The notes below the pieces were generated by a model. That model had not been told where the DNA came from. It worked only from the letters and a program-made list of their open reading frames with translations, and did no database searches. This document shows, piece by piece, positions 1 through 64,000 of a DNA stretch of 64,000 bases (positions are counted from its first letter, which is position 1; each line of letters opens with the position of its first letter). The translations under genes were made by a program, and so were the position numbers. Source of the stretch: an uncultured Solirubrobacterales bacterium (GTDB taxonomy: Bacteria; Actinomycetota; Thermoleophilia; Solirubrobacterales; JBBDJG01); contig CAVYJN010000006.1 of the NCBI GenBank assembly GCA_963768885.1, positions 373,258 through 437,257 of the forward strand, in the 5' to 3' direction.

Positions 1-151
1 AGCCGCCGCCGGTCAGGACGGCGGCCTGGCGGGCCGCCTCCTCCGCCGCGGGACTCCCGTCGATGCCGCACAGCACGCGCGCGAAGAGCGGCTCGCTGCC
101 ACCCTCGGGGGCCGGTTGCGGGCGAGACGTCATGCCGCGAGCATCACCCAT
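1..151 (-). CDS. universal stress protein (UspA family), N-terminal part only; the gene continues past the window start
   Basis: Minus-strand translation from ATG 151 (alternative ATG 133) gives MGDARGMTSRPQPAPEGGSEPLFARVLCGIDGSPAAEEAARQAAVL..., a typical USP N-terminus. GGAGG lies about 10 nt upstream of ATG 151. It is absent from the ORF track because the window edge truncates it. Confidence 0.6.
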   Translation of the reverse strand, partial: MGDARGMTSRPQPAPEGGSEPLFARVLCGIDGSPAAEEAARQAAVLTGGG

Positions 152-199
152 CGGATCGCGACCTCCATCCGGAGGGACGTGCAGCGATCATGCGGCGAA

Positions 200-1602
200 C
201 TACGCAGGCGCCTCGATGTCGTGGCCCGCGAGGGCGCGCTCGGTCAGCTCTTCCAGCCGCTGCGAGCAGGAGACCGGGTAGGGCGGGCCGCCGGGCTCGG
301 GCTCCCGCAGGCGTGCGGGGAGCGACTCGAGCTCCGCCGCCGTGCGCTCGCGCATCCGTGCGAGCGGCTCCGCGCCCACCCGCTCGCCGCCGCGCATCAC
401 CGGCACGAGCAGCGGCACGCCCTCGAGCGACTCGCTCGCCGAGGCGATCACGTCGCCTCGCATCTCGCCGTCGACGCGGCGGCGAAAGACCTGCTTGGGG
501 CCCGGCATCGTCGCCTTCGCGGGCGAGCGCTTGAACGCCGAGCGCCAGCGGCCCGGCGTGGGCATGTCGGCGACGAGCTTGTAGACGCCGCCCACGGTCG
601 GCGAGTCGCGGCTCGTGCCGAGGTCGGTGCCCACCCCCCAGAGGTCGATCGGTGCGCCCTTCGCCACCAGCCGGGCGATCTGACGCTCCTCGAGGTCCCC
701 GCTCGCGACGATCTGGGCGTCCCCGAGGCCGGCGTCGTCCAGCAGCTCACGCGCCCCCCGCGCGAGCGCGCCGAGGTCGCCCGAGTCGAGGCGGATGCCC
801 TTCAGGCTGACTCCCGTCGCGCGCGCCGCCGAGATCGCCCGCCGCACGCCCGTGAGCGTGTCGTAGGTGTCCACGAGCATCACCGCGTTGTCCGGCCAGT
901 CCTCCATGAACGCCCGGAACGCGTCCTCCTCGTGCTCGAACGACATCACGTAGGAGTGCGCCATCGTCCCCACCGGGCGCAGCCCGTAGCGCTTCGCGGC
1001 CGCCACGTTCGAGGTGCCGCCGGCCCCCGCCAGCGCGGCCGCGCGGGCGGCCTTCATCGACGCGTCCACGCCGTGGTCGCGCCGGGGGGAGAAGTCGATC
1101 AGCCGGCCCTCGCGGTCCGGGACGCCGCCGCCGATCGCGAGCACGATCCGCGCGCGCCTTGGTCGCGATCGCGGTCTGGAAGTTGATCTGGTTCAGCAGC
1201 AGCGTCTCGACCAGCTGCGCCTCGATGCGGGGAGCCGTGACGCGCACGAGCGGCTCGTTCTGGAAGAACACGGTGCCCTCCGGCATCGCGTCGACGTCGC
1301 CGCGAGAAGCGATAGGCGGCGAGGTAGTCGAGAAACGGCTCGCCGAACCCCTGGGACCTCAGGTACTCGAGCTCCCCGGCGCGGAAGCGCATCTGCTCGA
1401 CCATGGAGAGCGCCGGGCCCAGTCCCGCGGCGACCAGCCATGCGCGATGGGGCGGCAGGTGCCGCACGAACAGCTCGAACACCGCGGGCTCGTTCATGCC
1501 GCGCCGGTGATAGCTGGCGGCCATCGCCAGCTCGTACTGGTCCGTGAGCAGGCTCGTCTCGGCCGGCGTCAGCAGGCCGGGGTCGTCTGCGTCAGGGGCC
1601 AT
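200..1602 (-). pseudogene. pncB: nicotinate phosphoribosyltransferase, reading frame broken twice
   Basis: The protein is spread over three minus-strand frames. They are 1602 to ~1300 (MAPDADDPGLLTPAETSLLTDQYELAMAASY...YLAAYRFS), ~1295 to ~1160 ([44 protein letters not shown]) and ~1150 to 200 ([24 protein letters not shown]...[19 protein letters not shown]...). Both junctions look like single-base indels, one of them in a GCGCGCGCG run. Confidence 0.8.
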
Positions 1603-1623
1603 GCGGCGCCAACATAGCGCCCG

Positions 1624-3954
1624 TCAGCGCGCGTGGTCCAGCAGCACGCGGCGCTCGGCCGCCGCGATCAGCCTGCCGGGTGCGGTCGACGACGTCCATG
1701 TTCACGGAGATCGCGTCGATGCCCGCGCGCACGAGCAGCTCGGCGTACTCGGGGTGCACGGACGGCGCCTGGCCGCAGATCGACGTCTGCAGGCCGAGCT
1801 GCCGCGCCTTCGGGATCAGCTGCTGGAGGTAGGCGGTCACCGCGGGATCGCGCTCGTCGAACACCTCGGCCAGCATCTCCGAGTCGCGGTCCGCGCCCAG
1901 CACCAGCTGCGTGAGGTCGTTGGAGCCGATCGAGATCCCCGCCACGCCGAGCGCCGCGTAGGCCTCGAGGTTGAACAGCACGGACGGCACCTCGGCCATC
2001 ACCCACAGCTCGAATCCGGCGCGCTCGAGCAGCCCGGACTGCGCCATCAGGTCCCGGCAGGCGCGCAGCTCCCTGGTCGAGCGCACGAACGGGAGCATCA
2101 CGTGGAAGTTCGAGTGGCCGGCGTCCCACACGTGCCGCACGGCCTCGAGCTCGAGCGCGAACACCTCCGGCTCCTCGCACGTAGCGGTGTGCGCCGCGGA
2201 AGCCGATCATCGGGTTGGCCTCCTCCGGCTCGAAGCGGTCTCCGCCCTGCAGGCCGCGGAACTCGTTGGTGCGGAAGTCGATCGTCCGATACGTGATCGG
2301 GCGCGGGTCGAACGCGGACGCGAAGGTCGTGAGCGCCTCCGCCATGCGCTCGACGAACTCGTGGCCGCGTCCCTGCTCGAGCAGCAGGCGGGGATGTGCT
2401 CCCCCGAGCGCCTCGATCACCATCAGCTCGGCCCGCAGCAGGCCGACGCCCTCGGCGTCGAGCGCGGCCGCGCGGTCGACCTGCGACGGCTCGGACAGGT
2501 TGACCAGCAGCTTGGTGCCCGTCACCGGCGCGGCGGCCACGGCCGTCGGGGCCGCGGGAGCGGCGGACGGGACGGGTGCTGCGCCCTCGCGCACCACGCT
2601 GTGCGTGGCGTCCACGGTGACCAGCTCGCCGTCGCGCAGCCGGGTGGTGCCCTCGCTCGTGCCGACGAGGCACGGGATGCCGAGCTCGCGCGACACGATC
2701 GCCGCATGACACGTCATGCCGCCCGAGTCGGTGACGATCGCCGCGGCCTTCCGCATCAGCGGAACCCAGTCCGGCGCCGTCATGTGCGTGACGAGCACGT
2801 CGCCCTCGTTCAGCCGTGTGGCGTCGGAGAGCTCGCGGATCACGCGCACGGGGCCGCTCGCGAGGCCGGGCGCCGCGCCCAGGCCCTTGATCAGCTCCGC
2901 GCCCAGCTGGACGCGTCCGTCGGAGCTCCCGTCGCCGCCCGCGGACGTCACCGGCCGCGACTGCAGCATCCAGGCCGTGCCGTCGGGATCGAACGCCCAT
3001 TCGGTGTCCTGGGCGGCGCCGTAGTGCTGCTCGATGCGGCGGCCCAGCTCGGCCAGCTCGGCCACCTCGTCGTCGGTCAGCGTCGGCCGCCGCCCCTCGT
3101 CGCCCTTCAGCATGCGCGTCACGGTGCCGCCGCCGGGCACGGACTCGATCACCAGCTCCTTGCCCTTGATGTCGCGTTCCTTGATGTGCAGGGAGCTCTT
3201 GTCCACCACATAGCGGTCGGGCGACACGCTGCCCGACACGACCGCCTCTCCGAGGCCGAAGGAGCCCTCGATCACCAGCTCTTCGCGGGCGCCGCTCGCG
3301 GGGTTGATCGTGAACATCACGCCCGAGCGCGTCGACTGGATCTGGCGCTGCACGACCACCGCGATGTCGATGTCGGTCTGGCTGAAGCCCTGCTTCGCGC
3401 GGTAGAAGATCGTGCGCGCACCGAACAGCGAGGCCCAGCAGCGGCGCACCGCGTCGGCCACGGAGCCGCCGCCCTTGATGTTCAGGAAGGTCTCGTTCAT
3501 GCCCGCGAACGAGGCCGCCTCGGTGTCCTCCGCGGTCGCGGACGAGCGCACCGCCACCGGTGCCCGGTCCTCGCCCTCGCACACCTTCGCGTAGGCCTTC
3601 ACGATCGCCTTCTCGATCCAGCTCGGCAGCGTCCTGGCCGCGCACCATCTCCTGTGCCTCGGTCGCGCGCTCGTCGAGCTCGGCCGTGTCGTCGACGTCG
3701 AGGTCGTCCAGCAGCGCCGCGAGGCGCTCCCGCAGGTCGGTCTCGTCCACGAAGGCGGCATAGGTCGGCGCTCCGACCACGAAGCCGCCGGGCACCGGCA
3801 CCCCGGCATGCGTCATCTCACCGAGGTTGGCGCCCTTGCCGCCGGCCCAGGGGACGTCGGCGCGGGTGAGGTCGCTGAAGAATCGTGTGGGGGACGCCTT
3901 GGGCCCGGCCGGCGCGGAGCTCTTCTTGGGGGCCTTGACAGGGGTAGTCGCCAT
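1624..3954 (-). pseudogene. ppsA: phosphoenolpyruvate synthase (pyruvate, water dikinase), at least three frameshifts
   Basis: The N-terminus (MATTPVKAPKK...DVPWAGGKGANLGEMTHAGVPVPGGF) is in the frame of ORF 2098..3954. The middle (IEKAIVKAYAKV...RSSATAEDT...TDSGGMTCHAAIVSRELGIPCLVG...) is in the frame of ORF 1668..3809. The C-terminal PEP-utilizer domain (FALELEAVRHVWDAGHSNFHVMLPFV...SIGSNDLTQL...) is in the frame of ORF 1592..2164. The last ~17 aa (LIAAAERRVLLDHAR, stop 1624-1626) are in yet another frame. Junctions are near 3635, 2180 and 1675. Confidence 0.85.
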
Positions 3955-4045
3955 TGGCGCACGCTAACCGCGCTCCGCGAGCGCCGCAATCGGGGCGATT
4001 CCGCGTTCCGGCTGCGTACTTAACCCTGAGCCGGCGCGGGGCCGC

Positions 4046-6772
4046 TCAGACCTGTGGCGAAGGCCCCTCCGGCGGGGCCGCCTCGACCCGCACGCGCGCG
4101 TCGACGATCACGGCTCCCCCGGGGGACACGACGACGGGGTTGCAGTCCATCTCGGCCACCTCGGGGTGCGCCTCGACCATCGCGCTGACCCGCAGCAACA
4201 CGTCCTCGAGCGCCGCCACGTCCGCGCGGGGGGTGCCGCGGAAGCCCTCGAGCAGCGGGAGCGACCGCAGCGAGGCGATCATCGCCCCCGGGTCCCGGTC
4301 GGTCAGCGGGGTGATCCGCACGGCGACGTCCTTCATCACCTCGGCGGTCACGCCGCCGGCGCCGCACGCGATCACGGGCCCGAACAGCGCGTCGTGGGCC
4401 ACGCCGACCAGCATCTCGACGCCGTGCGGGGCCATGCTCTGCACGACGAAGCCGGTCGGCTCGTGTCCGGCCTCGGCGAGCCGGGCCGTCATCGCCTCCG
4501 CCGCCTCGCGCACGGCCTCGGGGCCGGGCAGGTCGACCGCGACGGCGCCGATCTCGGTCTTGTGGACGATGTCCGGCCCGGCGGCCTTGAGCGCGATCGC
4601 GCCCCCGAGCTCGCTCGCCGCGCGCGCCGCGTCGTCGGGCGTGCGGGCCGTCCGGCTCTGCACGAGCGGCAGCCCGTAGCAGCCGAGCAGCCGCTCCACC
4701 TCCTCGGGGGAGAGCCACTCGGCGCTGCGTCCGAGCGCGGAGGCGATCACCGCGCCCGCCTCCTCCGGGCGCAGGTCGTCGAAGTCCGGGATCCGGCCCT
4801 CGGGCGATCCGCGCCACACGCCGTAGTCCACCGTGCGCGCCAGCGCGCGGGCGGCGTCCTCGGGGAACGCGAAGGCGGGGATCGCGCCGTGCTCGGACGT
4901 GAGCTCCGGCGGCTTCCCCTCGCTCGTCATGAACACGGACACGACCGGGAGCGGGCGTCCGAACGAGTCGACCGCCGACCTGATCGCGCGCGCCACGTCC
5001 TCCGTCCGGGTCGCGAGCGGCGGGATGAAGATCGCGACGATCGCGTCCGCGCAGTCGTGGCGGCACAGCACCTCGAGCGCACGGCGGTAGTGCTCGGCCG
5101 GCGCGGTCGCGATCATGTCCAGCGGGTTCGAGAGCGACGCCTCGGCAGGCAGGAACGAGGCCAGCTCCTCGCGTGCGGCGGCCGGCAGCTCGGCCACCTC
5201 GAGCCCGTGTGACTCGCAGGTGTCGGCGCACAGGATCCCCGGGCCGCCCGCGTTGGTCACGATCGCAACGCGCCGGCCGCTGGGCACGGGCTGGTTCGCC
5301 AGCAGGCGGCCGACGTCGAACAGCTCCGCGAGCGTGTCCGTCCTGATCACGCCCGCCTGGTGGAAGAGCGAGTCGACGGTCACGTCCGAAGCCGAGATCA
5401 GGGCGCCCGTGTGCGAGGAAGTCGCGCGCGCCCCTGCGGCGGAGCGCCCGCTCTTGACGGCCACGATCGGCTTCGAGCGCGCCACCCGAGGGGCGATCCG
5501 CGCGAACCTGCGCGGATTTCCGAACGACTCCAGGTAGAGCAGGATCACGCCGGTCTCGTCGTCGGACTCCCAGTACTGGATCAGGTCGTTGCCGGAGATG
5601 TCGGCCTTGTTGCCGACCGACACGAACGACGACAGGCCGAGCCCGAGCGCCTGCGCGTAGTCGATCACGGCGAGGCCGAGGGCGCCGCTCTGGGAGAGGA
5701 ACGCGACGTTGCCGTGGGGCGGGAAGAGCGGCCCGAACATCGCGTCCAGGCGCACTCCGCCGGAGGTGTTCAGGACTCCCAGGCAGTTGGGACCGACGAG
5801 GCGCATGCCGGCCTCGCGGCAGATCGACACCAGCTCGTCCTGGCGCGCCCTGCCCTCGTCTCCGGTCTCGGCGAAGCCCGCGGAGATCACGAGCAGGGCC
5901 GCGACGCCCTTCGCGGCGCACTGCCGCGCGACGTCCGCGACCGCCGGCGCCGGCACCGCGACGACCGCCAGGTCGATGTCGGCGAGGATGTCGCGCACCG
6001 AGGCGAATGCCGGCACGGACTGCACGACCTGCGCGCGCGGGTTGACGGGATACACCGGCCCGTTGAACGCGGTCGCGATCAGGTTGTGGAAGATCTCGCC
6101 GCCCACCGTGCCGCGCTCTCGCGACGCGCCGACCACGGCGACCGACTCCGGCCTCAGGAACTTTCCGACCGCCGCGGTGGCCGCGGTGCGGTCGCGCTCG
6201 TCGAAGCGCTGGAGCGCGTCCTCCGACATCTCGGTCGGGAACTCGATCAGCAGGGAGTCCGGGCTCGAGCGCGTGCGCACCGCGAAGCCGCTCTCGCGGA
6301 ACACCTCCGCCATGCGGTGGTTGTGCGGGAGCACCTCCGCCTCGAACACCGACACCCCGCGCTCCTCGGCCGCCTCGGCGAGGTGGGCGAGCAGGATCGT
6401 GCCGAGCCCGTTGCCCTGGTAGGCGTCGGCGACCTCGAAGGCGACCTCGGCGCGGTCGTCGTCGGGGTCGTCCCGGTTCCACGTCGCGTGGCCGACCACC
6501 GCCTGCCGTGTGCCGCCCAGCGCGAGCAGGCCGAAGCGCAGCTCGTAGTCGACGTCGGCAGCCCACTGCGCCGCCCCTTCGAGGTTCACCCCGAGCGAGA
6601 AGAACCGCAGGCTGCGAGAGTCGGGGGAGAGCCGCTCGAGGAACCGCTTCAGCGCCTCGCGGTCGCCGGGCCGCACGGGGCGGACATGGACCGTCGAGCC
6701 GTCCCGCAGCACGACGTCGGCCTCGCGATGGGCCGGATACGGGGAGCTGGCGCGTGTCGCGTGATCGGGCAC
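4046..6772 (-). CDS. GNAT acetyltransferase fused to an ADP-forming acetyl-CoA synthetase (CoA-binding + ATP-grasp); intact, 908 aa
   Basis: The N-terminal ~190 aa look GNAT-like (EVADAYQGNGLGTILLAHLAEAAEERG). A CoA-binding/succinyl-CoA-ligase-like part follows (PESVAVVGASRERGTVGGEIFHNL...VGPNCLGVLNT...SQSGALG). The C-terminus is ATP-grasp-like (ALKAAGPDIVHKTEIGAVAVDL). Confidence 0.85.
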   Translation of the reverse strand: MPDHATRASSPYPAHREADVVLRDGSTVHVRPVRPGDREALKRFLERLSPDSRSLRFFSLGVNLEGAAQWAADVDYELRFGLLALGGTRQAVVGHATWNRDDPDDDRAEVAFEVADAYQGNGLGTILLAHLAEAAEERGVSVFEAEVLPHNHRMAEVFRESGFAVRTRSSPDSLLIEFPTEMSEDALQRFDERDRTAATAAVGKFLRPESVAVVGASRERGTVGGEIFHNLIATAFNGPVYPVNPRAQVVQSVPAFASVRDILADIDLAVVAVPAPAVADVARQCAAKGVAALLVISAGFAETGDEGRARQDELVSICREAGMRLVGPNCLGVLNTSGGVRLDAMFGPLFPPHGNVAFLSQSGALGLAVIDYAQALGLGLSSFVSVGNKADISGNDLIQYWESDDETGVILLYLESFGNPRRFARIAPRVARSKPIVAVKSGRSAAGARATSSHTGALISASDVTVDSLFHQAGVIRTDTLAELFDVGRLLANQPVPSGRRVAIVTNAGGPGILCADTCESHGLEVAELPAAAREELASFLPAEASLSNPLDMIATAPAEHYRRALEVLCRHDCADAIVAIFIPPLATRTEDVARAIRSAVDSFGRPLPVVSVFMTSEGKPPELTSEHGAIPAFAFPEDAARALARTVDYGVWRGSPEGRIPDFDDLRPEEAGAVIASALGRSAEWLSPEEVERLLGCYGLPLVQSRTARTPDDAARAASELGGAIALKAAGPDIVHKTEIGAVAVDLPGPEAVREAAEAMTARLAEAGHEPTGFVVQSMAPHGVEMLVGVAHDALFGPVIACGAGGVTAEVMKDVAVRITPLTDRDPGAMIASLRSLPLLEGFRGTPRADVAALEDVLLRVSAMVEAHPEVAEMDCNPVVVSPGGAVIVDARVRVEAAPPEGPSPQV

Positions 6773-6834
6773 TGTGGACGGCTGTCGCTCTCCGCGCCAG
6801 CGTAGCGCGCGCCGGCGGCCGTGCCGCGGGCCGG

Positions 6835-7056
6835 CTACTTCGCCGGGCGGGGAGCGCCCTTCACCAAGGACGCGGCGTGGTGTCGCAGCCGCTCGAGGTC
6901 GGCCGTGATCTGGTCGATCGCGGAGCGCGCGCTGCGAAAGCTCTCGGAGACCTCCGAACCCGCCGCGCGCGTGCGCGTGCGGCCGCCCGCGGGCTGCGCG
7001 AGCGCCTTCTTCATCTTCTGCACCGGCCGGTGCGGTTTCTCTTCGGGCTTGCTCAT
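6835..7056 (-). CDS. small hypothetical protein (73 aa, basic/helical)
   Basis: The ORF has a strong SD (GGAGGAGAG) directly upstream of ATG 7056. I recognise no family. Confidence 0.5.
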   Translation of the reverse strand: MSKPEEKPHRPVQKMKKALAQPAGGRTRTRAAGSEVSESFRSARSAIDQITADLERLRHHAASLVKGAPRPAK

Positions 7057-7084
7057 CTCTCCTCCGAGGCGGGGAACGATATCC

Positions 7085-7291
7085 CTATGTGGGTCCCCCG
7101 TGCGGTCCGTGCCGGAGTCGCTCGTTCTCGTCCTCGAGCTGGCGCACGCGCCGGCGCAGCGCCGACAGCGAAGCCTCGATGCCCGCCACCGATCCGCGCG
7201 CGTGGCGCAGCGTCTCGATCATCCTGCGCTGGTCGGGCACGGGCCGCGAGCGCCCCGCCCCGCTTCCCGCCTGCTGATCTGGGTCCGCCAT
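7085..7291 (-). CDS. small hypothetical protein (68 aa, C-terminal coiled-coil-like RRRVRQLEDENERLR)
   Basis: The ORF has SD GGAGG 6 nt upstream of ATG 7291. It is the first gene downstream of the palindromic box at 7367-7382. Confidence 0.5.
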   Translation of the reverse strand: MADPDQQAGSGAGRSRPVPDQRRMIETLRHARGSVAGIEASLSALRRRVRQLEDENERLRHGPHGGPT

Positions 7292-7408
7292 GGGTCACCT
7301 CCGACACTCGATGGCCGCAACCTATGTCCCCGCCGGCGGACCGGCATCGGTGGCTATAGCTGCAACGGCTAAGTACTTCTCCCGGATAGATCGACCCGCG
7401 GGCGATGC

Positions 7409-8671
7409 CTAGTCGGCGAGCGCGCCGGCCATGCCCTTGAGGCCGACGTCCATGAGCTGCCATGCGGTCCCTGCGTGGAAGGGCTCGCCCGCGTTGAAGC
7501 GCATCGGCAGGTAGAAGCCGAGCACCTTCTTCCCCATCCGCCAGAGCGGCGAGACGCCCACCTTGTACTCGCCGTCGGCGTCCGGGCGCACCTCGACCGG
7601 CCGCGACGGATCGCCGGTGACCCGCAGCGGGACCTGCGCGAATGTCGCCTTGTCGAGCATCTCCATCACGCACATGCTGACCGGGTCGAAGGGCTTCGTG
7701 AAGTCGCCGATCCCGATCTGTGAGGCGATGTGATCGGCGCTCGCGTCGGCCTGGAGCATCGCCAGGAACGCCTGCTTGACGGGGAAGTCCCCGGCGTCGC
7801 CGGGGGCGTAGATGTCGGGGTGTCCCCTCACCTGCCGCGTGTCGGGCTCCGTCTCCAGGAAGCCGCGGTCGTCCGAGGGCAGCCCGTCGTAGCGGCAGGC
7901 CGCGACGTAGGGCGGGAACGAGATCAGCTGGTCGAACGGGCGCGTCACGTCGCCCGCGAAGCGGGCCTCGCCGTCCGTCACCTCCGTGACGACCTCGCCG
8001 GTGTGGCCCTCGATGCCGCGCTCGGCGAACTCGCCCACGACGACCTCGTGCAGGCGCGGCCCGAATGCCTGGATGAACGACTGCTCGAAGGTCGAGTAGG
8101 TGATCTTGACCCGCTCGCGCACGCCCTCGCGGCGCAGCCACGTCTCGAGCATGAAGACGATCTCGTAGAGCGGGCCCGCGCACTTGTTGTTCGGGGGCAC
8201 GACGAACAGCACCTCCTGATCGGTCCCGGCGGCCGCACGCGCGCGCAGCGACTGAAGCCGGCGTCCGAGGTCCGTCATGGCCGCGGGCGTCCAGATCGTC
8301 GCGGCGAACTCCGCGAGACCGGGCACCTCCTTGGGGCGCATGTCGGCGCCGGTGCCGATCACGAGGAAGTCGTAGGGGAGGGCGGAGCCGTCCTCGAGGC
8401 CGACCATCCGGCGGTCCGGGTCGACCTCGCGCACGCTTCCCTGCACGAGGTCGATGTGCTGCTTGTAGGTCGGCCGGCGCAGCGGCACGAGAAACGAGTC
8501 GGGGTCTGCCCCGAACGGCACGTAGATGGTGTTCGGCTTGAACAGGAAGGCGTCCCGGTCGGAGACGAGCGTGATGTCGACCTTGCGTCCGGCGCGCATG
8601 CGCAGCAGGAAGGAGGTCTCGAGGCCGGCAAAGCCGCCTCCGAGCACGAGGACACGGGGCACTGAGCTCAT
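7409..8671 (-). CDS. sulfide:quinone oxidoreductase-like FAD-dependent pyridine nucleotide-disulfide oxidoreductase
   Basis: MSSVPRVLVLGGGFAGLETSFLL is a Rossmann GxGxxG start, taken from the internal ATG at 8671 of ORF 7409..8749. It retains a KCAGPLYE segment (Cys-containing, SQR-like) and a PDIYAPGDAG second FAD motif. Confidence 0.8.
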   Translation of the reverse strand: MSSVPRVLVLGGGFAGLETSFLLRMRAGRKVDITLVSDRDAFLFKPNTIYVPFGADPDSFLVPLRRPTYKQHIDLVQGSVREVDPDRRMVGLEDGSALPYDFLVIGTGADMRPKEVPGLAEFAATIWTPAAMTDLGRRLQSLRARAAAGTDQEVLFVVPPNNKCAGPLYEIVFMLETWLRREGVRERVKITYSTFEQSFIQAFGPRLHEVVVGEFAERGIEGHTGEVVTEVTDGEARFAGDVTRPFDQLISFPPYVAACRYDGLPSDDRGFLETEPDTRQVRGHPDIYAPGDAGDFPVKQAFLAMLQADASADHIASQIGIGDFTKPFDPVSMCVMEMLDKATFAQVPLRVTGDPSRPVEVRPDADGEYKVGVSPLWRMGKKVLGFYLPMRFNAGEPFHAGTAWQLMDVGLKGMAGALAD

Positions 8672-8752
8672 GGGCGCAGTCTGCACGCCCGCGCGTCGCC
8701 GGCAATCGGGGTCGACCACGGCTCCTGTTGCGGTCTTCCCGCAATACATCTA

Positions 8753-8778
8753 CACAACCAGATAGTTGTGCTATTGTG
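8753..8778. promoter_or_regulatory. candidate ArsR operator (inverted repeat CACAAC-N6-GTTGTG plus an extra ATTGTG)
   Basis: CACAAC at 8753-8758 and GTTGTG at 8765-8770 form a perfect 6-bp inverted repeat. It sits in the only AT-rich patch of the divergent 8672-8784 region, immediately upstream of the ArsR start at 8785. Confidence 0.3.
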
Positions 8779-8784
8779 CTGTCC

Positions 8785-9132
8785 ATGAACGGTGAGTCGA
8801 TCCCACGCCCCCTTCCCGACGACCTCGTCGAGCTGATCGCGCGGCGCTTCCGCGTGCTGGGGGAGCCGATGCGCATCAAGCTGCTCGACCGGCTGCGCGA
8901 CGGGGCCGCGAGCGTCGCGGAGCTGCAGGAGGCGACCGGCGCCTCGCAGCAGAACATCTCCAAGCATCTCGGCGTGCTGCTCCAGGCAGGCCTCGTCGTA
9001 CGCCGCAAGGAGGGCAACTTCAGCCGCTACGAGATCGCCGACGACTCGGTGTTCGAGTTGTGCGAGCAGGTGTGCGGAGGCTTGCGGCGCCAGCTCGAGG
9101 AGATCGAGGCGCTGCTCGGGGGTGGGGCGTGA
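8785..9132 (+). CDS. ArsR/SmtB-family transcriptional regulator
   Basis: The winged-HTH core is FRVLGEPMRIKLLDRLRDGAASVAELQEATGASQQNISKHLGVLLQAGLVVRRKEGNFSRYEI. The C-terminal helix carries CEQVC. The start is taken at ATG 8785. Confidence 0.85.
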   Translation: MNGESIPRPLPDDLVELIARRFRVLGEPMRIKLLDRLRDGAASVAELQEATGASQQNISKHLGVLLQAGLVVRRKEGNFSRYEIADDSVFELCEQVCGGLRRQLEEIEALLGGGA

Positions 9133-9389
9133 TCCCCGGCCGCGCCTGCGCGCGTGACGCGTCCTGGCCGCTCGAGCGCGTGCTGTTCGCGCTCGCCGGC
9201 ACGATGACCCTTCTGAGCGTGGCGCTCGCCGTGCTGGTGTCGCCGTGGTTCCTGCTCCTGACCGCCTTCGTCGGCGTCAACCAGTGGCTCTACGTGGTGG
9301 TCGGCGCCTGCCCGGCCTCGATCGTGATCAAGCGGACGCTCGGCCTGCGCTCGGCGATCTACGACCGCAGCGCTCGCCCGAGCTCATGA
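9129..9389 (+). CDS. DUF2892 (YgaP-like) small membrane protein
   Basis: GTG 9129 overlaps the ArsR stop (GTGA). The sequence WPLERVLFALAGTMTLLSVALAVLVSPWFLLLTAFVGVNQWLYVVVGACPASIVIKR is the two-TM DUF2892 pattern. Confidence 0.7.
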   Translation: MIPGRACARDASWPLERVLFALAGTMTLLSVALAVLVSPWFLLLTAFVGVNQWLYVVVGACPASIVIKRTLGLRSAIYDRSARPSS

Positions 9390-11497
9390 CCGCGGTCGGT
9401 CCGATCGGGCGCCTCGGGCGCTGGACGGCCACGCACTTCCGGGCGGTCGTCGCCGCCTGGGTCGTGATCGCGGTCGCGGCGGGCGTGTTCGCGCCCCGCG
9501 TCGAGCACGCCCTCTCGGGCGCCGGGTGGGAGGCGACCGGCTCGCAGTCGCTCGCCGCCCGCCAGCTCGCCGACAGCGGCTTCTCCGGCCTTTCGAGCAG
9601 CGCTCTGATGGTGGTGGTCCACGCGCCCGACGCGCGGTTCGGCGACCCGCGCTTCGACACCGTGGTGCGGCGCGTCGAGGGAACGCTGCGCGGAAGCGAT
9701 GCGGTCAGCGTCGTCGTGCCCCCGCGCCCCGGCGCCTCGGTGTCCGCGGACGGCCACACCGCGGTGGTGCAGGCCGGCGCGGCGCGGGACTCGAACGGCA
9801 TGGTGCGCGCCGCCGACGACCTGAAGAAAGATCTTGCGAGGGACGCCGGGGCCGACGGCGTCGAGGTGAACCTGACGGGCGCCTCCGGCATGTGGTCGGA
9901 CTTCAACGAGGCGAACAAGACGGCGATGCTGAAGTCGGAGGTGATCTCGTGGCCGGTGACGCTCGCGATCCTCGTGCTGGCGTTCGGCTCGCTGGTGGCC
10001 GCCGGCCTGCCGCTGATGCTCACGATCCTGGGGCTCGTCGCCGCCGCGGGCTCGCTCTACCTCGGCACCCAGCTGCTCGACATCTCGATCTGGGCGATGA
10101 ACTTCGCGCTGATGTTCGCGCTCGCGCTGGGCATCGACTACGCGCTGTTCGTCCTGATGAGGTTCCGCAACGCCTTCTTCGGGCAGGGCCTGTCCGCGGT
10201 GGAGGCGACGGCCGTCACGATGGACACGGCCGGCAAGGCCGTGCTGTTCTCGGGCCTGACCGTGCTGATCTCGCTCTCGGCGGTGATGCTGGTGCCGAGT
10301 CCCGCGTTCCGCTCGATGAGCCTCGGGATCATGCTGTCGGTGCTCTTCGTGCTGGCGGCGACGCTGACCCTGCTGCCGGCCGTGCTGGCGAGGCTGGGCC
10401 CGCGGGTCGACAAGCTCGCCCTCTCCTGGGTGCACTCCGGCGAGCATCGCTCGGCGCGCTTCGCGCGCTGGGGCGAGCGCCTGTGGCGCCGCCCGCTCGC
10501 CTGGGGGGCCGCCGCGCTCACGGCGCTGGTGGTCCTCGCGCTGCCGGTGTTCGGCCTGGACACGGGCATGCCGTCGATCAAGGTCGTGCCCACGGGTGAC
10601 CAGTCGCGCCAGGGCTACGACCAGGTCCAGGCCGCCTTCGGCGCGGGCGCGCCGGGTGCGCTGCAGGTCGTCGGGCCGCAGGGCGAGGCGCAACGTGCGG
10701 TCGCGACGCTCGAGCGCGACTCGGGCATCGCCCGCGTGGTGGCGCCGCAGCGTGGCCGCGACGGGCTGGCGCTGGTCCAGGCGATTCCCGCGCAGGACCC
10801 CTCGAGCAAGGAGGTGGGCCGCACCGTGGACCGCCTGCGTGACAGCCTTCCCGGCGAGTTCCTCGTGGGCGGCGCCGTGGCCGAGAACCACGACCTCGAG
10901 CAGGCGCTCGCGGACAAGACCGCGCTCGTGATCGGGATCGTGATGGCGCTCGGGTTCCTGCTGCTGCTGGTCGCTCTGCAGGCGCCCCTGATCGCCGCGG
11001 TCGGCGTGCTCACGAACCTGCTTGCGACCGGCGCGGCCTTCGGGGTTGCGAAGCTGGTCTTCCAGGACGGCAACCTCTCGGGGCTGCTCGGCTTCGAGTC
11101 GCAGGGCTTCCTGGACGCCTGGGGGCCGGTGTTCTTCTTCGCGATGATCTTCGCGATCTCGATGGACTACACGGTCTTCCTGCTGAGCTCCGCCCGGGAG
11201 CACTGGGACCGCTCGCACGACCCGAGGGAGGCGATGGTCGAGGGCCTTGCGCACTCGGGACGCGTGATCTTCGCCGCGGCGGCCGTGATGGTCGCGGTCT
11301 TCTTCACGTTCGCGCTGTCGGGGCCGCTGCCGCCGAAGGAGATGGGCGTGATCCTCGGCGTCGCCGTGCTGCTCGACGCCGCGCTCGTGCGGCTCATCCT
11401 GGTGCCCGTGGCGCTGCGCCTGCTGGGCGCGCACGCCTGGTGGCTGCCGCGGTGGATCGACCGCGTGCTGCCCGACGTGCGCTTCGGCCACGCCTAG
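9386..11497 (+). CDS. MMPL/RND-superfamily membrane transporter
   Basis: ATG 9386 overlaps the DUF2892 stop (ATGA). The 703-aa product has two 6-TM blocks separated by soluble loops (MNFALMFALALGIDYALFVLMRFR ... FFFAMIFAISMDYTVFLLSSAREH). Confidence 0.85.
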   Translation: MTAVGPIGRLGRWTATHFRAVVAAWVVIAVAAGVFAPRVEHALSGAGWEATGSQSLAARQLADSGFSGLSSSALMVVVHAPDARFGDPRFDTVVRRVEGTLRGSDAVSVVVPPRPGASVSADGHTAVVQAGAARDSNGMVRAADDLKKDLARDAGADGVEVNLTGASGMWSDFNEANKTAMLKSEVISWPVTLAILVLAFGSLVAAGLPLMLTILGLVAAAGSLYLGTQLLDISIWAMNFALMFALALGIDYALFVLMRFRNAFFGQGLSAVEATAVTMDTAGKAVLFSGLTVLISLSAVMLVPSPAFRSMSLGIMLSVLFVLAATLTLLPAVLARLGPRVDKLALSWVHSGEHRSARFARWGERLWRRPLAWGAAALTALVVLALPVFGLDTGMPSIKVVPTGDQSRQGYDQVQAAFGAGAPGALQVVGPQGEAQRAVATLERDSGIARVVAPQRGRDGLALVQAIPAQDPSSKEVGRTVDRLRDSLPGEFLVGGAVAENHDLEQALADKTALVIGIVMALGFLLLLVALQAPLIAAVGVLTNLLATGAAFGVAKLVFQDGNLSGLLGFESQGFLDAWGPVFFFAMIFAISMDYTVFLLSSAREHWDRSHDPREAMVEGLAHSGRVIFAAAAVMVAVFFTFALSGPLPPKEMGVILGVAVLLDAALVRLILVPVALRLLGAHAWWLPRWIDRVLPDVRFGHA

Positions 11498-11531
11498 CCG
11501 TAACAGCCACCCCGTTCTGAACAATGCGGGC

Positions 11532-12270
11532 ATGCCCGACCCGAGACCGGTGGGTGATGGCCTGCTCGGCGTCGCGGCCGAGCATGCGACCGTGCGCGTG
11601 CCGGTCGCCCGGCCGTCGCAGTCGGTGGGGGACGTGCGCTCCGCGCTCGTCGGCCAGGTCCTCGACTCGGCCGACGACGTCGCGGTGCTGGACGACCACG
11701 CGCTCGTGGGGGTCGTGCCGATCGAGCGCCTGCTGGCGGCGCGCGGGGATGCGCGCATCGCCGAGGTCATGGACCCCGACCCGCCGGTCGTCGAGCCGGG
11801 CGTCGACCAGGAGGTCGTGGCCTGGAGCATGGTCCGCCGCAGCGAGTCGAGCATCGCGGTCGTAGACGCGGACGGGCGCTTCGCCGGCCTGATCCCGCCC
11901 CACCGGATGCTCGCCGTGCTGCTCGCCGAGCACGACGAGGACCTCGCGCGCCTGGGCGGCTTCATGGCCGGCAGCGAGCGCGCGCGCAGCGCGGCCGAGG
12001 AGGATGTCAGGCAGCGCCTCTGGCACCGGCTGCCGTGGCTGCTGATCGGGCTGCTGGCGCGACGCGGTCGGCACCCAGACCGAGGCGGTCGTGATCCGCG
12101 GGCTGTCCGTGGGCGTGACGCTGCGCCCGATCGTCGCGATGGCGCTGCCCTGGGCCTTCCAGCGGGCGGGCAGCGACCCCGCGTTCGGGTCGGGCCCGCT
12201 CGCGACCGTGATCCAGGACCTGCTGTCGATCGCGGTCTACCTTGCGATCGCGACCCTGATCGCGACCTAG
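11532..12270 (+). pseudogene. mgtE: MgtE-type magnesium transporter remnant: CBS pair retained, TM domain frameshifted and internally deleted
   Basis: The CBS region and the plug-helix motif (EEDVRQRLWHRLPWLLIGLL) read in the frame of ORF 11532. After ~12057 sense is lost. MgtE TM pieces reappear in another frame from 12070 (GTQTEAVVIRGLSVGVTLRP / IVAMALPWAFQRAGSDPAFGSGPLATVIQDLLSIAVYLAIATLIAT, stop 12268-12270). Only ~67 aa of TM domain remain, against the ~180 aa expected. Confidence 0.75.
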
Positions 12271-12291
12271 AATGCGGTCGAGGTCCTGACG

Positions 12292-12894
12292 ATGGAGAAC
12301 GGTCACCGCAGCGTCACGATTCCGACCGACGCGCCGGTCTGGAAGCACTTCTTCACGGTCGCGCCGCTCGTGATCGTGGGGAGCCGCGAGCCCGACGGCG
12401 GCCACGACCTCGCCCCCAAGCACATGGCGATGCCGCTCGGGTGGCAGAACTACTACTGCTTCGTGTGCAGCCCGCGCCACGCGACCCAGCGCAACATCCA
12501 GGCGCGCCCGGAGTTCACCGTCAGCTTCCCGCGCGCGAGCCAGATCGTGGAGACCAGCATGGCGGCGGCCCCGCGCGCGGACGACAGCTCGAAGCCGAGC
12601 CTCGCTGCGGTCGAGACGTTCCCCGCCTCGACGGTCGACGGCGTGCTCGTGAAGGACGCCTACCTGTGGCTCGAGTGCCGGCTCGAGCGCATCGTGGACG
12701 GGTTCGGCGAGAACAGCCTGATCGTGGGCGAGGTCGTGGCCGCCCGGGTCGACGAGCGCGCGCTGCGGGCATCGGACAGCGACGACGGCGACGTGATCCA
12801 CGGATCGCCGCTGCTCGCCTACCTCAGCCCGGGGCGGTTCGCCGCGGTCGGCGACAGCTACTCGTTCCCGTTCCCGGTCGACATCCGGATCTAG
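12292..12894 (+). CDS. flavin reductase-like / FMN-binding split-barrel domain protein
   Basis: This 200-aa ORF has FFTVAPLVIVGSREPDGGHDLAPKHMAMPLG...LWLECRLERIVDGFGENSLIVGEVV, a pattern typical of the flavin reductase domain. Confidence 0.65.
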   Translation: MENGHRSVTIPTDAPVWKHFFTVAPLVIVGSREPDGGHDLAPKHMAMPLGWQNYYCFVCSPRHATQRNIQARPEFTVSFPRASQIVETSMAAAPRADDSSKPSLAAVETFPASTVDGVLVKDAYLWLECRLERIVDGFGENSLIVGEVVAARVDERALRASDSDDGDVIHGSPLLAYLSPGRFAAVGDSYSFPFPVDIRI

Positions 12895-12907
12895 TGGCCG
12901 GGCTCTA

Positions 12908-14068
12908 GTGGCTCGATCGAGCGCGACGGCGATCCTCGCGGGCCTGCGCGAGCGCGAGCAGGCGATGGCCGACCTGCTCGCGCGACTCGCGCTCGCGGAG
13001 TCGCCGTCGCTCGAGCCCGCGGCCCAGCGGCAGGCGGCGGAGATCCTCTCGGAGGAGCTCGCCGGCCTCGGCTTCGGCGTCGAGCGGCTGGCCGGCGGGA
13101 GCTCGGGCGACCACCTGCTGGCCGAGCGCGGCGGCGCGGACGCAGGCCCGCGCCAGCTCCTGCTCGGCCACCTCGACACGGTCTGGCCCGTCGGGACCGT
13201 GGACCGGATGCCGGTCAGGGTCGAGGGCGGGCGCATCAGCGGGCCCGGGGTCTACGACATGAAAGGGGGCCTGGTGCAGATGCTGTTCGCGCTGCGCGTG
13301 CTGCGCGACCTCGGGCTCGAGCCCGAGGCGCGGCCGGTCGTGTTCGTGAACAGCGACGAGGAGATCGGCAGCCCCAGCTCCGCCGAGCAGATCGGGCGGC
13401 TCGCGCGCTCCGCGGTGCGCGCGTTCGTGCTCGAGCCCTCGTTCGGGCCCTTCGGGAAGCTCAAGACCGCGCGCAAGGGCGTCGGGCGCTTCACCCTGCA
13501 CATCCAGGGGCGCGCGAGCCACGCGGGCCTCGACCCCGAGCAGGGCGTGAGTGCGGTGCTCGAGGCCTCGCACCAGATCCAGCGCCTCTTCGAGTTGAAC
13601 GACCGCGAGCGCGGCGTCACCGTCAACGTCGGCACGATCGACGGCGGCCTGCGCCCGAACGTCGTGGCCCCCGAGGTGACGGCGGAGGTCGACGCGCGGG
13701 TGCTCCACGACGAGGACGCGAGCAGGCTGGAGGCGGCGATCCTGGCGCTCGAGCCCGTGCAGGAGGGGATCACGATCGAGATCGAGGGCGGCTTCGGGCG
13801 ACCGCCGCTCGAGCGGACCCCGCGCAACCGCGAGCTGTGGGAGGCGGCGCGGGAGGCCGCCGGCGCGCTCGGGATCCCCCTCGACGAGGCGACGGTCGGG
13901 GGCGCCTCCGACGGCAACCTCACGAGCCGGCACACGGCGACGCTCGACGGTCTCGGGCCCGTCGGCGAGGGCGCGCACGCCCCCGACGAGTACGTTTCGC
14001 TGTCGCAGATGCCGGAGCGCGCCGCTCTGCTCGCGCTGCTCGTCATGATGCCCGCCGGCGGGCGCTGA
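12908..14068 (+). CDS. M20 family metallopeptidase (carboxypeptidase G2-like)
   Basis: LLLGHLDTVWPVGT, VFVNSDEEIGSPSS, a GRASHAGLDPEQG dimerisation-domain region, and C-terminal GGASDGN...GPVGEGAHAPDEYV. Confidence 0.85.
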   Translation: MARSSATAILAGLREREQAMADLLARLALAESPSLEPAAQRQAAEILSEELAGLGFGVERLAGGSSGDHLLAERGGADAGPRQLLLGHLDTVWPVGTVDRMPVRVEGGRISGPGVYDMKGGLVQMLFALRVLRDLGLEPEARPVVFVNSDEEIGSPSSAEQIGRLARSAVRAFVLEPSFGPFGKLKTARKGVGRFTLHIQGRASHAGLDPEQGVSAVLEASHQIQRLFELNDRERGVTVNVGTIDGGLRPNVVAPEVTAEVDARVLHDEDASRLEAAILALEPVQEGITIEIEGGFGRPPLERTPRNRELWEAAREAAGALGIPLDEATVGGASDGNLTSRHTATLDGLGPVGEGAHAPDEYVSLSQMPERAALLALLVMMPAGGR

Positions 14069-14093
14069 TCCCGTCCCGCTCCCACCCGACCCG

Positions 14094-15128
14094 TTGCCCG
14101 ACCACTACCTCACGAGCATCACCCGGATCGCGGGCCTCGCCGAGCGCCCGGCGGACGAGCTGGTCGTGCCGCGCGGCAGCTGGCGGACCGGCGACCTCGT
14201 GTTCACCGACGTGCTCGAGAGCAGCCCGGTCCCGTTCGCGATCGAGACGCCCAGCGGCCGCGCGGTGGAGGTGCTGCCGGGCGACGTGGTGGTCGGCGCG
14301 CTGGGCCGGCGGGCGGCGACGCTCGAGGCGGTCGGCGACTGGCGCGCCGTGGAGGAGGACGGGGTGATGCAGACGCTGACCTCGGCGGGCCTGTTCGGGA
14401 GGTGCACCTCCGCGTCGCTGCCGCCGCCGCAGATGGCCGACGTGCGCTACCGGGCGCACGCCGCGCGCGAGGGGGCGACGCTGAACATGGCCGACTTCGC
14501 CCCGCGCGGACCGCACCGGTCGCTGGAGGCACCCGTCGTGCTGATCGTGGGGACGTCGATGGACTCGGGCAAGACGGTCGCGGCGAAGGCGATCGTCCGC
14601 GTCCTGAAGCGGATGGGCCTGCGGGTCGTGGCGGCCAAGCTGACCGGCGTCGCGCGCCTGCGCGACGTGCTGGCGGCGTCCGACGCCGGCGCCGACGAGG
14701 TGTTCGACTTCGTCGACGTCGGCCTGCCGTCGACTGTGGTCGCGCCCGAGCGCTACGAGGATGCGCTGGGGGGCCTGCTGGGGCTGATCGCCGGCGCGCG
14801 GCCCGACGTGGTCGTGGCCGAGGCGGGCGCCTCACCGCTCGAGCCCTACAACGGTGAGGTCGCGATGCGCATGCTGCGCGATCGCGTCGCCTGCACCGTG
14901 CTCTGCGCGTCGGACCCGTACGCGATCGTCGGCGTGATGGACGCCTTCGGGATCGAGCCGACCCTGCTCTCCGGCCGCGCGACCAGCACCGAGGCCGCGA
15001 TCGACCTGATCCGCAAGCTCGTCGGGATCGAGGCCCTCAACCTGCTCGACCACCGCTCCCATCCGCGTCTCGCGCAGATCCTCGGCGAGCGGCTGGGCCT
15101 CGCCGCGACCCCCGGCGTCGGCCGTTGA
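14094..15128 (+). CDS. hypothetical P-loop-containing protein (possibly DUF1611-like)
   Basis: TTG start, 344 aa. It has a Walker-A-like IVGTSMDSGKTVAAKAIVRVLKRMGLRVVAAKLTG. The family assignment is from memory only. Confidence 0.45.
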   Translation: MPDHYLTSITRIAGLAERPADELVVPRGSWRTGDLVFTDVLESSPVPFAIETPSGRAVEVLPGDVVVGALGRRAATLEAVGDWRAVEEDGVMQTLTSAGLFGRCTSASLPPPQMADVRYRAHAAREGATLNMADFAPRGPHRSLEAPVVLIVGTSMDSGKTVAAKAIVRVLKRMGLRVVAAKLTGVARLRDVLAASDAGADEVFDFVDVGLPSTVVAPERYEDALGGLLGLIAGARPDVVVAEAGASPLEPYNGEVAMRMLRDRVACTVLCASDPYAIVGVMDAFGIEPTLLSGRATSTEAAIDLIRKLVGIEALNLLDHRSHPRLAQILGERLGLAATPGVGR

Positions 15129-15505
15129 GGGCGCTGGCCGCGTGCGCGTGCGCCGCGGTCCTGGCCGCGGGACCCGTCGCGTGCGGCGACGACTCCACCG
15201 ACGACGGGCGCCCGCACGGGCCCGGCGCCGCCGCCGCGATCGCCGCCGCCGAGGCCGACGCGGCGGAGCGCGGGATCGAGCTGAAGGCCGGGACGCAGTT
15301 CCTGCGGAGCACGCGCGACCCGCGGTGGGCGCTGGTGAGCGGCGCCCGCGCGGGGCGCGGCATCTGGGCCGTCTGGCTGCGCGTCGAGGGCGACCGCTGG
15401 CGCCCCGCGCACGCGCTCTACGACGGGAAGGGCGACAGCACCCCCGCGGAGGTGCCGTGCGACATCAAGCCGCCCTTCTCCGAGCCGGAGTGCCCGCCGC
15501 AGTAG
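15125..15505 (+). CDS. putative lipoprotein
   Basis: Signal peptide with lipobox (MRALAACACAAVLAAGPVAC-GDD). The start overlaps the stop of the preceding gene by 4 nt. Confidence 0.6.
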   Translation: MRALAACACAAVLAAGPVACGDDSTDDGRPHGPGAAAAIAAAEADAAERGIELKAGTQFLRSTRDPRWALVSGARAGRGIWAVWLRVEGDRWRPAHALYDGKGDSTPAEVPCDIKPPFSEPECPPQ

Positions 15506-15589
15506 CGCCGCGCGGCTGTCAGCCTGCGCTGGGAAATCGGGCGGAGCCGGCCGAACTTTCGCGCTCGAAGTGATGGCGAGCGTGTTCGC

Positions 15590-18193
15590 TCAGGCCGGAC
15601 GCCCCTCGTAGCCCGCGCGCAACAGGTCCAACAGCTCGCTCACCATCGGGATGCGCGGATTCGTGCGCACGCTCGGGTCCATGAAGGCCGCGCGCGCGAG
15701 GTCCGGAAGCGCGGCCTCGAACTCCTCGCGCGGCACGCCCGCCTCGGCCAGCGAGCGCGGGATCCCGACCTCGTCGAGCAGCTCGTCGACGCGCTCGAAC
15801 AGCCGCGCGCGCCGCTCGTCGCGGCTGTGGGCGCCGAGCCCGAACACGTACGCGATCTGCGCGTACTTCTCGGGGGCGACGTACGCGGTGTAGCTCGGCG
15901 CGGGCATGAACTTGCTCGGCAGCGACGCGTTGTAGCGCAGCACGTGCGGCAGGAAGATCCCGTTGGCGCGACCGTGCGCGATGCCGAAGCGGGCACCGGT
16001 CGCGTGTGCGAGCGCGTGGCAGACGCCCACGAAGGCGTTCGAGAACGCGAGGCCGGCGATCGTCGCGGCGTTGGCCATCGCGGTGCGCGCCTCGAGGTCC
16101 GAGCCCTCGGCGTGCGCGCGCGGGAGGTTGCGCAGGATCAGGTTCACCGCCTGCATCGCGAAGGCGTCCGTGTAGGGCGACGCGAAGATCGACACGGCGG
16201 CCTCGAGCGCGTGCGTGAGCGCGTCGACGCCGGTGTCCGCCGTCACCTGCGCGGGCATCGTGAGCGTGAGGCGCGGCTCCACGATCGCCGTGTCGGGCAC
16301 GAGCGAGTAGTCGACCAGCGTGACCTTGCGGTCGCCGACCGTGATCACGGCCGCAGGCGAGACCTCGGACCCCGTGCCCGCGGTCGTCGGCACCGCGACG
16401 AGCCGCACGCGGTGGTCGATCTGCGGATAGCCCGCGACGCGCTTGCGCGCGTCGAGGAATGGGAGGGCGAGCTCGCGCATCTCGAGCTCGGGGCTCTCGT
16501 AGAACAGCCGCATCGCCTTCGCGGCGTCGAGCACCGACCCTCCGCCGAGGGCAAGGATCGTGTCGGGCTCGAAGCGCTCGAGCGCTTCGACTCCGGCGCG
16601 CACCTGCTCCTCCGGCGGCTCGGGTCCGATGTCGGCGAACACGTGCACGCTCGCGCCGCCGAGGAAGCGCCGCACGTCGTCGACGGCCCCGCGCGCCTCG
16701 CAGTCGGCATCGGTGACGACCATCACCTGGCGCGCGTCGAGCTGTCGCAGGTTCTCGAGCGCGCCCGTGTTGAAGTAGGTGTCCGACGGCACGCGGAACC
16801 ACTGGGGCGGCGCCTGCCGGTGGGAGACCGCCTTGATGTTGAGCAGGTTGCGGTAGTTGATGTTGTCGGTCGTGTGCGAGCCGCCCCAAGTCCCGCATCC
16901 GAGCGAGAACGTCGGGGTCATCGAGTTGTAGACGCCGCCGAGCGCGCCCACGGCGGTCGGCGCGTTGACCAGGATCCGGCCGGTCCGGATGACGGCGGCG
17001 AACCGGTCGACGACGTCGCGGTCGCGCGCGTAGACCGCCGACGTGTGGCCCAGCCCGCCCGTCTCGGTGACCAGCTCGCAGGCCGCGATCCCGTGCTCGA
17101 CCGACGGCGAGCGCACGATCCCCAGGACCGGCATGAGCTTCTCCTGGAGGAAGGGGTGCGCGGCCAGCTCGGTGACGTCGGAGGGCAGCGGCGCCACCAG
17201 CACCTTGGCGTCGGCGCGGATCTCGATTCCGGCCATCGCGGCGAGGTTCGGGCACGACTGGCCGAGGGCGGCCAGCTCGATGTCGCCGTCCTCGCCGACC
17301 AGCGCGCCCTCCAGGCGATGCACCTGCTCGTCGCTCAGGACCTGGGCGCCCATGCGCTCCAGCTCGGCCGTGAGCTCGTCGTAGACGGGCTCGTCGACGA
17401 CGCAGGTCTGCTCCGCGGGGCAGATCACGGACGCGTCGAAGGTCTTCGAGATCAGGATGTCGACCACCGCCATGCGCACGTCCGCGCTGCGGTGCACGTA
17501 CACGGGGGCGTTGCCGGAGCCGACGCCGAGGCACGGCTTGCCCGCCTCGTTCGTCGCCGCGACGGCCTTCGGCCCGCCCGTGGTCCAGATGAAGTCCACC
17601 CCGGGGTGGTGGAAGAGGTACTGGGAGACGTCGAGCGTCGGATCGGGGATCACCTGCAGCGCGTGCGCCGGCAGGCCCGCGTCCTGCCCGGCGGCCTGGA
17701 GGATCTCGACCGCCCGCGTCGCGCAGCGCGCCGCGCGCGCGGAGGGCCGGAAGATCATGGCGTTGCGCGTCTTGGCAGCGACGATCCCCTTGAACAGCGC
17801 CGTCGAGGTGGGGTTGGTGATCGGGAGCAGGGCGAGCACGACGCCGATCGGCTCGGCCACGTACTCGATGTGCCGCTCGAGGTCCTCCTCGATCACGCCC
17901 ACCGACGGCTTGTCCTTCAGGTAGTCCCACAGGAACTCGGTGGCGATGTAGTTCTTGATCACCTTGTCCTCGAACACGCCGAAGCCGGTCTCCTCCATCG
18001 CCAGCTCGGCCAGCTCGACCGCCGCCTCGAGGCCTGCGACCACCATCGCCCACACGATGCGGTCGACGGACTCCTGGTCGAGCCGGCGCAGCTGCTGCGC
18101 CGCCGCCTGCGCCCGCTCGACGAAGTCGTCGAGGCGCGCGGCCTGGCCGGCGTCCACCCGGCCGTCCGCTTGCGTGGCTGTCGTGGAGGTCAT
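15590..18193 (-). CDS. adhE: bifunctional acetaldehyde-CoA / alcohol dehydrogenase
   Basis: An N-terminal aldehyde dehydrogenase domain is joined to a C-terminal iron-type ADH (GGGSVLDAAKAM...TGSEVSPAAVI...HALAHATGARFGIAHGRANG). The start is taken at ATG 18193 (MTSTTATQ), which has GGAGG upstream, not at the ORF-track start 18280. Confidence 0.9.
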   Translation of the reverse strand: MTSTTATQADGRVDAGQAARLDDFVERAQAAAQQLRRLDQESVDRIVWAMVVAGLEAAVELAELAMEETGFGVFEDKVIKNYIATEFLWDYLKDKPSVGVIEEDLERHIEYVAEPIGVVLALLPITNPTSTALFKGIVAAKTRNAMIFRPSARAARCATRAVEILQAAGQDAGLPAHALQVIPDPTLDVSQYLFHHPGVDFIWTTGGPKAVAATNEAGKPCLGVGSGNAPVYVHRSADVRMAVVDILISKTFDASVICPAEQTCVVDEPVYDELTAELERMGAQVLSDEQVHRLEGALVGEDGDIELAALGQSCPNLAAMAGIEIRADAKVLVAPLPSDVTELAAHPFLQEKLMPVLGIVRSPSVEHGIAACELVTETGGLGHTSAVYARDRDVVDRFAAVIRTGRILVNAPTAVGALGGVYNSMTPTFSLGCGTWGGSHTTDNINYRNLLNIKAVSHRQAPPQWFRVPSDTYFNTGALENLRQLDARQVMVVTDADCEARGAVDDVRRFLGGASVHVFADIGPEPPEEQVRAGVEALERFEPDTILALGGGSVLDAAKAMRLFYESPELEMRELALPFLDARKRVAGYPQIDHRVRLVAVPTTAGTGSEVSPAAVITVGDRKVTLVDYSLVPDTAIVEPRLTLTMPAQVTADTGVDALTHALEAAVSIFASPYTDAFAMQAVNLILRNLPRAHAEGSDLEARTAMANAATIAGLAFSNAFVGVCHALAHATGARFGIAHGRANGIFLPHVLRYNASLPSKFMPAPSYTAYVAPEKYAQIAYVFGLGAHSRDERRARLFERVDELLDEVGIPRSLAEAGVPREEFEAALPDLARAAFMDPSVRTNPRIPMVSELLDLLRAGYEGRPA

Positions 18194-18318
18194 CGTCCCG
18201 CCCTCCGGAGGAAGGTACGGGCCGGGGGGCGCGCCTGCCTCCGTGGAGACTGCGGATCGGGTGCGGTGGTGAATACGCATGCGGCACGGAGTGCCGCTGT
18301 CTAGCTTGGGAAACGAGG

Positions 18319-19752
18319 ATGACCGACCACCTCACGCCCCTCGACGCGACCTTTCTCGAGCTCGAGCAGTCCGACGAGTCCGCGCACATGCACATCGGCG
18401 GCGCGCTCGTGTTCGATCCGCGCCCGGACGGATCGGCGCCGAGCGTCGGAGACGTGTGCCGGCACCTCGACTCCCGGCTCTCGCGCCTGCCGCGCTACCG
18501 CCGCAAGCTGTCCGAGCCCCATACGGGCGGCCTCACATGGCCGGCGTGGGAGGACGACGAGCGCTTCCACCTCGCGTCCCACGTGCGCCACGCGGCGCTG
18601 CCCGCGCCCGGTGGGGGCCAGGAGCTGTGCGAGTGGCTCGGGGACTACTGGTCGCACCGCCTGGACCGCCGCCGGCCGCTGTGGGAGGTCGTGCTGCTCG
18701 ACGGCCTCGAGGGCGGTCGCTGGGCGCTCGTCACGAAGACGCACCACGCGATGATGGACGGGGTCGGGTCGGTGGACGCGGGCTACCTGATGCTCGACGA
18801 CGATCCCGAGTCCTCCGAGCAGCTCGGCACGCTCGAGGCGGCCCCGCCGGAGAGCCCGCCCGCGGATCGCTCTCGCCGCTCCCAGGTGGCGGGCGCGTTG
18901 CGGTGGATGCCCGAGCACCTGCTGCGCGCCGCACGCGGCGGCGCGGACGTCGCGCTGCATCCGCACAAGGCGCTCGAGATGCTGGAGCGCTCGCGTGCGA
19001 CCGTCGAGCTGCTGATGCGCGACGAGGTGGTCAGGGCGCCGCGCTCCTCGCTCAACTGCGACATGGGCGCGACGCGCAGCTTCGCCGTCGTGCGCGTGCC
19101 GCTCTCCGACCTGAAGGCGATCAAGTCACGCCAGGGAGGCACGGTGAACGACGTCGCGCTCGCGGCCGTCACGGGCGGCCTGCGGCGACTGCTGACCGCG
19201 CGCGGGGAGGACCCGCCGGCCCAGGGCCTGCGCGCGATGGTCCCGATGAACGTGCGCCAGGCATCGGAGAAGCTCGCGCTCGGCAACAGGGTCTCTTCGC
19301 TGTTCGTGCACCTGCCGGTCGGGGTCGAGACCACGGCCGACCGCTACCGGCACGTGACGCGGGAGGCCGAGGCGCTCAAGTCCGGCACGCAGTCGCTCGG
19401 GACGTCGACGATCATCTCGCTCGCCGGCCTCGCGCCACCCGTGATCCATGCGAGCATCGCGCGGAGCCTGTACGCGACGCGCCTCTTCAACGTGACGGTC
19501 ACGAACGTGCCCGGGCCGCAGACGACGCTCTACGCGCTCGGCGCGCGGATGCGCGAGATCCTGCCCCTGGTCCCGCTCGCGGCCGAGCACGCGGTCGGCG
19601 TTGCGATCTTCTCCTACGACGGAAACGTCGTCTTCGGCATCAACGCGGCGACGGACGCGGTTCCCGATCTGAACGTCCTGCGCGACGGCATCGCGGACGA
19701 GCTCCAGGCGCTGCGCGACCTTGCTGCCACGGCGCAGCCGGCCCCGATGTGA
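18319..19752 (+). CDS. wax ester synthase / diacylglycerol acyltransferase (WS/DGAT, Tgs-like)
   Basis: The catalytic HHxxxDG motif is present (TKTHHAMMDGVGSVD). The family-typical C-terminus is NVPGPQTTLYALGARMREILPLVPL. Confidence 0.9.
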   Translation: MTDHLTPLDATFLELEQSDESAHMHIGGALVFDPRPDGSAPSVGDVCRHLDSRLSRLPRYRRKLSEPHTGGLTWPAWEDDERFHLASHVRHAALPAPGGGQELCEWLGDYWSHRLDRRRPLWEVVLLDGLEGGRWALVTKTHHAMMDGVGSVDAGYLMLDDDPESSEQLGTLEAAPPESPPADRSRRSQVAGALRWMPEHLLRAARGGADVALHPHKALEMLERSRATVELLMRDEVVRAPRSSLNCDMGATRSFAVVRVPLSDLKAIKSRQGGTVNDVALAAVTGGLRRLLTARGEDPPAQGLRAMVPMNVRQASEKLALGNRVSSLFVHLPVGVETTADRYRHVTREAEALKSGTQSLGTSTIISLAGLAPPVIHASIARSLYATRLFNVTVTNVPGPQTTLYALGARMREILPLVPLAAEHAVGVAIFSYDGNVVFGINAATDAVPDLNVLRDGIADELQALRDLAATAQPAPM

Positions 19753-21125
19753 GCATCACGGTCACAGAGGGCCGCGCCGACGAACGACGCAAGGTGCTGA
19801 TCGCCGGCGGGGGCGTCGCCGGCGCAGAGACGCTCCTGGCCCTGAGCGCGATCGCGCCGTCCCGGGTATCGCTCGAGCTGATCGCGCCCGACCCGGACCT
19901 CACCTATCGGCCCCTCTCGGTCGCGGAGCCCTTCGGCCGAGCCACGACGAGGCGGCTCCCGCTGGCCGAGCTCGCCGCCGACCGCGGGGCGCACTACCGG
20001 TGTGACGGGCTCGAGCGCGTGGACCCCGGCGGGCGCGTGGTGCACACGAGCACGGGCGCCGCGCTTCCCTACGACTTCCTCGTGCTCGCGACAGGCGCGC
20101 GCGCGAGCGTCGCGCTGCCCGGGGCGGTCACGTTTCGCGGCCCCGCGGACATCATCGCGTTCGAGCAGCTGCTCGAGGGGGTGGAGGAGGGAGCCGTGCG
20201 ACGGCTCGCGTTCGCGGTCCCGCACGGGGTCGCCTGGCCGCTGCCGATCTACGAGCTGGCCCTGATGACGGCCGCCCATCTCGCGGCCGCGGGCACCCCC
20301 GAAGTCGAGATCACGATCGTCACTCCCGAGCGCGAGCCGCTCGACGTCTTCGGTCCCGCGCCGAGCAAGCGCGTGCGCGCGCTGGCCGAGGAGGCCGGGG
20401 TCCGGCTGCTCACCTCGCATGCGCCCTCCTCCGTGGAGCCCGGCAGCCTCGTGCTGATGAGCGGCGCGAGCGTGCCCGCCGACCGCGTCGTCGCGCTTCC
20501 GATGCTCGACGTCCCGCCGATACCGGGAGTCCCGCAGGGGCCGCGCGGGTTCATCCCGACCGACCCCTCGTTCCGGGTCGACGGGCTGGACGGCGTGTAC
20601 GCGGCGGGGGACGTGTCCTGGTACCCGATCAAGCAGGGTGGGCTCGCGGCCCAGCAGGCGGACGTCGTCGCCACCGCGATCGCCGCCGCCGCCGGGGAGC
20701 CCGTCCGGGCGACGCCGTTTCACCCGGTGATGCGGGGCATCCTGATCACGGGCGACAGGCCGGTGCACATGCGCGGCGGCGACGGCTTCGATCCGGCGGC
20801 GGGCACCGAGCCCCTGTGGTGGCCGCCGGGGAAGGTCGCGGGCCGCTACATCACGCCCTATCTGGCCGAGCGCCGGGGTGACCTCCCGCATTCTCCGCTG
20901 GCCGAGATCGAGCACCCGACGCGCGACGAGGAAGGGGTGGACCAGCCGGGCGTGCTGGAGATGTCCCTTGCCGCCGCCGACGCCAGCGCCCTGTCCGAGG
21001 ACTTCGAGGGAGCGCTTCGCTGGCTCGACGCGGCGGAGCAGCTCAATGTCGTGCTGCCGATCGACTACGCGCGCAGGCGTCGCGCCTGGAAACGCGCCCT
21101 CGCGGAGCAGCGACAGGCGAACTGA
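19749..21125 (+). CDS. FAD-dependent pyridine nucleotide-disulfide oxidoreductase, SQR/NDH-2-like but without the SQR cysteine segment
   Basis: GTG 19749 overlaps the WS/DGAT stop (ATGTGA). KVLIAGGGVAGAETLLAL Rossmann start and GVYAAGDVSWYPIKQGGLAAQQA second FAD motif. It is a paralogue of 56992..58179. Only the last 458 codons of track ORF 18279..21125 are credible. Confidence 0.8.
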   Translation: MSITVTEGRADERRKVLIAGGGVAGAETLLALSAIAPSRVSLELIAPDPDLTYRPLSVAEPFGRATTRRLPLAELAADRGAHYRCDGLERVDPGGRVVHTSTGAALPYDFLVLATGARASVALPGAVTFRGPADIIAFEQLLEGVEEGAVRRLAFAVPHGVAWPLPIYELALMTAAHLAAAGTPEVEITIVTPEREPLDVFGPAPSKRVRALAEEAGVRLLTSHAPSSVEPGSLVLMSGASVPADRVVALPMLDVPPIPGVPQGPRGFIPTDPSFRVDGLDGVYAAGDVSWYPIKQGGLAAQQADVVATAIAAAAGEPVRATPFHPVMRGILITGDRPVHMRGGDGFDPAAGTEPLWWPPGKVAGRYITPYLAERRGDLPHSPLAEIEHPTRDEEGVDQPGVLEMSLAAADASALSEDFEGALRWLDAAEQLNVVLPIDYARRRRAWKRALAEQRQAN

Positions 21126-21128
21126 GCC

Positions 21129-23462
21129 GTGGCCGTGCCGCTCGAGCAATGCGCGGACCTACCGGCGGCGCGTGTGGGCGGCAAGGCGAAGACGCTCGGC
21201 GCCGCGCTGCGGGCGGGATTTCCGGTCCCGCCCGGGGTCGTGATCGAGCCCGGCGAGCCCGTCGACGTCGACGCGGTGGTCGCCCTGCTGGGCGAGGGCC
21301 CGTTCGCCGTGCGCTCCTCGTCCCCGCACGAGGACGGCGCGGACGCCTCGTGGGCGGGGCAGTTCGTGACGCGGCTGTGGGTCGCCGCGGACTCGCTGGA
21401 GCGCGCCGTCGAGGACGTGCGCGCCTCGGGCACGGGCGCGGCGGCGCGCGCCTACGGCGGTCCGTCGGAGCCGATCCCGGCGCTCGTGCAGCCGATCGTG
21501 ACCGCGGATGCCGCGGGCGTGATGTTCACGATCGACCCGCGCGACGGGCGCGACGACCGGTGTGTGGTGGAGGCGGTCGCGGGCCTCGGCGAGCCGCTCG
21601 CGGACGGCCGCGCCGAGCCGGCCCGCTTCCTGGTCGACGCACTGTCGGAGCAGGTGATCGAAGCGGAGCGCGCGGAGGCGGCCGGCATCGACGGCGAGCG
21701 CCTGCGCGAGGTGGTCGCGCTCGGCCTGCGGGTGTCCGAGTGGCGCGGCGAGCCGCTCGATCTCGAATGGGCGTGGGCGCTGGGCCGCGCGTGGCTCCTG
21801 CAGGCCCGGCCGATCACGGCCGCGTCGTGGGCGCCGGCCCCGGGCCAGTGGACCGGCGCCAACTTCAAGGAGGTGATGCCGGGCGTCGTGACGCCGTTGA
21901 CCGCGTCGCTGGGGCTCGAGCACGACTTCCCCCGCGCGGTGGGCGAGTTCGCCGCCGACCTCGGCGTGATTCCCGCCGGCGAGCGCGTCACCGAGGGCCG
22001 GCGCTTCTACGGCCACGCCTACTGGCGCGTGGACAAGGTCAAGGACGCGATGTCGAAGCTCCCGGGCTTCCGCGAGCGCTCGTTCGACGCGACGATCGGC
22101 ATCGCGCCCGCCTACGACGGGGACGGCCGCGTGTCCGGCTGGACTGCCACGACCCTGCGCCACGCCCTCCCCGCGCTGCGCGCGATGCGGCGCGCCTACC
22201 GCGACGACGGCCCGGCCGCGGGCCGCTACCGGGACGGGTTCGCGGCCGAGGAGCGGGAATGGCTTGCGATCGACTGGCAGTCGCTGCCGGACGGTGAGCT
22301 CGCCGAGCGCGTGCGCGAGGCGGTCCGGCAGCATTGGCGCACGAACCACTGGGCGATGCGGGTCTCGTTCCTCTCCGAGCAGGCGCAGGACGATCTGAGG
22401 ACGGCGCTCACCCCGCTGAACGCGCGGCTCGATCCGCCCCCGAGCGAGGGTCTGCTGCTCGCCAACCTGGAAGAGCTCGCCACGGGTCGCGCCGCACGCG
22501 CCCTGGACGAGCTTGCCGCCCGTCACCGCGAATGGCGCCATGAGGTCGATGCCGCAACTGATCCCCGGGAGCTTCCCGCTCCGGTGCGCGACGAGTTCGA
22601 GGACCTCGTGGCGACCTTCGGCTACATGGCCGAGGCCGACGAGGAGCTCTCGCAGCCACGCTGGGAGGAGGATCCCGCTCTTCCTTTCGCGCTCCTGAAG
22701 GCGGCGATCGCCGTGGACGGGCACCCCGAGAGCACGAGCCAGGCGACCGGCGCCGCGGAGGAGCGCCGCGTGCTCGCCGCCGCGGGCCGGCGGGCAGGTT
22801 CGATCCGTCGCAAGCTGATGCGCGCGCGCCGCTACGCCTGGTGGCGCGAGGAGTTGCGCGACGTGCTCATGCGAACGAACCGGCTGCACCGGAGGGCGTT
22901 CCTGGCGCTCGGCCAGAGCTGGTCGCGGCGCGGGATGATCCAGCAGCCCGACGACGTCTTCTGGCTGACGGCTCCTGAGCTGGAGGCGGCGCTCGACGAT
23001 CGCGACGCGCTGTCGCGCCTTGCCTCCGAGGTACCGCGCCGGCGCCGCCACGCCGACCGCTTTCGCCGCTGGCGCCCGCCCGAGACGCTCGGCGCCCCTC
23101 CGCGGGCATCGGCCGCCCCCGCCGGCGCGGCACGGTCGCTCGCGGGAACGGCGTGCTCGTCGGGGGTCGCGGAGGGCCCGGTCTGCGTGCTGCGCTCGCT
23201 CGACCAGGCGCCCTCGGTGAGGCCGGGATCGATCCTCGTGCTCGAATACTCGAACCCGGGGTGGACCCCGGTCTACACCGTTGCCGCCGGGCTGGTCACC
23301 GAGGAGGGAGGGTTGCTCTCGCACGGCTCGATCGTGGCGCGTGAGCGCGGCCTGCCGGCGGTGATCCAGGTTCGCGACGCCACGCGCCTGCTGCGCGACG
23401 GGCAGCGCGTGCGCATCGACGGCGACCGGGGCAGTGTGCTGGTGCTCGACGAAGGCGAATGA
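21129..23462 (+). CDS. PEP/pyruvate-binding (PPDK_N-type ATP-grasp) plus PEP-utilizer mobile His domain protein; architecture as in rifampicin-phosphotransferase-like enzymes
   Basis: The N-terminus is VGGKAKTLGAALRAGFPVPPGVVI...FAVRSSSPHEDGADASWAGQF...DLEWAW. The C-terminal swivel domain is LVTEEGGLLSHGSIVARERGLPAV. It starts 3 nt after the previous stop. Confidence 0.8.
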   Translation: MAVPLEQCADLPAARVGGKAKTLGAALRAGFPVPPGVVIEPGEPVDVDAVVALLGEGPFAVRSSSPHEDGADASWAGQFVTRLWVAADSLERAVEDVRASGTGAAARAYGGPSEPIPALVQPIVTADAAGVMFTIDPRDGRDDRCVVEAVAGLGEPLADGRAEPARFLVDALSEQVIEAERAEAAGIDGERLREVVALGLRVSEWRGEPLDLEWAWALGRAWLLQARPITAASWAPAPGQWTGANFKEVMPGVVTPLTASLGLEHDFPRAVGEFAADLGVIPAGERVTEGRRFYGHAYWRVDKVKDAMSKLPGFRERSFDATIGIAPAYDGDGRVSGWTATTLRHALPALRAMRRAYRDDGPAAGRYRDGFAAEEREWLAIDWQSLPDGELAERVREAVRQHWRTNHWAMRVSFLSEQAQDDLRTALTPLNARLDPPPSEGLLLANLEELATGRAARALDELAARHREWRHEVDAATDPRELPAPVRDEFEDLVATFGYMAEADEELSQPRWEEDPALPFALLKAAIAVDGHPESTSQATGAAEERRVLAAAGRRAGSIRRKLMRARRYAWWREELRDVLMRTNRLHRRAFLALGQSWSRRGMIQQPDDVFWLTAPELEAALDDRDALSRLASEVPRRRRHADRFRRWRPPETLGAPPRASAAPAGAARSLAGTACSSGVAEGPVCVLRSLDQAPSVRPGSILVLEYSNPGWTPVYTVAAGLVTEEGGLLSHGSIVARERGLPAVIQVRDATRLLRDGQRVRIDGDRGSVLVLDEGE

Positions 23463-23486
23463 GAACCGCGACCGAGGAGGTTGACG

Positions 23487-24731
23487 ATGGCGACCACGAC
23501 GCAGGGGATCACCAACGAGGCGGCGTTCGAGGTGATCGGCGCGTACCTCTCGCGCCACAAGGCGGACGCCTTCAGGGCATTGGGCGTCGACGCGGTCCAG
23601 GACCGCCGCGAGGGTGTGCGCATCTGGGACCTCGAGGGCAATTCGTTCATCAACTGCCGCAGCTCCGGGGGAGTTTTCAACTTCGGTCATCACCCGCGGT
23701 TCGCGGTCGACGCGCTGAAGGCCGCGCTCGACGAGCACGACATGGGCGACTGGCTGCTCCCGTCGCTGAGACGCGCCAGGGGGGCCGAGGCGCTGGCCGC
23801 GATCCTGCCCGGTGACCTGCGCTACACGTTCTTCACCCCGTCGGGGGCGGAGGCGGTCGAGGTCGCCTGCAAGCTCGCGCGCGGCGTCACGGGGAGGGCG
23901 GGGATCGTGTGCGCCGAGCACGGCTACCACGGGCACGTGGGCTTCTCGCTGGCGATGGACGAGGACGAGTATTCACATTGGTTCAGGCCGCTCGTGCCCG
24001 GCATCTCGAAGGTGCCGTTCGGGGACGTCGATGCGATCGACCGCGCGGTCGGCGACGACACGGCCGCCGTGTGCCTGGAGACGATCCAGGCGACGGCGGG
24101 CATCGCGATCCCGCCGGACGGCTATCTCGAGCACGTGCGCCGCGTGTGCGACGAGCGCGGCGCGCTGCTGATCCTGGACGAGGTGCAGGCGGGCCTCGGG
24201 CGCACGGGACGCGTGTGGTCGTGCGAGCACTGGGGCGTGACGCCCGACCTGCTGGTGTCGGGCAAGGGCCTCGCGGCCGGGCTGTATCCGGTCTCGGCGT
24301 GCTCGTTCACGGAGCGCGTGGAGGCGTTCTTCGGCGAGGACCCCTTCTTCCACCCGTCGAGCTACGGCGGCTCCGAGCTCGCCGCGGTGGTCGTGGGGGA
24401 GGTCGCGGCGCGCGTCGCGGACCCGGGATTCCTCGCGCAGGTGACCCGCATGGGGGAGCGTTTCGGTGCGGGCTTCGAGGACCTCCGGCGGCGCCACCCG
24501 CGGAAGCTCGCCGGCCACCGTGCGAAGGGCCTGATGATGGCGCTCCAGACGCACTCCGACGAGCAGGGCATCGAGCTGGCAAGGCGGTCGATCGAGCACG
24601 GCGTGCTCGCGATCTTCGCCAACAACCGCCGTTCGGCGCTGATCGTGATGCCGCCCCTGGTGATCTCCGAGGACGAGGCCGACGAGGTGCTGGAGGGGCT
24701 CGACGCCGCCCTCGCCGCGACGGCCGGCTAG
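23487..24731 (+). CDS. class-III (omega) aminotransferase, PLP-dependent
   Basis: SGGVFNFGHHPR, FTPSGAEAVEVACKLAR, LILDEVQAGLGRTGRVW and SGKGLAAGLYPVSA (Lys in SGK) are all present. ATG 23487 is preceded by GAGGAGG. Confidence 0.85.
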   Translation: MATTTQGITNEAAFEVIGAYLSRHKADAFRALGVDAVQDRREGVRIWDLEGNSFINCRSSGGVFNFGHHPRFAVDALKAALDEHDMGDWLLPSLRRARGAEALAAILPGDLRYTFFTPSGAEAVEVACKLARGVTGRAGIVCAEHGYHGHVGFSLAMDEDEYSHWFRPLVPGISKVPFGDVDAIDRAVGDDTAAVCLETIQATAGIAIPPDGYLEHVRRVCDERGALLILDEVQAGLGRTGRVWSCEHWGVTPDLLVSGKGLAAGLYPVSACSFTERVEAFFGEDPFFHPSSYGGSELAAVVVGEVAARVADPGFLAQVTRMGERFGAGFEDLRRRHPRKLAGHRAKGLMMALQTHSDEQGIELARRSIEHGVLAIFANNRRSALIVMPPLVISEDEADEVLEGLDAALAATAG

Positions 24732-24732
24732 G

Positions 24733-24891
24733 TCAGCCGCCGCGCTGCGGCACTCCGCCCGCGCGCCCGAGGTCGAGCGCGACGGCGAGGATCAGGGTCG
24801 CCGTCCAGGCGTTCACGGGATCGGCCTTCAACGGCTCGTCGCCGCCGATGAGGTTGGCGATCAGCCAGATCGCGAACCAGAGGACTGTCAT
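24733..24891 (-). CDS. small hydrophobic protein (52 aa), hypothetical
   Basis: MTVLWFAIWLIANLIGGDEPLKADPVNAWTATLILAVALDLGRAGG, with GGAGG 7 nt upstream of ATG 24891. It is the only credible part of track ORF 24733..26082. Confidence 0.4.
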   Translation of the reverse strand: MTVLWFAIWLIANLIGGDEPLKADPVNAWTATLILAVALDLGRAGGVPQRGG

Positions 24892-24992
24892 GTGCGTGCC
24901 TCCAATCGGGAGTGGCCGCGCGTCGTGCGGACGTCCGGCGTGGTGCTCATCGGGTGGAACCGTAGACCGGTGCCTGGATGGCGCCGCCGCGA

Positions 24993-26216
24993 TCAGGCGA
25001 TCGAGAGCACGGCGAGCGCGAGCACGCAGATGGACAGCAAGACGATCGTGCCGAGCACCGCGACCGCCTCGGCGCGGCCGACGGCCTGTTCGCCCATCAG
25101 CGCCGGGTCGCGGACGATGCCGTAGATCAGCGCGAGCAGCGGCAGCAGCAGCACGGCGTTCAGCGCCTGGCTGAGGTACAGGATGGGCACGAGCGGGGCG
25201 CCGGGGATCAGCACGATCGAGACGGCGACGACCACCACCACGCCGTAGGTCACATAGAAGACGGGCGCGTCGGAGAAGCGGTCGTCGAGCGCGGCCTCGT
25301 ACCCGAGCGTCTCGCTCACGGAGTACGCGGTCGCGAGCGGGAGGATCGACGCGGCCAGCAACGCCGCGCCGACCAGTCCGGCGCCGAAGAAGGTGGTCGC
25401 AAGACCTCCCGCGACCGGCTCCAGCGCGACCGCGGCGTCGCGCGCGTCGTCGATGCTGCGGCCCTGGCTGTGCAGCGTCGCGGCGGCCGCGACGACGATG
25501 AAGAAGCCGATGATGCCGGTCAGCACCGCTCCGGTGACGACGTCCACGCGCTCGTAGCGCAGGTCGCGCAGCGTCAGGTGCTTGTCGACCGCGAACGACT
25601 GGATGAACGCGAGGCCCCACGGCGCCAGCGTGGTCCCGACCGTCGCGGTCGCGGCCAGCACGGCCTCGCGGGTGCCCGGCGGGCTCGGCACGACCAGGCC
25701 GCGCAGCGCCGCGCCCCAGTCCGGGCCTGCCAGGAACGCCGATACGACGTATGTCACGAAGATCGCGCTGAGCGCGAGCAGCACGTGCTCGACGCGCCGG
25801 AAGCTGCCACGGAGCACGAGCGCGGAGATCGCGACCGCGGCCAGCGGGACGCTCACGTAGCGCGAGACGCCCGCCAGGTCGAGGCCTGCCGCGACGCCCG
25901 CGAACTCGGCGCACGTGGTCCCGACGTTCGCGACGAGCAGCGCGACCAGTCCGGCACACGCGATCCGGATGCCGTACCGCTGCCGCGTCAGCCCCGCGAG
26001 GCCCTGGCCGGTCACGATCCCCATGCGGGCCCCGAGCTCGTGGAAGAGGATGAGGGCCGCCGTCGAGAGCGCCAGCACCCACAGCAGCCGGTAGCCGTGG
26101 TCGGCCCCCAGGATCGAGTACGTGGTGATCCCGGCCGGGTCGTCGTCGGACAGCCCCGCGAGCAGTCCCGGCCCGACGACGGCCAGGAGCGCTATGAGGC
26201 CGCTACGCCGGCGCAC
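24993..26216 (-). CDS. Nramp-family transporter with non-canonical metal site (NRMT-like, predicted Mg2+ rather than Mn2+/Fe2+)
   Basis: 407 aa with an Nramp fold. The TM1 motif reads D26-P-A-G29 (canonical DPGN). The TM6 motif reads G194-T-T-L-A198-P-W (canonical GA-T-V-M-P-H). Confidence 0.85.
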   Translation of the reverse strand: MRRRSGLIALLAVVGPGLLAGLSDDDPAGITTYSILGADHGYRLLWVLALSTAALILFHELGARMGIVTGQGLAGLTRQRYGIRIACAGLVALLVANVGTTCAEFAGVAAGLDLAGVSRYVSVPLAAVAISALVLRGSFRRVEHVLLALSAIFVTYVVSAFLAGPDWGAALRGLVVPSPPGTREAVLAATATVGTTLAPWGLAFIQSFAVDKHLTLRDLRYERVDVVTGAVLTGIIGFFIVVAAAATLHSQGRSIDDARDAAVALEPVAGGLATTFFGAGLVGAALLAASILPLATAYSVSETLGYEAALDDRFSDAPVFYVTYGVVVVVAVSIVLIPGAPLVPILYLSQALNAVLLLPLLALIYGIVRDPALMGEQAVGRAEAVAVLGTIVLLSICVLALAVLSIA

Positions 26217-27471
26217 GCCGGCGGAATGCGTGGACCGGGAAACGGCGGCGCCCGGGCAGCCGTTCCACCAGCAGTTCCTCCAGCACGTCGTCCACGGCGA
26301 CCGCGCCGACGATGCGCTCGTCCCGGTCGACTACCGGCAGGGCGAGGATGTCGTGCAGCGCGAAGAGGTCGATCACCCGCTCGGCCGGCGTGTCGAGCTG
26401 CACGATCGGCGTCGGCGCGGGGGTGGCATCGCCGGCAAGGAGCGCGCGCGGCGTGATCGCGCCCGCCACCCGACCGTCCTGGTCGACCACGAACACGGTC
26501 AGCAGCCCGTCCAGGTGAGGTGGATCGGCGGCCAGCGCCGCCCTGATCCGGTCCGCGGGCTCGCCGAGCCTCGCCGTCTTCACGGCCGGCGTCATCAGGC
26601 CGGCGGCGGTGGTCGGCGAGGCGGAGAGCAGCCGGCGCAGCTCGCCGGCGCGGCGCGAGGGCATAAGCGCGAGCAGCTCGTCGCGGCGCTCGCCGCGCAG
26701 GTGCCGCAGCGCGGCGACGGCGTCGTCGGCAGGCATCCCGGCGACGATGCGGCCCGCACGCTCCGGGCGCAGCGCGCTCATCAGGCGGCCCCCCAGCCGC
26801 GGACGTGCCTTGCCCAGCACCACGCCGGCCGTCTCGTCGTCGACGGCTTCCAGGACGTCGGCGCCGTGGCGCACCGGCAGCCGCGAGACCAGCGTGGCGA
26901 GCTCCGCCGGTCGCAGGCGCTTCAATCCGGCCGCCGGCGTCTCGATCGCGAGCTCCCGCCGGCGCGTGAGATGCAGGTCCTCCCACGCGACCGCCTCACG
27001 ACGGGCGCGTCGCGCGAGCGCCCGCAGGTGCAGCCGCGACAACAGCGCCGCGAGACCCACCTCGACCGCGACGACGCGCAGCCCCCTGCCGGTGTCGACG
27101 AGGTCGACGTCCCCGACCCGCACCACTCGCTTGCCCGCGACGTCGACGATCTGGCAGTCGAGCACGTCGCGGCCCAGCAGCAGCTCGCCCGGCGCGAGCG
27201 CCGGCGTGCCTGAGGACGCGTCGGGACGCAGCACCAGGGGGCCGCGGCCGGGCCCAACTCGCTCCACGGCGCGCCAGTCGAGCTCCCGCGCGTCACGCCC
27301 GGAGCGGACCCTGATCCGTCTCACGACGGGGTGCCCTCCTTCGAAGGCGACCACGAGGTCGGCGACCCGGCCGATCCGCTCGCCGTCCGCGGACACGACC
27401 GCTCTACCGAGCTGCTCGGTCAGCCGGACCACGCGCGCGGACTTCTCGTTGCCGGGCCCGGGCGACGTCAT
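26203..27471 (-). CDS. soluble PRC-barrel + MgtE N-domain + CBS-pair protein (MgtE cytoplasmic sensor module without a TM domain)
   Basis: Two PRC-barrel-like repeats are present (VVSADGERIGRVADLVV...; LLGRDVLDCQIVDVAGKRVVRVGDVDLV). An MgtE_N-like helical region follows (LRPAELATLVSRLPVRHGADVLEAVDDE...MPADDAVAALRHL), then a CBS pair. No TM segment is present. The stop overlaps the Nramp start by 14 nt. Confidence 0.8.
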   Translation of the reverse strand: MTSPGPGNEKSARVVRLTEQLGRAVVSADGERIGRVADLVVAFEGGHPVVRRIRVRSGRDARELDWRAVERVGPGRGPLVLRPDASSGTPALAPGELLLGRDVLDCQIVDVAGKRVVRVGDVDLVDTGRGLRVVAVEVGLAALLSRLHLRALARRARREAVAWEDLHLTRRRELAIETPAAGLKRLRPAELATLVSRLPVRHGADVLEAVDDETAGVVLGKARPRLGGRLMSALRPERAGRIVAGMPADDAVAALRHLRGERRDELLALMPSRRAGELRRLLSASPTTAAGLMTPAVKTARLGEPADRIRAALAADPPHLDGLLTVFVVDQDGRVAGAITPRALLAGDATPAPTPIVQLDTPAERVIDLFALHDILALPVVDRDERIVGAVAVDDVLEELLVERLPGRRRFPVHAFRRRAPA

Positions 27472-27478
27472 GATCGCG

Positions 27479-27484
27479 ATCGTA
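27479..27484 (-). promoter_or_regulatory. candidate -10 (TACGAT) for a leaderless transcript of the 26203..27471 gene
   Basis: On the minus strand, TACGAT is followed by 7 nt and then ATG 27471. There is no SD. Confidence 0.25.
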
Positions 27485-27526
27485 TGACGCTCTGCCGTCG
27501 GCGCGGCCGACCCGGCGGGGTGTCGC

Positions 27527-27778
27527 CTAGGCCGGTGCGCGCTTGCGGGCGCGAGGCTTGCCGGTCCGCGCGGGCTTTTCCTTCTTCTTGATGGAGGCGT
27601 CGGGGCCCGGGAAGTAGATCGACTCGTGCTCGTCGTCCGCCCACTTCACGCGGTAGTGCTCGTTGCCGGGGCTGCCGAGCACCTCGACCACCAGCGCGTG
27701 GCGCGCCGGCTGTCCCTGCACGTGGCCGTGGACCTCGATCCAGTCCCCGGCCCGGGCGACTGTCTTCTTAGGTGACAT
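27527..27778 (-). CDS. DUF1918 domain protein (Rv0569/Rv2302-like)
   Basis: MSPKKTVARAGDWIEVHGHVQGQPARHALVVEVLGSPGNEHYRVKWADDEHESIYFPGPDA matches my recollection of the DUF1918 pattern (GDW..V.G......G.I.EV....G.PPY.VRW...H....PGPDA). SD AGGAGGGAG lies upstream of ATG 27778. Confidence 0.75.
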   Translation of the reverse strand: MSPKKTVARAGDWIEVHGHVQGQPARHALVVEVLGSPGNEHYRVKWADDEHESIYFPGPDASIKKKEKPARTGKPRARKRAPA

Positions 27779-27827
27779 CTCTCCCTCCTGTCTCAACAAG
27801 TGTGCGGGTTCACGGAAGCAGATGTGG

Positions 27828-28148
27828 TCATGCGCTCGCCGGGGCGGCCTCCGCCGCGAACGACATCTGGCTTGCGAGCACCTGTCCTTCCTTGACCTCG
27901 ACGTCGGAGAGCTGGAATCCGCCAAGCCTCTGCTCGACGAACCGTGCCGCGCGGCGGGTGCAATCGTCGATGCCCTCGCGCGTGTCGAAGACGGCCACCG
28001 ACGCGATCCGCGAATCGCCGGCGTCGATCAGGTAGTAGGCACGGAAGCCCTTGATCGACGCAACCTCGGTGACGAAGCCCTCGGCCTCGCGCGCGAGGTC
28101 GACCTGGCTGCCCGAGCCGATCGTGTAGCTGTGCAAGGTCACGTACAA
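27828..28148 (-). CDS. ABM-like (dimeric alpha/beta-barrel) protein
   Basis: TTG 28148 has GGAGG 7 nt upstream. LYVTLHSYTIGSGSQ...IKGFRAYYLIDAGDSRIASVAVFDTREG resembles the antibiotic-biosynthesis-monooxygenase fold. Confidence 0.5.
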   Translation of the reverse strand: MYVTLHSYTIGSGSQVDLAREAEGFVTEVASIKGFRAYYLIDAGDSRIASVAVFDTREGIDDCTRRAARFVEQRLGGFQLSDVEVKEGQVLASQMSFAAEAAPASA

Positions 28149-28241
28149 GCGGGAACCTCCATAGAAGTCTGGAGGGCTGATCGTCACGCAGGCACGTCGT
28201 GCATTCATCGGTGCCACCTGCGGATCGCCCTTCCGCCCTTA

Positions 28242-29354
28242 CTACGTAGAGGGTCCGAGCGCCCCCTGCGCCGCTCGGGCCCGTTCGTCGTCCAGGCTCC
28301 ACTCCCTGGCCGTCCGCAGCAGGCCCAGGAACGCGAGCGTGCCGGGGATCGTCGGCAGCCAGAACGCGAAAGCCCGGTAGGACAGCACGCCCACGATCGC
28401 GAGCCCGCCGTCCACGCCGAACGCGATCAGGGCGCCGATCATCCCCGCGTCGACGCTGCCCACGCCGCCCGGCACCGGGAACGCGTTGGCGGCCGTTCCC
28501 ACGAAGTAGGACATCACCACGACGCCCACCGGCGGCGGCGTGCCGAAGGCATGCAGGCAGGCCCACAGCACCGCCACGTCGAACGCCCACCAGCCCACGG
28601 CTCCGAGCAGCGCGGGGCTCCGGGCCCTCGCGAGCAGGAGCGCGCCCCGCAGCCCGGATGCGAGGGTGGCCGACAGCAGCGCGAGACGCGTGGTCCAGCG
28701 CGACGCGCTGTCGGCGCGCGGAGGAAGGGAAGCCGCGGGCCGGCCGGCCGCCGGGGCGAGCGCGAGCGCGAGGGCGAGCGCGATCACCAGGCCGCCGAAC
28801 AGCGCGGGCGCGATCGTGATCCCGGGAGAGCCGTCGCCCGGGAGGAGGCCCGTGGCGAGCGCGAGGCCGAACACCAGCAGGGCGGCCATGTAGACGCCGT
28901 ACAACAGCACCATGAACGTGGTCATGCGCGCGGCCACCTCCGCGCGCTCCATGCCGGAACGCCGGAGCGCCCAGACCGTCAGCACGATCCCGCCTGCCCC
29001 GGCCGCGGCGAACAGCCGTGTGGCGGCTACGCCGGCCATCGTGATCCGGTAGCTCTCGGGCCACCCGATGCGGGACCCGGGCCGCACGAACACGAAGCGG
29101 AACAGGACCACGTAGCTCGCATACGAGAGCAGCTCGAGCACGATCGCGGCGCCGAGCCACCACGGGTCCCCGTCGCCGATCCGGTCCCAGGTGCGCTCGA
29201 GCCCCGCGAGCCTCGGCACCACGTAGTAGAGGGCGCCGAGCGAGACCGCGAGGAACACGCCGAGCGCGGCGAGCCGCCGGCGCGTGAACGCCGTCCAGGG
29301 AGGCGCCGCGCGGCCGGGGTCCGGAGTGCCGGCGGCTTCGACCGGCCGGGTCAA
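28242..29354 (-). CDS. flippase-like / lysylphosphatidylglycerol-synthase TM-region family membrane protein
   Basis: A multi-TM protein with the family-typical ANAFPVPGGVGSVDAGMIGALIAFG. The proposed TTG 29354 overlaps the upstream USP stop (TTGA). The start is uncertain, since the ORF extends to 29543. Confidence 0.6.
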   Translation of the reverse strand: MTRPVEAAGTPDPGRAAPPWTAFTRRRLAALGVFLAVSLGALYYVVPRLAGLERTWDRIGDGDPWWLGAAIVLELLSYASYVVLFRFVFVRPGSRIGWPESYRITMAGVAATRLFAAAGAGGIVLTVWALRRSGMERAEVAARMTTFMVLLYGVYMAALLVFGLALATGLLPGDGSPGITIAPALFGGLVIALALALALAPAAGRPAASLPPRADSASRWTTRLALLSATLASGLRGALLLARARSPALLGAVGWWAFDVAVLWACLHAFGTPPPVGVVVMSYFVGTAANAFPVPGGVGSVDAGMIGALIAFGVDGGLAIVGVLSYRAFAFWLPTIPGTLAFLGLLRTAREWSLDDERARAAQGALGPST

Positions 29355-29839
29355 GCCCCGGGCGCCGGGGCGTCGCCGTCCCCCGCGCGCGGGGGAATGA
29401 CCAGCAAGGGGCGCCGGCAGTGGTGCGCGACGCCGCTCGACACGCTTCCCAGGAGGACCGACCCGACCCGTGAAAGGCCCCGCGGGGCGAGCACGATGGC
29501 ACGCACGTCGCGCTCCTCGGCGAGCTCCACGATGCGTGGCCACACGCCGTCATCGGTCTTGATGCATACGGCCTCGGCGTCGAAGCCGGCGGCGCGCGCG
29601 ATCCGTGCCCCTTCCTCGGCGAGCAGCCGGGCGGCCTCGGCGCCGGCCGCGTCGAGCTCGGTCGCCTGCTCGACGAGCGGGCCGGGCGAGTGCATCAGGG
29701 GGTTCCGGAGCATCAGCGTGGAGAGCGGCTCCCACACATGGACGACGAGCGCCGGGCCGCCACCGAGCAGGGCGGCGCCTTCGGCGATCGCGCGGCGCGC
29801 GTCGTCCGATCCGTCGAAGCACAGAAGCGCCGGTCTCAC
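29351..29839 (-). CDS. universal stress protein
   Basis: VRPALLCFDGSDDARRAIAEGAALL...RAIVLAPRGLSRVGSVLLGSVSSGVAHHCRRPLLVIP. GTG 29839 overlaps the ATPase stop (GTGA) and has GGAGG upstream. It is the only credible part of track ORF 29351..32260. Confidence 0.8.
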   Translation of the reverse strand: MRPALLCFDGSDDARRAIAEGAALLGGGPALVVHVWEPLSTLMLRNPLMHSPGPLVEQATELDAAGAEAARLLAEEGARIARAAGFDAEAVCIKTDDGVWPRIVELAEERDVRAIVLAPRGLSRVGSVLLGSVSSGVAHHCRRPLLVIPPRAGDGDAPAPGA

Positions 29840-32301
29840 GTTCGTCCTCCCTGGTCGGGTTCGGCGCGGGCCGGGCGCGCCCGCGGGGGAAAGCCGCTGG
29901 CCAGCAGGCCGGAGACCGCGATCGCGCTGCCCAGTATGGCGGTGATCAGGATCGGCGCGCTGGGCGCCGCCAGCTCGAAGAAATCGCGGACGGCCGGGAG
30001 CGCGAGCGCGAGCGCGAAGAGCATCAGGAGCACCACGCAGAGCAGGGACACGAGCGTGCCCCTGCGTTTCGCGGTGCCCTCGAGCGCGAGCACGAGGAAC
30101 AGTCCCACCAGCACGAGCGCGGTCGCGGCCACGGTGCGCGACTCGACGAGGGACAGCTCGAGCGCGTTCAGCGCGAACTGGTAGCTGGCGACGACCGCGA
30201 CACCGGCACCCACACCCGCCGGCACGGCGAAGCGGCCGACCTCCCGGAGGAACCCCGCCGGCGACCATGCTCCGCTGCTCGGGGCGAGTGCGAGGAAGAA
30301 CGTCGGGATGCCGATCGTGAGCGCCGCGGCGAGGCTGAAGTGACGGGGCAGCAGCGGATAGGCCGTCGCGGTGGTGCCGACCGTGAGGATCAGGAACGCC
30401 GCAAAGGCCGACTTGCTGACGTAGAGCTTGGCGACGCGCTGGAGGTTGCGCAGGATCTGCCGGCCCTCGTCGACCATCGCGGGGACGGCCTCGAAGCCTC
30501 CCTTCACGAGCACGACGTCGGACACGCTCTTGGCCATCTGCACGCCGCTGCCCTGGGCGATCGCGAGGCGGGCCGCCTTCAGCGCGGGTACGTCGTTGAC
30601 GCCGTCCCCCACCATCACGACGTAGCGGCCCGCCTCGCGCAGCGCCCGCACGCAGGCGCTCTTCTGCTCGGGCGAGAGCCGCCCGATCACGGTCGCCTCG
30701 AGCGCCAGCTCGCGCAGCTCGGGCGAGTCCTCCGGGAAGCGCGACCCGTCCACGGGCGGGCCGCCGAGCCGCATGCCGGCATCGGCCGCGATCGCCGCGA
30801 CCGTCTGCGGATGGTCGCCGGAGAAGACCTTGAGCTCGACGCCCTGGTCGAGGAAGTAGCGCACGGTCTCGCGGGTCTCGGCGCGCAGCGGCTCGGCGAG
30901 CACGGCGACACCGAGGAGGTCGGCGCGGGGGGGAGGGCCGGCTTCCCGGTGCTCGTCCGGTTCGAGCCGCCCTGCCGGCCTGGCGAGTGCGATCACCCGG
31001 CGCCCCGCCTGTTGCTCGGCGCTCACCCGCTCGCCGAGGGCGTCGAGCGCGAACAGCTCGGGAGCGCCGAGCACGTATGCGTCGGAGCCGAGCTGCAAGG
31101 CGCTCCAGCGCCGTCGCGAGGAGAACGGGACCTCGGCGTCCGTCGCCTCCGGCTCCGCCGGATGCGCACGGGCGAGGGCGGACACGGTCTCGTCGCGCGT
31201 GCCCGTCGACGCCGCGTAGCGTCCCAGCGCGGCTCCCAGCGCGTCCGCCTCGGTCCCGGCCGCGGGGAGGAGGTCGACCACGCGCAACCCGCTCTCGGTG
31301 AGCGTCCCCGTCTTGTCGAAGCACACCACGTCGGCGGAGGCGATCGACTCGACGGCGTTCAGCCGCTGCGCGAGCGCTCCCCGGCGTGCCATCCGCAGCG
31401 CGCCGACGGCGAACGTGAGGCTCATCAGGAGGATCAGGCCCTCCGGGATGAGGCTCACGACCGCCGCCGTCGCGGTGGTGACGGCCTCGCTGGTCGCCGT
31501 CTCGCGGACCCAGAGGGAGTACCCGAGGATCGCCGCCAGCGGCAGCATCACCGCGACCGTCAGCAGGAGCAGCCGGTTGAACGCCCGCTCGAGCGGGGAG
31601 CGCAGGCGCTCGTAGACCCGCGCGCCCGTCGCGAGGCGCTCGGCGTAGCTCTCGGGGCCGACCGCCTCGACCTCGTACAGGCCGGTGCCCTCGACAGCGA
31701 AGGAGCCGGACTGGATCGCGTCGCCCACGGACCGTGCGACCGGCTGCGACTCCCCGGTGAGGATCGACTCGTCGAGCGACAGGCCCACGCTCTCCACGAG
31801 TTGCCCGTCGGCGACGACCTGATCGCCGGCCTGGAGCCGCACGACGTCGCCGGCGACCACGTCCGCCACGCCGAGGTCGCGCTCCCGGTCCTCGCGCAGG
31901 ACGCGTGCCGTCGGCGAGACCAGCGCGGCCAGTCGATCGAGCGAGCGCTTCGCCCGCGCCTCCTGCGTGATCCCGATCATCGTGTTGACGACGATCACGG
32001 CGAGGAACAGCGCATCGCGCCAGTCTCCGAATGCGAGCGTCAGCGCCCCGAAGGCGGCGAGGATCGCGTTGAAGACCGTGAAGACGTTGCCCGCCACGAT
32101 GCTCGCGTAGGAGCGGCTCGCGCTGGGAGGCTTGAACGGAGGCCTCTCCGCCAGGCGCCGGCGCGCCTCCGACTCGGAGAGCCCGCGCGACGAATGCCTC
32201 TGGACCGTGTCGGCCGAGATCTCCTGTGACGTGGTTCTCAGCGGGACCTCCCGCGGCCACCGTACCGGTTCGTCCGCAGTCTTCCTCCCACGCTCGAGCA
32301 A
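29836..32301 (-). CDS. cation-transporting P-type ATPase (P2/CtpF-like), intact, 821 aa
   Basis: TGES, the phosphorylation motif CFDKTGTLTE, the hinge MVGDGVNDVPALKAARLAIA, and 10 predicted TM segments. Confidence 0.9.
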   Translation of the reverse strand: MLERGRKTADEPVRWPREVPLRTTSQEISADTVQRHSSRGLSESEARRRLAERPPFKPPSASRSYASIVAGNVFTVFNAILAAFGALTLAFGDWRDALFLAVIVVNTMIGITQEARAKRSLDRLAALVSPTARVLREDRERDLGVADVVAGDVVRLQAGDQVVADGQLVESVGLSLDESILTGESQPVARSVGDAIQSGSFAVEGTGLYEVEAVGPESYAERLATGARVYERLRSPLERAFNRLLLLTVAVMLPLAAILGYSLWVRETATSEAVTTATAAVVSLIPEGLILLMSLTFAVGALRMARRGALAQRLNAVESIASADVVCFDKTGTLTESGLRVVDLLPAAGTEADALGAALGRYAASTGTRDETVSALARAHPAEPEATDAEVPFSSRRRWSALQLGSDAYVLGAPELFALDALGERVSAEQQAGRRVIALARPAGRLEPDEHREAGPPPRADLLGVAVLAEPLRAETRETVRYFLDQGVELKVFSGDHPQTVAAIAADAGMRLGGPPVDGSRFPEDSPELRELALEATVIGRLSPEQKSACVRALREAGRYVVMVGDGVNDVPALKAARLAIAQGSGVQMAKSVSDVVLVKGGFEAVPAMVDEGRQILRNLQRVAKLYVSKSAFAAFLILTVGTTATAYPLLPRHFSLAAALTIGIPTFFLALAPSSGAWSPAGFLREVGRFAVPAGVGAGVAVVASYQFALNALELSLVESRTVAATALVLVGLFLVLALEGTAKRRGTLVSLLCVVLLMLFALALALPAVRDFFELAAPSAPILITAILGSAIAVSGLLASGFPPRARPARAEPDQGGRT

Positions 32302-32347
32302 GCGCGACCCCGTCGAGGTTGTCCTGGCGGAGCTCCGAGCAGCTACT

Positions 32348-32545
32348 TCACTGGTTCCACTTGTCAGCGGTGGATTTGCCGTGCCGCTGGCTCTTTGCGC
32401 GCACGCTGCTCACGTCCGGAGGAGTGCTGGAATCAAGCAACTCGGACTGCTCGTCCACCATCTGCCCCGCGCTTCGCCGTGCCAAGAACTTCCTGCGGAA
32501 CCGGACCAGCCGCTGCTGGAGCTTGTTTGTTCGAGCGTCGCTCAT
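32348..32545 (-). CDS. small hydrophilic hypothetical protein (65 aa)
   Basis: An ORF in a visibly lower-GC 390-nt gap, with only a weak SD. I recognise no family. Confidence 0.3.
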   Translation of the reverse strand: MSDARTNKLQQRLVRFRRKFLARRSAGQMVDEQSELLDSSTPPDVSSVRAKSQRHGKSTADKWNQ

Positions 32546-32686
32546 GTCGTTTCGCCGCCTCGTTCGAGGATGGTCGCTGGTAGCACCGCATTCTGGCTTC
32601 GAGCCGGCTACCGACCATCGGGGGGATGACGCACATCGGCGGGGGCGACTACGGATTCACGGCAGCAGGATGAGACTCGCCGGGGC

Positions 32687-33460
32687 TCAGCTCGCAGGCT
32701 CGATCAGGCCGTAGTGGCCGTCGTAACGCAGGTAGATCACGTTCCCGCGTCCCGTCTCGGCGTTCACGAAGTACAGGAAGCGGTGGTGCAGCTCGTTCAT
32801 CTCCGCCACGGCGGCGGCGAGCGCGATCGGCTCCGACAGGCGGCTCTCCTCGCTCGTGCCGGCCTCGCCCAGGGCTCGAGGCCGAGCCGTGCCGGCCGGC
32901 TCGATCACGCCGAGCCGGCCGTCATCGCGGACGTATATGACGGCATCGGCCCCGGTCTCGGAGTCGTGGAACAGGAGAAAGTCGTGATCGAGGTCCTCCA
33001 TCAGCTCGGCGGCCTCGGCGGCCGGCATCGCGTCGAGCGAGAAGCTCTTGCGACGCACGACCGCGCGGTCCTCGACCGGACGCGGGAAATATCCAGGTCT
33101 CGGGGGAGACCACTGGCCGTGTCGCCAACTCCCGGCCGACGGGCGCCGGGAGCGGCGATGAACCGCGACCTGACGGTCGGCGAAGGCGCGTAGCTGTCGT
33201 GCGAGGTGCTCGGCGAGCCGGTCGACCGCGTGACGCATGTCCTCCTCTGCGACCCGGCCCCGAACGATGTGCCCGTTGACGTCGATCTCCGCCTCCGCTC
33301 TGGCGGAGCGCTCGATCCTGGGGTTCTCCTCCTGCATCAGCACCACATGCGCATCGAGGATCGGCGCATTGACGAGCCGCTCGAGGGGGGCGATCTGGGT
33401 CCGTACGTGTTCCGCCAGCTCAGCGGGCACATGCCCACGCGTTGTCACCCTCACGTTCAC
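32687..33460 (-). CDS. long ribosome hibernation factor-like protein (HPF/RaiA N-domain plus duplicated C-terminal domain; Rv0079-like)
   Basis: VNVRVTTRGHVPAELAEHVRTQIAPLERL...AEAEIDVNGHIVRGRVAEEDMRHAVDRLAEHLARQLR is HPF-like. Two C-terminal repeats end in FLLFHDSETGADAVIYVRDDGRLGVIEP and FLYFVNAETGRGNVIYLRYDGHYGLIEP. The start is uncertain: GTG 33460 is proposed, but the ORF runs to 33619. Confidence 0.7.
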   Translation of the reverse strand: MNVRVTTRGHVPAELAEHVRTQIAPLERLVNAPILDAHVVLMQEENPRIERSARAEAEIDVNGHIVRGRVAEEDMRHAVDRLAEHLARQLRAFADRQVAVHRRSRRPSAGSWRHGQWSPPRPGYFPRPVEDRAVVRRKSFSLDAMPAAEAAELMEDLDHDFLLFHDSETGADAVIYVRDDGRLGVIEPAGTARPRALGEAGTSEESRLSEPIALAAAVAEMNELHHRFLYFVNAETGRGNVIYLRYDGHYGLIEPAS

Positions 33461-33597
33461 GCCCTGCCAGTCTCGCTGCGCGCCTCGGGCATCGCATCGG
33501 TGAAAGACCTCGACCTCGTACGCGGTTTCCCGCACACTCCAGGTCGTGCGCGGAAGAATGTGATTGTCCCGGCCTGCTACATCTTCGCGAGAGACCG

Positions 33598-34047
33598 TTG
33601 AACGTCCAGTCGACCCCAACGTCCGTACTGATAGTCGCTCATCGCACGGCCGCGACCCCGCGCCTGCTGGAGGCGGTCCGCGACCGGGCGCAGCGGGGGC
33701 CGTGCGCCTTCATGCTGGTGGTTCCGCGTGGATACTGGGATCCGGACACCGAGGAGGCGGCGCTCGTGGTCGAACTCGCGGTCCCACTCCTCGAGGAGGC
33801 GGCCGGCGGGCATGTCGAGGCGGTGATCGGAGACGCCGATCCGCTCGTCGCCGTGAAGCAGGTGCTCGAGCGGACGCGTTTCGAGGAGGTGATCGTCTCG
33901 ACGCTGCCGGAGCGGGTCTCGCATTGGCTGCGACGCGACCTGCCACGACGCGTCGCGCAGCTCGGCATCCCGGTCACGGTCGTGACCGCCAAGCAGTCGA
34001 GCCGCGAGATCACCTCCGGCACGGGCGGCGACGAAGGCCACCGCTGA
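33598..34047 (+). CDS. USP-like / adenine-nucleotide alpha-hydrolase superfamily protein
   Basis: SVLIVAHRTAATPRLLEAVRDRA...FMLVVP...DPLVAVKQVLERTRFEEVIVSTLP. The TTG 33598 start is tentative. Confidence 0.5.
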   Translation: MNVQSTPTSVLIVAHRTAATPRLLEAVRDRAQRGPCAFMLVVPRGYWDPDTEEAALVVELAVPLLEEAAGGHVEAVIGDADPLVAVKQVLERTRFEEVIVSTLPERVSHWLRRDLPRRVAQLGIPVTVVTAKQSSREITSGTGGDEGHR

Positions 34048-34319
34048 GCGGTGCGGCTGCGTCGAGGTCGTCTATGGCGTGCCGCTGCGCTTCGGCCGCG
34101 AGGCCGCCGAGTCATGGGATCGCCACCAGCTGGTGGCTGACACGATCTACGCGGAGATCCGGCGTCTCTACGGGGAGCGTTCGGTTGGCATCGGCAAGCC
34201 GGCTTCAGTGCCGTAGGAGTTTGCGTAGTTAACCCGGCCCGCCTTGCGGGCTTGCCCACGATGCGTGGGGGTTCGCGGCATTGCATGATCGTTGCCCTCA
34301 AGCGAGCAGAAGGAGCGCC

Positions 34320-34790
34320 GTGGCTGAGAACGGGCAAAGACCGACGGAAGCGTTTCGCGAGGAGCACCGCCATCTCGTCGCGCATGTGGATCAGATCCGC
34401 GCTGCGGGCGGCGAGGTCGTCGACCTGGCCCCGGAGGAGCGCGAGGCGCTGGTCGGCCGCATCCTCGAGTTCCTGCGCAAGACACTCGTCCCTCATGCGG
34501 AGTGGGAGGAGCAGGTGCTGTACGCCGCCGTGGGCAAGTTGCTCGGAAATACCGCGGCGACGGCGACGATGTCGCGCGATCACGTCGCGATCCGAAGGAT
34601 GATCGACGCGCTCGCGGAAGCCGACCCCTCGAACGTCACGCGCCTGCAGGAGCTCCTGTACGGCTTGCACGCGCTGATCCTCGTGCACTTCGAGAAGGAG
34701 GAGGAGGTCTATCTCCCGCTGCTCGATACGCAGCCGGACCTGGCGGAGCGGGTCGTCGCGCAGATCGGCAGCTCGACCAAGGCGGGCTGA
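34320..34790 (+). CDS. hemerythrin HHE cation-binding domain protein
   Basis: GTG 34320 follows GAAGGAG. Metal-ligand-type motifs FREEHRHLVAHV, HAEWEEQVLY, MSRDHVAI and VHFEKEEEVYLPLL are present. Confidence 0.8.
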   Translation: MAENGQRPTEAFREEHRHLVAHVDQIRAAGGEVVDLAPEEREALVGRILEFLRKTLVPHAEWEEQVLYAAVGKLLGNTAATATMSRDHVAIRRMIDALAEADPSNVTRLQELLYGLHALILVHFEKEEEVYLPLLDTQPDLAERVVAQIGSSTKAG

Positions 34791-34802
34791 GCGAGCAGCG
34801 GC

Positions 34803-36197
34803 ATGGCGTGGGCATATGCGAATGCCGCCGGTCCCCTCTACCGGGACCGCGCAGACGCCGGACGAGCGCTCGCGTCCCGGCTCCAGGGTCTGGCGGACGA
34901 GCGGCCGGTGGTCGTGGGGCTGCCCCGCGGCGGTGTGCCGGTCGCCTATGAGGTAGCCGCCGCCCTCGGGGCGCCGCTGGACATCGTGGTGGTCCGCAAG
35001 CTCGGGGCTCCGCTTCATGCCGAGCTCGGGATGGGCGCCGTCGGCGAGGGCGGGGTGCGCGTCGTGAACGAGGAGGTCGTCCGCGCTCTCGGCGTCACTC
35101 CCGAGGAGTTCGAGGAGGTGTCGGCGCGCGAGCAGGCGGAGCTCGAGCGACGGACCGCCCTCTACCGCGGCGACCGGTCGCCCGTCCCCGTGGAGGGTCG
35201 CACGGTGATCCTCGTCGACGACGGCATCGCGACGGGCTTCACGGCGATCGCCGGGGCCCGCGCGCTTCGCAGTCGCGGCGCGGCGCGGGTGGTGCTCGCG
35301 GTCCCCGTCGGACCGCCGGGCGCGGCGGGGCGCTTTGCCGGCGAGGTGGACGAGTTCGTCTGCCTCGATGCCCCGGAATGGTTCTTCGCGGTCGGCGCCT
35401 GCTACGAGCACTTCGGACAGACCGGCGACGACGAGGTGCGGACGCTGCTCGAACGGGCACACGGCATCGCGGGCGCCGAGGATCACGCGGCGCGCGGGCA
35501 GCCCCGCGCGGTCGGCGCGCGCCCCGTCGGCGGGGTCGACTGGAACCAGGTGCGCCATCGCGACGTCGACATTCCGGCAGGGCGTGCGCGGCTCACCGGA
35601 GACCTGCGCCTGCCCCCGGTGCCGGCGGGTCTCGTGATCTTCGCCCACGGGAGCGGGTCGAGCAGGCTCAGCCCGCGGAACATGCAGGTCGCGGCCGCGC
35701 TCACCGCGGCCGGCTTTGCGACGTTGCTGTTCGACCTGCTCACGGAAGCCGAGGCGCAGGACCGACGGAACGTCTTCGACATCGCGCTGCTCGCGGAGCG
35801 GCTCGCGGCAGCCACGCGCTGGGCCCGGCAGGACGCGGAGCTCCACCCCCTGCCGCTCGGCTACTTCGGGGCCTCCACGGGCGCGGCGGCGGCCCTCTGC
35901 GCCGCCGCCGACATGAACGGCGACATCCGCGCGGTGGTCTCCCGCGGCGGGCGCCCGGACCTGGCCGCGCCGCGCCTGCACGAGGTCACCGCTGCGACGC
36001 TGCTGATCGTGGGAGGCGCCGACGAGGTCGTGCTCGAGCTCAACGAGCAGGCGCTGGCCGCGCTGCGCTGCACGAAGGAGCTCGCGCTGGTCCCGGGCGC
36101 GACGCATCTCTTCGAGGAACCGGGGGCGCTCGAGCAGGTGGCGGCGCTGGCAGCGGGCTGGTTCGCCCGGCACCTCCTCTCCGCTTCCAATTTATAG
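34803..36197 (+). CDS. phosphoribosyltransferase domain fused to a dienelactone-hydrolase-type alpha/beta hydrolase (Rv0571c-like)
   Basis: The N-terminal PRTase has VVGLPRGGVPVAYEVA and the PRPP loop VILVDDGIATGFT. The C-terminus is VIFAHGSGSSRLSPRN...GYFGASTGAAAAL...GATHLFEEPGALE. Confidence 0.85.
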   Translation: MAWAYANAAGPLYRDRADAGRALASRLQGLADERPVVVGLPRGGVPVAYEVAAALGAPLDIVVVRKLGAPLHAELGMGAVGEGGVRVVNEEVVRALGVTPEEFEEVSAREQAELERRTALYRGDRSPVPVEGRTVILVDDGIATGFTAIAGARALRSRGAARVVLAVPVGPPGAAGRFAGEVDEFVCLDAPEWFFAVGACYEHFGQTGDDEVRTLLERAHGIAGAEDHAARGQPRAVGARPVGGVDWNQVRHRDVDIPAGRARLTGDLRLPPVPAGLVIFAHGSGSSRLSPRNMQVAAALTAAGFATLLFDLLTEAEAQDRRNVFDIALLAERLAAATRWARQDAELHPLPLGYFGASTGAAAALCAAADMNGDIRAVVSRGGRPDLAAPRLHEVTAATLLIVGGADEVVLELNEQALAALRCTKELALVPGATHLFEEPGALEQVAALAAGWFARHLLSASNL

Positions 36198-36201
36198 CGC
36201 A

Positions 36202-36226
36202 GGGGGGGCTTGCGGCAAGCCCCGGG
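36202..36226 (+). terminator. GC-rich hairpin downstream of 34803..36197
   Basis: GGGGCTT (36205-36211) pairs with AAGCCCC (36217-36223) around a 5-nt loop, 5 nt after the stop. There is no U-tract. Confidence 0.4.
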
Positions 36227-36283
36227 TCGTGCCGCATAATCGCCGGCCGAAGCGCCAGAACCTACGGAAATGGGAGTAGCGAA

Positions 36284-37827
36284 ATGCGTGTGTCGACGTA
36301 CGGGTCGCGCGGGGACGTGGAACCGACCGAGCATGCGGTGGTGATCGCCGGAGGAGGTCCGACGGGGCTGATGTTGGCGGGCGAGTTGGCGTTGGCGGGG
36401 GTCGACGTCGCCATTGTCGAGCGGCGCGCCGGCCAGGATCTCCCCGGCGTCGCGCGCAGGCGGTCTGCACTCACGCACCATCGAGGTTCTCGATCAGCGC
36501 GGAATCGCCGATCGGTTCCTCTCGCAGGGACAGGTGGCCCAGGTCCAGGGCTTCGCCGGGAGCCGGTTGGACATCAGCGACTTTCCCACCCGGCATCCCT
36601 ACGGGCTCGGGCTGTGGCAGAACCACATCGAGCGCATACTGGCCGGCTGGGTCGGCGAGCTGGCGGTGCCGATCTATCGCGGACGTCGAGGTGACCGGTT
36701 TCGCGCAGGACGACACCGGCGTCGACGTCGAGCTGTCCGACGGCCAGTCGCTGCGGGCGGAATATCTCGTCGGGTGCGACGGAGGACGCAGTCTGATCCG
36801 CAAAGCAGCCGGCATCGAGTTCCCCGGGTGGGATCCGACGACCAGCAGCCCTGATCGCCGAGGTCGAGATGGCCGAGGAGCCGGAATTGGGCATCCGACC
36901 GACGCCCTCGGCATCCATGCCTTCGGCAGGTTGGAGTACGAGATCCGCGACGGCGAGGTGGTCTACAAGGATGAGGGACCGGTACGGGTCATGGTGACCG
37001 AAGAGCACGTCGGAGCCACGAGCGAACCCACCCTGCGCGATCTCAGCGAGGCGCTCATCGCCGTATACGGGACCGATTACGGGATCCACAGTCCCACCTG
37101 GATCTCCAGGTTCACCGATATGACCCGGCAGGCCGCGTCCTACCGCGACAGACGGGTGCTGCTGGCCGGCGACGCCGCACACGTGCATTCCCCGGTCGGT
37201 GGACAGGGCCTCAACACCGGTGTGCAGGATGCGGTGAATCTGGGGTGGAAGCTGGCCCAGGTGGTCAACCGGACATCGCCGGAAAGCCTCCTGGATACCT
37301 ACCACGCCGAGCGCCACCCGGTCGCCGCCCGCGTGCTGCGCAACACGATGGCGCAAGTCGCGCTCAGCCGCCCGCCGACGAGCGCATCGAAGGCCTTGCG
37401 CGACACCGTGTCCGAGCTGCTGAGCATGGACGAGCCGCGCAAGCGGTTCGCCGCGATGTTGTCCGGTCTGGACATTCATTACGACCTCGGCGAGGGACAC
37501 CCGCTGCTCGGACGCCGCATGCCCGATCTCGACCTGGTCACCGCCAACGGCCCGCTGCGGGTCTTCACCCTGCTGCACGATGCCCGGCCGGTGCTGCTCA
37601 ACCTCGGTGAGCCCGGCGGCTTCGACATCACTCCATGGGCAGATCGGGTTCAGTTGATCGACGCCAAATACGTTGGCACGTGGGAGCTTCCGGCACTCGG
37701 GGCGGTCACTGCTCCCACCGCCGTGTTGATTCGGCCCGACGGATATGTGGCCTGGGTGGGAGGCCCAGCCCAGGTGGGGCTCACCGACGCGCTGACCACC
37801 TGGTTCGGACCGCCTGCTGCGGCGTAG
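36284..37827 (+). pseudogene. group-A FAD-dependent monooxygenase (Rox/aromatic-hydroxylase-like), multiple frameshifts, lower GC than its surroundings
   Basis: AVVIAGGGPTGLMLAGELALAGVDVAIVERR (frame of ORF 35378..). GLHSRTIEVLDQRGIADRFL...WQNHIERILAGWVGELAVPIYRG (frame of 36414..). YLVGCDGGRSLIRKAAGIEFPGW...LLAGDAAHVHSPVGGQGLNTGVQDAVNLGWKL...LIRPDGYVAWVG (frame of 36691..). A further double shift lies around 36845-36900, where IAEVEMAEEPELGIRP is readable only out of frame. Confidence 0.8.
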
Positions 37828-37846
37828 CTCATTCTGTTGGGAGGCC

Positions 37847-39277
37847 TCAGCCCTTCACCACACCGAGCGGATGCAGCTGTGCGACGCGCGCGGCCAGGCC
37901 GGCGCGCTCGACGACGGACACGACCTCTTCGACCTCCTTGTAGGCGAACGGCGCCTCCTCCGCCAGCCCCCGGTTCGAGGGACACCGCACGACGATCCCC
38001 TGCTGCACGAGCTCACGCCGCAGCTCCGCGCCCCCGATCCGCTTGCGCGCGGCGGTGCGGCTCATTCGCCGTCCGGCGCCGTGGCAGGTCGTGCCGAAAG
38101 AGCGCTCCATCGCGCCCCGCTGCCCGGCCAGCACGAAGCTGCTCGTGCCCATGCTGCCGGGTATGAACACCGGCTGCCCGACCTCCCGGTAGGCGACCGG
38201 TATCTCCGGCGACCCGGCGGGGAACGCGCGCGTCGCGCCCTTCCGGTGGACGCACACCTCACGCCCGCCGTGGCGCTCGATCTTCGCGACGTTGTGCGCG
38301 ACGTCGTAAACCTGCCGCGTACCGGCTGCGGCTTCGGCCCCCATCACCGACTGCACCGCGCGGCGCACGGCATCCGCGATCGCATGCCGGTTCGCCCAGG
38401 CGAAGTTCGCGGCGGCGGCCATCGCGCCCATGTAAGCGCGGCCCTCGGGCGACGAAAGCGGCGCACAGGCGAGCTGGCGGTCCGGCAGCGTGATCCGATA
38501 GCGCACGAGCGCCGCGTCCATGCGCCGCAGGAAGTCGGTGCAGACCTGGTGCCCGAGGCCACGGGAGCCCGAGTGGATCAACACGGTTGCCTGCCCCTCG
38601 CGCAAGCCGAACGCCGCGGCCGCCACCGGGTCGAACACCCGCCCCACCCGCTGCAGCTCGATGAAGTGGTTGCCGGAGCCCGCCGTGCCGAGCTGGCTGC
38701 TGCCGCGCAGGTGCGCCCGTTCGGACACGCCCGCCGGGTCCGCTCCGGCAAGGCATCCATGGGACTCCGTGAACTCGATGTCTTGCTCGGTGCCGACGGC
38801 GTGGTCCTCGACCAGGGCGCGCGGACCGCTCCGCAGCACACGGTCGAGCTGCGGCCGTGTGAGCGACAGACGCCCGCCGCGCCCGACACCGGCCGGCACG
38901 GCCCGGGAGATCTCGTGGACGAGGGCCTCGCGCCGTTCGCCGAGCTCGTTCGCCCCGAGCGGAAGGGCCAGCAGCCGCACGCCGCAGTTGATGTCGTAGC
39001 CGACGCCGCCGGGGGACACGACGCCGTCCGGCAGCTCGATCGCGGCGACGCCGCCGACCGGGAAGCCGTACCCCTCGTGGATGTCGGGCATCGCAAGCGC
39101 GGCCTCCACGATGCCGGGGAGGGTCGCGACGTTCTCGAGCTGCTCCAGCGACCGGTCCTGCTTGATCGCGTCGAGCTGCTCGCGCGAGCAGAACACGCGC
39201 GCCGGCACGCGCATGTCCTTGCGCGCGGCGGCGGGCACCTCCCAGAGCGTCTCGTCGAGGCGCCGCAGCTCAGACAT
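37847..39277 (-). CDS. rtcB: RNA ligase RtcB
   Basis: 476 aa with MPDIHEGYGFPVGGV, GYDINCGVR, GSGNHFIE, HSGSRGLGHQV and the C-terminal HPLGVVKG. Confidence 0.9.
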   Translation of the reverse strand: MSELRRLDETLWEVPAAARKDMRVPARVFCSREQLDAIKQDRSLEQLENVATLPGIVEAALAMPDIHEGYGFPVGGVAAIELPDGVVSPGGVGYDINCGVRLLALPLGANELGERREALVHEISRAVPAGVGRGGRLSLTRPQLDRVLRSGPRALVEDHAVGTEQDIEFTESHGCLAGADPAGVSERAHLRGSSQLGTAGSGNHFIELQRVGRVFDPVAAAAFGLREGQATVLIHSGSRGLGHQVCTDFLRRMDAALVRYRITLPDRQLACAPLSSPEGRAYMGAMAAAANFAWANRHAIADAVRRAVQSVMGAEAAAGTRQVYDVAHNVAKIERHGGREVCVHRKGATRAFPAGSPEIPVAYREVGQPVFIPGSMGTSSFVLAGQRGAMERSFGTTCHGAGRRMSRTAARKRIGGAELRRELVQQGIVVRCPSNRGLAEEAPFAYKEVEEVVSVVERAGLAARVAQLHPLGVVKG

Positions 39278-39668
39278 CGAGCACGACCGTGGCGCGCCAT
39301 CCGCGATCGACCGGCTCGAAGGCCAGGCGATGATAGGTCGCCGCCTTCACGAGATGCGGCGGGGATGCGGCGCCGAACCCGACGGTTGCGCGAAGCGTCC
39401 CGTCCGTGAGCTCGATCCGTTCGGCCGCGCGTGGGACGAGGCCTTCGACCTCCGCGAGGAACGCCAGCTCGCCGATCCACTCGGCCAGCAGCGCCGCGCG
39501 GTCGTCGGCCGTCACCTCGATCTGCCGGTGCGTCGCGGTCGCGCTGCGCGCCTCGCCGTCCCCGAGCAGCTCTCCCAGGGCGGCGGCGGCTTCCGCGAAG
39601 ACGCCCTCCGGGGTCGAGGCCTCCAGCTCGAGCTCGACCTCACCCGTGTGGTCTCGCCACCGGTACAC
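39270..39668 (-). CDS. archease (RtcB activator)
   Basis: MYRWRDHTGEVELELEASTPEGVFAEAAAALGELL...VKAATYHRLAFEP. It overlaps the rtcB start by 8 nt. Confidence 0.85.
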   Translation of the reverse strand: MYRWRDHTGEVELELEASTPEGVFAEAAAALGELLGDGEARSATATHRQIEVTADDRAALLAEWIGELAFLAEVEGLVPRAAERIELTDGTLRATVGFGAASPPHLVKAATYHRLAFEPVDRGWRATVVLDV

Positions 39669-39674
39669 GCGTCC

Positions 39675-39875
39675 TCATTCGAGGATGAACGTGACCTTCA
39701 GATCCACCCTGAAGCCCGTGATCTTGCCGTTGTCGATCATCACGTTCTGTTCCTTCACCCACGCCCCGCTGATGTTGCGCACCGTTTCGCTCGCCTTGGC
39801 GATCCCCTGCCGGACGGCATCCTCGAAGCTGTCCCCGGATGTCGCTGTGATCTCGGTGACCTTTGCTACGGACAT
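39675..39875 (-). CDS. dodecin-family flavin-binding protein (66 aa)
   Basis: MSVAKVTEITATSGDSFEDAVRQGIAKASETVRNISGAWVKEQNVMIDNGKITGFRVDLKVTFILE. SD AAGGGAG lies upstream of ATG 39875. Confidence 0.8.
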   Translation of the reverse strand: MSVAKVTEITATSGDSFEDAVRQGIAKASETVRNISGAWVKEQNVMIDNGKITGFRVDLKVTFILE

Positions 39876-40052
39876 GACGTGTCTCCCTTGGAGTTGGAGG
39901 ATTGAGTCACCGATTCTCGGGCGGCCGCGCGGAGTCGGGCATCGGGGATTGGCCGACGCCGGCATCGTAGAAACCCCCGATGGGGCGGATGCGCGCCGGG
40001 TCTAGGCTGACGCGGACCGTGCCCCCGGGACCCGATAGCTGATGCCCAGGGG

Positions 40053-42807
<2,755 letters not shown>

Positions 42808-42861
42808 TTTCCGCCGACGCGGCGGCGGAGGAACGCCGATGGCGCGTGGGTTCGCGCCGGA

Positions 42862-42867
42862 TACCTT
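42862..42867 (+). promoter_or_regulatory. candidate -10 (TACCTT) for a leaderless M50 protease mRNA
   Basis: TACCTT, then 6 nt, then ATG 42874. There is no SD. Confidence 0.25.
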
Positions 42868-42873
42868 CTTCCC

Positions 42874-44043
42874 ATGCCGGGCAGCATCAGGGTCGCACGA
42901 GTGGCCGGGATCCCGATCGGGATCCACCCGTTGTGGTTCGCCGTCGTGGCCCTGATCACCTGGAGCCTGGGGGAGGCCTACTACCCCGAGGTGATCGAGG
43001 GCATCGCGCCGCTCGCGGCATACGCGCTCGGCCTCGCGAGCGCCCTGCTGCTGTTCGCAAGCGTCCTGTTGCACGAGCTCGGGCACGCGCTGGTCGCCCG
43101 CCGCTACGGCATCAGGATCGACGAGATCGACCTGTGGCTCCTGGGAGGAGTGGCCGTCATGCGCGACGGCGCGCGCCGGCCCCGGGAGGAGCTGCGGTTC
43201 GCGCTGGCCGGCCCGGCCGTGACCGTCGTCGTCGCGATCGTGTGCGGCGCGCTCGCGCTGCTGCTCTCGTACACGCAGCTGACCGCGGCGCAGGCGCTGC
43301 TCGAGTACCAGGCGGTGGTCAACGTCGCGATCGTCGCCTTCAACCTGCTGCCCGCCTTCCCGCTCGACGGGGGCCGCGTGGCGCGGGCGCTGCTGTGGTC
43401 GCGCAAGGGCGACAAGGTCGCCGCCACGGCGGTCGCCGCGGCGGTCGGCCGGGTCTTCGCGGTCGGGTTCATCGCGCTGGGGGCCATCGCGATCGCGGCC
43501 GGTGTCCCCACCGGGTTCTGGTTCGCGCTGATCGGGCTGTTCCTGCTGCTCGCCTCGCGCGCTGAGCTCCAGCAGGCCCGTATCCAGGAGATCTTCGCCG
43601 GCCGGCGCGCGGAACAGCTGATCTCGCATCCCGCGGTGGTGCTGCCCGGCGATCTGACCGTGGAGGAGGCGATCCGCGACTACTTCGTGCCGCTCGGGTA
43701 CACGGCCTTCCCGGTCGCCGATCTGTCGGGGCGGCCCGTCGGCCTGCTGTCCCTCGGCAGGGTGCAGCGGGTCCCGGCGGCGGAGCGGTCGAGGGTGCGC
43801 GTCGCGGACCTCGCGGACCGGGACCCGGACCTGTTCGTCGGGCAGGACGAGGACGTGGCGGAGGTGCTCGGGCGGCCCGCGTTCGTGCGCGTCGGCCGGG
43901 CGATCGTCGTCGGCCCCTCCGGCGAGGCGAGCGGCCTGCTCTCGATCACCGATGTGGAGCGGGCGGTGCGCGCGACCGTGCTCGCGCCCGGCGGGAACGG
44001 CAACCGCGCAGACACCCGCCCGGTCCGCAGCGCGAAGCGCTAG
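42874..44043 (+). CDS. M50 (site-2 protease family) zinc metalloprotease with C-terminal CBS pair (Rv2625c-like)
   Basis: HELGHALVARRYG (HExxH), LLPAFPLDGGRV, multiple TM segments, and a C-terminal CBS region. Confidence 0.85.
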   Translation: MPGSIRVARVAGIPIGIHPLWFAVVALITWSLGEAYYPEVIEGIAPLAAYALGLASALLLFASVLLHELGHALVARRYGIRIDEIDLWLLGGVAVMRDGARRPREELRFALAGPAVTVVVAIVCGALALLLSYTQLTAAQALLEYQAVVNVAIVAFNLLPAFPLDGGRVARALLWSRKGDKVAATAVAAAVGRVFAVGFIALGAIAIAAGVPTGFWFALIGLFLLLASRAELQQARIQEIFAGRRAEQLISHPAVVLPGDLTVEEAIRDYFVPLGYTAFPVADLSGRPVGLLSLGRVQRVPAAERSRVRVADLADRDPDLFVGQDEDVAEVLGRPAFVRVGRAIVVGPSGEASGLLSITDVERAVRATVLAPGGNGNRADTRPVRSAKR

Positions 44044-44067
44044 AAAGCAAGGCAAGGGAAGCGCGGC

Positions 44068-44817
44068 TTGGACGCGGAGACCCTCGCCTGGATCCTCGCC
44101 GCGGGCGCGGCCACCGGGTTGGGGGGCGTCGCCCTGCTCGCGTTCAGGCGACCGTCCCAGGCGCTGCTCGACAGGCTGCTCGGCTTCACCGCCGGAGTGA
44201 TGCTGGCGGCCACCGCGTTCAGCCTGCTGGTGCCGGCGCTCGACCGGGGCAGCGTTGCCGAGGTGCTCGCCGGCTTCGCGCTCGGCAGCGGCTTCGTCGC
44301 CGTGCTGGATGCGCGCGTCCCGCATGCCCATGCCCGCTTCCACGAGCACGGCCGGCGGGCGGCCGAGGAGTACGAGGCGCGGGCGCGCGCCCGCCTGCTG
44401 CTCGCCGCGCTCACGATCCACAACATTCCCGAGGGACTCGCGGTCGGCCTCGCGTTCGCCGCGGGCGGGAACGAGCTGGGGATCCCGCTGGCGCTCGCGA
44501 TCGGCATCCAGAACATCCCCGAGGGCTTCGCCGCCGCGGCGCCGCTGCTCGCCGCGGGGACCAAGCCGCGGTCGGCGGCGCTGGTCGCGGCGGCCACGGG
44601 CGCCGTCGAGCCGCCCGCGGCGATCTTGGCGTTCGCGGCGTTCGATCTCGCGAGCGGCATGCTGGCCGCCGGTCTCGGCTTTGCGGCCGGCGCGATGCTC
44701 TACGTGATCGTCGACGAGCTGATCCCCGAGAGCCACGCGCGCGGGGGCGAGCTGGGCGCCTCCGTGGCGCTGATGGCAGGCTTCATGCTGATGCTGGCCC
44801 TCGACAACGCCTTCTGA
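44068..44817 (+). CDS. ZIP-family divalent metal transporter (ZupT-like)
   Basis: LLGFTAGVMLAATAFSLLVPAL, HNIPEGLAVGLAF, IGIQNIPEGFAAA. Confidence 0.85.
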   Translation: MDAETLAWILAAGAATGLGGVALLAFRRPSQALLDRLLGFTAGVMLAATAFSLLVPALDRGSVAEVLAGFALGSGFVAVLDARVPHAHARFHEHGRRAAEEYEARARARLLLAALTIHNIPEGLAVGLAFAAGGNELGIPLALAIGIQNIPEGFAAAAPLLAAGTKPRSAALVAAATGAVEPPAAILAFAAFDLASGMLAAGLGFAAGAMLYVIVDELIPESHARGGELGASVALMAGFMLMLALDNAF

Positions 44818-44819
44818 GC

Positions 44820-45593
44820 ATGATCGAAGGAATCCGCGCGCTGCTGCTGGACCTCGACGGGGTGCTCTACGTCGAGGACCAGCCGATCGCGGGCGCCCAC
44901 GCGGCGGTCGAGCGCATGCGTGACCGGTTCGCGCTGCGCTTCGTCACGAACACGACCGCGCATTCGCGCACGCGGACCCTGGACAAGCTGAGCCGCCTGG
45001 GCTTCGCCGTGGAGCCCGGCGAGCTGGTGACGCCCGCTGCGCTCGCCGTGCGCCATTGCCGCGAGCGCGGCCACGCGCGCGTCGCGCTGGTGATGAACGA
45101 GGAGGTGAAGCGCGACTTCGCCGACCTCGAGGAGGCAGGGGACGACGCCGCCGACGCGGTGATCATCGGAGACCTCGGGCCGGCATTCGGCTACGACATC
45201 CTGAACCGCGCGTTCCGGCAGGTATTCGGCGGCGCCGAGCTGATCGCGCTCCAGAAGAACCGCTACTGGCTGCGCGCCGATGGGCTGTCGCTCGACGTGG
45301 GCCCCTTCGTCGCGGCGATCGAGTACGCGACCGGGCGCGACGCCTACGTCGTCGGAAAGCCCGCACGCGGCTTCTTCGAGGGGGTGCTCGGCGATCTCGG
45401 AGTCGACGCGACGGAGGCGGCGATGGTCGGAGACGACGTCGAGTCCGACATCGGCGGCGCGCTGGGGGCGGGGCTCGCCGGGATACTCGTGCGGACGGGC
45501 AAGTACCGCGCGCAGGCCGTCCGTGAGTCGGGCGTCGAGCCAACCGCAACGGTCGCATCGATCGCCGACGTGCCGGCGCTGTTCGGGTCCTAG
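44820..45593 (+). CDS. HAD-IIA family hydrolase (NagD-like)
   Basis: LLLDLDGVLYVEDQPIAGA, FVTNTTAHSR, GKPARGFF, MVGDDVESDIGGA. Confidence 0.8.
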   Translation: MIEGIRALLLDLDGVLYVEDQPIAGAHAAVERMRDRFALRFVTNTTAHSRTRTLDKLSRLGFAVEPGELVTPAALAVRHCRERGHARVALVMNEEVKRDFADLEEAGDDAADAVIIGDLGPAFGYDILNRAFRQVFGGAELIALQKNRYWLRADGLSLDVGPFVAAIEYATGRDAYVVGKPARGFFEGVLGDLGVDATEAAMVGDDVESDIGGALGAGLAGILVRTGKYRAQAVRESGVEPTATVASIADVPALFGS

Positions 45594-45681
45594 CGCGGGT
45601 ACGTACTTTCCACGGCATCAACGGCGGGGGAACTCCGATGGAGCCGCCGCCGATCGCCAATACGGTCTTTCCCGAACGGCG

Positions 45682-45906
45682 ATGATCCTCTCGCGCACGC
45701 ACGGGGAAGGCACGGTCTGCAGAGACGGGATTGCGGACGCGCGGCGCAGGATCCGCGACCTGGCCGATCGGGGCTTCACGGTGGGCGAGATCACGGCCCG
45801 CTTTCGCGGGCCCCTGAGCGAGCCGGAGCACGAGTTCATCTGGCGCATCGCGTGCGCGGAGACGCGCCGCGCCCGCAACGAGCGCCGGATGCGGGTCCCC
45901 GGATGA
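45682..45906 (+). CDS. small hypothetical protein (74 aa), translationally coupled to the following USP
   Basis: This is the ATG 45682 ORF. Its stop overlaps the USP ATG (ATGA at 45903-45906). I recognise no family. Confidence 0.4.
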   Translation: MILSRTHGEGTVCRDGIADARRRIRDLADRGFTVGEITARFRGPLSEPEHEFIWRIACAETRRARNERRMRVPG

Positions 45907-46880
45907 AGGGCGCGCCGGCGGTGTACCGGACCGTGATCGCCGCCCACGCGGGAGACGAGCTTTCCGCGGACGCGCTCGCGCTCGCGCGGCTGGTCGCCGG
46001 CGTGACCGGAGCCCGCCTCCTGATCGCGCACGTGATCCCACCGAGCGTCTCCGCCGCGGACGGGCCCTGGATCGCCCGCCGGCGGGTCCTGCGCGAGCGG
46101 GCGGACGCCGAGCGGCTGCTCGACGGGCTTCGCCGCGAGTCCGCGCCGGAGCTGGAGGTCGAGACCCGCCTGGTCGAGTGCGCATCCGCGGCGCGCGGCC
46201 TGCACGACCTCGCGGAGGCCGAGGGGGCGGACCTGATCGTGCTGGGCTCGTGTCATCGCGGGCCCGTCGGGCGGGTGCTGATGGGCTCTGTCGCCGAACG
46301 TCTGCTCCAGGGGGCCCCGTGTGCGGTCGCAGTGGCCCCGCGCGGCTACTCCGCGCCGGACCCCGAGGGCCTTCGACGGATCGGCGTCGCCTTCGACGCC
46401 TCGCCGGAGTCCAGGGTCGCGCTGCATCACGCAGCGGCGCTCGCCGGCGCCGCCGGCGCCCGGCTGCGGCTGATCGCGGCGGTGGAGCCCGTCGTCTTCC
46501 CCGCGTTCGTGAACGTGCCGGCCGGCGACGCCTACGCGGAGCTGATCCGCACCCGCCGCAAGTTCCTGGAGGACGAGACCGAGTCCGCGGCGGCGGCTTT
46601 GCCGCCCGGCATCCCCGCCGGAACACGGGTGGTCGACGGCAACGCGGTCGACGCGATCGCGACGGCGGCCGGGTACGGCGTCGATCTGCTGGTCGTCGGG
46701 TCGCGGGGCTGGGGCCCGGTCCGCCGCGTCCTGCTCGGCAGCGTCTCGGCGCGGCTGCTCCGAGTCGCGCCCTGCCCCGTGCTCGTCGTGCCGAGGCCGG
46801 CGGACACCGACGAAGCCGTGCCGGGGGGCGAGCCGGCGGCCGAGGCCGAGCGCACGGCCCGAGCGGGGTCGAGAGCGTGA
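45903..46880 (+). CDS. tandem-domain universal stress protein
   Basis: There are two USP repeats. Each ends in GADLIVLGSCHRGPVGRVLMGSVAERLLQGAPCAVAVAP or VDLLVVGSRGWGPVRRVLLGSVSARLLRVAPCPVLVVP. Confidence 0.85.
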   Translation: MKGAPAVYRTVIAAHAGDELSADALALARLVAGVTGARLLIAHVIPPSVSAADGPWIARRRVLRERADAERLLDGLRRESAPELEVETRLVECASAARGLHDLAEAEGADLIVLGSCHRGPVGRVLMGSVAERLLQGAPCAVAVAPRGYSAPDPEGLRRIGVAFDASPESRVALHHAAALAGAAGARLRLIAAVEPVVFPAFVNVPAGDAYAELIRTRRKFLEDETESAAAALPPGIPAGTRVVDGNAVDAIATAAGYGVDLLVVGSRGWGPVRRVLLGSVSARLLRVAPCPVLVVPRPADTDEAVPGGEPAAEAERTARAGSRA

Positions 46881-47167
46881 TGCGATCGAGCCGCGCCTTC
46901 GGGCCGCCCGCGGAACGTGACCTCGCGGCGGCGATCCGGCAGGGCGCCTACCTCACGAACGACGTCGACCTCTTCCGCGTCGTCGCCGTCGTCTCGGGCT
47001 CGAGCGGCCTCAAGGTGATCGAGCTCGAGGATTGCCGCACGCTCGAGGTCCACACCTACTCGGGACCCGGTGTCACGTCGCTCGGCCTCACCCCGGTGAC
47101 GGCCGCCGCGGTCGCCGATTCCCCCGATCGCGAGGCCTACTCCGCGCGCAGCACGTCCGCCACCTGA
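46880..47167 (+). CDS. hypothetical protein (95 aa)
   Basis: ATG 46880 overlaps the USP stop (TGATG). The 3' end overlaps the convergent permease gene by 31 nt. I recognise no family. Confidence 0.35.
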   Translation: MRSSRAFGPPAERDLAAAIRQGAYLTNDVDLFRVVAVVSGSSGLKVIELEDCRTLEVHTYSGPGVTSLGLTPVTAAAVADSPDREAYSARSTSAT

Positions 47168-49419
47168 GCGCGAGCCGCGCGGCGCGCGACGAGCGCGCCC
47201 GTGGCGGCCGCAAGCCCCACGAGCGCGGCCGCCGCGAGCGCGACTCCGCCCGGGGCGGGCGGGCTTCCCAGCTCGGGGCCGATGCCGGCGCCGCGCCCGA
47301 CCGCCTCCAGCATCAGGTCGGCGGCGAGCAGCCCGGCGGGCACCCCCAGCAACACCGCGGCGATTGCGGTCGCGGTCGTGCCGACGGCCACGCTCCAGAC
47401 GACCTGCCGCGGGGTGAAGCCGATCGTCTTGAGCACGCCCACGTCGCGGATCCGCTCGCGAATCCCGAGCACCGTCGCCGCGAGCAGGTTCACGACCGCG
47501 AGCGCCAGCACGAGCGCGCTCAGCGCGTAGAACGCGAACCTGAACGCGTCGAAGTCCCCGACGTCGGTGTCCCGGACCTGCACGGAGCCGCCGGCGGCCG
47601 AGAGCCGGCGCGCGACGGCCGACCTGTCCGCTCCGGGCGTGACGCGCACGAAGTAATCGCCGGGGGCGGCCGCGGGCTCGACCGTGCGCAGGCCGGCGAG
47701 CGTGATCTGGGCGATCTCACCGGAGTCCTCCGTCTCCTGGTATCGCCCGACGATGCGCAGGTCGAGCCGTCGCCCGCCGACCTCCAGCGGCAGCGGGTCG
47801 CCGACCTCAAGATGGAGCAGGCGCAGCAGGCCGTAGCCCGCGACGGCCTCGCTTGCCGTGCGCGGCATCCGGCCCTCCCGCACGACGAAGCCGCCCCGCC
47901 GCAGGTCGCCGCCGAGCGCGCGCACGAGGAACGTCGCATCGCCGACGGCGCCCCGCCGGTCGGTCGCCGTGTACCAGTCCCGCACGCCCGGTTGCGCGGC
48001 GAGCGTTCGCGCGACGGCGTCGGCGGGCGCGTCCCCGGCGTCGACGACGACGTCGAACGGGTCTCCGGCGAGCGCGGGCCGGTCGACGATCTCGTCGACC
48101 GTGCGGTCCATCGCGAGCGTGGCGACTATCGCGATCACGGTCACGGCGAGCGTGGCGATCGACAGCCAGGCGCGCAGCGGTCGCGCCGCGACATCCTTCA
48201 GGCCGACGACCGTCGGCGGGCGCAGCCCCAGGCGGACGGCGAGGCCGGCGAGGCGCGAAGGCCGGGCCGAGACAGGCGACGCTCCCTGCGTGATCGCGCG
48301 GCTGGCGGGTATGCGTCCGGCTCGCCAGGCGGGCAGCACCGTCGCGGCGCACACGATCGCCAGCACTGCGGCAACCGCGATGAACACCGTGCCGATCGTG
48401 ACCGGGGCACGGCCGCCGCCGAGCACCTCCGCCACGTCGAGCTCGAGGCTCGGCGCCAGCAGGAGGCCCGCGGTCACGCCGAGCACCGCGCCGCCCGCCG
48501 CGACGATCAGGTTCTCCCCGAGCACGATCATCGTGAGCGTGCCCGGTGTGAACCCGAGCGCCTTCAGGATGCCGAGCTCACGGTAGGTCGCGAGCACGCG
48601 GGCGCTGACCGCGCTCAGGATCACGAGGCCGGCGGCGACCAGCAGGAACACGCCGAACGAGGCCAGGAAGGCGGCGAAGAACCGGTTCAGCCCGAGCGCG
48701 TCCCCGCGGGTGTCCTTCCAGTCCAGCACGTGCGTCACGCCGCGCTCGTGCGCGCGCTGGATGCGCGACTCGAACGCGCCGACGGCGGCGGGCTTCGCGA
48801 TCCTGACGAGCAGCATGGACTCGGCCCGGCGCGGGTCGAGCCGGTGGAGCACCGCGGCCGGGGCCCACACCGTCGCCGAGGAGCAGTCGGGATAGAAGCA
48901 ATCGAGCATGTCGAGCGCCGTGCCCACGACGCGCACACCGGCCTTGCCACCGTTCCCGTCCAGGACGAGGCGGTCGCCGGGCCCGATGCCTTCCTCCAGC
49001 GCGAAGCTGCGCTCCACGACGACCTCGCGCGCGCCGCCCGCTCTCAGCCACCGTCCGTCGTGCAGCAGCGGGGTGGCGACCGCGGGGCGCCGCCGGGTCG
49101 CGGCGCGGACGTCGACGTCGTCGATCGGGCGGCCGCGGTGGACGACCGAGGTGTCGAACAGGATCGCCGAGGGTCCCGCGGCCTGCACGACCTGCGGGTC
49201 GTCGCGAATCCGCCGCATCGTGGCCCGGTCCCCGAAGAGCGCCACGTGAGCGCCGTTCGCGCGTGCGAACGACTCGTCCCAGCGCTGCTCGGCGCCTTCC
49301 TGCTGTGCGAGCCCCGCGGTGATGCCGGCCGCGGCAACCGCGACGACCACCATCAGGATCACCGCCTGGGGCCGCCGGCGCCTCAGGTCCCCGGCGGCCG
49401 CACGCCAGGCCGCACGCAT
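47137..49419 (-). CDS. ABC transporter permease, double FtsX-domain (MacB-like)
   Basis: 760 aa from ATG 49419, which shares one base with the ATPase stop (TGATG). It has two FtsX 4-TM modules with large extracytoplasmic loops. Confidence 0.85.
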   Translation of the reverse strand: MRAAWRAAAGDLRRRRPQAVILMVVVAVAAAGITAGLAQQEGAEQRWDESFARANGAHVALFGDRATMRRIRDDPQVVQAAGPSAILFDTSVVHRGRPIDDVDVRAATRRRPAVATPLLHDGRWLRAGGAREVVVERSFALEEGIGPGDRLVLDGNGGKAGVRVVGTALDMLDCFYPDCSSATVWAPAAVLHRLDPRRAESMLLVRIAKPAAVGAFESRIQRAHERGVTHVLDWKDTRGDALGLNRFFAAFLASFGVFLLVAAGLVILSAVSARVLATYRELGILKALGFTPGTLTMIVLGENLIVAAGGAVLGVTAGLLLAPSLELDVAEVLGGGRAPVTIGTVFIAVAAVLAIVCAATVLPAWRAGRIPASRAITQGASPVSARPSRLAGLAVRLGLRPPTVVGLKDVAARPLRAWLSIATLAVTVIAIVATLAMDRTVDEIVDRPALAGDPFDVVVDAGDAPADAVARTLAAQPGVRDWYTATDRRGAVGDATFLVRALGGDLRRGGFVVREGRMPRTASEAVAGYGLLRLLHLEVGDPLPLEVGGRRLDLRIVGRYQETEDSGEIAQITLAGLRTVEPAAAPGDYFVRVTPGADRSAVARRLSAAGGSVQVRDTDVGDFDAFRFAFYALSALVLALAVVNLLAATVLGIRERIRDVGVLKTIGFTPRQVVWSVAVGTTATAIAAVLLGVPAGLLAADLMLEAVGRGAGIGPELGSPPAPGGVALAAAALVGLAAATGALVARRAARAQVADVLRAE

Positions 49420-50213
49420 CAGCGTTGCGCGACGACGCGTCCGTCTTCCATCCGCACCTGGCGCCGCGCTGCGGCCGACACCCGCGCGTCGTGCGTGACC
49501 AGCACGATCGTCTGGCCGGCCGCGTTGCACTCCGCGAGCAGCGCGATCACCTCGCCGGTCGCCTCGCTGTCGAGGTTCCCGGTCGGCTCGTCGGCCAGCA
49601 GGACGCTGGGCTCGTTTGCGAGGGCGCGGGCCAGCGCGACTCGCTGCTGCTCCCCGCCGGAGAGCTCCGCGGGCGCCTTGCGCGCATCGTCGGCCCCCAG
49701 GCCGAGCCGCTCCAGCAGCTCGCTTCGCCGGGCCCGTGCCGCGGCGGGCGAGCGGCCCGTCAGCAGCATCGGCAGCTCGACGTTGTCCGCCACGCTCAGG
49801 TTCGCCACGAGGTTGAAGAACTGGAACACGTAGCCGACGCGGCGGCGTCGCAGCACGGCTCGCTTCGCCTCCGACAGCAGGTCGATCCGCTCACCTGCCA
49901 GCATCACGGTCCCGCCGCTCGGGACGTCGAGCCCCCCGAGCAGATGCAGGAGCGTCGACTTGCCGCACCCGCTCGGGCCCGTGATCGCGATCATCTCTCC
50001 CGGATCGATCGACAGCGTCACGCCCCGCAGCGCCTCGACCGCCGCCCCTGCGGTGTCGTAGGCCTTGCGCAGGTCGCGTGTCGCGGCGATCGGGCGGCTG
50101 CCCCCGCCGGCGTCGTCACGGTGTTCCGCGGGCCCGGCGGAATGCTGCACGGCGTCGTTAACTCGCAGCGGGAGGGGGGATCGGCCGGGTCGTCGTGGCG
50201 GACTGCGGCTCAC
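49419..50213 (-). CDS. ABC transporter ATP-binding protein (MacB/LolD type)
   Basis: Walker A GPSGCGKSTLL, signature [15 protein letters not shown], Walker [12 protein letters not shown]. The start is uncertain (50213 or GTG 50150). Confidence 0.85.
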   Translation of the reverse strand: MSRSPPRRPGRSPLPLRVNDAVQHSAGPAEHRDDAGGGSRPIAATRDLRKAYDTAGAAVEALRGVTLSIDPGEMIAITGPSGCGKSTLLHLLGGLDVPSGGTVMLAGERIDLLSEAKRAVLRRRRVGYVFQFFNLVANLSVADNVELPMLLTGRSPAAARARRSELLERLGLGADDARKAPAELSGGEQQRVALARALANEPSVLLADEPTGNLDSEATGEVIALLAECNAAGQTIVLVTHDARVSAAARRQVRMEDGRVVAQR

Positions 50214-50355
50214 CGCGGACCGAATCAGAGCCGAACAGGCGCCGTGGCCTGCGGCTCAACCGCGTGCCGCAGCGGGGACACGACTCGGCCGGGCCCATCG
50301 CCGCGCGCGGCTTGTAGAGCGTGAGACGGCACTGCGGACAATGCAGGTAAGGCAT
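50158..50355 (-). CDS. small zinc-ribbon protein (65 aa), hypothetical
   Basis: MPYLHCPQCRLTLYKPRAAMGPAESCPRCGTRL carries two CxxC pairs. It would overlap the ABC gene unless that gene starts at 50150. Confidence 0.35.
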   Translation of the reverse strand: MPYLHCPQCRLTLYKPRAAMGPAESCPRCGTRLSRRPRRLFGSDSVRGEPQSATTTRPIPPPAAS

Positions 50356-50421
50356 GGCTTCCCGAGCCTAAGCCGGGGGTGTTTGGCCTGCATCGGTGTG
50401 AAATACGGAGTTGGAGGGCGG

Positions 50422-51333
50422 TCATCCGCCGCGCGGCACGACGAGGATGCTCGTGGGGCACGTGCGGACCAGCCCCGACGAGACCCCGCCGAGCAGTACC
50501 CGGCGCACCGGGCCGTACTGCCGCGATCCGACCACCAGCAGGTCGATGCCGTTCTCGGCGGCGCTCGCCAGCGCGTCCACGGCCGACCCTTCGAGCACGT
50601 AGCGCTGCACGTCGACGCCCGGCCGTGTCGCCGCCGCCGCTTCGTTCAGCTTCCGCTCGAGCCGCTCGCGGGCGTACTTCGACACCTCGGTCGGGTCGTA
50701 CCCCGCCGGAACGGAGTCGATCCCGAAGATCATCTCCGGCTCGTGGACGGCGAGCAGGCGCAGGGATGCTCCCGTGCGGCGCGCCACGAACTCGGCGTGT
50801 CGCAGCGCGACCGCCGACTCCTCCGAGCCGTCGAACGCGCACCCGACCACCTTCAGCGCGCGATCGGCGCGCTCGCGGAACCCCGCGGGCGCCACCGCGA
50901 CCGCACACGGCGCGCCGTAAAGCAGCCGTTCGGCGACGGATCCGGCCAGCACGCGGCCGATCGCGCCGCGGTGGCTCGACCCGACGATCAGCGCGTCGGC
51001 CTGGGCCGACTCCGCCAGCTCGTGCAGGCCCTGCGCAGCCGAGCGCGCGCCGACCACCCGTGTCTGTGCGCGGTCGTCCTCGCCCACCGCCGCCGACAGC
51101 ATCTCGGCCGCCTCGCGGCGCATCGCCTCCTCGCGGTCGGCGGTGCCGGGCGCGTAGGGAAACTCGTGTGGCACGACCGCGGCCACCAGCAGCTCGGCGC
51201 CCGCGGCATCCGCGAGCAGCCGCGCGAGCGCGAGCCCGTCGGCGGCCCGCTCGCTGCCGTCATAGCCCGCGACCAGCGTCGCGTAGCGCGGGACCGCCTC
51301 GGCCGGGGGCTGGGAGGTCTCGGTCACGCTCAT
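50422..51333 (-). CDS. tandem-domain universal stress protein (Rv2005c-like)
   Basis: Start at ATG 51333 (MSVTETSQPP). The two USP repeats contain ADALIVGSSHRGAIGRVLAGSVAERLLYGAPCAVAVAP and IDLLVVGSRQYGPVRRVLLGGVSSGLVRTCPTSILVVP. Confidence 0.85.
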   Translation of the reverse strand: MSVTETSQPPAEAVPRYATLVAGYDGSERAADGLALARLLADAAGAELLVAAVVPHEFPYAPGTADREEAMRREAAEMLSAAVGEDDRAQTRVVGARSAAQGLHELAESAQADALIVGSSHRGAIGRVLAGSVAERLLYGAPCAVAVAPAGFRERADRALKVVGCAFDGSEESAVALRHAEFVARRTGASLRLLAVHEPEMIFGIDSVPAGYDPTEVSKYARERLERKLNEAAAATRPGVDVQRYVLEGSAVDALASAAENGIDLLVVGSRQYGPVRRVLLGGVSSGLVRTCPTSILVVPRGG

Positions 51334-51569
51334 GTGGCGATCCGATCCGGCGAGGGGTGCGCGGCGGGCGACGGCCCGCCGGGCAGCGGCACGGAGCTCA
51401 TCTGCGCTTGCCGTACATCCGCAGATGCGACTCCGTGCCTCTGGCCAACCGGGAGATGCTCGCGATGCTGCGTGCATGCTCCATGCACGGACACTATGCG
51501 ACGCCGGCCCGCGCGCGGAACCGCGCAAGCCCGAGAAGTTGATGCGTAGAACTCCGCAGCCGGCGCGAT

Positions 51570-53171
51570 TCAGGCCTCCAACGCCTCACTCACGAACCTG
51601 TCGAGCTCCTCCAGGCAGGCGTCGACCGGACGGTCGGTGCGGAGCGCGTGGAGGCTCGCCGCGGGGATCTCGTCGAGCGGATCGCGTGTCTCGAGCTGGG
51701 CGGCGATCACCGGCCACGTCGCGTCCGACCCGTGCTCGGGACCGTGCTCGCGCGCGGCTGCGCGCTGCCGCAGCACTTCGGGGGGCGCGACGCACTCGAC
51801 CCACAGGACGCGGGCGCCCGGACGCTCCAGCTCGCGCATCAGCATGGCGCGGTGCGCGCGGTCCGAGAAGGTCGCGTCGACGATCGCGCCGCCCTGCGAC
51901 TCCAGCGCCGCGGCGGCCCGCGCGGCGAGCTCGGCGTACGTGCGCTCGGTGTGCTCGTGGTCGTATGCACGCGGCGGCGCGCGGTCCCCGGCCCGAACGC
52001 CGGCCAGCTCCTTTCGCACACGGTCCGAGCTGAGGTGGGCGAGCCCGCTGCGCTCCCGCAGCGCCGCGGCGAGGGTCGACTTCCCCGACCCGCCGACCCC
52101 GCAGATCACCAGGACCAGGGGGAGGCGTGCCCGCCACGCCAGCCGCTGCGCGAGCCGGAAAAGCTCGCGGGCACGCGTTTCGAGCTGCGCCCTCGCCGGA
52201 TCCCCGGGCCCGAGCTGGCGGATGCGCAGCGCGGCCACCTTGGCCCTCACCCACGCCCGGTAGCACTCATAGAACGGCAGCACCTCGCGCAGGCCCTCGT
52301 CACCGGTGCGCGCCGTGTAGGCGCGCTCGACCGCGTCCGAGAGCGCGGGGACGCCGAGGCGCTTCAGGTCCATGGTCAGGAAGGCCAGGTCCGCGGCGAC
52401 GTCGATGCGGCGCAGCCGGTCGTCGAACTCGATGCAGTCGATCAGCGTCAGTCGCTGCGGCTCGACGACGACGTGCTCGGCGCGCAGGTCGCCGTGCACG
52501 TCTCGCACCATCCCGGCCGCCGCGCGCCGGTCGAGCAGGCGCCCCTTGCCGTGCAGGAAGGCCTCCGAGAACCGCCGCACCGAGTCGTGCGTGAGCCGGT
52601 CGACGAGCACGCCGACCTCGGCCTCGGTCGTCTCGAAGTTCTCGCGCAGCCGTTCGCCGATGAAGTCGCGCGACCAGTAGCCTGCGGGCGCGCGCTCGGC
52701 GCGCACGTGCATGTCCGCGACCGCCTCTCCGACCCGCTCGGCGAGCCCGGCATCCGCGGCGCCGCGCTCCACGACCCGCTCGAGCGTCGCGTCCTCGTCG
52801 AGGCGGCGCATCACGATCGCGTACTCGACGGCGGCGGGATCGTCCGCGTCCGCGAGCGCCGGCCTGCCGCCGTGCTCGACGACGGCGCGCACCCCCAGGT
52901 ACACGTCCGGGGCAAAGCGCGCGTTGAGCCGCACCTCCTCCTCGCAAAGGTGCCGCCGCCGCGCGAGCGTGGAGTAGTCCAGGAACGGCATGCGCACCGG
53001 CTTCTTGAGCTTGTAGGCGCGCTCGCCCGCGAGCAGCACCACCGAAGCGTGGGTCTCGCGTACCTCGACCCCCGCGGCGGGCGGAGAGTAGAACGACGGA
53101 TCGCGCATGGCCGCGACGACGCGCGCGAAGCTGCCGCCGTCCGCGCCCGTGGTCAGCGGATCCTGCGCCAC
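51570..53171 (-). CDS. aminoglycoside-phosphotransferase-like kinase domain fused to a P-loop (AAA/zeta-type) kinase domain (Rv2004c-like)
   Basis: The N-terminus is VRETHASVVLLAGERAYKLKKPV...VHGDLRAEHVV...IDCIEFD (APH/protein-kinase fold). The C-terminus is VICGVGGSGKSTLAAAL (Walker A). GTG start at 53171. Confidence 0.85.
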   Translation of the reverse strand: MAQDPLTTGADGGSFARVVAAMRDPSFYSPPAAGVEVRETHASVVLLAGERAYKLKKPVRMPFLDYSTLARRRHLCEEEVRLNARFAPDVYLGVRAVVEHGGRPALADADDPAAVEYAIVMRRLDEDATLERVVERGAADAGLAERVGEAVADMHVRAERAPAGYWSRDFIGERLRENFETTEAEVGVLVDRLTHDSVRRFSEAFLHGKGRLLDRRAAAGMVRDVHGDLRAEHVVVEPQRLTLIDCIEFDDRLRRIDVAADLAFLTMDLKRLGVPALSDAVERAYTARTGDEGLREVLPFYECYRAWVRAKVAALRIRQLGPGDPARAQLETRARELFRLAQRLAWRARLPLVLVICGVGGSGKSTLAAALRERSGLAHLSSDRVRKELAGVRAGDRAPPRAYDHEHTERTYAELAARAAAALESQGGAIVDATFSDRAHRAMLMRELERPGARVLWVECVAPPEVLRQRAAAREHGPEHGSDATWPVIAAQLETRDPLDEIPAASLHALRTDRPVDACLEELDRFVSEALEA

Positions 53172-53422
53172 GCCTTGTACGCCTCCGCGATCGCGGGCAC
53201 CTCTGCAGCGTAGACCCGGGGCGCCGCGTCGATTCCGTAGATCCCACGGATGATGGGCCAGCGTTCACCCGGATTTGCGCGGGGCCCGGGCGCGCTAGCG
53301 TCAACGCCTGTCATGTCCACGGAGCAAATCACGCGGCGCAAGCTCCACACCCCGTCGCGGGGTGGTCGCACACAGCGCGACGGCCGGCTCGACGGGGCGA
53401 TCGCTGCCGCCCGTCGGCGCGT

Positions 53423-53428
53423 TAGGCT
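53423..53428 (+). promoter_or_regulatory. candidate -10 (TAGGCT) for a leaderless response-regulator mRNA
   Basis: TAGGCT, then 7 nt, then GTG 53436. There is no SD. Confidence 0.2.
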
Positions 53429-53435
53429 CCGCACC

Positions 53436-54092
53436 GTGAGCGATCGGCCCGTCGAAGGAAGCGACTCGATCAGGATCGTGGTCGCGGACGATCACGCCGT
53501 GGTGCGCAGCGGCCTGCGGATGCTGCTCGACTCCGAGTCGGGCTTCGAGGTCGTGGCCGAGGCCGGCGACGTCGACTCGGCGCGGCGCTACGTGCGCGGC
53601 CATCACCCGGCTGTGCTGGTGCTCGACCTGAACATGCCGGGCGACTCGAGCCTCGAGGCGATCCCCGGGCTCAGGGAGGAGTTCCCGGAGACCCAGATCG
53701 TGGTGCTCACCATGCAGGACGACCCGGCCTTCGCCCGTGAGGCGATGAGGGCCGGGGCGCTCGGCTACGTGTTGAAGGAGGCCGCCGACGCCGAGCTCGT
53801 CGAGGCCGTGCGCAGCGCGGCCGACGGGCGCACCTACCTGCACCCGCAGCTTGGCGCCCGGCTCGCGGCCGAACCGGAGCGCGACGGCCCGCGCAGCGAG
53901 CTGAGCGACCGCGAGATCGAGGTGCTCCGGCTGATCGCGCTCGGTCACACCAACAGCGAGATCGCACAGCAGCTCTTCCTCAGCGTGCGGACGGTCGAGT
54001 CGCACCGCGCGCACATCCAGCAGAAGCTTGGGCTTTCGACGCGCGCCGAGCTGGTCAAGTACGCGCTCGACAACAAGCTGCTGGAAGCCTGA
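53436..54092 (+). CDS. NarL/FixJ-family response regulator (REC + LuxR HTH), DevR/DosR-like
   Basis: IRIVVADDHAVVRSGLRMLL...PAVLVLDLNMPGDSS (phospho-Asp context)...QIVVLTMQDD, followed by LSDREIEVLRLIALGHTNSEIAQQLFLSVRTVESHRAHIQQKLG. Confidence 0.9.
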   Translation: MSDRPVEGSDSIRIVVADDHAVVRSGLRMLLDSESGFEVVAEAGDVDSARRYVRGHHPAVLVLDLNMPGDSSLEAIPGLREEFPETQIVVLTMQDDPAFAREAMRAGALGYVLKEAADAELVEAVRSAADGRTYLHPQLGARLAAEPERDGPRSELSDREIEVLRLIALGHTNSEIAQQLFLSVRTVESHRAHIQQKLGLSTRAELVKYALDNKLLEA

Positions 54093-54230
54093 CGCCGGCC
54101 GTCGCGCGGCGCGACCGCGGCGACGGTGCTCCGTGTCGATTACGGATCGGGCGGTCGGCTATCTGCCGATGCTCGCGGGCCGCGTCCTCCGTAGCCTCGA
54201 TGCACAATGCACGGCCGAGGAGGTAACGAC

Positions 54231-54680
54231 ATGAGTTCGATGGACCGGGTCGAAGGAAGCTATCTGGCGCCTTCGCTGGAGCACGCGTTGGTATCGGACG
54301 CGATGCGCTCGGAGATACTGACCTGCCCACCCGATGCGAGCCTCCGCACCGTCGCGAGGATGATGGCCGCCGAGCACGTCCACTGCGCGGTCGTCTCGGA
54401 CGGCGGCGGGCGCGGGCGGGGGACGGCCGCCTGGGGCATCGTCTCCGACATGGACCTGCTGCGCGCGGCGCGCGAGGACGTGGACGAGCGGACCGCATCC
54501 TGGGCGGCGGTGTCCGAGTTCCTGTCGGTGGCGCCTGGCGAGCCGCTCGAGCGCGCCGTGCAGATGATGCTCGAGCACAACGTGACTCATCTGGTGGTCG
54601 TCGATCCGGCGAACGACAAGGCCGTCGGCGTGCTCTCGACGCTCGACATCGCGGGAGTGCTGGCCTGGGGGCTCGCCTAG
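54231..54680 (+). CDS. CBS-pair protein (Hrp1/Rv2626c-like)
   Basis: ATG 54231 follows GAGGAGG. There are two CBS motifs (DAMRSEILTCPPDASLRTVARMMAAEHVHCAVV...; VSEFLSVAPGEPLERAVQMMLEHNVTHLVVVD). Confidence 0.8.
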   Translation: MSSMDRVEGSYLAPSLEHALVSDAMRSEILTCPPDASLRTVARMMAAEHVHCAVVSDGGGRGRGTAAWGIVSDMDLLRAAREDVDERTASWAAVSEFLSVAPGEPLERAVQMMLEHNVTHLVVVDPANDKAVGVLSTLDIAGVLAWGLA

Positions 54681-54684
54681 CCGT

Positions 54685-56397
54685 CTAGCCGGTCTTCGTG
54701 GCGGGCAGCGCGGGCTCCGGGATCAGGGCTCGCACGAGCGTGCCTTTCCCCTCCTCGGACTCGATTTCGACCGTGCCCCCGACCAGCGTGACCCGCTCGC
54801 GCATCCCGACCAGCCCGAACCCGGCAGCGGGAACGCTCGGGTCGAAGCCGCGCCCGTCGTCGCGGATCGTCACGGTCACCCCGCCGTCCTGCCTCAGCAG
54901 CTCGATCTCGAGGTGACCGGCGCCGGCGTGCTTCGCGATGTTCGTGAGGGCCTCCTGCACGAGCCGGTAGACGGTGCTCTCCACCTCGGGCGTGAGGCGT
55001 TCGGCTTCCTCGAGCGACAGCGCGATGTTGGTCTCGACGGTCATGCCCTCGCTGGTCGCCATCCGCTGGGCCAGCGTCTCGATCGCCGGGACGAGCCCGA
55101 TCTCGTCGAGCGCGGGCGGGCGCAGCTCGACGATCAGCGAGCGCAGGTTCGCGATCTCGATGCCGATCTGCTGGACGGCCTCGCGCACGGAATGCCGGAG
55201 GCGCTCGGGGTCCTCGCGCCGTAGCGCGGAGGAAAGCAGCATCCGCAGGCCGCCGAGCCCCTGAAGCGTCTCGTCGTGCAGCTCGCGCGCCCAGCGGCGG
55301 CGCTCCTGCTCGGAGGCCTCGATGCTGTCGCGCAGCCGGTGCTCGGCGACCGACGTTGCGGTGTGCACGCTCACCGCGGCCGTCGCCGCGAAGGACTCGA
55401 GCAGCCGCGCGTCCTCGGCGCTGAACTCCGGGCCGCCCCGCTTGTCGGCGGCGATCAGGATCCCCACCGATTGCGAGCGGAACACGAGTGGCACCAGCAA
55501 CGCGCTCTCCGCGTGCAGCCCCAGCTCCTGCGACGAGACCATCACGCGGCTCGACAGGTCCGCGACGCGCTCCGGCCGCATCGACTTCAGCACCTGGCCC
55601 GAGATGGACCCCTCGATCGGCACGCGTGTGTCGAGCAACGCGCGCTCGACGTCGCCGGCGATCTCCTGGATCACGAGCTCGCTGCCCTGGACCAGGAGCA
55701 TCGCCGTCCATCGCGCCTCCACCAGCGCCCGCGCGCGCTTCACGACCAGCTCGAGCACCCTCCGGATGTCCGTCTCCCCGTCGAGGGCGCGCATGATCTC
55801 GGTTGCCGCCCGCAGCCGCCGGACAGCCACCTCCAGCGCGGCGCGGCGCTCCTGGGCGTCGCGATAGAGGCGCGCGTTGTCGATCGCGATCGCGGCCCAG
55901 TCGGCGAGGATCACGGCCGAGTTCTCGTCGGCCTGGTCGAACTCCCCGCAGCCCTGCTTCTCCGTGAGGTACAGGTTTCCCCACGCCTCGCCGCGAATCA
56001 CGATCGGAACGCCGAGGAAGCCGTGCATCGGGGGGTGCCCCGGCGGGAAGCCGTAGGAGGCCGGGTGCGAGCCGACGTCGCCGATGCGCAGCGGTCGCGC
56101 ATCGCGGATCAGCTCTCCCAGGACCCCGCGGCCGGTGGGCAGGTCGCCGATCCGTGCGCGCGTCGCGTCGTCGATCCCGAGCGTGATGAAGCGCTCGAGC
56201 TTCGTCCGCGACTCGTCGAGGATCCCGAGCGCGGCGTAGCGCGCGCCGGTCACCTCGCGTGCGGTGTGCAGGACGCGCTCGAGCAGCGACTCCAGGTCCA
56301 GCATCGAGACCAGCGCGCGACCGGCCTCGATGAGGCGCTCCAGACGCTGTGATTCGAGGCTCTGTGCGCCCATCGCCCCGTGATCCTTCGCGTTCAC
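54685..56397 (-). CDS. GAF-GAF-HisKA_3-HATPase sensor histidine kinase, DevS/DosT-like
   Basis: The first GAF contains GRGVLGELIRDARPLRIGDVGSHPASYGFPPGHPPMHGFLGVPIVIRGEAWGNLYLTEK. This closely resembles my recollection of the heme-GAF of DevS, where the proximal His lies in the HPPM segment. A second GAF follows, then the H-box ARELHDETLQGL, and an ATPase domain with N/G boxes. An alternative start is ATG 56373. Confidence 0.9.
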   Translation of the reverse strand: MNAKDHGAMGAQSLESQRLERLIEAGRALVSMLDLESLLERVLHTAREVTGARYAALGILDESRTKLERFITLGIDDATRARIGDLPTGRGVLGELIRDARPLRIGDVGSHPASYGFPPGHPPMHGFLGVPIVIRGEAWGNLYLTEKQGCGEFDQADENSAVILADWAAIAIDNARLYRDAQERRAALEVAVRRLRAATEIMRALDGETDIRRVLELVVKRARALVEARWTAMLLVQGSELVIQEIAGDVERALLDTRVPIEGSISGQVLKSMRPERVADLSSRVMVSSQELGLHAESALLVPLVFRSQSVGILIAADKRGGPEFSAEDARLLESFAATAAVSVHTATSVAEHRLRDSIEASEQERRRWARELHDETLQGLGGLRMLLSSALRREDPERLRHSVREAVQQIGIEIANLRSLIVELRPPALDEIGLVPAIETLAQRMATSEGMTVETNIALSLEEAERLTPEVESTVYRLVQEALTNIAKHAGAGHLEIELLRQDGGVTVTIRDDGRGFDPSVPAAGFGLVGMRERVTLVGGTVEIESEEGKGTLVRALIPEPALPATKTG

Positions 56398-56543
56398 GTC
56401 AGGCTCTGTTCGCGCATCGCCTGTTAAAGCCGGGCATGCTTACGTAGATACTACGGCCAACCATGCGCGGGGGCCAGCGGATGCACGCGCTCCACCGCCG
56501 CGCCTATGCTGATGGAGTCTTAGTAGAGGAAGGGGATCGGGGT

Positions 56544-56990
56544 ATGCCCGTCACAGCAACCGCAAAGCGCTCGAGCGAGCGGACCTCGCCGCTCACGACC
56601 GGCGACTATCTGGAGACTCCCGCGCGCCACATCATGACTCCGGGTGTGGTGACGATCCCCGAGGACGCGAGTCTGCGCCACGTCTACCGGGCGATGACCG
56701 CGCACGGGGTCCGCGCGATCCTGGTCGTCGGGCGCAGCGAGGGGGTCGCACTCGGGTGGGTCACGGCCCGCGGGCTGCTCGGCTGGGTCGGAAGGGACGA
56801 GTCCCTCGCCTCGGCGCGTGATGCGATCACCGAGCGGCCGACCTGGGTCGACCCGAGCGCGACCGCGCGCGAGGCCTTCACGGCGCTCTCGCAGGCCGGC
56901 GTCTCCCATCTGCTCGTTCGGAAGTCCGACGACTCCACCCCGGAGGGGGTCATCTCCGAGCTCGACCTGGTCGCCCTCCAGGGTGAGTGA
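56544..56990 (+). CDS. CBS-pair protein (second Hrp1-like copy)
   Basis: ARHIMTPGVVTIPEDASLRHVYRAMTAHGVRAILVV and ITERPTWVDPSATAREAFTALSQAGVSHLLV. Start at ATG 56544. Confidence 0.8.
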   Translation: MPVTATAKRSSERTSPLTTGDYLETPARHIMTPGVVTIPEDASLRHVYRAMTAHGVRAILVVGRSEGVALGWVTARGLLGWVGRDESLASARDAITERPTWVDPSATAREAFTALSQAGVSHLLVRKSDDSTPEGVISELDLVALQGE

Positions 56991-56991
56991 C

Positions 56992-58179
56992 ATGAGCGCG
57001 CGCGTCGTGATCGCGGGCGGCGGGTTCGCGGCGCTCGAGGCGCTGATCGCCCTTCGCCGGCTCGCCGGCCGGCATGTCGACCTGACGCTCGTCACTGCCG
57101 AGCCGCAGCTCTCGTACCGGCCCCTCTCCGTGGTCGAGCCGTTCGGCCTGGGCGAGGCGCCGAGCTTCGACCTTGCCGAGATCACGCGCGACCACGATGC
57201 AGAGCTGCGCGTCGACGCCGTGGTTCGCGTGGACGCGCAGCGGCGCGTGCTCGTCACGGGGACAGGCGGAGAAATGCCCTACGACTCGCTGCTGGTCACC
57301 ACGGGGGCCGAGCCGGTGCAGGCGGTGCCCGGCGCCCTCACCTACCGCGGGGCGCCGGACCGTCTCGCATTCGAGGGCCTGCTCGAGGCGATCGACTCCG
57401 ATTCCGTCGGCAGCGTCGCCTTCGCGGTCCCGACCGGCACGTCCTGGCCCCTGCCGCTGTACGAGCTGGTGCTGATGACGGCGACGCGTGTCGCCGCGAA
57501 CGGGAGCCGCGCCCGGCTCGTGCTCGTGACGTCCGAGGATGCGCCGCTCGCGATCTTCGGGCCCGCGGCGAGCGAGGCCGTCGCAGCTCTGCTGCGCGAC
57601 AACGGCGTGGCCGTTCGCGCTTCGACGGTCCCGGTCGCGTTCGAGGACGGGACCCTGTCGGTCGTGGGGGGACCCTCGATCGAGGCCGAGCGGGTGGTCG
57701 CGCTGCCCCAGCTGCGCGGCAACGCGCCCGCCGGGCTGCCGACCGACCACGACGGCTTCGTCGAGGTCGATGCGTACGGGCGGGTGAGCGGTTGCGAGGG
57801 CGTGTATGCGGCCGGGGACGTCACGTCCTTCCCGATCAAGCAGGGCGGGATCGCCGCTCAGCAGGCCGGTGCGGCCGCGCGCGCGATCGCCGCGGATGCC
57901 GGCGCACCCGTGACTCCGGAGGAGTTCCGTCCCGTGCTGCGCGGGCTGTTGCTGACGGGCACGGGGGCACGCTTTCTGCGCTCCGAGCCGGCAGGTGGGC
58001 GGGGAGACGTCTCGGAGGTCAGCAGGCGGATGCTGTGGTGGCCCGAGATGAAGGTGGCCGGCGAGTACCTGTCGCACTACCTGTCACGCGAAGCCGAGCC
58101 GGTCCGGCCGGACGAGCCGCTTCCCGCCGACGCGATCCCGGTCGAGCTCGACCTCACCAAGGTCCCGGGCGGCCGTTGA
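56992..58179 (+). CDS. FAD-dependent pyridine nucleotide-disulfide oxidoreductase, paralogue of 19749..21125
   Basis: MSARVVIAGGGFAALEALIAL...GVYAAGDVTSFPIKQGGIAAQQA. It is collinear with the 19749 protein over the common length. It starts 2 nt after the CBS gene stop. Confidence 0.8.
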   Translation: MSARVVIAGGGFAALEALIALRRLAGRHVDLTLVTAEPQLSYRPLSVVEPFGLGEAPSFDLAEITRDHDAELRVDAVVRVDAQRRVLVTGTGGEMPYDSLLVTTGAEPVQAVPGALTYRGAPDRLAFEGLLEAIDSDSVGSVAFAVPTGTSWPLPLYELVLMTATRVAANGSRARLVLVTSEDAPLAIFGPAASEAVAALLRDNGVAVRASTVPVAFEDGTLSVVGGPSIEAERVVALPQLRGNAPAGLPTDHDGFVEVDAYGRVSGCEGVYAAGDVTSFPIKQGGIAAQQAGAAARAIAADAGAPVTPEEFRPVLRGLLLTGTGARFLRSEPAGGRGDVSEVSRRMLWWPEMKVAGEYLSHYLSREAEPVRPDEPLPADAIPVELDLTKVPGGR

Positions 58180-58197
58180 GCTAGGGCCCGAGTTCGT

Positions 58198-58374
58198 TCG
58201 AGGACCTCCGAGCGGCGTGCAGACCTGATCGTGATGGGGTCACGGGGCCGGGGCCGCGTGCGCGCGGCGATCGGGAGCACCGTGCTCGACCTGCTGCACG
58301 ACGCTCCCTGCCCGGTGCTGGTCGCATCACGCGGCGCCGAGTCGCACGGCGAAGCTGCGCCTCGGCCCCGCTGA
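58198..58374 (+). pseudogene. C-terminal stub of a universal stress protein (no N-terminus, no start codon)
   Basis: An in-frame reading gives ...SERRADLIVMGSRGRGRVRAAIGSTVLDLLHDAPCPVLVASRG..., with stop at 58372-58374. This is only the last third of a USP. The frame opens just after the preceding gene stop. Confidence 0.55.
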
Positions 58375-58384
58375 GCGCGGGCGA

Positions 58385-60817
58385 CTACTCGATCACGCGC
58401 AGCGTCGAGGGGATGTCCATGCGCCGCAGGCGCCGCGCGGTCAGCAGCGGCGCGAGGGCGACGGCGCCGATGCCGACGACGACAGCCGTGACGATCGAGG
58501 CCGGTGCGAGCGTCACGACCGCCCCGAGGTCGGGCAGCGTCTCGTCGAGGAGGTCGTTCATCGTCCAGCTCACGACCGCCACTCCGGCGACGATGCCGAT
58601 CAGGGTCCCGAGCGCGCCGACGAAGACGCTCTCGACCATCGCCAGCCGCAGGCCCGAGCGCACCGGCACCCCGAATGCGAACAGGGTCGCGTACTCGCGC
58701 CGGCGCTCGTCGACCGCGATGCTGGTCGAGTTGAACGCCATCAACAGCGCCAGGAACAGCGTCACGGTCTCGGTCACGGTGATCACCTCGGTGAACTCGT
58801 CGACGGCCTGCTTGACCTCCCTGGTCTCCGTCGCCACGGGCTGCACGGACGCTACCCCCGGGCGACCGAACAGCGAGCGCTGGACGGCCTGCTCGGAGAC
58901 GCCCGGCGCCGGGACGACGCTGACCTCGTTCGCCTGGCCCTCGAGTCCCATCAGCCGCGCCTGGCTGCGGTCCATGTACGCGAACACGCGTAGCGGGTTG
59001 GGATGGATGCCCGCGACCGGCAGGCGCGTGTCGACGAGGTCGAATGCGCTTCCACGCCTGACCGGATGACGCAGGATGATCTCGTCGCCGACGTCGACGC
59101 CGAGGTCGGCCGCCGCCTTGCGCGCGATCACGATGCCGCGGTCGCCCGGCCGCAGGGCGCCCTTCTCGACGGTCGGGGCCCACACCTCGGAGCGAGGGTC
59201 GAGCAGCGACACCGAAGCATCGACGGACCGCTCGCCCGAGCGCAGCTCGCCTTCGACCCGCAGGTTGGGGTCGGCCGCGCCGATCCCGGGGGCGCGCTCG
59301 ATCCTGCGCACCACCCGTGAGCGACGTGCGTGGAAACCGTCGAGGCGCACGTCGAGGCGGTTTGCGCCCTCGTGCAGGGTCTCCTGCTCGATGCTGTCCA
59401 CGGTCGCCGCGAACGAGTCGAACATGCCCGACAGTGAGACGACCGTCGTGATCACCGCGGCCAGCCCCAGCATCGTCATGATCGTGCGGCGGGGCGCGCG
59501 CACCACGTTCCGCAGCGGCATCTGGGCAAGGCTCGACCCGGGGAGCCTGATTCGCTTCAGCAGCGGCGCGAACCCGCCGCCCTTGGCGGCCCGAAAGCCG
59601 ACCTGGATCGCCTCGATCGGCGGCACACGCACTCCGCGCCAGACCGGGTACGCCGTGGCGGCAAGGGGCAGCAGCAGGCCGAGCGCGGCCGCCCTCAGGA
59701 AGACGCCGCCGCGGAAGGCGGTCGCGTAGCTCGGCAATGGGAGCTGCTCACGGAACACGTCGCTGAGCCACCCTGCGAACGCGACCCCGACGGCGGTACC
59801 GAGCACCACGCCCAGCAGCGCGATCTGGGCGCCCATGAGGACGGGGCGGACGGCCAGCAGGCGAGGCGGCACGCCCAACGCCATGCCCACGCCGATCTCG
59901 CGCCGTTCGGCCTCGACCACCCGGCTGATCAGGTTGAACGCGGCCAGCGCCGCACCGCCCAGCACCAGATAGGCGAACACGTCGAGGATCCGCTGGTCGC
60001 TGCGCGCGTCGCTGTAGAGCACGCGGTAGGCGGGCTCCTCGCTCCCCTTGGTGATCGTCGTGCCGACTCCCGGGAGCGCGCGGTCGAGGGCCGATCGCAG
60101 CTCGCGCTCCGCACGCTCCACGTCGGCGCCCGGCGTGAGCCGGAGGACGGCCTCGTTCACCTGCCCGGGCTTGGCGGCGGCCCGCTGCGCGAGGCGCAGC
60201 GGCGCATACACGACCGCGAAGGTCGCCTCGCCTCCGAACAGGCCGGGGCCGGACACGAGGAAGAACTGGGGCGATTGCGCCTGGCCCACGTACCGCACCG
60301 GGCCGAGGCCGGCGAGGCGCACGCGCCCGGCCGCGGGGAGGCCGTAATGCTCGGCGAAGGCGCTGTCGAGCACCACCACGTCCTTCCGCGCGTCGCCCGG
60401 GCGCAGGACCCGGCCGGCGTCCGCCGCGAGCGTGTCGACGCGCGACCCCGCGCGCAGCGGCATCCCGACGATCTGGCCGGGAACGAGCACCGTGCGCCCG
60501 TCGCCCGACGCGTCGACCTGGGTGGGCACCACCATGCGCTCCTGGGCGGCTCGCACTCCCGGCACGCCGTCGGCCACGCGCCGGAGGCGGCCTGCGCGCA
60601 GGTAGTCCCCCTGGCTCAGCTCGACGCGCAGGTCGTGATAGGCGAGCTGCGCGAAGCTCAGGTCGTTGGAGCGCTCGCGCCATTCGCGCATACCGCCGAG
60701 CCCCGCGTAGAGGCCGGTGCCGATCGCGATCACGAGCGCGGTGGCGACCACCTGGAGCCAGCGACGGCGCAGGTCACGCCACGACCAGCGGATCCAGAAG
60801 CGCGACGAGAACATCAC
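58385..60817 (-). CDS. ABC transporter permease, double FtsX-domain (MacB-like), second copy
   Basis: 810 aa with two FtsX modules. The architecture matches 47137..49419. Confidence 0.85.
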   Translation of the reverse strand: MMFSSRFWIRWSWRDLRRRWLQVVATALVIAIGTGLYAGLGGMREWRERSNDLSFAQLAYHDLRVELSQGDYLRAGRLRRVADGVPGVRAAQERMVVPTQVDASGDGRTVLVPGQIVGMPLRAGSRVDTLAADAGRVLRPGDARKDVVVLDSAFAEHYGLPAAGRVRLAGLGPVRYVGQAQSPQFFLVSGPGLFGGEATFAVVYAPLRLAQRAAAKPGQVNEAVLRLTPGADVERAERELRSALDRALPGVGTTITKGSEEPAYRVLYSDARSDQRILDVFAYLVLGGAALAAFNLISRVVEAERREIGVGMALGVPPRLLAVRPVLMGAQIALLGVVLGTAVGVAFAGWLSDVFREQLPLPSYATAFRGGVFLRAAALGLLLPLAATAYPVWRGVRVPPIEAIQVGFRAAKGGGFAPLLKRIRLPGSSLAQMPLRNVVRAPRRTIMTMLGLAAVITTVVSLSGMFDSFAATVDSIEQETLHEGANRLDVRLDGFHARRSRVVRRIERAPGIGAADPNLRVEGELRSGERSVDASVSLLDPRSEVWAPTVEKGALRPGDRGIVIARKAAADLGVDVGDEIILRHPVRRGSAFDLVDTRLPVAGIHPNPLRVFAYMDRSQARLMGLEGQANEVSVVPAPGVSEQAVQRSLFGRPGVASVQPVATETREVKQAVDEFTEVITVTETVTLFLALLMAFNSTSIAVDERRREYATLFAFGVPVRSGLRLAMVESVFVGALGTLIGIVAGVAVVSWTMNDLLDETLPDLGAVVTLAPASIVTAVVVGIGAVALAPLLTARRLRRMDIPSTLRVIE

Positions 60818-61581
60818 CAGTGGAGGTCGGAGATCTCGGCGCGCCCACCTTCCGGCGGCCCGTCCGAGACCACCCTGCCGCTCGACAGCTCGATCACGCG
60901 GTGCGCGATGCGCGCGATCTCGCGATTGTGAGATACGACGAGCACGGCGGTGTTCGACTCGTGCGTCTGCTCGTGCAGCATCTCGAGGATCTGGACGCCG
61001 GTGCGGAAGTCGAGCTCGCCGGTGGGCTCGTCGGCCAGCAGCACCGGGTTGCCGCTCGCGACGGCGCGCGCGATCGCGACGCGCTGCTGCTCGCCGCCCG
61101 ACAGCTCGTGCGGGAAATGCTGGAGGCGCTCGCCGAGGCCGACCCGCTCGAGCGTCGCGGTCGCAACCGCGCGCGCGTCGCCGTGGCGGCCGGTCACGTC
61201 GACGCCGAACTCGACGTTCTCGAGCGCGGTCAGCGCGGGGAACAGGTTGAAGGTCTGGAAGATGAAGCTGACGCCGTGGCGGCGGAAGCGGAACAGCTCC
61301 TTGCGCGAGGCCTTCGTGATGTCCTGCCCGGCGACGATGACGGTTCCCGCCGTGGGCGAGTCGAGCGCGCCGATCATGTTCAGCAGGGTCGTCTTGCCGC
61401 TGCCCGAGGGGCCGAGCACGACGATGAACTCGCGCTCGGCGACCGAGAGCGTCACGTCGTCGAGCGCGGTGACCGTGACCTCGCCCAGGTCATAGCGCCG
61501 CGTGACTCCGTGGAGCTCGATTACGGGCGCAACCCGACGCCCTTCCGGCGTTGTCGTATCCGGAGCCTGATCGAGTGCCAC
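60814..61581 (-). CDS. ABC transporter ATP-binding protein (MacB/LolD type), second copy
   Basis: [37 protein letters not shown]. The stop overlaps the permease start by 4 nt. Confidence 0.9.
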
Positions 61582-61660
61582 TTCCGCTCAACTCTATGCG
61601 CGGTCGCCGGCGTGGACATGGGCCCAAGGCCGCAGCGGCGCTCCGTAGAAAACGCGGGGC

Positions 61661-63076
61661 TCAGGGAACCCGGTGGACCTCGAGCAGGTTCGTCCCCAGC
61701 CCCTGGCCGGCGAGGCCCGCGGTGATGCCGATCAGGTCTCCCGACCTCGCGAGGCCCAGGTCACGCGCCCGCACGGCGCATCCCTCGAGCAGCTCGTCCA
61801 GGATCGCCGGCTCGTCGTAGTGCGCCGAGGTCACGCCGAACAGCAGCTGGAGGCGGCGCACCGTGCCCGGGCGCTCCGAGAGGGCGAGCACCGGCATCCG
61901 CGGATGGTGGGCGGAGACCAGCCGCGCGGTGCGCCCGCTGCGCGTCGGGACGACGAGCGCGGCGAGGTCGAGCTGGTAGGCGGCGACGACCGCGCTGTAG
62001 GAGAGCGTGTCGGCGACGTCGTGCTCGGTGTGGCGTGTGCGGCGCGCGAGCCACTCGTCATACGGAAGGTCACGCTCGGTCACCTCGGCGATCCGCGACA
62101 TCATGCGCACCGCGTCGACCGGATGCTCGCCGATCGCCGTCTCCTCCGACAGCATCAGGGCATCGGTCCCGTCGTAGACCGCGTTGGCCACATCGGTCGC
62201 CTCCGCGCGGGTGGGGCGCGTCGAGCGGACCATCGACGCGAGCATCTGCGTCGCCGTGATGCACGGCTTCGAGTACTTGCCCGCCAGCCTCAGCAGGCGC
62301 TTCTGGATCTGCGGGATCTCCTCGATCGGCAGCTCGATGCCGAGGTCGCCGCGGGCGACCATGATCCCGCCGGAGGCCGCCTGCACGATCTCCTCCGCGT
62401 TCTCCGCCGCCTCGCGCTTCTCGATCTTCGCGATCACGGGGATGTCCGCGGCGCGTTCCGCGAGCCGGGTGTGGACGGGATCCAGATCGCTCGCGTGGCG
62501 CACGAACGAGACGGCCAGCAGGTCCACGCCGTGTTCGCAGGCGAAGTTGACCCAATCGAGGTCGGCTTCGCCGACCGCCGACGGAAGCGCCTCGACGCCC
62601 GGCAGGTTCATGCCCTGATGCGAGGCCACCGAACCTCCGGTCTCGACCTTGGTGAGCACCTCGCTCTCGCCGGTGTCCTGCACGCGCAGGCGGATCGAGC
62701 CGTCGGCCAGGTAGATCACGTCGTTGCGCTGCACCGCCTCGGGGAGCCCCTGCCACGCGACGGGGATCGAGTCGCGTCGCCCGCCCGCCGAGTTGGTCGT
62801 GAGGGTCAGCGCCTGCCCGTTGCGCAGGTGCATCACGTCGCCCTGGATGTCGCCCAGGCGCAGCTTCGGTCCCGGGATGTCGCCGAGCAGGCCGACCTCG
62901 CGGCCGGCGCGCTCCGCGGCCTTGCGCGCCATCCCGATCAGCCGCACGTGGTCCTCGGGGGTGCCGTGCGAGAAGTTGAGGCGCAGGACGTCGGCGCCGA
63001 CCGAGATCAACCCGTGGAGGATCTCCGGGTTGTGAGTGGCCGGTCCGAGCGTGGCCACGATCTTGGTGCGCCGCAT
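61661..63076 (-). CDS. pyk: pyruvate kinase
   Basis: MRRTKIVATLGPAT...LRLNFSHG...IAKIEKREA...MVARGDLGIELP...ATQMLASM...SEETAIGEHP. Confidence 0.9.
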   Translation of the reverse strand: MRRTKIVATLGPATHNPEILHGLISVGADVLRLNFSHGTPEDHVRLIGMARKAAERAGREVGLLGDIPGPKLRLGDIQGDVMHLRNGQALTLTTNSAGGRRDSIPVAWQGLPEAVQRNDVIYLADGSIRLRVQDTGESEVLTKVETGGSVASHQGMNLPGVEALPSAVGEADLDWVNFACEHGVDLLAVSFVRHASDLDPVHTRLAERAADIPVIAKIEKREAAENAEEIVQAASGGIMVARGDLGIELPIEEIPQIQKRLLRLAGKYSKPCITATQMLASMVRSTRPTRAEATDVANAVYDGTDALMLSEETAIGEHPVDAVRMMSRIAEVTERDLPYDEWLARRTRHTEHDVADTLSYSAVVAAYQLDLAALVVPTRSGRTARLVSAHHPRMPVLALSERPGTVRRLQLLFGVTSAHYDEPAILDELLEGCAVRARDLGLARSGDLIGITAGLAGQGLGTNLLEVHRVP

Positions 63077-63082
63077 ATTTCC

Positions 63083-63088
63083 ATTATG
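63083..63088 (-). promoter_or_regulatory. candidate -10 (CATAAT) giving a leaderless pyk mRNA
   Basis: The minus strand reads CTCATAATGGAAAT-ATG. CATAAT ends 6 nt before ATG 63076, and there is no SD. Confidence 0.3.
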
Positions 63089-63137
63089 AGGTCGCCGTAG
63101 GCGAACTCAGGCTTCAGGTGGGCGACTCGTCCATTCG

Positions 63138-63422
63138 TCAGTCGAGGTCGAGCCCGGAGAGGAACTCCTCGGCCTCGCTCCACCGACCCGGCGGGACCCG
63201 CAGCGCAATGTCGCCGCGGCCGAAGCGATCCGGGGCCCAGTCGGCCGTGATCACCGCCTCGATCCCGGCTTCCTCGAGGTGCTGGCGCCACGCCCGGGCG
63301 GTCTCGACGTCGCCGAAGTCGTGCACGAGGTCCCAGTCGTCGAAGCGCGGGTCGCCCACGTGCAGCTCGCGCTGCCCCGGCGCGGGATGCTCGCCTTTGG
63401 GCCGGCGGCGGAACCAGCTCAT
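63138..63422 (-). CDS. hypothetical protein (94 aa)
   Basis: This is the ATG 63422 ORF (MSWFRRRPKGEHPAPGQRELHVGDPRFDDWDLV...). It is the only credible part of track ORF 63138..63938. Confidence 0.4.
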   Translation of the reverse strand: MSWFRRRPKGEHPAPGQRELHVGDPRFDDWDLVHDFGDVETARAWRQHLEEAGIEAVITADWAPDRFGRGDIALRVPPGRWSEAEEFLSGLDLD

Positions 63423-63488
63423 GCTCTGGGACGGGTCGACATTGCCGGGCACGTAGTATCCGCCACGGCCAACGATGGGAGGTGCCAG

Positions 63489-64000
63489 GTGAAAGCGTTC
63501 GTGACAGGGGGAACCGGCTTCATCGGGAGCAGGGTCGCCCGCAGGCTGCGGGAGCGCGGTGACGAGGTGGTCGCGCTCGTGCGCTCGCCCGCGAAGGCGG
63601 CGGAGCTGCGCGAGCTGGGCTGCGAGCTGGTCGAGGGCGACCTGTCCTCGGACGACGCGATCCGTCGTGGCGTCGAGGGCTGCGATGCGGTGTTCCACGT
63701 CGCGGCCGTCTACAAGGTGGGCATCCCGGACTCCGAGCACGCGGCGATGCGCGACGCGAACGTGGGGGGGACCCAGCGGGTCCTCGACGCGGCCGTGGCC
63801 GCCGGCGTGCCGCGGATCGTCTACGTCTCGACCGTCGGCGTGTTCGGGAACACGCACGGCCAGGTCGTCGACGAGACCTACGAGCGCAACGGCGGCGAGT
63901 GGCTCTCGTGCTACGAGCAGACCAAGTGGGAGTCGCACCAGGTGGCGCTCGACCGGATCGCGAAGGGCGCACCTGTGGTGATCGTGCAGCCGGGCGGCGT
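63489..64000 (+). CDS. NAD-dependent epimerase/dehydratase (extended SDR), 5' part; continues past the window end
   Basis: GTG 63489 follows GGGAGG. VKAFVTGGTGFIGSRVARRLRERGDEVVALVR...VFHVAAVYK...YVSTVGVFG...YEQTKWESH. It is not in the ORF track because it has no stop within the window. Confidence 0.8.
   Translation, partial: MKAFVTGGTGFIGSRVARRLRERGDEVVALVRSPAKAAELRELGCELVEGDLSSDDAIRRGVEGCDAVFHVAAVYKVGIPDSEHAAMRDANVGGTQRVLDAAVAAGVPRIVYVSTVGVFGNTHGQVVDETYERNGGEWLSCYEQTKWESHQVALDRIAKGAPVVIVQPGG

Follow-up and report, generated by a model that had tools for sequence, protein, structure and literature searches.

A recurrent two-box promoter element in a Solirubrobacterales stress island as a candidate operator for the NarL-family regulator encoded there

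The results of our motif analysis indicated that a recurrent GTAG/GTAC box in the window, the whole 64,000-nucleotide stretch of DNA that was analysed, was real, and that it formed the strong half of an 18- to 20-bp operator. The window came from a Solirubrobacterales (Thermoleophilia) bacterium, a member of a deep-branching, uncultured soil lineage. The operator probably belongs to the two-component system encoded in the same hypoxia/dormancy-type gene island, which consists of a haem-GAF kinase (54685-56397) and a NarL-family regulator (53436-54092). A sequence-only reading had listed 17 copies of the box and described it as a palindrome; the recurrence of the box stood up to our analysis, but the palindrome model, its centre and 7 of the 17 copies did not.

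RESULTS

Motif discovery in related loci

The motif training set consisted of 599 short intergenic regions from 80 Solirubrobacterales loci that surround orthologous regulator genes. Because these loci were retrieved via the regulator gene, such a set would favour the motif of any regulon co-localised with it. The most over-represented word was TCCGTAGT (30 occurrences versus 4.7 expected; p 5e-15), followed by CATCCGTA and ATCCGTAG. EM on the same regions yielded the motif GATCCGTAGTTTCCCGCAAC, also given as aTCCGTAGTTtcCCGCAa, a weak dyad of 16.7 bits with about 137 sites. In the related loci, 257 hits reached 11 bits or more, and 208 of these were intergenic.

The box was an imperfect dyad of 18 to 20 bp, aTCCGTAG-TT-tcCCGCAa, with 7-2-7 geometry. 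One half-site was strong (TsCGTAG) and the other was degenerate (TGCGGGr as its reverse complement), and dyad symmetry was strongest at the central register (p about 0.013). The ideal palindrome proposed earlier, GGnnAAGT-ACTTnnCC, was wrong: the dyad centre fell after GTAG-T, at the border of matrix columns 9 and 10, and thereby 3 nt to the 3' side of the centre that the sequence-only reading had placed between GT and AC.

NarL binds 7-2-7 sites of the form TACYYMT-NN-AKRRGTA. Like these sites, the box was a 16-bp inverted repeat with a 7-2-7 arrangement suited to a GerE-domain dimer. In contrast, TsCGTAG and TACYYMT agreed at T1 and C3 only. The likeness to NarL heptamers that had been suggested did not hold, as the half-site read T-s-C-G-T-A-G, the TACYYMT match was out of register, and the 7-2-7 geometry was all that the two had in common.

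Distribution of the box in the window

Window genes were called with our own GC3-based caller, and some start codons were uncertain. Intergenic DNA made up 8.6% of the window and included 28 regions of at least 40 nt. The loose box as defined in the sequence-only reading, [CA]GTA[CG]-N3-4-CC[CG], was 4.6 times denser in intergenic DNA than in coding DNA (2.55 versus 0.55 per kb), and its 10 intergenic matches compared with 2.1 to 3.8 expected under order 1 to 3 Markov models (p <= 0.006). Bare GTAC or GTAG was enriched in intergenic DNA by a mere 1.4- to 1.5-fold or so, and GTAGA within coding DNA was mostly the antisense of xTC-TAC codons.

The window was then scanned with a weight matrix trained on related genomes only, without the window. 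The scan identified seven sites of at least 11 bits, versus 1.9 expected, and all seven were intergenic. All of the 17 strings listed earlier were present in the sequence, but four were off by 1 nt: three began at 18207, 28236 and 33516 rather than at 18208, 28235 and 33517, and the string at 45597 was 19 nt long, not 20. The matrix supported 10 of the 17 copies. Eight of these (4014, 7367, 33516, 34223, 42800, 45597, 51544 and 53235) scored at least 9 bits, which placed them in the top 0.02% of window positions, and the two weaker copies (39965 and 56440) scored about 5.5 bits each.

The remaining seven copies were not supported, and at least four of them were -10 or Shine-Dalgarno elements. 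The copy at 18207 corresponded to the adhE -10 hexamer TACCTT plus a Shine-Dalgarno sequence, the copies at 53208 and 53175 contained the -10 hexamer TACGCT and the Shine-Dalgarno sequence, respectively, of the Rv2004c-like gene, and the copy at 56518 was the Shine-Dalgarno sequence of the CBS gene (ATG 56544). The copies at 28236, 51411 and 63094 were without support. The sites at 189-208, 18239-18281, 32638-32657, 50392-50411 and 61640-61659 had been overlooked, as had all of the secondary boxes.

Architecture of the two-box units

The boxes were paired, 22 to 24 bp apart, and most pairs combined a strong primary box with a weak secondary box. At exactly 23 bp from a site, the mean score of a second site rose from -25 to -14 bits. 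Of the 208 sites, 80 contributed to a TAnnnT peak at +62 to +64, counted from matrix column 0. The -10 hexamer (TAGCnT type) began 53.5 bp from the centre of the distal box. Transcription starts were inferred from -10 hexamers and leaderless start codons. In 52 of 98 modules from related loci, an ATG or GTG was found 5 to 8 nt after the hexamer, which fixed the +1 position in these modules and suggested leaderless transcripts for roughly half of the genes. Taken with the hexamer spacing, the leaderless starts place the boxes near -65.5 and -42.5.

The primary box occurred in both orientations (84:14 in related loci and 7:6 in the window), and the spacing to the -10 hexamer was equal either way. 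When divergent promoters had a unit in common, as in four units in the window, the hexamers were symmetric about the boxes. The proximal element was weak, with the consensus ..CCGGATG at about -38 to -32. This element could alternatively be -35-like.

The window contained 18 two-box units versus 1.9 expected, and 15 composite modules versus 0.6 expected (simulation maximum, 2). The suggestion that nearly every intergenic region carries the box was too strong, as a two-box unit was present in 14 of the 28 regions of at least 40 nt. The 14 units, which would serve about 18 promoters of genes that include USPs, HPF, adhE, WS/DGAT, P-type ATPases, hemerythrin, the Rv2004c-like gene and the regulator, are listed below with their putative -10 hexamers; downstream genes were identified by Pfam assignment.

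Unit 1, minus strand: primary box 189-208 (CCTGCGTAGTTCGCCGCATG, 16.4 bits), weak proximal box 166-185; -10 GATGCT 140-145, leaderless ATG 133; the gene runs off the window.
Unit 2, 3988-4030, minus strand: primary box 4011-4030 (10.2 bits, strong half facing the promoter), proximal box 3988-4007 (AACGCGGAATCGCCCCGATT); -10 TAGCGT 3961-3966, leaderless ATG 3954; PPDK_N (ppsA-like) gene 2098-3954.
Unit 3, 7346-7387, minus strand: primary box 7368-7387 (11.7 bits, includes the copy earlier rated best), weak proximal box 7346-7365; -10 TAGGTT 7319-7324, then Shine-Dalgarno GGAGG and ATG 7291; downstream GNAT/ADP-forming acetyl-CoA synthetase-like gene 4046-6772.
Unit 4, 18239-18281, divergent: boxes 18239-18258 (4.5 bits) and 18262-18281 (6.7 bits); minus strand, -10 TACCTT 18212-18217, 43 bp from the box midpoint, adhE ATG 18193; plus strand, -10 TAGCTT 18302-18307, 42 bp from the box midpoint, WS/DGAT ATG 18319.
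Unit 5, 32616-32657, minus strand: primary box 32638-32657 (11.5 bits), proximal box 32616-32635; -10 CAGAAT 32590-32595; 65-aa ORF (ATG 32545) and P-type ATPase 29836-32301.
Unit 6, 33495-33536, divergent: boxes 33495-33514 (4.1 bits) and 33517-33536 (12.6 bits), with GCGG as the aligned core rather than the GTAC noted earlier; minus strand, -10 GAGACT 33469-33474, long HPF gene 32687-33430; plus strand, -10-like GAATGT 33556-33561, gene at 33598.
Unit 7, 34220-34262, plus strand: boxes 34220-34239 (10.1 bits) and 34243-34262 (5.3 bits); -10 CATGAT 34284-34289, Shine-Dalgarno GAAGGAG, GTG 34320; hemerythrin gene, end 34790.
Unit 8, 39940-39981, divergent, weak: boxes 39940-39959 (1.5 bits) and 39962-39981 (5.6 bits), each hexamer 42.5 bp from the box midpoint; minus strand, -10 GAGAAT 39913-39918, dodecin (ATG 39875) and RtcB; plus strand, -10 TAGGCT 40003-40008, frameshifted P-type ATPase.
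Unit 9, 42799-42841, plus strand: primary box 42799-42818 (TCTAAGTAGTTTCCGCCGAC, 15.6 bits), proximal box 42822-42841; -10 TACCTT 42862-42867, leaderless ATG 42874; M50 protease-CBS gene.
Unit 10, 45598-45640, plus strand: primary box 45598-45617 (9.0 bits), proximal box 45621-45640; -10 TACGGT 45661-45666; tandem-USP gene, end 46880.
Unit 11, 50392-50435, minus strand: strong box 50392-50411 (12.3 bits) proximal, weak box 50416-50435 distal; -10 TAGGCT 50365-50370; small ORF (ATG 50355), ABC transporter 49419-50150 and FtsX permease.
Unit 12, 51518-51560, minus strand: best box of the window 51541-51560 (GATGCGTAGAACTCCGCAGC, 20.0 bits; 16-bp core 6/8 symmetric), proximal box 51518-51537; -10 TAGTGT 51491-51496, predicted start near 51484; tandem-USP gene 50422-51333.
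Unit 13, 53232-53275, divergent: primary box 53232-53251 (10.5 bits), weak box 53256-53275; plus strand, -10 TAGCGT 53296-53301, regulator gene, GTG 53436; minus strand, -10 TACGCT 53207-53212, Rv2004c-like AAA_33 gene, GTG 53171.
Unit 14, 61617-61659, minus strand: boxes 61640-61659 (6.8 bits) and 61617-61636 (2.5 bits); -10 TAGAGT 61591-61596; ABC ATPase, GTG 61581.

Three of the units were built on boxes of less than 7 bits (18239/18262, 39940/39962 and 61617/61640). A possible variant site, CGTAGATACTACG, was present at 56442-56454 in the kinase/CBS divergent region. This 13-bp sequence is a perfect palindrome, has a centre of 3 nt instead of 2 nt, and scored 5.5 bits. It was kept in related locus L001 although the flanks diverge. 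Downstream of it were GGATG (56478-56482) and TATGCT (56505-56510), at spacings 1.5 to 3.5 nt above the standard.

The candidate regulator and its partner kinase

Two genes of the island encode the proposed signalling proteins.

53436-54092, plus strand: response regulator with REC and GerE (NarL/LuxR) domains, the candidate binder; recognition helix FLSVRTVESHRAHIQQKLG.
54685-56397, minus strand: partner sensor kinase, GAF-GAF-HisKA_3-HATPase.

The GAF-A domain of the kinase matched the haem domains of DosT (2vzw) and DevS (2w3d) with E values of about 1e-39, and the HPPM histidine was retained. The regulator scored 112.1 bits with ChrA, 105.6 bits with DevR and 101.9 bits with VraR; it was no nearer to DevR than to ChrA or VraR, and thus the label of DevR orthologue is unwarranted on sequence alone. 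When the regulator was aligned to 3c3w, VRTVESHRAHI was found in place of EKTVKNYVSRL of DevR.

Several findings linked the box to the regulator gene. The recognition helix was nearly invariant among the 80 orthologues, whose loci share the motif. Site density was highest over the 1 kb that precedes the regulator gene (0.73 per kb versus about 0.1), and 40 of 78 loci had a site. Among 90 first genes after a module in related loci, 19 encoded the regulator, 17 Pyr_redox_2 and 16 USP, as compared to 4, 0 and 9, respectively, among 90 control genes. In the window, the -10 hexamer TAGCGT of unit 13 precedes the regulator gene, which implies autoregulation. A metagenome contig that was fetched via the box core alone (L194) carried a leaderless regulator gene downstream of the box, and the product was 69% identical to the regulator and had an identical recognition helix. 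As had been suggested, the NarL-family regulator of the island was the best candidate for the protein that reads the box, an assignment that we infer from these sequence relationships.

Comparison with known DosR-like systems

In Mycobacterium tuberculosis, DevR/DosR promoters contain at least two tandem boxes, a conserved primary box and a weak secondary box at -42.5 and -63.5, and some boxes are common to divergent promoters such as tgs1-Rv3131 (PMC3177182). The island resembled this system in having a DevS/DosT-type haem-GAF kinase with a NarL-family regulator, tandem phased boxes (here predicted near -65.5/-42.5), palindromic boxes with a WW centre, sharing by divergent promoters and apparent autoregulation. 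The gene content was also similar, with USPs, a tgs-type WS/DGAT, an Rv2004c-like gene, a ctpF-like ATPase, HPF, CBS proteins and an Rv0571c-like PRTase-hydrolase.

The operator itself was different. The Dev box is an 18- to 20-bp sequence, TTSGGGACTWWAGTCCCSAA, and its half-site GGGACT-WW is unrelated to TsCGTAG-WW. The box found here did not match the Dev box consensus GGGACTWWAGTCCC, in which G5 and C7 are essential, and matches to GGGACnnnnGTCCC / GGGACNNNNGTCCC with up to 2 mismatches were not enriched in the window (48 versus 84 expected), which bears out the earlier remark that the box differs from that of mycobacterial DosR. The DNA-contact residues K179, K182 and N183 of DevR were replaced by R, E and S, respectively, and the centre-to-centre distance was 23 bp instead of 21 bp. 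In addition, the kinase gene lay outside the regulator operon, and many target mRNAs here appeared to be leaderless.

The OsdK/OsdR system of Streptomyces coelicolor (SCO0203/0204) uses the box AGGGCCGATCGGCCCT, and OsdR binds Dev boxes in vitro (PMC5069765). It is likewise a non-mycobacterial actinobacterial DosR-like system with apparent autoregulation, and its regulator gene lies amid stress genes (USPs and pyruvate phosphate dikinase, among others) with many sites there. In contrast, the recognition helix of the regulator studied here was different. The window had one match to AGGGCCGATCGGCCCT with 3 mismatches (1.5 expected) and no copy in 53172-53435, and GGGNCNNNNGNCCC occurred twice (5.3 expected).

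DISCUSSION

Three other explanations of the box were considered. It is highly improbable that sequence composition gave rise to the box, through AT-richer intergenic DNA, -10 hexamers, and stop or Tyr codons with TAG or TAC. The slight enrichment of bare GTAC/GTAG, the antisense origin of most coding GTAGA, and the seven listed copies that failed the matrix, at least four of them -10 or Shine-Dalgarno elements, are what such an origin would produce. However, the enrichment survived order 1 to 4 Markov models of the intergenic DNA itself, the full motif of 18 nt, its pairing at 23 bp and its constant distance to the -10 hexamer were far above simulation, and the same features returned in independent high-G+C metagenome contigs but not in low-G+C chance matches. 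We also considered it very unlikely that the module is the promoter of an alternative sigma factor, with a UP-like box and a -35-like CCGGATG as polymerase-recognition elements. A fixed distance to the -10 hexamer and a conserved CCGGATG close to the -35 position would fit this idea, but the primary box was used in both orientations with unchanged -10 spacing and four units were shared symmetrically by divergent promoters, which argues against polar polymerase elements. Moreover, the gap of about 20 nt between CGGATG and the -10 hexamer is too long for a sigma-70-type -35/-10 pair, and the hexamers are ordinary actinobacterial TAnnnT sequences.

The third explanation, which we regard as unlikely although better placed than the other two, is that the box is a true operator bound by another transcription factor, which would govern the stress island and, with it, the regulator gene, while the DevS-partnered regulator reads something else. 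Anchoring the loci on the regulator built in part of the co-localisation, and in 38 of the 78 loci the 400 nt that precede the regulator gene lacked a site of 11 bits or more. On the other hand, a 16- to 18-bp 7-2-7 dyad in tandem, helically phased pairs near -42.5/-65.5 is the type of site used by NarL/DosR-type dimers, the regulator gene was the commonest direct target, the recognition helix was nearly invariant in loci sharing the motif, and the contig anchored solely on the motif again had the regulator behind the box.

If the box is indeed the operator of the haem-GAF kinase and NarL-family regulator, phosphorylated regulator dimers would bind the strong box, and cooperatively recruit a second dimer to the weak box, which would stand in for the -35 element. 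The dimers would then work in a class II-like mode, activating rather than repressing RNA polymerase at promoters with TAGCnT -10 hexamers. The signal may be O2, NO or CO sensed via haem. Many target promoters would yield leaderless mRNAs, and four units would drive two divergent promoters simultaneously.

A broader reading, which we offer only tentatively, is that the island represents an ancient hypoxia/dormancy regulon of deep-branching Actinomycetota under a DevS-type haem-GAF sensor, in which the regulator helix and operator were completely re-specified while the promoter grammar, with its tandem primary and secondary boxes near -42.5 and -65, and much of the gene content were retained. 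If this is true, the island would provide a clean example from nature of a regulator and its operator co-evolving under a conserved activation mechanism, and DosR-like dormancy control would extend to abundant uncultured soil bacteria.

A regulator and a kinase in a dormancy-type island

The window had a G+C content of 73%, and gene starts in it were assigned with a GC3-based gene caller. Two of its genes encoded the proteins of main interest here.

53436-54092 (+): regulator, with REC and GerE domains
54685-56397 (-): kinase, with the domain order GAF-GAF-HisKA_3-HATPase

The first GAF domain of the kinase matched the haem-binding GAF-A domain of DosT and DevS (E ~1e-39) and retained the HPPM histidine. 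The nearest relatives of the regulator were found in MAGs of Solirubrobacterales/Solirubrobacteraceae, with 95% identity in the related locus L001 and 70 to 79% identity in 79 other loci, and this places the organism in Thermoleophilia rather than in Streptomyces or Mycobacterium. Because the scores of ChrA and VraR were about equal to that of DevR, we cannot call the regulator a DevR orthologue. The neighbours of the two genes gave the island a gene content of the dormancy/hypoxia type.

Several tandem USPs; an Rv2004c-like AAA_33 protein
CBS proteins; adhE; WS/DGAT
PPDK_N/ppsA-like enzymes; Pyr_redox_2 oxidoreductases
A long HPF; hemerythrin; dodecin; RtcB
Two P-type ATPases; a PRTase-hydrolase; an M50 protease

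Rfam and tRNA scans of the whole window returned no matches. One P-type ATPase gene (40053-42803, +) was broken across at least three reading frames, with repeated switches of the GC3 frame signal, and is either a pseudogene or the product of assembly indel errors. Its parts were as follows.

40072-41277 (+): E1-E2_ATPase
40898-42175 (+): Hydrolase
42015-42800 (+): Cation_ATPase_C

The gene of an FAD_binding_3 aromatic-ring hydroxylase (35378-37824, +) was divided over two frames: ORF 35378-36691 contained the N-terminal GxGxxG part at its end, and 36691-37824 contained the remainder. A frameshift near 36300-36700 is likely. In a 458-aa ORF (11532-12908, +), a CBS domain was confined to the N-terminal region, and the ORF overlapped the flavin reductase gene 12292-12894 in a different frame; the coding signal shifted frame near 12000-12090. 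L001 was syntenic with the window in the regulator, kinase, CBS, and pyk segments. Since the CBS gene 54240-54680 was missing in L001 and the upstream genes were ordered differently from those of the window, the island has been rearranged between close relatives.

An intergenic box with weak dyad symmetry

For word statistics, genes were called in 80 related loci with orthologous regulator genes, and the 599 short intergenic regions (110 kb) were compared with an order-4 background model. The top over-represented words were overlapping pieces of one motif (TCCGTAGT, CATCCGTA, ATCCGTAG, and CCGTAGTT); TCCGTAGT occurred 30 times versus 4.7 expected (p 5e-15) in these regions. EM from the top-word seed yielded GATCCGTAGTTTCCCGCAAC (16.7 bits, ~137 sites), and 208 of the 257 matches of at least 11 bits in the related loci were intergenic. 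The weight matrix, whose training set did not include the window, gave seven matches of at least 11 bits in the window versus 1.9 expected, all within the intergenic 8.6% of the sequence. A candidate operator sequence with the CGTAG core is TGCGTAGAACTCCGCA.

The sequence-only reading had proposed a GTAC/GTAG-centred box, with 17 copies in promoter regions, as a candidate operator of the regulator. This was partly confirmed as an observation and partly supported as an interpretation. All of the listed strings were present in the sequence, but four were off by one base. Plain GTAC or GTAG was hardly enriched in intergenic DNA; the loose box [CA]GTA[CG]-N3-4-CC[CG] was 4.6 times as dense in intergenic as in coding DNA, with 10 matches versus 2.1 to 3.8 expected under Markov models of order 1 to 3 (p <= 0.006). 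Judged by the EM motif, CGTA[GC] followed after 3 to 4 nt by CC[CG] covers the left half, which is the strong one, together with the CCGC of the right half, and the true dyad centre lies 3 nt further 3' than the GT|AC centre that had been assigned. The best hexamers in the window alone were CGTAGA (9 versus 1.5 expected) and CCGTAG (9 versus 2.4), an enrichment that is borderline once multiple testing is considered. The mycobacterial Dev box was not enriched in the window, and neither was the Streptomyces OsdR box (PMC5069765).

When the 17 copies were scored with the matrix, eight reached at least 9 bits and two reached ~5.5 bits, but seven failed. At least four of the failing copies were other promoter parts.

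18207: -10 hexamer TACCTT plus the Shine-Dalgarno sequence of adhE
53208: -10 hexamer TACGCT of the Rv2004c-like gene
53175: Shine-Dalgarno sequence of the Rv2004c-like gene
56518: Shine-Dalgarno sequence of the CBS gene with ATG 56544

A placement of the 53175-53249 sites within an N-terminally extended Rv2004c-like gene was rejected; upstream of 53171, the open frame lacks a start codon, and the region is therefore intergenic. Phylogenetic footprinting against L001 was uninformative because the sequences were too close (85 to 91% identity) and rearranged, except in the kinase/CBS region. A perfect palindrome between the kinase gene and a CBS gene (CGTAGATACTACG, 56442-56454) was kept in L001 although its flanks diverge. 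Relative to the standard box, its centre was one base longer and its downstream spacings were 1.5 to 3.5 nt longer.

Promoter architecture

In the related loci, a TAnnnT hexamer started at +62 to +64 from matrix column 0 at 80 of the 208 sites, and these sites showed no TAnnnT peak at other downstream offsets. The hexamers were mainly TAGCGT, TAGCTT, and TAGCCT, and the -10 consensus across the 80 related loci and the window was TAGCnT. A weaker second copy of the box (consensus GGnnTnnCnCGGATg) was located exactly 23 bp downstream of the first, with a mean score of -14 bits versus a background of -25. An ATG or GTG was found 5 to 8 nt past the -10 hexamer in 52 of the 98 modules (two boxes plus a -10 hexamer); the start codon is thus the predicted +1, and these mRNAs are predicted to be leaderless. 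As this applies to about half of the box-dependent promoters, leaderless mRNAs appear to be very common in the regulon. The spacings to the second box, the -10 hexamer, and the leaderless start codons place the predicted box centres near -65.5 and -42.5. The primary box was present in either orientation with the -10 spacing unchanged (84:14 in the loci and 7:6 in the window).

Other readings of the box were considered. One was a direct repeat of the OmpR type (TCCGTA-N4-yCCGCA, 10-bp period), but the box functions in both orientations, and the similarity of the matrix to its own reverse complement was maximal at the central register, columns 9/10 (p ~0.013). We therefore preferred a weak 7-2-7 dyad, TsCGTAG-WW-(c)(y)CCGCA, to the direct repeat. 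Another reading, in which the box is a -10 element (TAGTTT) that has a conserved discriminator, was rejected because a separate TAnnnT hexamer lies 53.5 bp downstream and is followed by leaderless start codons. Alternatively, the proximal box might act as a -35-like element and not as a second operator.

Composite modules comprised, by definition, a box, another box at a distance of 22 to 24 bp, and nAnnnT at +61 to +65. The window contained 15 of them versus 0.6 in simulations (maximum, 2). Two-box units numbered 18 versus 1.9 expected and were reduced to 14 by dropping duplicates and two coding matches that lacked a -10 hexamer. All 14 remaining units were intergenic, and several of the window units depended on weak boxes. 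Four units were common to divergent promoters, with hexamers 41 to 43 bp on each side of the box midpoint.

adhE and WS/DGAT
HPF and the gene at 33598
Dodecin and P-type ATPase
Rv2004c-like gene and regulator

Predicted leaderless starts coincided with the annotated start codons at 3954 (ppsA-like), 42874 (M50 protease), and 133. Small ORFs were observed immediately 3' of predicted box-dependent promoters: a 65-aa ORF at 32348-32545 (-; MSDARTNKLQQRL...), which had no Pfam match, and an ORF at ~50355 (-) that begins MPYLHCPQCRL and looks zinc-ribbon-like.

The interval 53419-53435 of the window contained a second -10-like hexamer, as did the sequence just before the regulator start in loci L004, L007, L008, L031, and others. 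This hexamer, TAGGCT in the window and GATACCTTCA in many orthologues, was located 7 nt 5' of the start codon. This suggests an extra leaderless promoter at the start codon, besides the box-dependent promoter 128 nt upstream in the window. In many regulator orthologues, two boxes feed the leaderless promoter at the start codon directly.

Link between the box and the regulator

Among the related loci, sites were densest in the kilobase preceding the regulator gene (0.73 per kb versus ~0.1), and 40 of 78 loci had a site within 400 nt of this gene. The first genes downstream of modules (n = 90) included 19 regulator, 17 Pyr_redox_2, and 16 USP genes; the corresponding numbers for control genes (n = 90) were 4, 0, and 9. 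The recognition helix, SVRTVE[TS]HR[AS]HIQQKL, was nearly invariant among the 80 orthologues. At the DNA-contact positions of DevR, K179 was replaced by R, K182 by E, and N183 by S, and these altered residues fit the different box sequence.

A regulator-independent scan covered 120 metagenome contigs containing TCCGTAGTTNNCCGCA, with the low-G+C chance matches as an internal control. In the high-G+C contigs, GAT[GT] was found at +38/39 in 10 of 45 versus ~0.7 expected, and nAnnnT was found at +63 in 11 of 45. The chance matches, of which the exact pattern gave many in low-G+C contigs, did not show these features. Besides a USP, two CBS proteins, and an OsmC protein, the metagenome contigs encoded downstream of the box a leaderless regulator with 69% identity to the window regulator and the same recognition helix. 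That the regulator binds the box and activates transcription is inferred, as is the inducing signal.

Comparison with the mycobacterial DosR regulon

All DevR promoters of Mycobacterium tuberculosis carry two or more Dev boxes in tandem, of which one is a conserved primary box; it brings about cooperative recruitment of DevR to a secondary box with poor conservation (PMC3177182). The Dev boxes of tgs1-Rv3131, at positions -42.5 and -63.5, must be in helical phase (PMC3177182). In a 2026 cryo-EM structure, the DosR dimer touches sigma-A region 4 and the alpha subunits (PMC13486717). The system described here is a DosR-like regulon in Solirubrobacterales. Sensor type and promoter grammar are retained from the mycobacterial regulon, as is much of its gene content, but the operator sequence and the recognition helix differ. 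Our literature search found no paper linking DosR/DevR to Thermoleophilia.

Solirubrobacterales are abundant soil bacteria that are rarely cultured, and to our knowledge, their regulation is practically unstudied. The matrix can be used to annotate the regulon across hundreds of MAGs. Because box spacing and position are the same and the recognition code is different, the system is a natural comparison for DosR activation in M. tuberculosis, one that separates the demands of activation geometry from those of DNA recognition. With a defined operator and ~18 promoters, it offers a regulon of oxygen- or redox-dependent persistence in Solirubrobacterales that can be tested directly.

Follow-up and report, generated by a model that had tools for sequence, protein, structure and literature searches.

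A flavoprotein-dikinase-aminotransferase module joined to a WS/DGAT gene beside adhE in a putative hypoxia island of an uncultured Solirubrobacterales bacterium

Introduction

In the mycobacterial DosS/DosT-DosR regulon, the sensor kinase has a haem-GAF domain that carries proximal-His and distal-Tyr motifs, and the NarL-family regulator has a box before its own gene; the regulated set includes genes for USPs, CBS and AAA_33 proteins, a P-type ATPase and S30AE, and tgs1, the gene of a WS/DGAT-type triacylglycerol (TAG) synthase. DosR regulates the tgs genes, which belong to those most strongly induced by hypoxia in mycobacteria; it also regulates MSMEG_3934, a "putative PEP synthase" whose 70-fold induction in hypoxia is hard to square with measured PEP levels (bioRxiv 10.1101/2023.09.11.557286). 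The locus described here, found in the window (the whole 64,000-nucleotide stretch analysed), has such a kinase and regulator, a candidate box before the regulator gene and these kinds of genes in common with that regulon, but its host belongs to the Solirubrobacterales (Thermoleophilia) rather than the Mycobacteriales, and its island adds adhE, three SQR-like flavoproteins without the redox cysteines, and a dikinase paired with an aminotransferase.

PigC, RedH, TamQ and HapC, condensing enzymes of prodiginine and tambjamine pathways, belong to the superfamily of this dikinase; such enzymes activate a carbonyl oxygen with ATP via a phospho-His, and a class-III transaminase (PigE, TamH) makes the amine in the same pathway. 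Rifamycin phosphotransferases (RPH), such as RPH-Lm (5hv1/5fbs), have a three-part architecture of ATP-grasp, helical substrate domain and C-terminal swivel-His domain that the window dikinase shares, together with the catalytic His motif, and the known actinobacterial rph genes all carry an upstream RAE (bioRxiv 10.1101/2021.05.10.443488).

Results

The four cluster genes are intact in the assembly and divergent from adhE (Table 1), and the domains proposed for them in the first-pass annotation agree with both Pfam and NCBIfam. AdhE scores 1045 bits against NF010378 (cut-off 951), contains Aldedh, Fe-ADH and ADH_Fe_C domains, and has GGAGGG preceding its start ATG at 18193; the WS/DGAT protein scores 412 bits against TIGR02946 (cut-off 310) and carries HHAMMDG at residue 142. 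The tight packing and the 125-nt divergent region described in that annotation were likewise found. The flavoprotein starts at a GTG that overlaps the WS/DGAT stop by 4 nt (GTGA), its TGA (21123-21125) is separated from the dikinase GTG by 3 nt (GCC), and the dikinase TGA (23460-23462) is separated by 24 nt from the aminotransferase ATG, with GAGGAGG inside the gap, 7 nt 5' of the start. The ATGTGA cited at the first junction is present at 19747-19752, but its ATG is the last in-frame methionine of the WS/DGAT gene; the GTG start at 19749 is supported by alignment of the flavoprotein N-terminus, VSITVTEGR, with MSVTVIEGR of the L004 orthologue. With junctions of -4, 3 and 24 nt the operon has no space for internal promoters, and the downstream genes are probably translationally coupled and co-transcribed. 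Terminator-like sites occurred at chance level only, and the 3' end is marked by a convergent ORF whose counterpart at this position in L003 has 82% identity. Because several window genes are frame-split in the assembly, single-base junction details carry some risk. The database copy of the dikinase (P0001) starts at 21135 rather than 21129.

Table 1. Features of the cluster and of the surrounding island in the window
Feature	Position	Strand	Basis or remark
adhE, bifunctional acetaldehyde-CoA/alcohol dehydrogenase, 867 aa	15590-18193	-	NF010378 + Pfam
Divergent control region adhE/WS-DGAT, 125 nt	18194-18318	.	read from sequence
Box CCGTGGAGACTGCGG, candidate DevR-like regulator site	18241-18255	+	conserved through ATCG to 18259
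WS/DGAT-family O-acyltransferase, 477 aa	18319-19752	+	TIGR02946; WS_DGAT_cat + WS_DGAT_C
SQR-fold FAD flavoprotein, 458 aa	19749-21125	+	Pyr_redox_2 (Pfam)
RPH-architecture dikinase, 777 aa	21129-23462	+	PPDK_N + PEP-utilizers
Class-III (omega-amine) aminotransferase, 414 aa	23487-24731	+	Aminotran_3, 245 bits
Convergent 51-codon ORF, conserved, marks operon 3' end	24733-24885	-	L003 match
Box copy ACGTAGTAAGGGCGG, upstream of conserved 108-aa gene 27828-28154	28233-28247	-	
Box copy ACGTACTTTCCACGG, downstream of HAD gene, upstream of tandem-USP gene	45601-45615	+	
Palindromic box copy CCGTAGATCCCACGG, AAA_33/regulator divergent region	53235-53249	.	
NarL/DevR-type response regulator, candidate island regulator	53436-54092	+	Response_reg + GerE
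DevS/DosT-type sensor kinase, GAF-GAF-HisKA_3-HATPase_c	54685-56375	-	domain search
Box copy ACGTAGATACTACGG, between kinase gene and third SQR-like paralogue	56442-56456	+	

In the dikinase, an ATP-grasp domain (PPDK_N) at the N-terminus is followed by the helical middle domain Rph_4th and, at the C-terminus, by a swivel-His domain with the motif GGLLSH732G, of which His732 is the candidate catalytic residue. The protein is an orthologue of neither RPH nor PigC/RedH nor PEP synthase. It scores 192 bits against the PigC model (cut-off 1300) and 218 against RedH (cut-off 1350), and no pyrrole-biosynthesis genes were seen near the cluster. We consider it very improbable that the gene is a rifamycin phosphotransferase, an antibiotic-resistance gene lodged in the operon by chance. 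Listeria RPH is its best and only full-length structural analogue (5hv1, E=6e-32), in support of the RPH-like architecture proposed earlier, the best PDB sequence match is 5fbs (241 bits), and the Rph_4th domain is precomputed for P0001; but identity to RPH-Lm is ~20%, scores against the RPH equivalogs fall far below their cut-offs (NF041857, 198 bits against 999; NF000283, 138 against 1700), and the gene is operon-internal with fixed partners, the aminotransferase beside which it is kept and the flavoprotein. It also lacks an upstream RAE: the window's one RAE-like palindrome, at 36205-36223, stands before a rox-type monooxygenase gene instead. A role as gluconeogenic PEP synthase or PPDK is scarcely credible, even though JGI labels several homologues "pyruvate, water dikinase" and NCBIfam ranks PRK06241 "phosphoenolpyruvate synthase" models first. 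The Pfam search found no PEP-utilizers_C domain, the PEP/pyruvate-binding barrel, the His domain sits at the C-terminus like that of RPH, the scores are low (TIGR01418, 166 bits against 740; PRK06241 models, 261 against 883), and the window has, at 1592-3954 on its minus strand, a genuine ppsA whose product contains all three domains. MSMEG_3934, which adjoins an S30AE gene, resembles the window dikinase in being a PEP-synthase-annotated dikinase of a DosR regulon, the window's own regulon being a putative one; its counterpart may be the true ppsA rather than the RPH-type gene. A Mycobacterium aurum homologue of the RPH-type dikinase is 30% identical and lies outside a DosR-like context.

The class-III assignment of the aminotransferase holds, with the PLP-Lys motif SGKG at residue 258. 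Its best solved relatives are E. coli YgjG (240 bits) and PigE (211 bits), and no NCBIfam equivalog reaches its cut-off. With the putrescine aminotransferase YgjG/PatA it shares the class-III fold and the DEVQxGxGRTG and SGKG Lys motifs, but it scores 281 bits against NF008570 (cut-off 612), and against the PigE model, representing PigE/TamH, 244 bits (cut-off 850).

The flavoprotein model (AF2, pLDDT 85) matches sulfide:quinone oxidoreductases (SQRs) best in Foldseek (3hyv, E=2e-24, TM 0.64-0.68), those of Aquifex, Acidithiobacillus and Acidianus spanning TM 0.62-0.68, and then NDH-2; it has the two-Rossmann FAD fold in common with both. It had been described as cysteine-less: the SQR redox cysteines are indeed absent, but one cysteine, C85, is present. 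C85 is not conserved, the family has no invariant cysteine, and the position aligned with the catalytic SQR cysteine (Cys156/Cys178) is occupied by Trp163, invariant in 26 family members; the protein is predicted to be incapable of sulfide chemistry. It also differs from SQR and NDH-2 in that direct reading shows only one GxGxxG, the second, NAD(P)H-binding copy being absent, and in having, in the model, a helical C-terminal extension of ~90 residues. The window encodes three such paralogues, of which two lie in other parts of the island.

Judged by its gene content, the cluster appears to sit in a DevR/DosR-type hypoxia ("dormancy") island. GAF-A of the kinase matches DosT 2vzw (E=9e-41 to 7e-40), as well as DevS 2w3d/2y8h, and keeps GHPPM, with the proximal His, and LYLT, with the distal Tyr, motifs that point to a haem-GAF domain; the response regulator starts at GTG 53436, with DevR 3c3w its second-best PDB match (E=2e-29). 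Nearby are two tandem USPs and one single USP, AAA_33, CBS, M50+CBS and HAD proteins, P-type ATPases, a hemerythrin, an S30AE_C ribosome-hibernation factor and a PRTase-hydrolase, and island genes travel together in L003, L005 and L006. The kinase, the regulator and the USP, hemerythrin, S30AE, CBS and AAA_33 genes support the idea of oxygen limitation that the first-pass annotation had suggested.

That annotation had also placed a copy of a sequence box in the control region, where we find a 15-bp element. At the orthologous position it is identical in L005 and L006 and matches 13/15 in L001, with diverged flanks, and L005, which lacks adhE, still has it in front of WS/DGAT. Conserved blocks of the control region in four genomes are this box, TACGCATG at 18274-18281 and CTAGCTT at 18301-18307, the last containing a -10-like TAnnnT hexamer. 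Copies recur in the island: CCGTAGATCCCACGG stands unchanged at the orthologous sites of L003 and L005, where the sequence to its left is unrelated, and ACGTAGTAAGGGCGG has a near-identical copy at the L003 orthologous site (4626). The box is a loose consensus drawn up by eye; the pattern MCGTRS-N5-RCGG matches 17 times in the window against 7.6 +/- 2.9 expected (0/100 shuffles reach 17), and 6/16 box sites fall in the ~10% intergenic part (binomial P = 0.004), a test that is partly circular because the motif was found by eye in the same regions. The matches at orthologous sites before WS/DGAT, the regulator gene and the 108-aa gene support the box independently of these counts. The candidate form MCGTRG-N3-CYRCGG is unlike the mycobacterial DevR box GGGAC-N4-GTCCC, which is under-represented in the window (48 matches against 84 expected), and a different regulator could bind it.

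The neighbourhood is kept in uncultured Solirubrobacterales MAGs and soil metagenome contigs. The same order with equally tight junctions recurs in L001, L003, L004, L005 and L006 (flavoprotein-dikinase-aminotransferase in L001, L004, L005 and L006), and the fixed order and 0-24-nt junctions hold down to 65-74% protein identity, which is more than chance. The first-pass annotation would have fallen with an arrangement found in no other genome; a neighbourhood search shows the arrangement to be conserved. In the window, L005 and L006, WS/DGAT is coupled directly to the module, and adhE orthologues, 88-92% identical, are divergent from WS/DGAT in L001 and L006. L005 has no adhE; in L001 three genes, two on the opposite strand, lie between WS/DGAT and the rest (<3 kb); in L004 other genes are upstream of the module and WS/DGAT is not directly upstream; and the P0014 contig reads USP-dikinase-aminotransferase-glycosyltransferase with WS/DGAT convergent <3 kb away. 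Five further contigs of coinciding listed size (longest contig only) among flavoprotein and dikinase matches suggest that the two genes share a contig, and one more match pair is the L004 contig.

At greater distance, in L045 and L050, an aminotransferase 51-52% identical adjoins a dikinase 38-41% identical to the window's, and L099 has a class-III aminotransferase and dikinase arrangement too (dikinase P0029, 34% identical). The L045 and L099 MAGs belong to the Bacillota, and both carry a convergent gene for a Zn-dehydrogenase; in L050 the pair is preceded by GOGAT and followed by a Liv-type ABC importer. A dikinase clade at 47-49% identity is paired with another PLP enzyme and an FAD_binding_4/ALO oxidase among type II FAS, UbiA and thioesterase genes, and a relative at 33% identity lies with PS decarboxylase and MMPL. 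Across lineages, the redox slot beside the dikinase is filled by three unrelated oxidoreductase families. Two peptide patterns found a close dikinase relative in only 2/185,579 GTDB species representatives, so conservation is shown within one order and in a few distant pairs. The flavoprotein family is large (6628 matches), as is that of the aminotransferase (5820 matches at E<=1e-40), many of whose 61-69% identical members are on long contigs matching none of the best-120 dikinase contigs. This comparison is a weak test, using longest-contig sizes only and the best 120 of 735 dikinase matches, but it indicates that the pairing is not obligate.

Discussion

The arrangements in L001, L004, L005 and P0014 argue against the earlier idea that the four enzymes, with adhE, form one pathway, while the tight coupling, adhE divergence, domains and oxygen limitation of that reading stand. 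No single obligate pathway joins the four genes. Both WS/DGAT and adhE can detach from the arrangement, whereas flavoprotein, dikinase and aminotransferase form its stable unit, within which dikinase plus aminotransferase is conserved most deeply.

Two other explanations of the grouping deserve weight. One is a single lipid pathway to a dormancy-specific amino- or phospho-lipid, in which a fatty amine or an amino or phospho head group would be made or activated by aminotransferase and dikinase, WS/DGAT would acylate the product and the flavoprotein would desaturate or oxidise it. The direct or near (<3 kb) linkage of WS/DGAT to the module in five loci, the fatty-acid setting of the 47-49% clade and the PS decarboxylase and MMPL beside the 33% relative all speak for it, as does tambjamine biosynthesis, in which the PigC-type TamQ is paired with a fatty amine made by the transaminase TamH. 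We nevertheless find it unlikely, since opposite-strand genes split off WS/DGAT in L001, WS/DGAT is not directly upstream in L004, the Bacillota and L050 pairs have no acyltransferase, WS/DGAT scores like an ordinary family member, and TAG storage already explains its place beside a hypoxia regulon. We are similarly doubtful that the flavoprotein, dikinase and aminotransferase merely reside together in a stress island without a common substrate. The sizes of the flavoprotein and aminotransferase families, the flavoprotein paralogues and the aminotransferases mostly unlinked to a dikinase would fit such co-residence, but the order and junctions persist across divergence, the dikinase and class-III aminotransferase are adjacent in another phylum, and an oxidoreductase, each time of a different family, stands beside the distant pairs.

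On balance we favour, with moderate confidence, a composite transcription unit of a DevS/DevR-type hypoxia/dormancy regulon, made of a hypoxia pair and a three-enzyme module. Falling oxygen would lead the haem-GAF kinase to phosphorylate the NarL/DevR-type regulator, which would bind the box at 18241-18255 and drive adhE one way and the four cluster genes the other. AdhE would convert acetyl-CoA to ethanol, re-oxidising NADH, and WS/DGAT would put acyl-CoA into triacylglycerol or wax ester stores, the role of tgs1 in the DosR regulon; by this analogy the two would be the classical hypoxia pair. The remaining enzymes would form a separate module on one small metabolite. The aminotransferase would use glutamate/2-oxoglutarate to interconvert an aldehyde or ketone with a terminal amine, the dikinase would pass the ATP beta-phosphate via His732 to a metabolite oxygen (hydroxyl or enolised carbonyl), releasing AMP and Pi, and the flavoprotein would move two electrons between metabolite and quinone pool.

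In streptidine synthesis, myo-inositol becomes scyllo-inosamine phosphate by dehydrogenase-aminotransferase-kinase logic. No cyclitol or sugar genes are consistently linked to our module, and it differs from the aminocyclitol pathways in having another enzyme family in every slot. As in those and the amino-alcohol pathways, however, alcohol/carbonyl redox, transamination and O-phosphorylation are encoded side by side.

Gene content and junctions of the cluster

The cluster is best described, from its gene content and conserved control sequence, as a putative DevR-type hypoxia operon in which an adhE and WS/DGAT theme of fermentation and triacylglycerol (TAG) storage is joined to a flavoprotein-dikinase-aminotransferase module. 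GC3-guided ORF calling combined with profile searches (Pfam and NCBIfam), in a window whose G+C content is 73% throughout, recovered the genes and junctions reported in the first-pass annotation. The adhE product, a bifunctional acetaldehyde-CoA/alcohol dehydrogenase, has an N-terminal Aldedh domain fused to C-terminal Fe-ADH and ADH_Fe_C domains, and the WS/DGAT protein carries the HHxxxDG motif as HHAMMDG at residue 142, each scoring above its family cutoff.

Features of the cluster, candidate box sites and surrounding genes
Feature	Position	Strand	Match or placement
adhE	15590-18193	-	NF010378, 1045 bits (cutoff 951)
WS/DGAT acyltransferase	18319-19752	+	TIGR02946, 412 bits (cutoff 310)
Pyr_redox_2 flavoprotein	19749-21125	+	PF07992
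PPDK_N + PEP-utilizers protein (dikinase)	21129-23462	+	PF01326 + PF00391
Class-III aminotransferase	23487-24731	+	PF00202, 245 bits
51-codon ORF	24733-24885	-	
Box site	18241-18255		adhE/WS-DGAT control region
Box site	28233		upstream of conserved 108-aa gene
Box site	45601		upstream of tandem-USP gene
Box site	53235		AAA_33/regulator divergent region
Box site	56442		kinase/paralogue divergent region
Box site	61643		upstream of ABC operon
ppsA	1592-3954	-	PPDK_N + mobile His domain + PEP-utilizers_C
GNAT + CoA-binding + ATP-grasp_5 protein	4046-7084	-	left side of island
SQR-like Pyr_redox_2 paralogue	7409-8629	-	divergent from ArsR-MMPL pair
SQR-like Pyr_redox_2 paralogue	56956-58179	+	divergent from DevS-like kinase gene
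S30AE_C protein	32687-33079	-	
PRTase + alpha/beta-hydrolase	34791-36197	+	
19-bp palindrome	36205-36223		~60 nt upstream of Rox-type gene
Rox-type FAD monooxygenase	36284-37827	+	C-terminal 378 aa: NF005303, 644 bits; rif_monoox, 338 bits
P-type ATPase	~39.4-42.8 kb		
M50 + CBS protein	42901-44043	+	
AAA_33 protein	51570-53159	-	
DevS/DosT-type kinase			GAF-GAF-HisKA_3-HATPase_c

The divergent region of 125 nt, the ATGTGA at 19747-19752 and the gaps of 3 nt and 24 nt (the last, between dikinase and aminotransferase, containing GAGGAGG) are all as first read. The ATG of ATGTGA, however, is the last codon of WS/DGAT and not the start of the flavoprotein, which begins instead with GTG at 19749 in a GTGA overlap with WS/DGAT; this N terminus agrees with that of the orthologue in L004, one of the related loci compared below. 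Because the junctions measure -4, 3 and 24 nt and are conserved, we infer that 18319-24731 is probably transcribed as one unit. The unit is closed by a 51-codon ORF with coding-like GC3 on the opposite strand, directly adjoining the stop codon of the aminotransferase; this ORF has no family match and is 82% identical to a sequence at the matching position in the related locus L003.

The ppsA gene is broken across three frames and a P-type ATPase gene is split likewise, and these are either pseudogenes or products of long-read indel errors. The Rox-type gene is also split over three reading frames. Because several window genes are frame-split, single-base details elsewhere in the window should be read with caution.

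Conservation of the neighborhood

Nearly all of the dikinase's closest relatives come from metagenomes. The GTDB species set contained two close dikinase loci, L005 (74% identity) and L006 (80%), both from MAGs labeled uncultured Solirubrobacterales, and a scan of metagenome contigs added L049 and L050 as the only informative loci. The comparison of neighborhoods used tblastn synteny together with tables of called genes. In L006 the full arrangement is present, with adhE divergent from WS/DGAT-flavoprotein-dikinase-aminotransferase; L005 has the same four-gene run without adhE and with an MMPL gene upstream; and in L001 adhE is divergent from WS/DGAT, which is followed by three inserted genes and then by flavoprotein-dikinase-aminotransferase. 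L004 has the last three genes, and L003 and L049 have dikinase-aminotransferase on contigs that end there. On the contig of P0014, a dikinase relative of 65% identity, the order is USP-dikinase-aminotransferase-glycosyltransferase, with WS/DGAT convergent. Junctions across the compared loci are 0-24 nt. For five further contigs, the listed longest-contig sizes of the flavoprotein and dikinase matches coincide, which suggests a shared contig.

From the shared arrangement, the short junctions and the coinciding contigs, the neighborhood is therefore conserved in other genomes, although within a narrow taxonomic range; absence from every other genome was what the first-pass annotation had named as grounds for refutation. 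What is conserved as a unit is the final three genes, with WS/DGAT and adhE as facultative neighbors, and the idea of a single four-enzyme pathway is not supported. The dikinase and aminotransferase of L005 (9629-13612) are open as one continuous frame, which is either a natural fusion or a long-read indel error, and the flavoprotein matches in L006 are split.

The surrounding probable hypoxia island

The window encodes a DevS/DosT-type kinase whose first GAF domain (GAF-A) matches the heme domains of DosT and DevS (2vzw, E=9e-41). Within this domain both GHPPM and LYLT align, and we take these motifs, from what is established for DevS, to contain the proximal His and the distal Tyr, respectively. 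A NarL/DevR-type regulator is also encoded, together with three USP genes, AAA_33, CBS, M50+CBS and HAD hydrolase genes, P-type ATPases, a hemerythrin, an S30AE ribosome-hibernation factor, a PRTase-hydrolase and two SQR-like paralogues of the operon flavoprotein. In L003, L005 and L006 most of this set is again found together. On the left side of the island lies a large protein of the ADP-forming acetyl-CoA synthetase/protein acetyltransferase type.

The gene repertoire of the island is that of the mycobacterial DosR regulon. Among M. tuberculosis DosR-regulon members, Rv0079 and Rv0571c are the probable counterparts of the S30AE_C and PRTase-hydrolase proteins, and Rv2625c and Rv2004c those of the M50+CBS and AAA_33 proteins. 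To our knowledge, DosR/DevR-type dormancy regulons have been studied almost only in mycobacteria and Streptomyces, and a literature search linked DosR with none of Thermoleophilia, Solirubrobacter, Conexibacter or Rubrobacter. In the mycobacterial regulon, few genes respond to hypoxia with as strong an induction as the tgs (WS/DGAT) genes (bioRxiv 10.1101/2023.09.11.557286). The suggestion that the cluster operates during oxygen limitation is thus well supported by the island context.

A candidate operator in the control region

The first-pass annotation referred to a box in the control region without defining one. The pattern MCGTRS-N5-RCGG, which matches at 18241-18255, occurs 17 times in the window (7.6 +/- 2.9 expected), and six sites with A+T-rich centers are intergenic; the binomial P of 0.004 for this placement is partly circular because the motif was spotted by eye in those very regions. 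Independent evidence for this candidate operator is phylogenetic footprinting. Upstream of WS/DGAT, CCGTGGAGACTGCGG(ATCG) is identical in L005 and L006 and matches at 13/15 positions in L001, while upstream of the regulator gene CCGTAGATCCCACGG is identical in L003 and L005 amid unrelated flanks, and the copy at 28233 was found again in L003. Retention of the box in L005, which lacks adhE, indicates a role on at least the WS/DGAT side. The control region holds two more conserved blocks, TACGCATG and a TAnnnT-type CTAGCTT.

The one line of evidence that would place the operon in a DevR/DosR regulon is this box, which is conserved and has a copy in the promoter region of the regulator gene itself, and we infer that a DevR-like protein binds it. 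It does not resemble the DevR site of mycobacteria, GGGAC-N4-GTCCC, which is under-represented in the window (48 versus 84 expected). Other candidates fared no better. The inverted repeat GGCAC-N3-GTGCC at 18283 has 7 matches versus 6.3 expected and is not conserved in L005, L006 or L001; the full palindrome CCGTAG-N3-CTACGG, allowing 3 mismatches, is not enriched (42 versus 34), with only the looser pattern in excess; CTCCGTRS, TRCGGATS and a mis-spaced version of the box show weak enrichment or none; and the recurring GGRGAACTMCGRATG is a Shine-Dalgarno sequence plus start codon. TGCGG direct repeats with ~10-11-nt phasing follow the box at 18251-18268 (TGCGGatcgggTGCGG) and are also present in L004 (2050-2090) upstream of the flavoprotein-containing unit (TGCGGgttTGCGGagctttGCGG); these may be additional half-sites.

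Assignment of the three module proteins

Automated names fit none of the three proteins. The modeled flavoprotein (pLDDT 85) has an SQR-type two-domain FAD fold (Foldseek, 3hyv, E=2e-24, TM 0.64/0.68), with SQRs as the closest structures (TM 0.62-0.68) followed by NDH-2. An assignment as sulfide:quinone oxidoreductase is contradicted by the missing redox-active pair (Cys156/Cys347, Aquifex numbering): the position of Cys156 in 3hyv and Cys178 in 3h8i is occupied by Trp163, which all 26 family members share, no Cys is invariant among these sequences, and the single Cys85 of the window protein is not conserved. An NDH-2 would be expected to have a second dinucleotide-binding GxGxxG for NADH, and direct reading of residues 150-175 (AFAVPHGVAWPLPIYELAL) finds none; NDH-2 structures also rank below the SQRs. 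The family is large (6628 matches) and routinely misnamed SQR. With the operon copy there are three SQR-like Pyr_redox_2 paralogues in 64 kb. The one at 56956 shares 44-47% identity with the copy in the operon, and a box lies between it and the kinase gene; that at 7409 is nearer type III SQR (111 bits), and the ArsR-MMPL pair opposite it has an A+T-rich, operator-like palindrome.

The dikinase has the domain order of a rifampin phosphotransferase (RPH), with PPDK_N at the N terminus, PEP-utilizers at residues 698-768 and an Rph_4th match precomputed for the database copy (P0001). The G-G-x-x-S/T-H motif of the His-swivel dikinase superfamily is present as GGLLSH732G, and His732 is invariant (n=21 sequences). 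Its AF2 model (pLDDT 81) matches only the Listeria rifampin phosphotransferase 5hv1 over its full length (Foldseek, E=6e-32, about 20% identity), with partial matches to the ATP-grasp or His domains of HpeI, PpsA and PPDK. It nevertheless scores far below the RPH equivalog cutoffs (NF041857, 198 versus 999; NF000283, 138 versus 1700). Actinobacterial rph genes carry an upstream rifamycin-associated element (RAE) (bioRxiv 10.1101/2021.05.10.443488), and the sole RAE-like palindrome in the window precedes the Rox-type gene. Taking the fold match, the missed cutoffs and the position of this palindrome together, the dikinase is predicted to be RPH-like in mechanism and not an RPH. Scores also fall short for the prodiginine ligases (PigC, 192 versus 1300 bits; RedH, 218 versus 1350) and for PEP synthase/PPDK (TIGR01418, 166 versus 740 bits), and Pfam finds no PF02896 match, that is, no C-terminal PEP/pyruvate-binding TIM barrel. 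The genuine PEP synthase of the window is ppsA. The palindrome near the Rox-type gene, GGGGCTTGCGGCAAGCCCC, is an exact 19-bp one (0.05 expected by chance) and matches the RAE.

The aminotransferase is intact, matching PF00202 over profile positions 12-403, with its Schiff-base Lys motif as SGKG at residue 258. It is nearest YgjG and PigE but falls under every equivalog cutoff, including those for putrescine aminotransferase YgjG (NF008570, 281 versus 612 bits; TIGR03372, 242 versus 659). A phospho-lyase reading, modeled on the kinase, class-III-fold phospho-lyase and aldehyde dehydrogenase of aminopropanol utilization, was set aside, as no phospho-lyase occurs among the best 60 of 61 solved relatives (E<=1e-30), the nearest of which are true transaminases. 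The family is very large, and no dikinase is linked to most of its members at 61-69% identity in a count that compared listed contig sizes with the best 120 dikinase matches, which is a weak test.

A recurring putative redox-transamination-phosphorylation module

More distant loci repeat the association with other partners. The aminotransferase (51-52% identity) adjoins the dikinase (38-41%) in L045 and L050, lying in L050 between GOGAT and a Liv-type ABC importer, and L099 pairs a class-III aminotransferase with a dikinase of 34% identity; in the two Bacillota MAGs among these, L045 and L099, a Zn-dependent dehydrogenase gene is convergent with the pair. A dikinase clade at 47-49% identity is paired with an AONS-like PLP enzyme and an FAD_binding_4/ALO oxidase in a FAS/UbiA cluster. 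Thus, across lineages, three unrelated oxidoreductase families share the slot beside a PLP enzyme and a dikinase, which suggests that redox, transamination and O-phosphorylation act in sequence on one metabolite, with omega-amino alcohols, diamines and amino aldehydes as candidate substrates. No aminotransferase lies beside the dikinase relative in L100 or in L046 of Mycobacterium aurum, and the latter, with TetR, luciferase-like and APH neighbors, is not comparable as a DosR-context analogue.

The cluster of the 47-49% clade is conserved in L002, L043/L048 and L044 and looks like an undescribed lipid-type biosynthetic cluster. It comprises the AONS-like Aminotran_1_2 protein, the FAD_binding_4/ALO oxidase (DprE1-like), a UbiA prenyltransferase, an AIRS-domain protein, a 4HBT_3 thioesterase, MCAT, KAS III, KAS, a MaoC dehydratase and ketoreductases.

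We hypothesize, while regarding it as unlikely, that the trio would form an undescribed hypoxia-induced pathway in which the flavoprotein, with its SQR fold but no redox cysteines, links a small amine/carbonyl metabolite to the quinone pool, possibly as a quinol-oxidizing electron sink without oxygen, and the product is then trapped by the dikinase as an enol phosphate or a phosphate ester. A possible literature parallel to the dikinase is MSMEG_3934 of Mycobacterium smegmatis, a DosR-regulated "putative PEP synthase" that is 70-fold up in hypoxia and whose annotated activity is at odds with metabolite data (bioRxiv 10.1101/2023.09.11.557286).

Implications

The window presents a complete island of the DevS/DevR type from the Thermoleophilia, a group of soil bacteria that is abundant but mostly uncultured, with a different candidate operator and with AdhE fermentation, TAG storage and an uncharacterized redox-transamination-phosphorylation module as extra content. 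If the module were ordinary amine catabolism, its value would lie only in better annotation. It offers a way to test three large families mislabeled by automated annotation, namely a "sulfide:quinone oxidoreductase" without catalytic cysteines, a "pyruvate, water dikinase" without the pyruvate domain and a "putrescine aminotransferase" below cutoff, and it provides a comparison for the highly hypoxia-induced M. smegmatis "PEP synthase". Were the proposed pathway true, RPH-like proteins annotated as "PEP synthases" in dormancy regulons, perhaps MSMEG_3934 among them, would gain a physiological role apart from antibiotics and gluconeogenesis.
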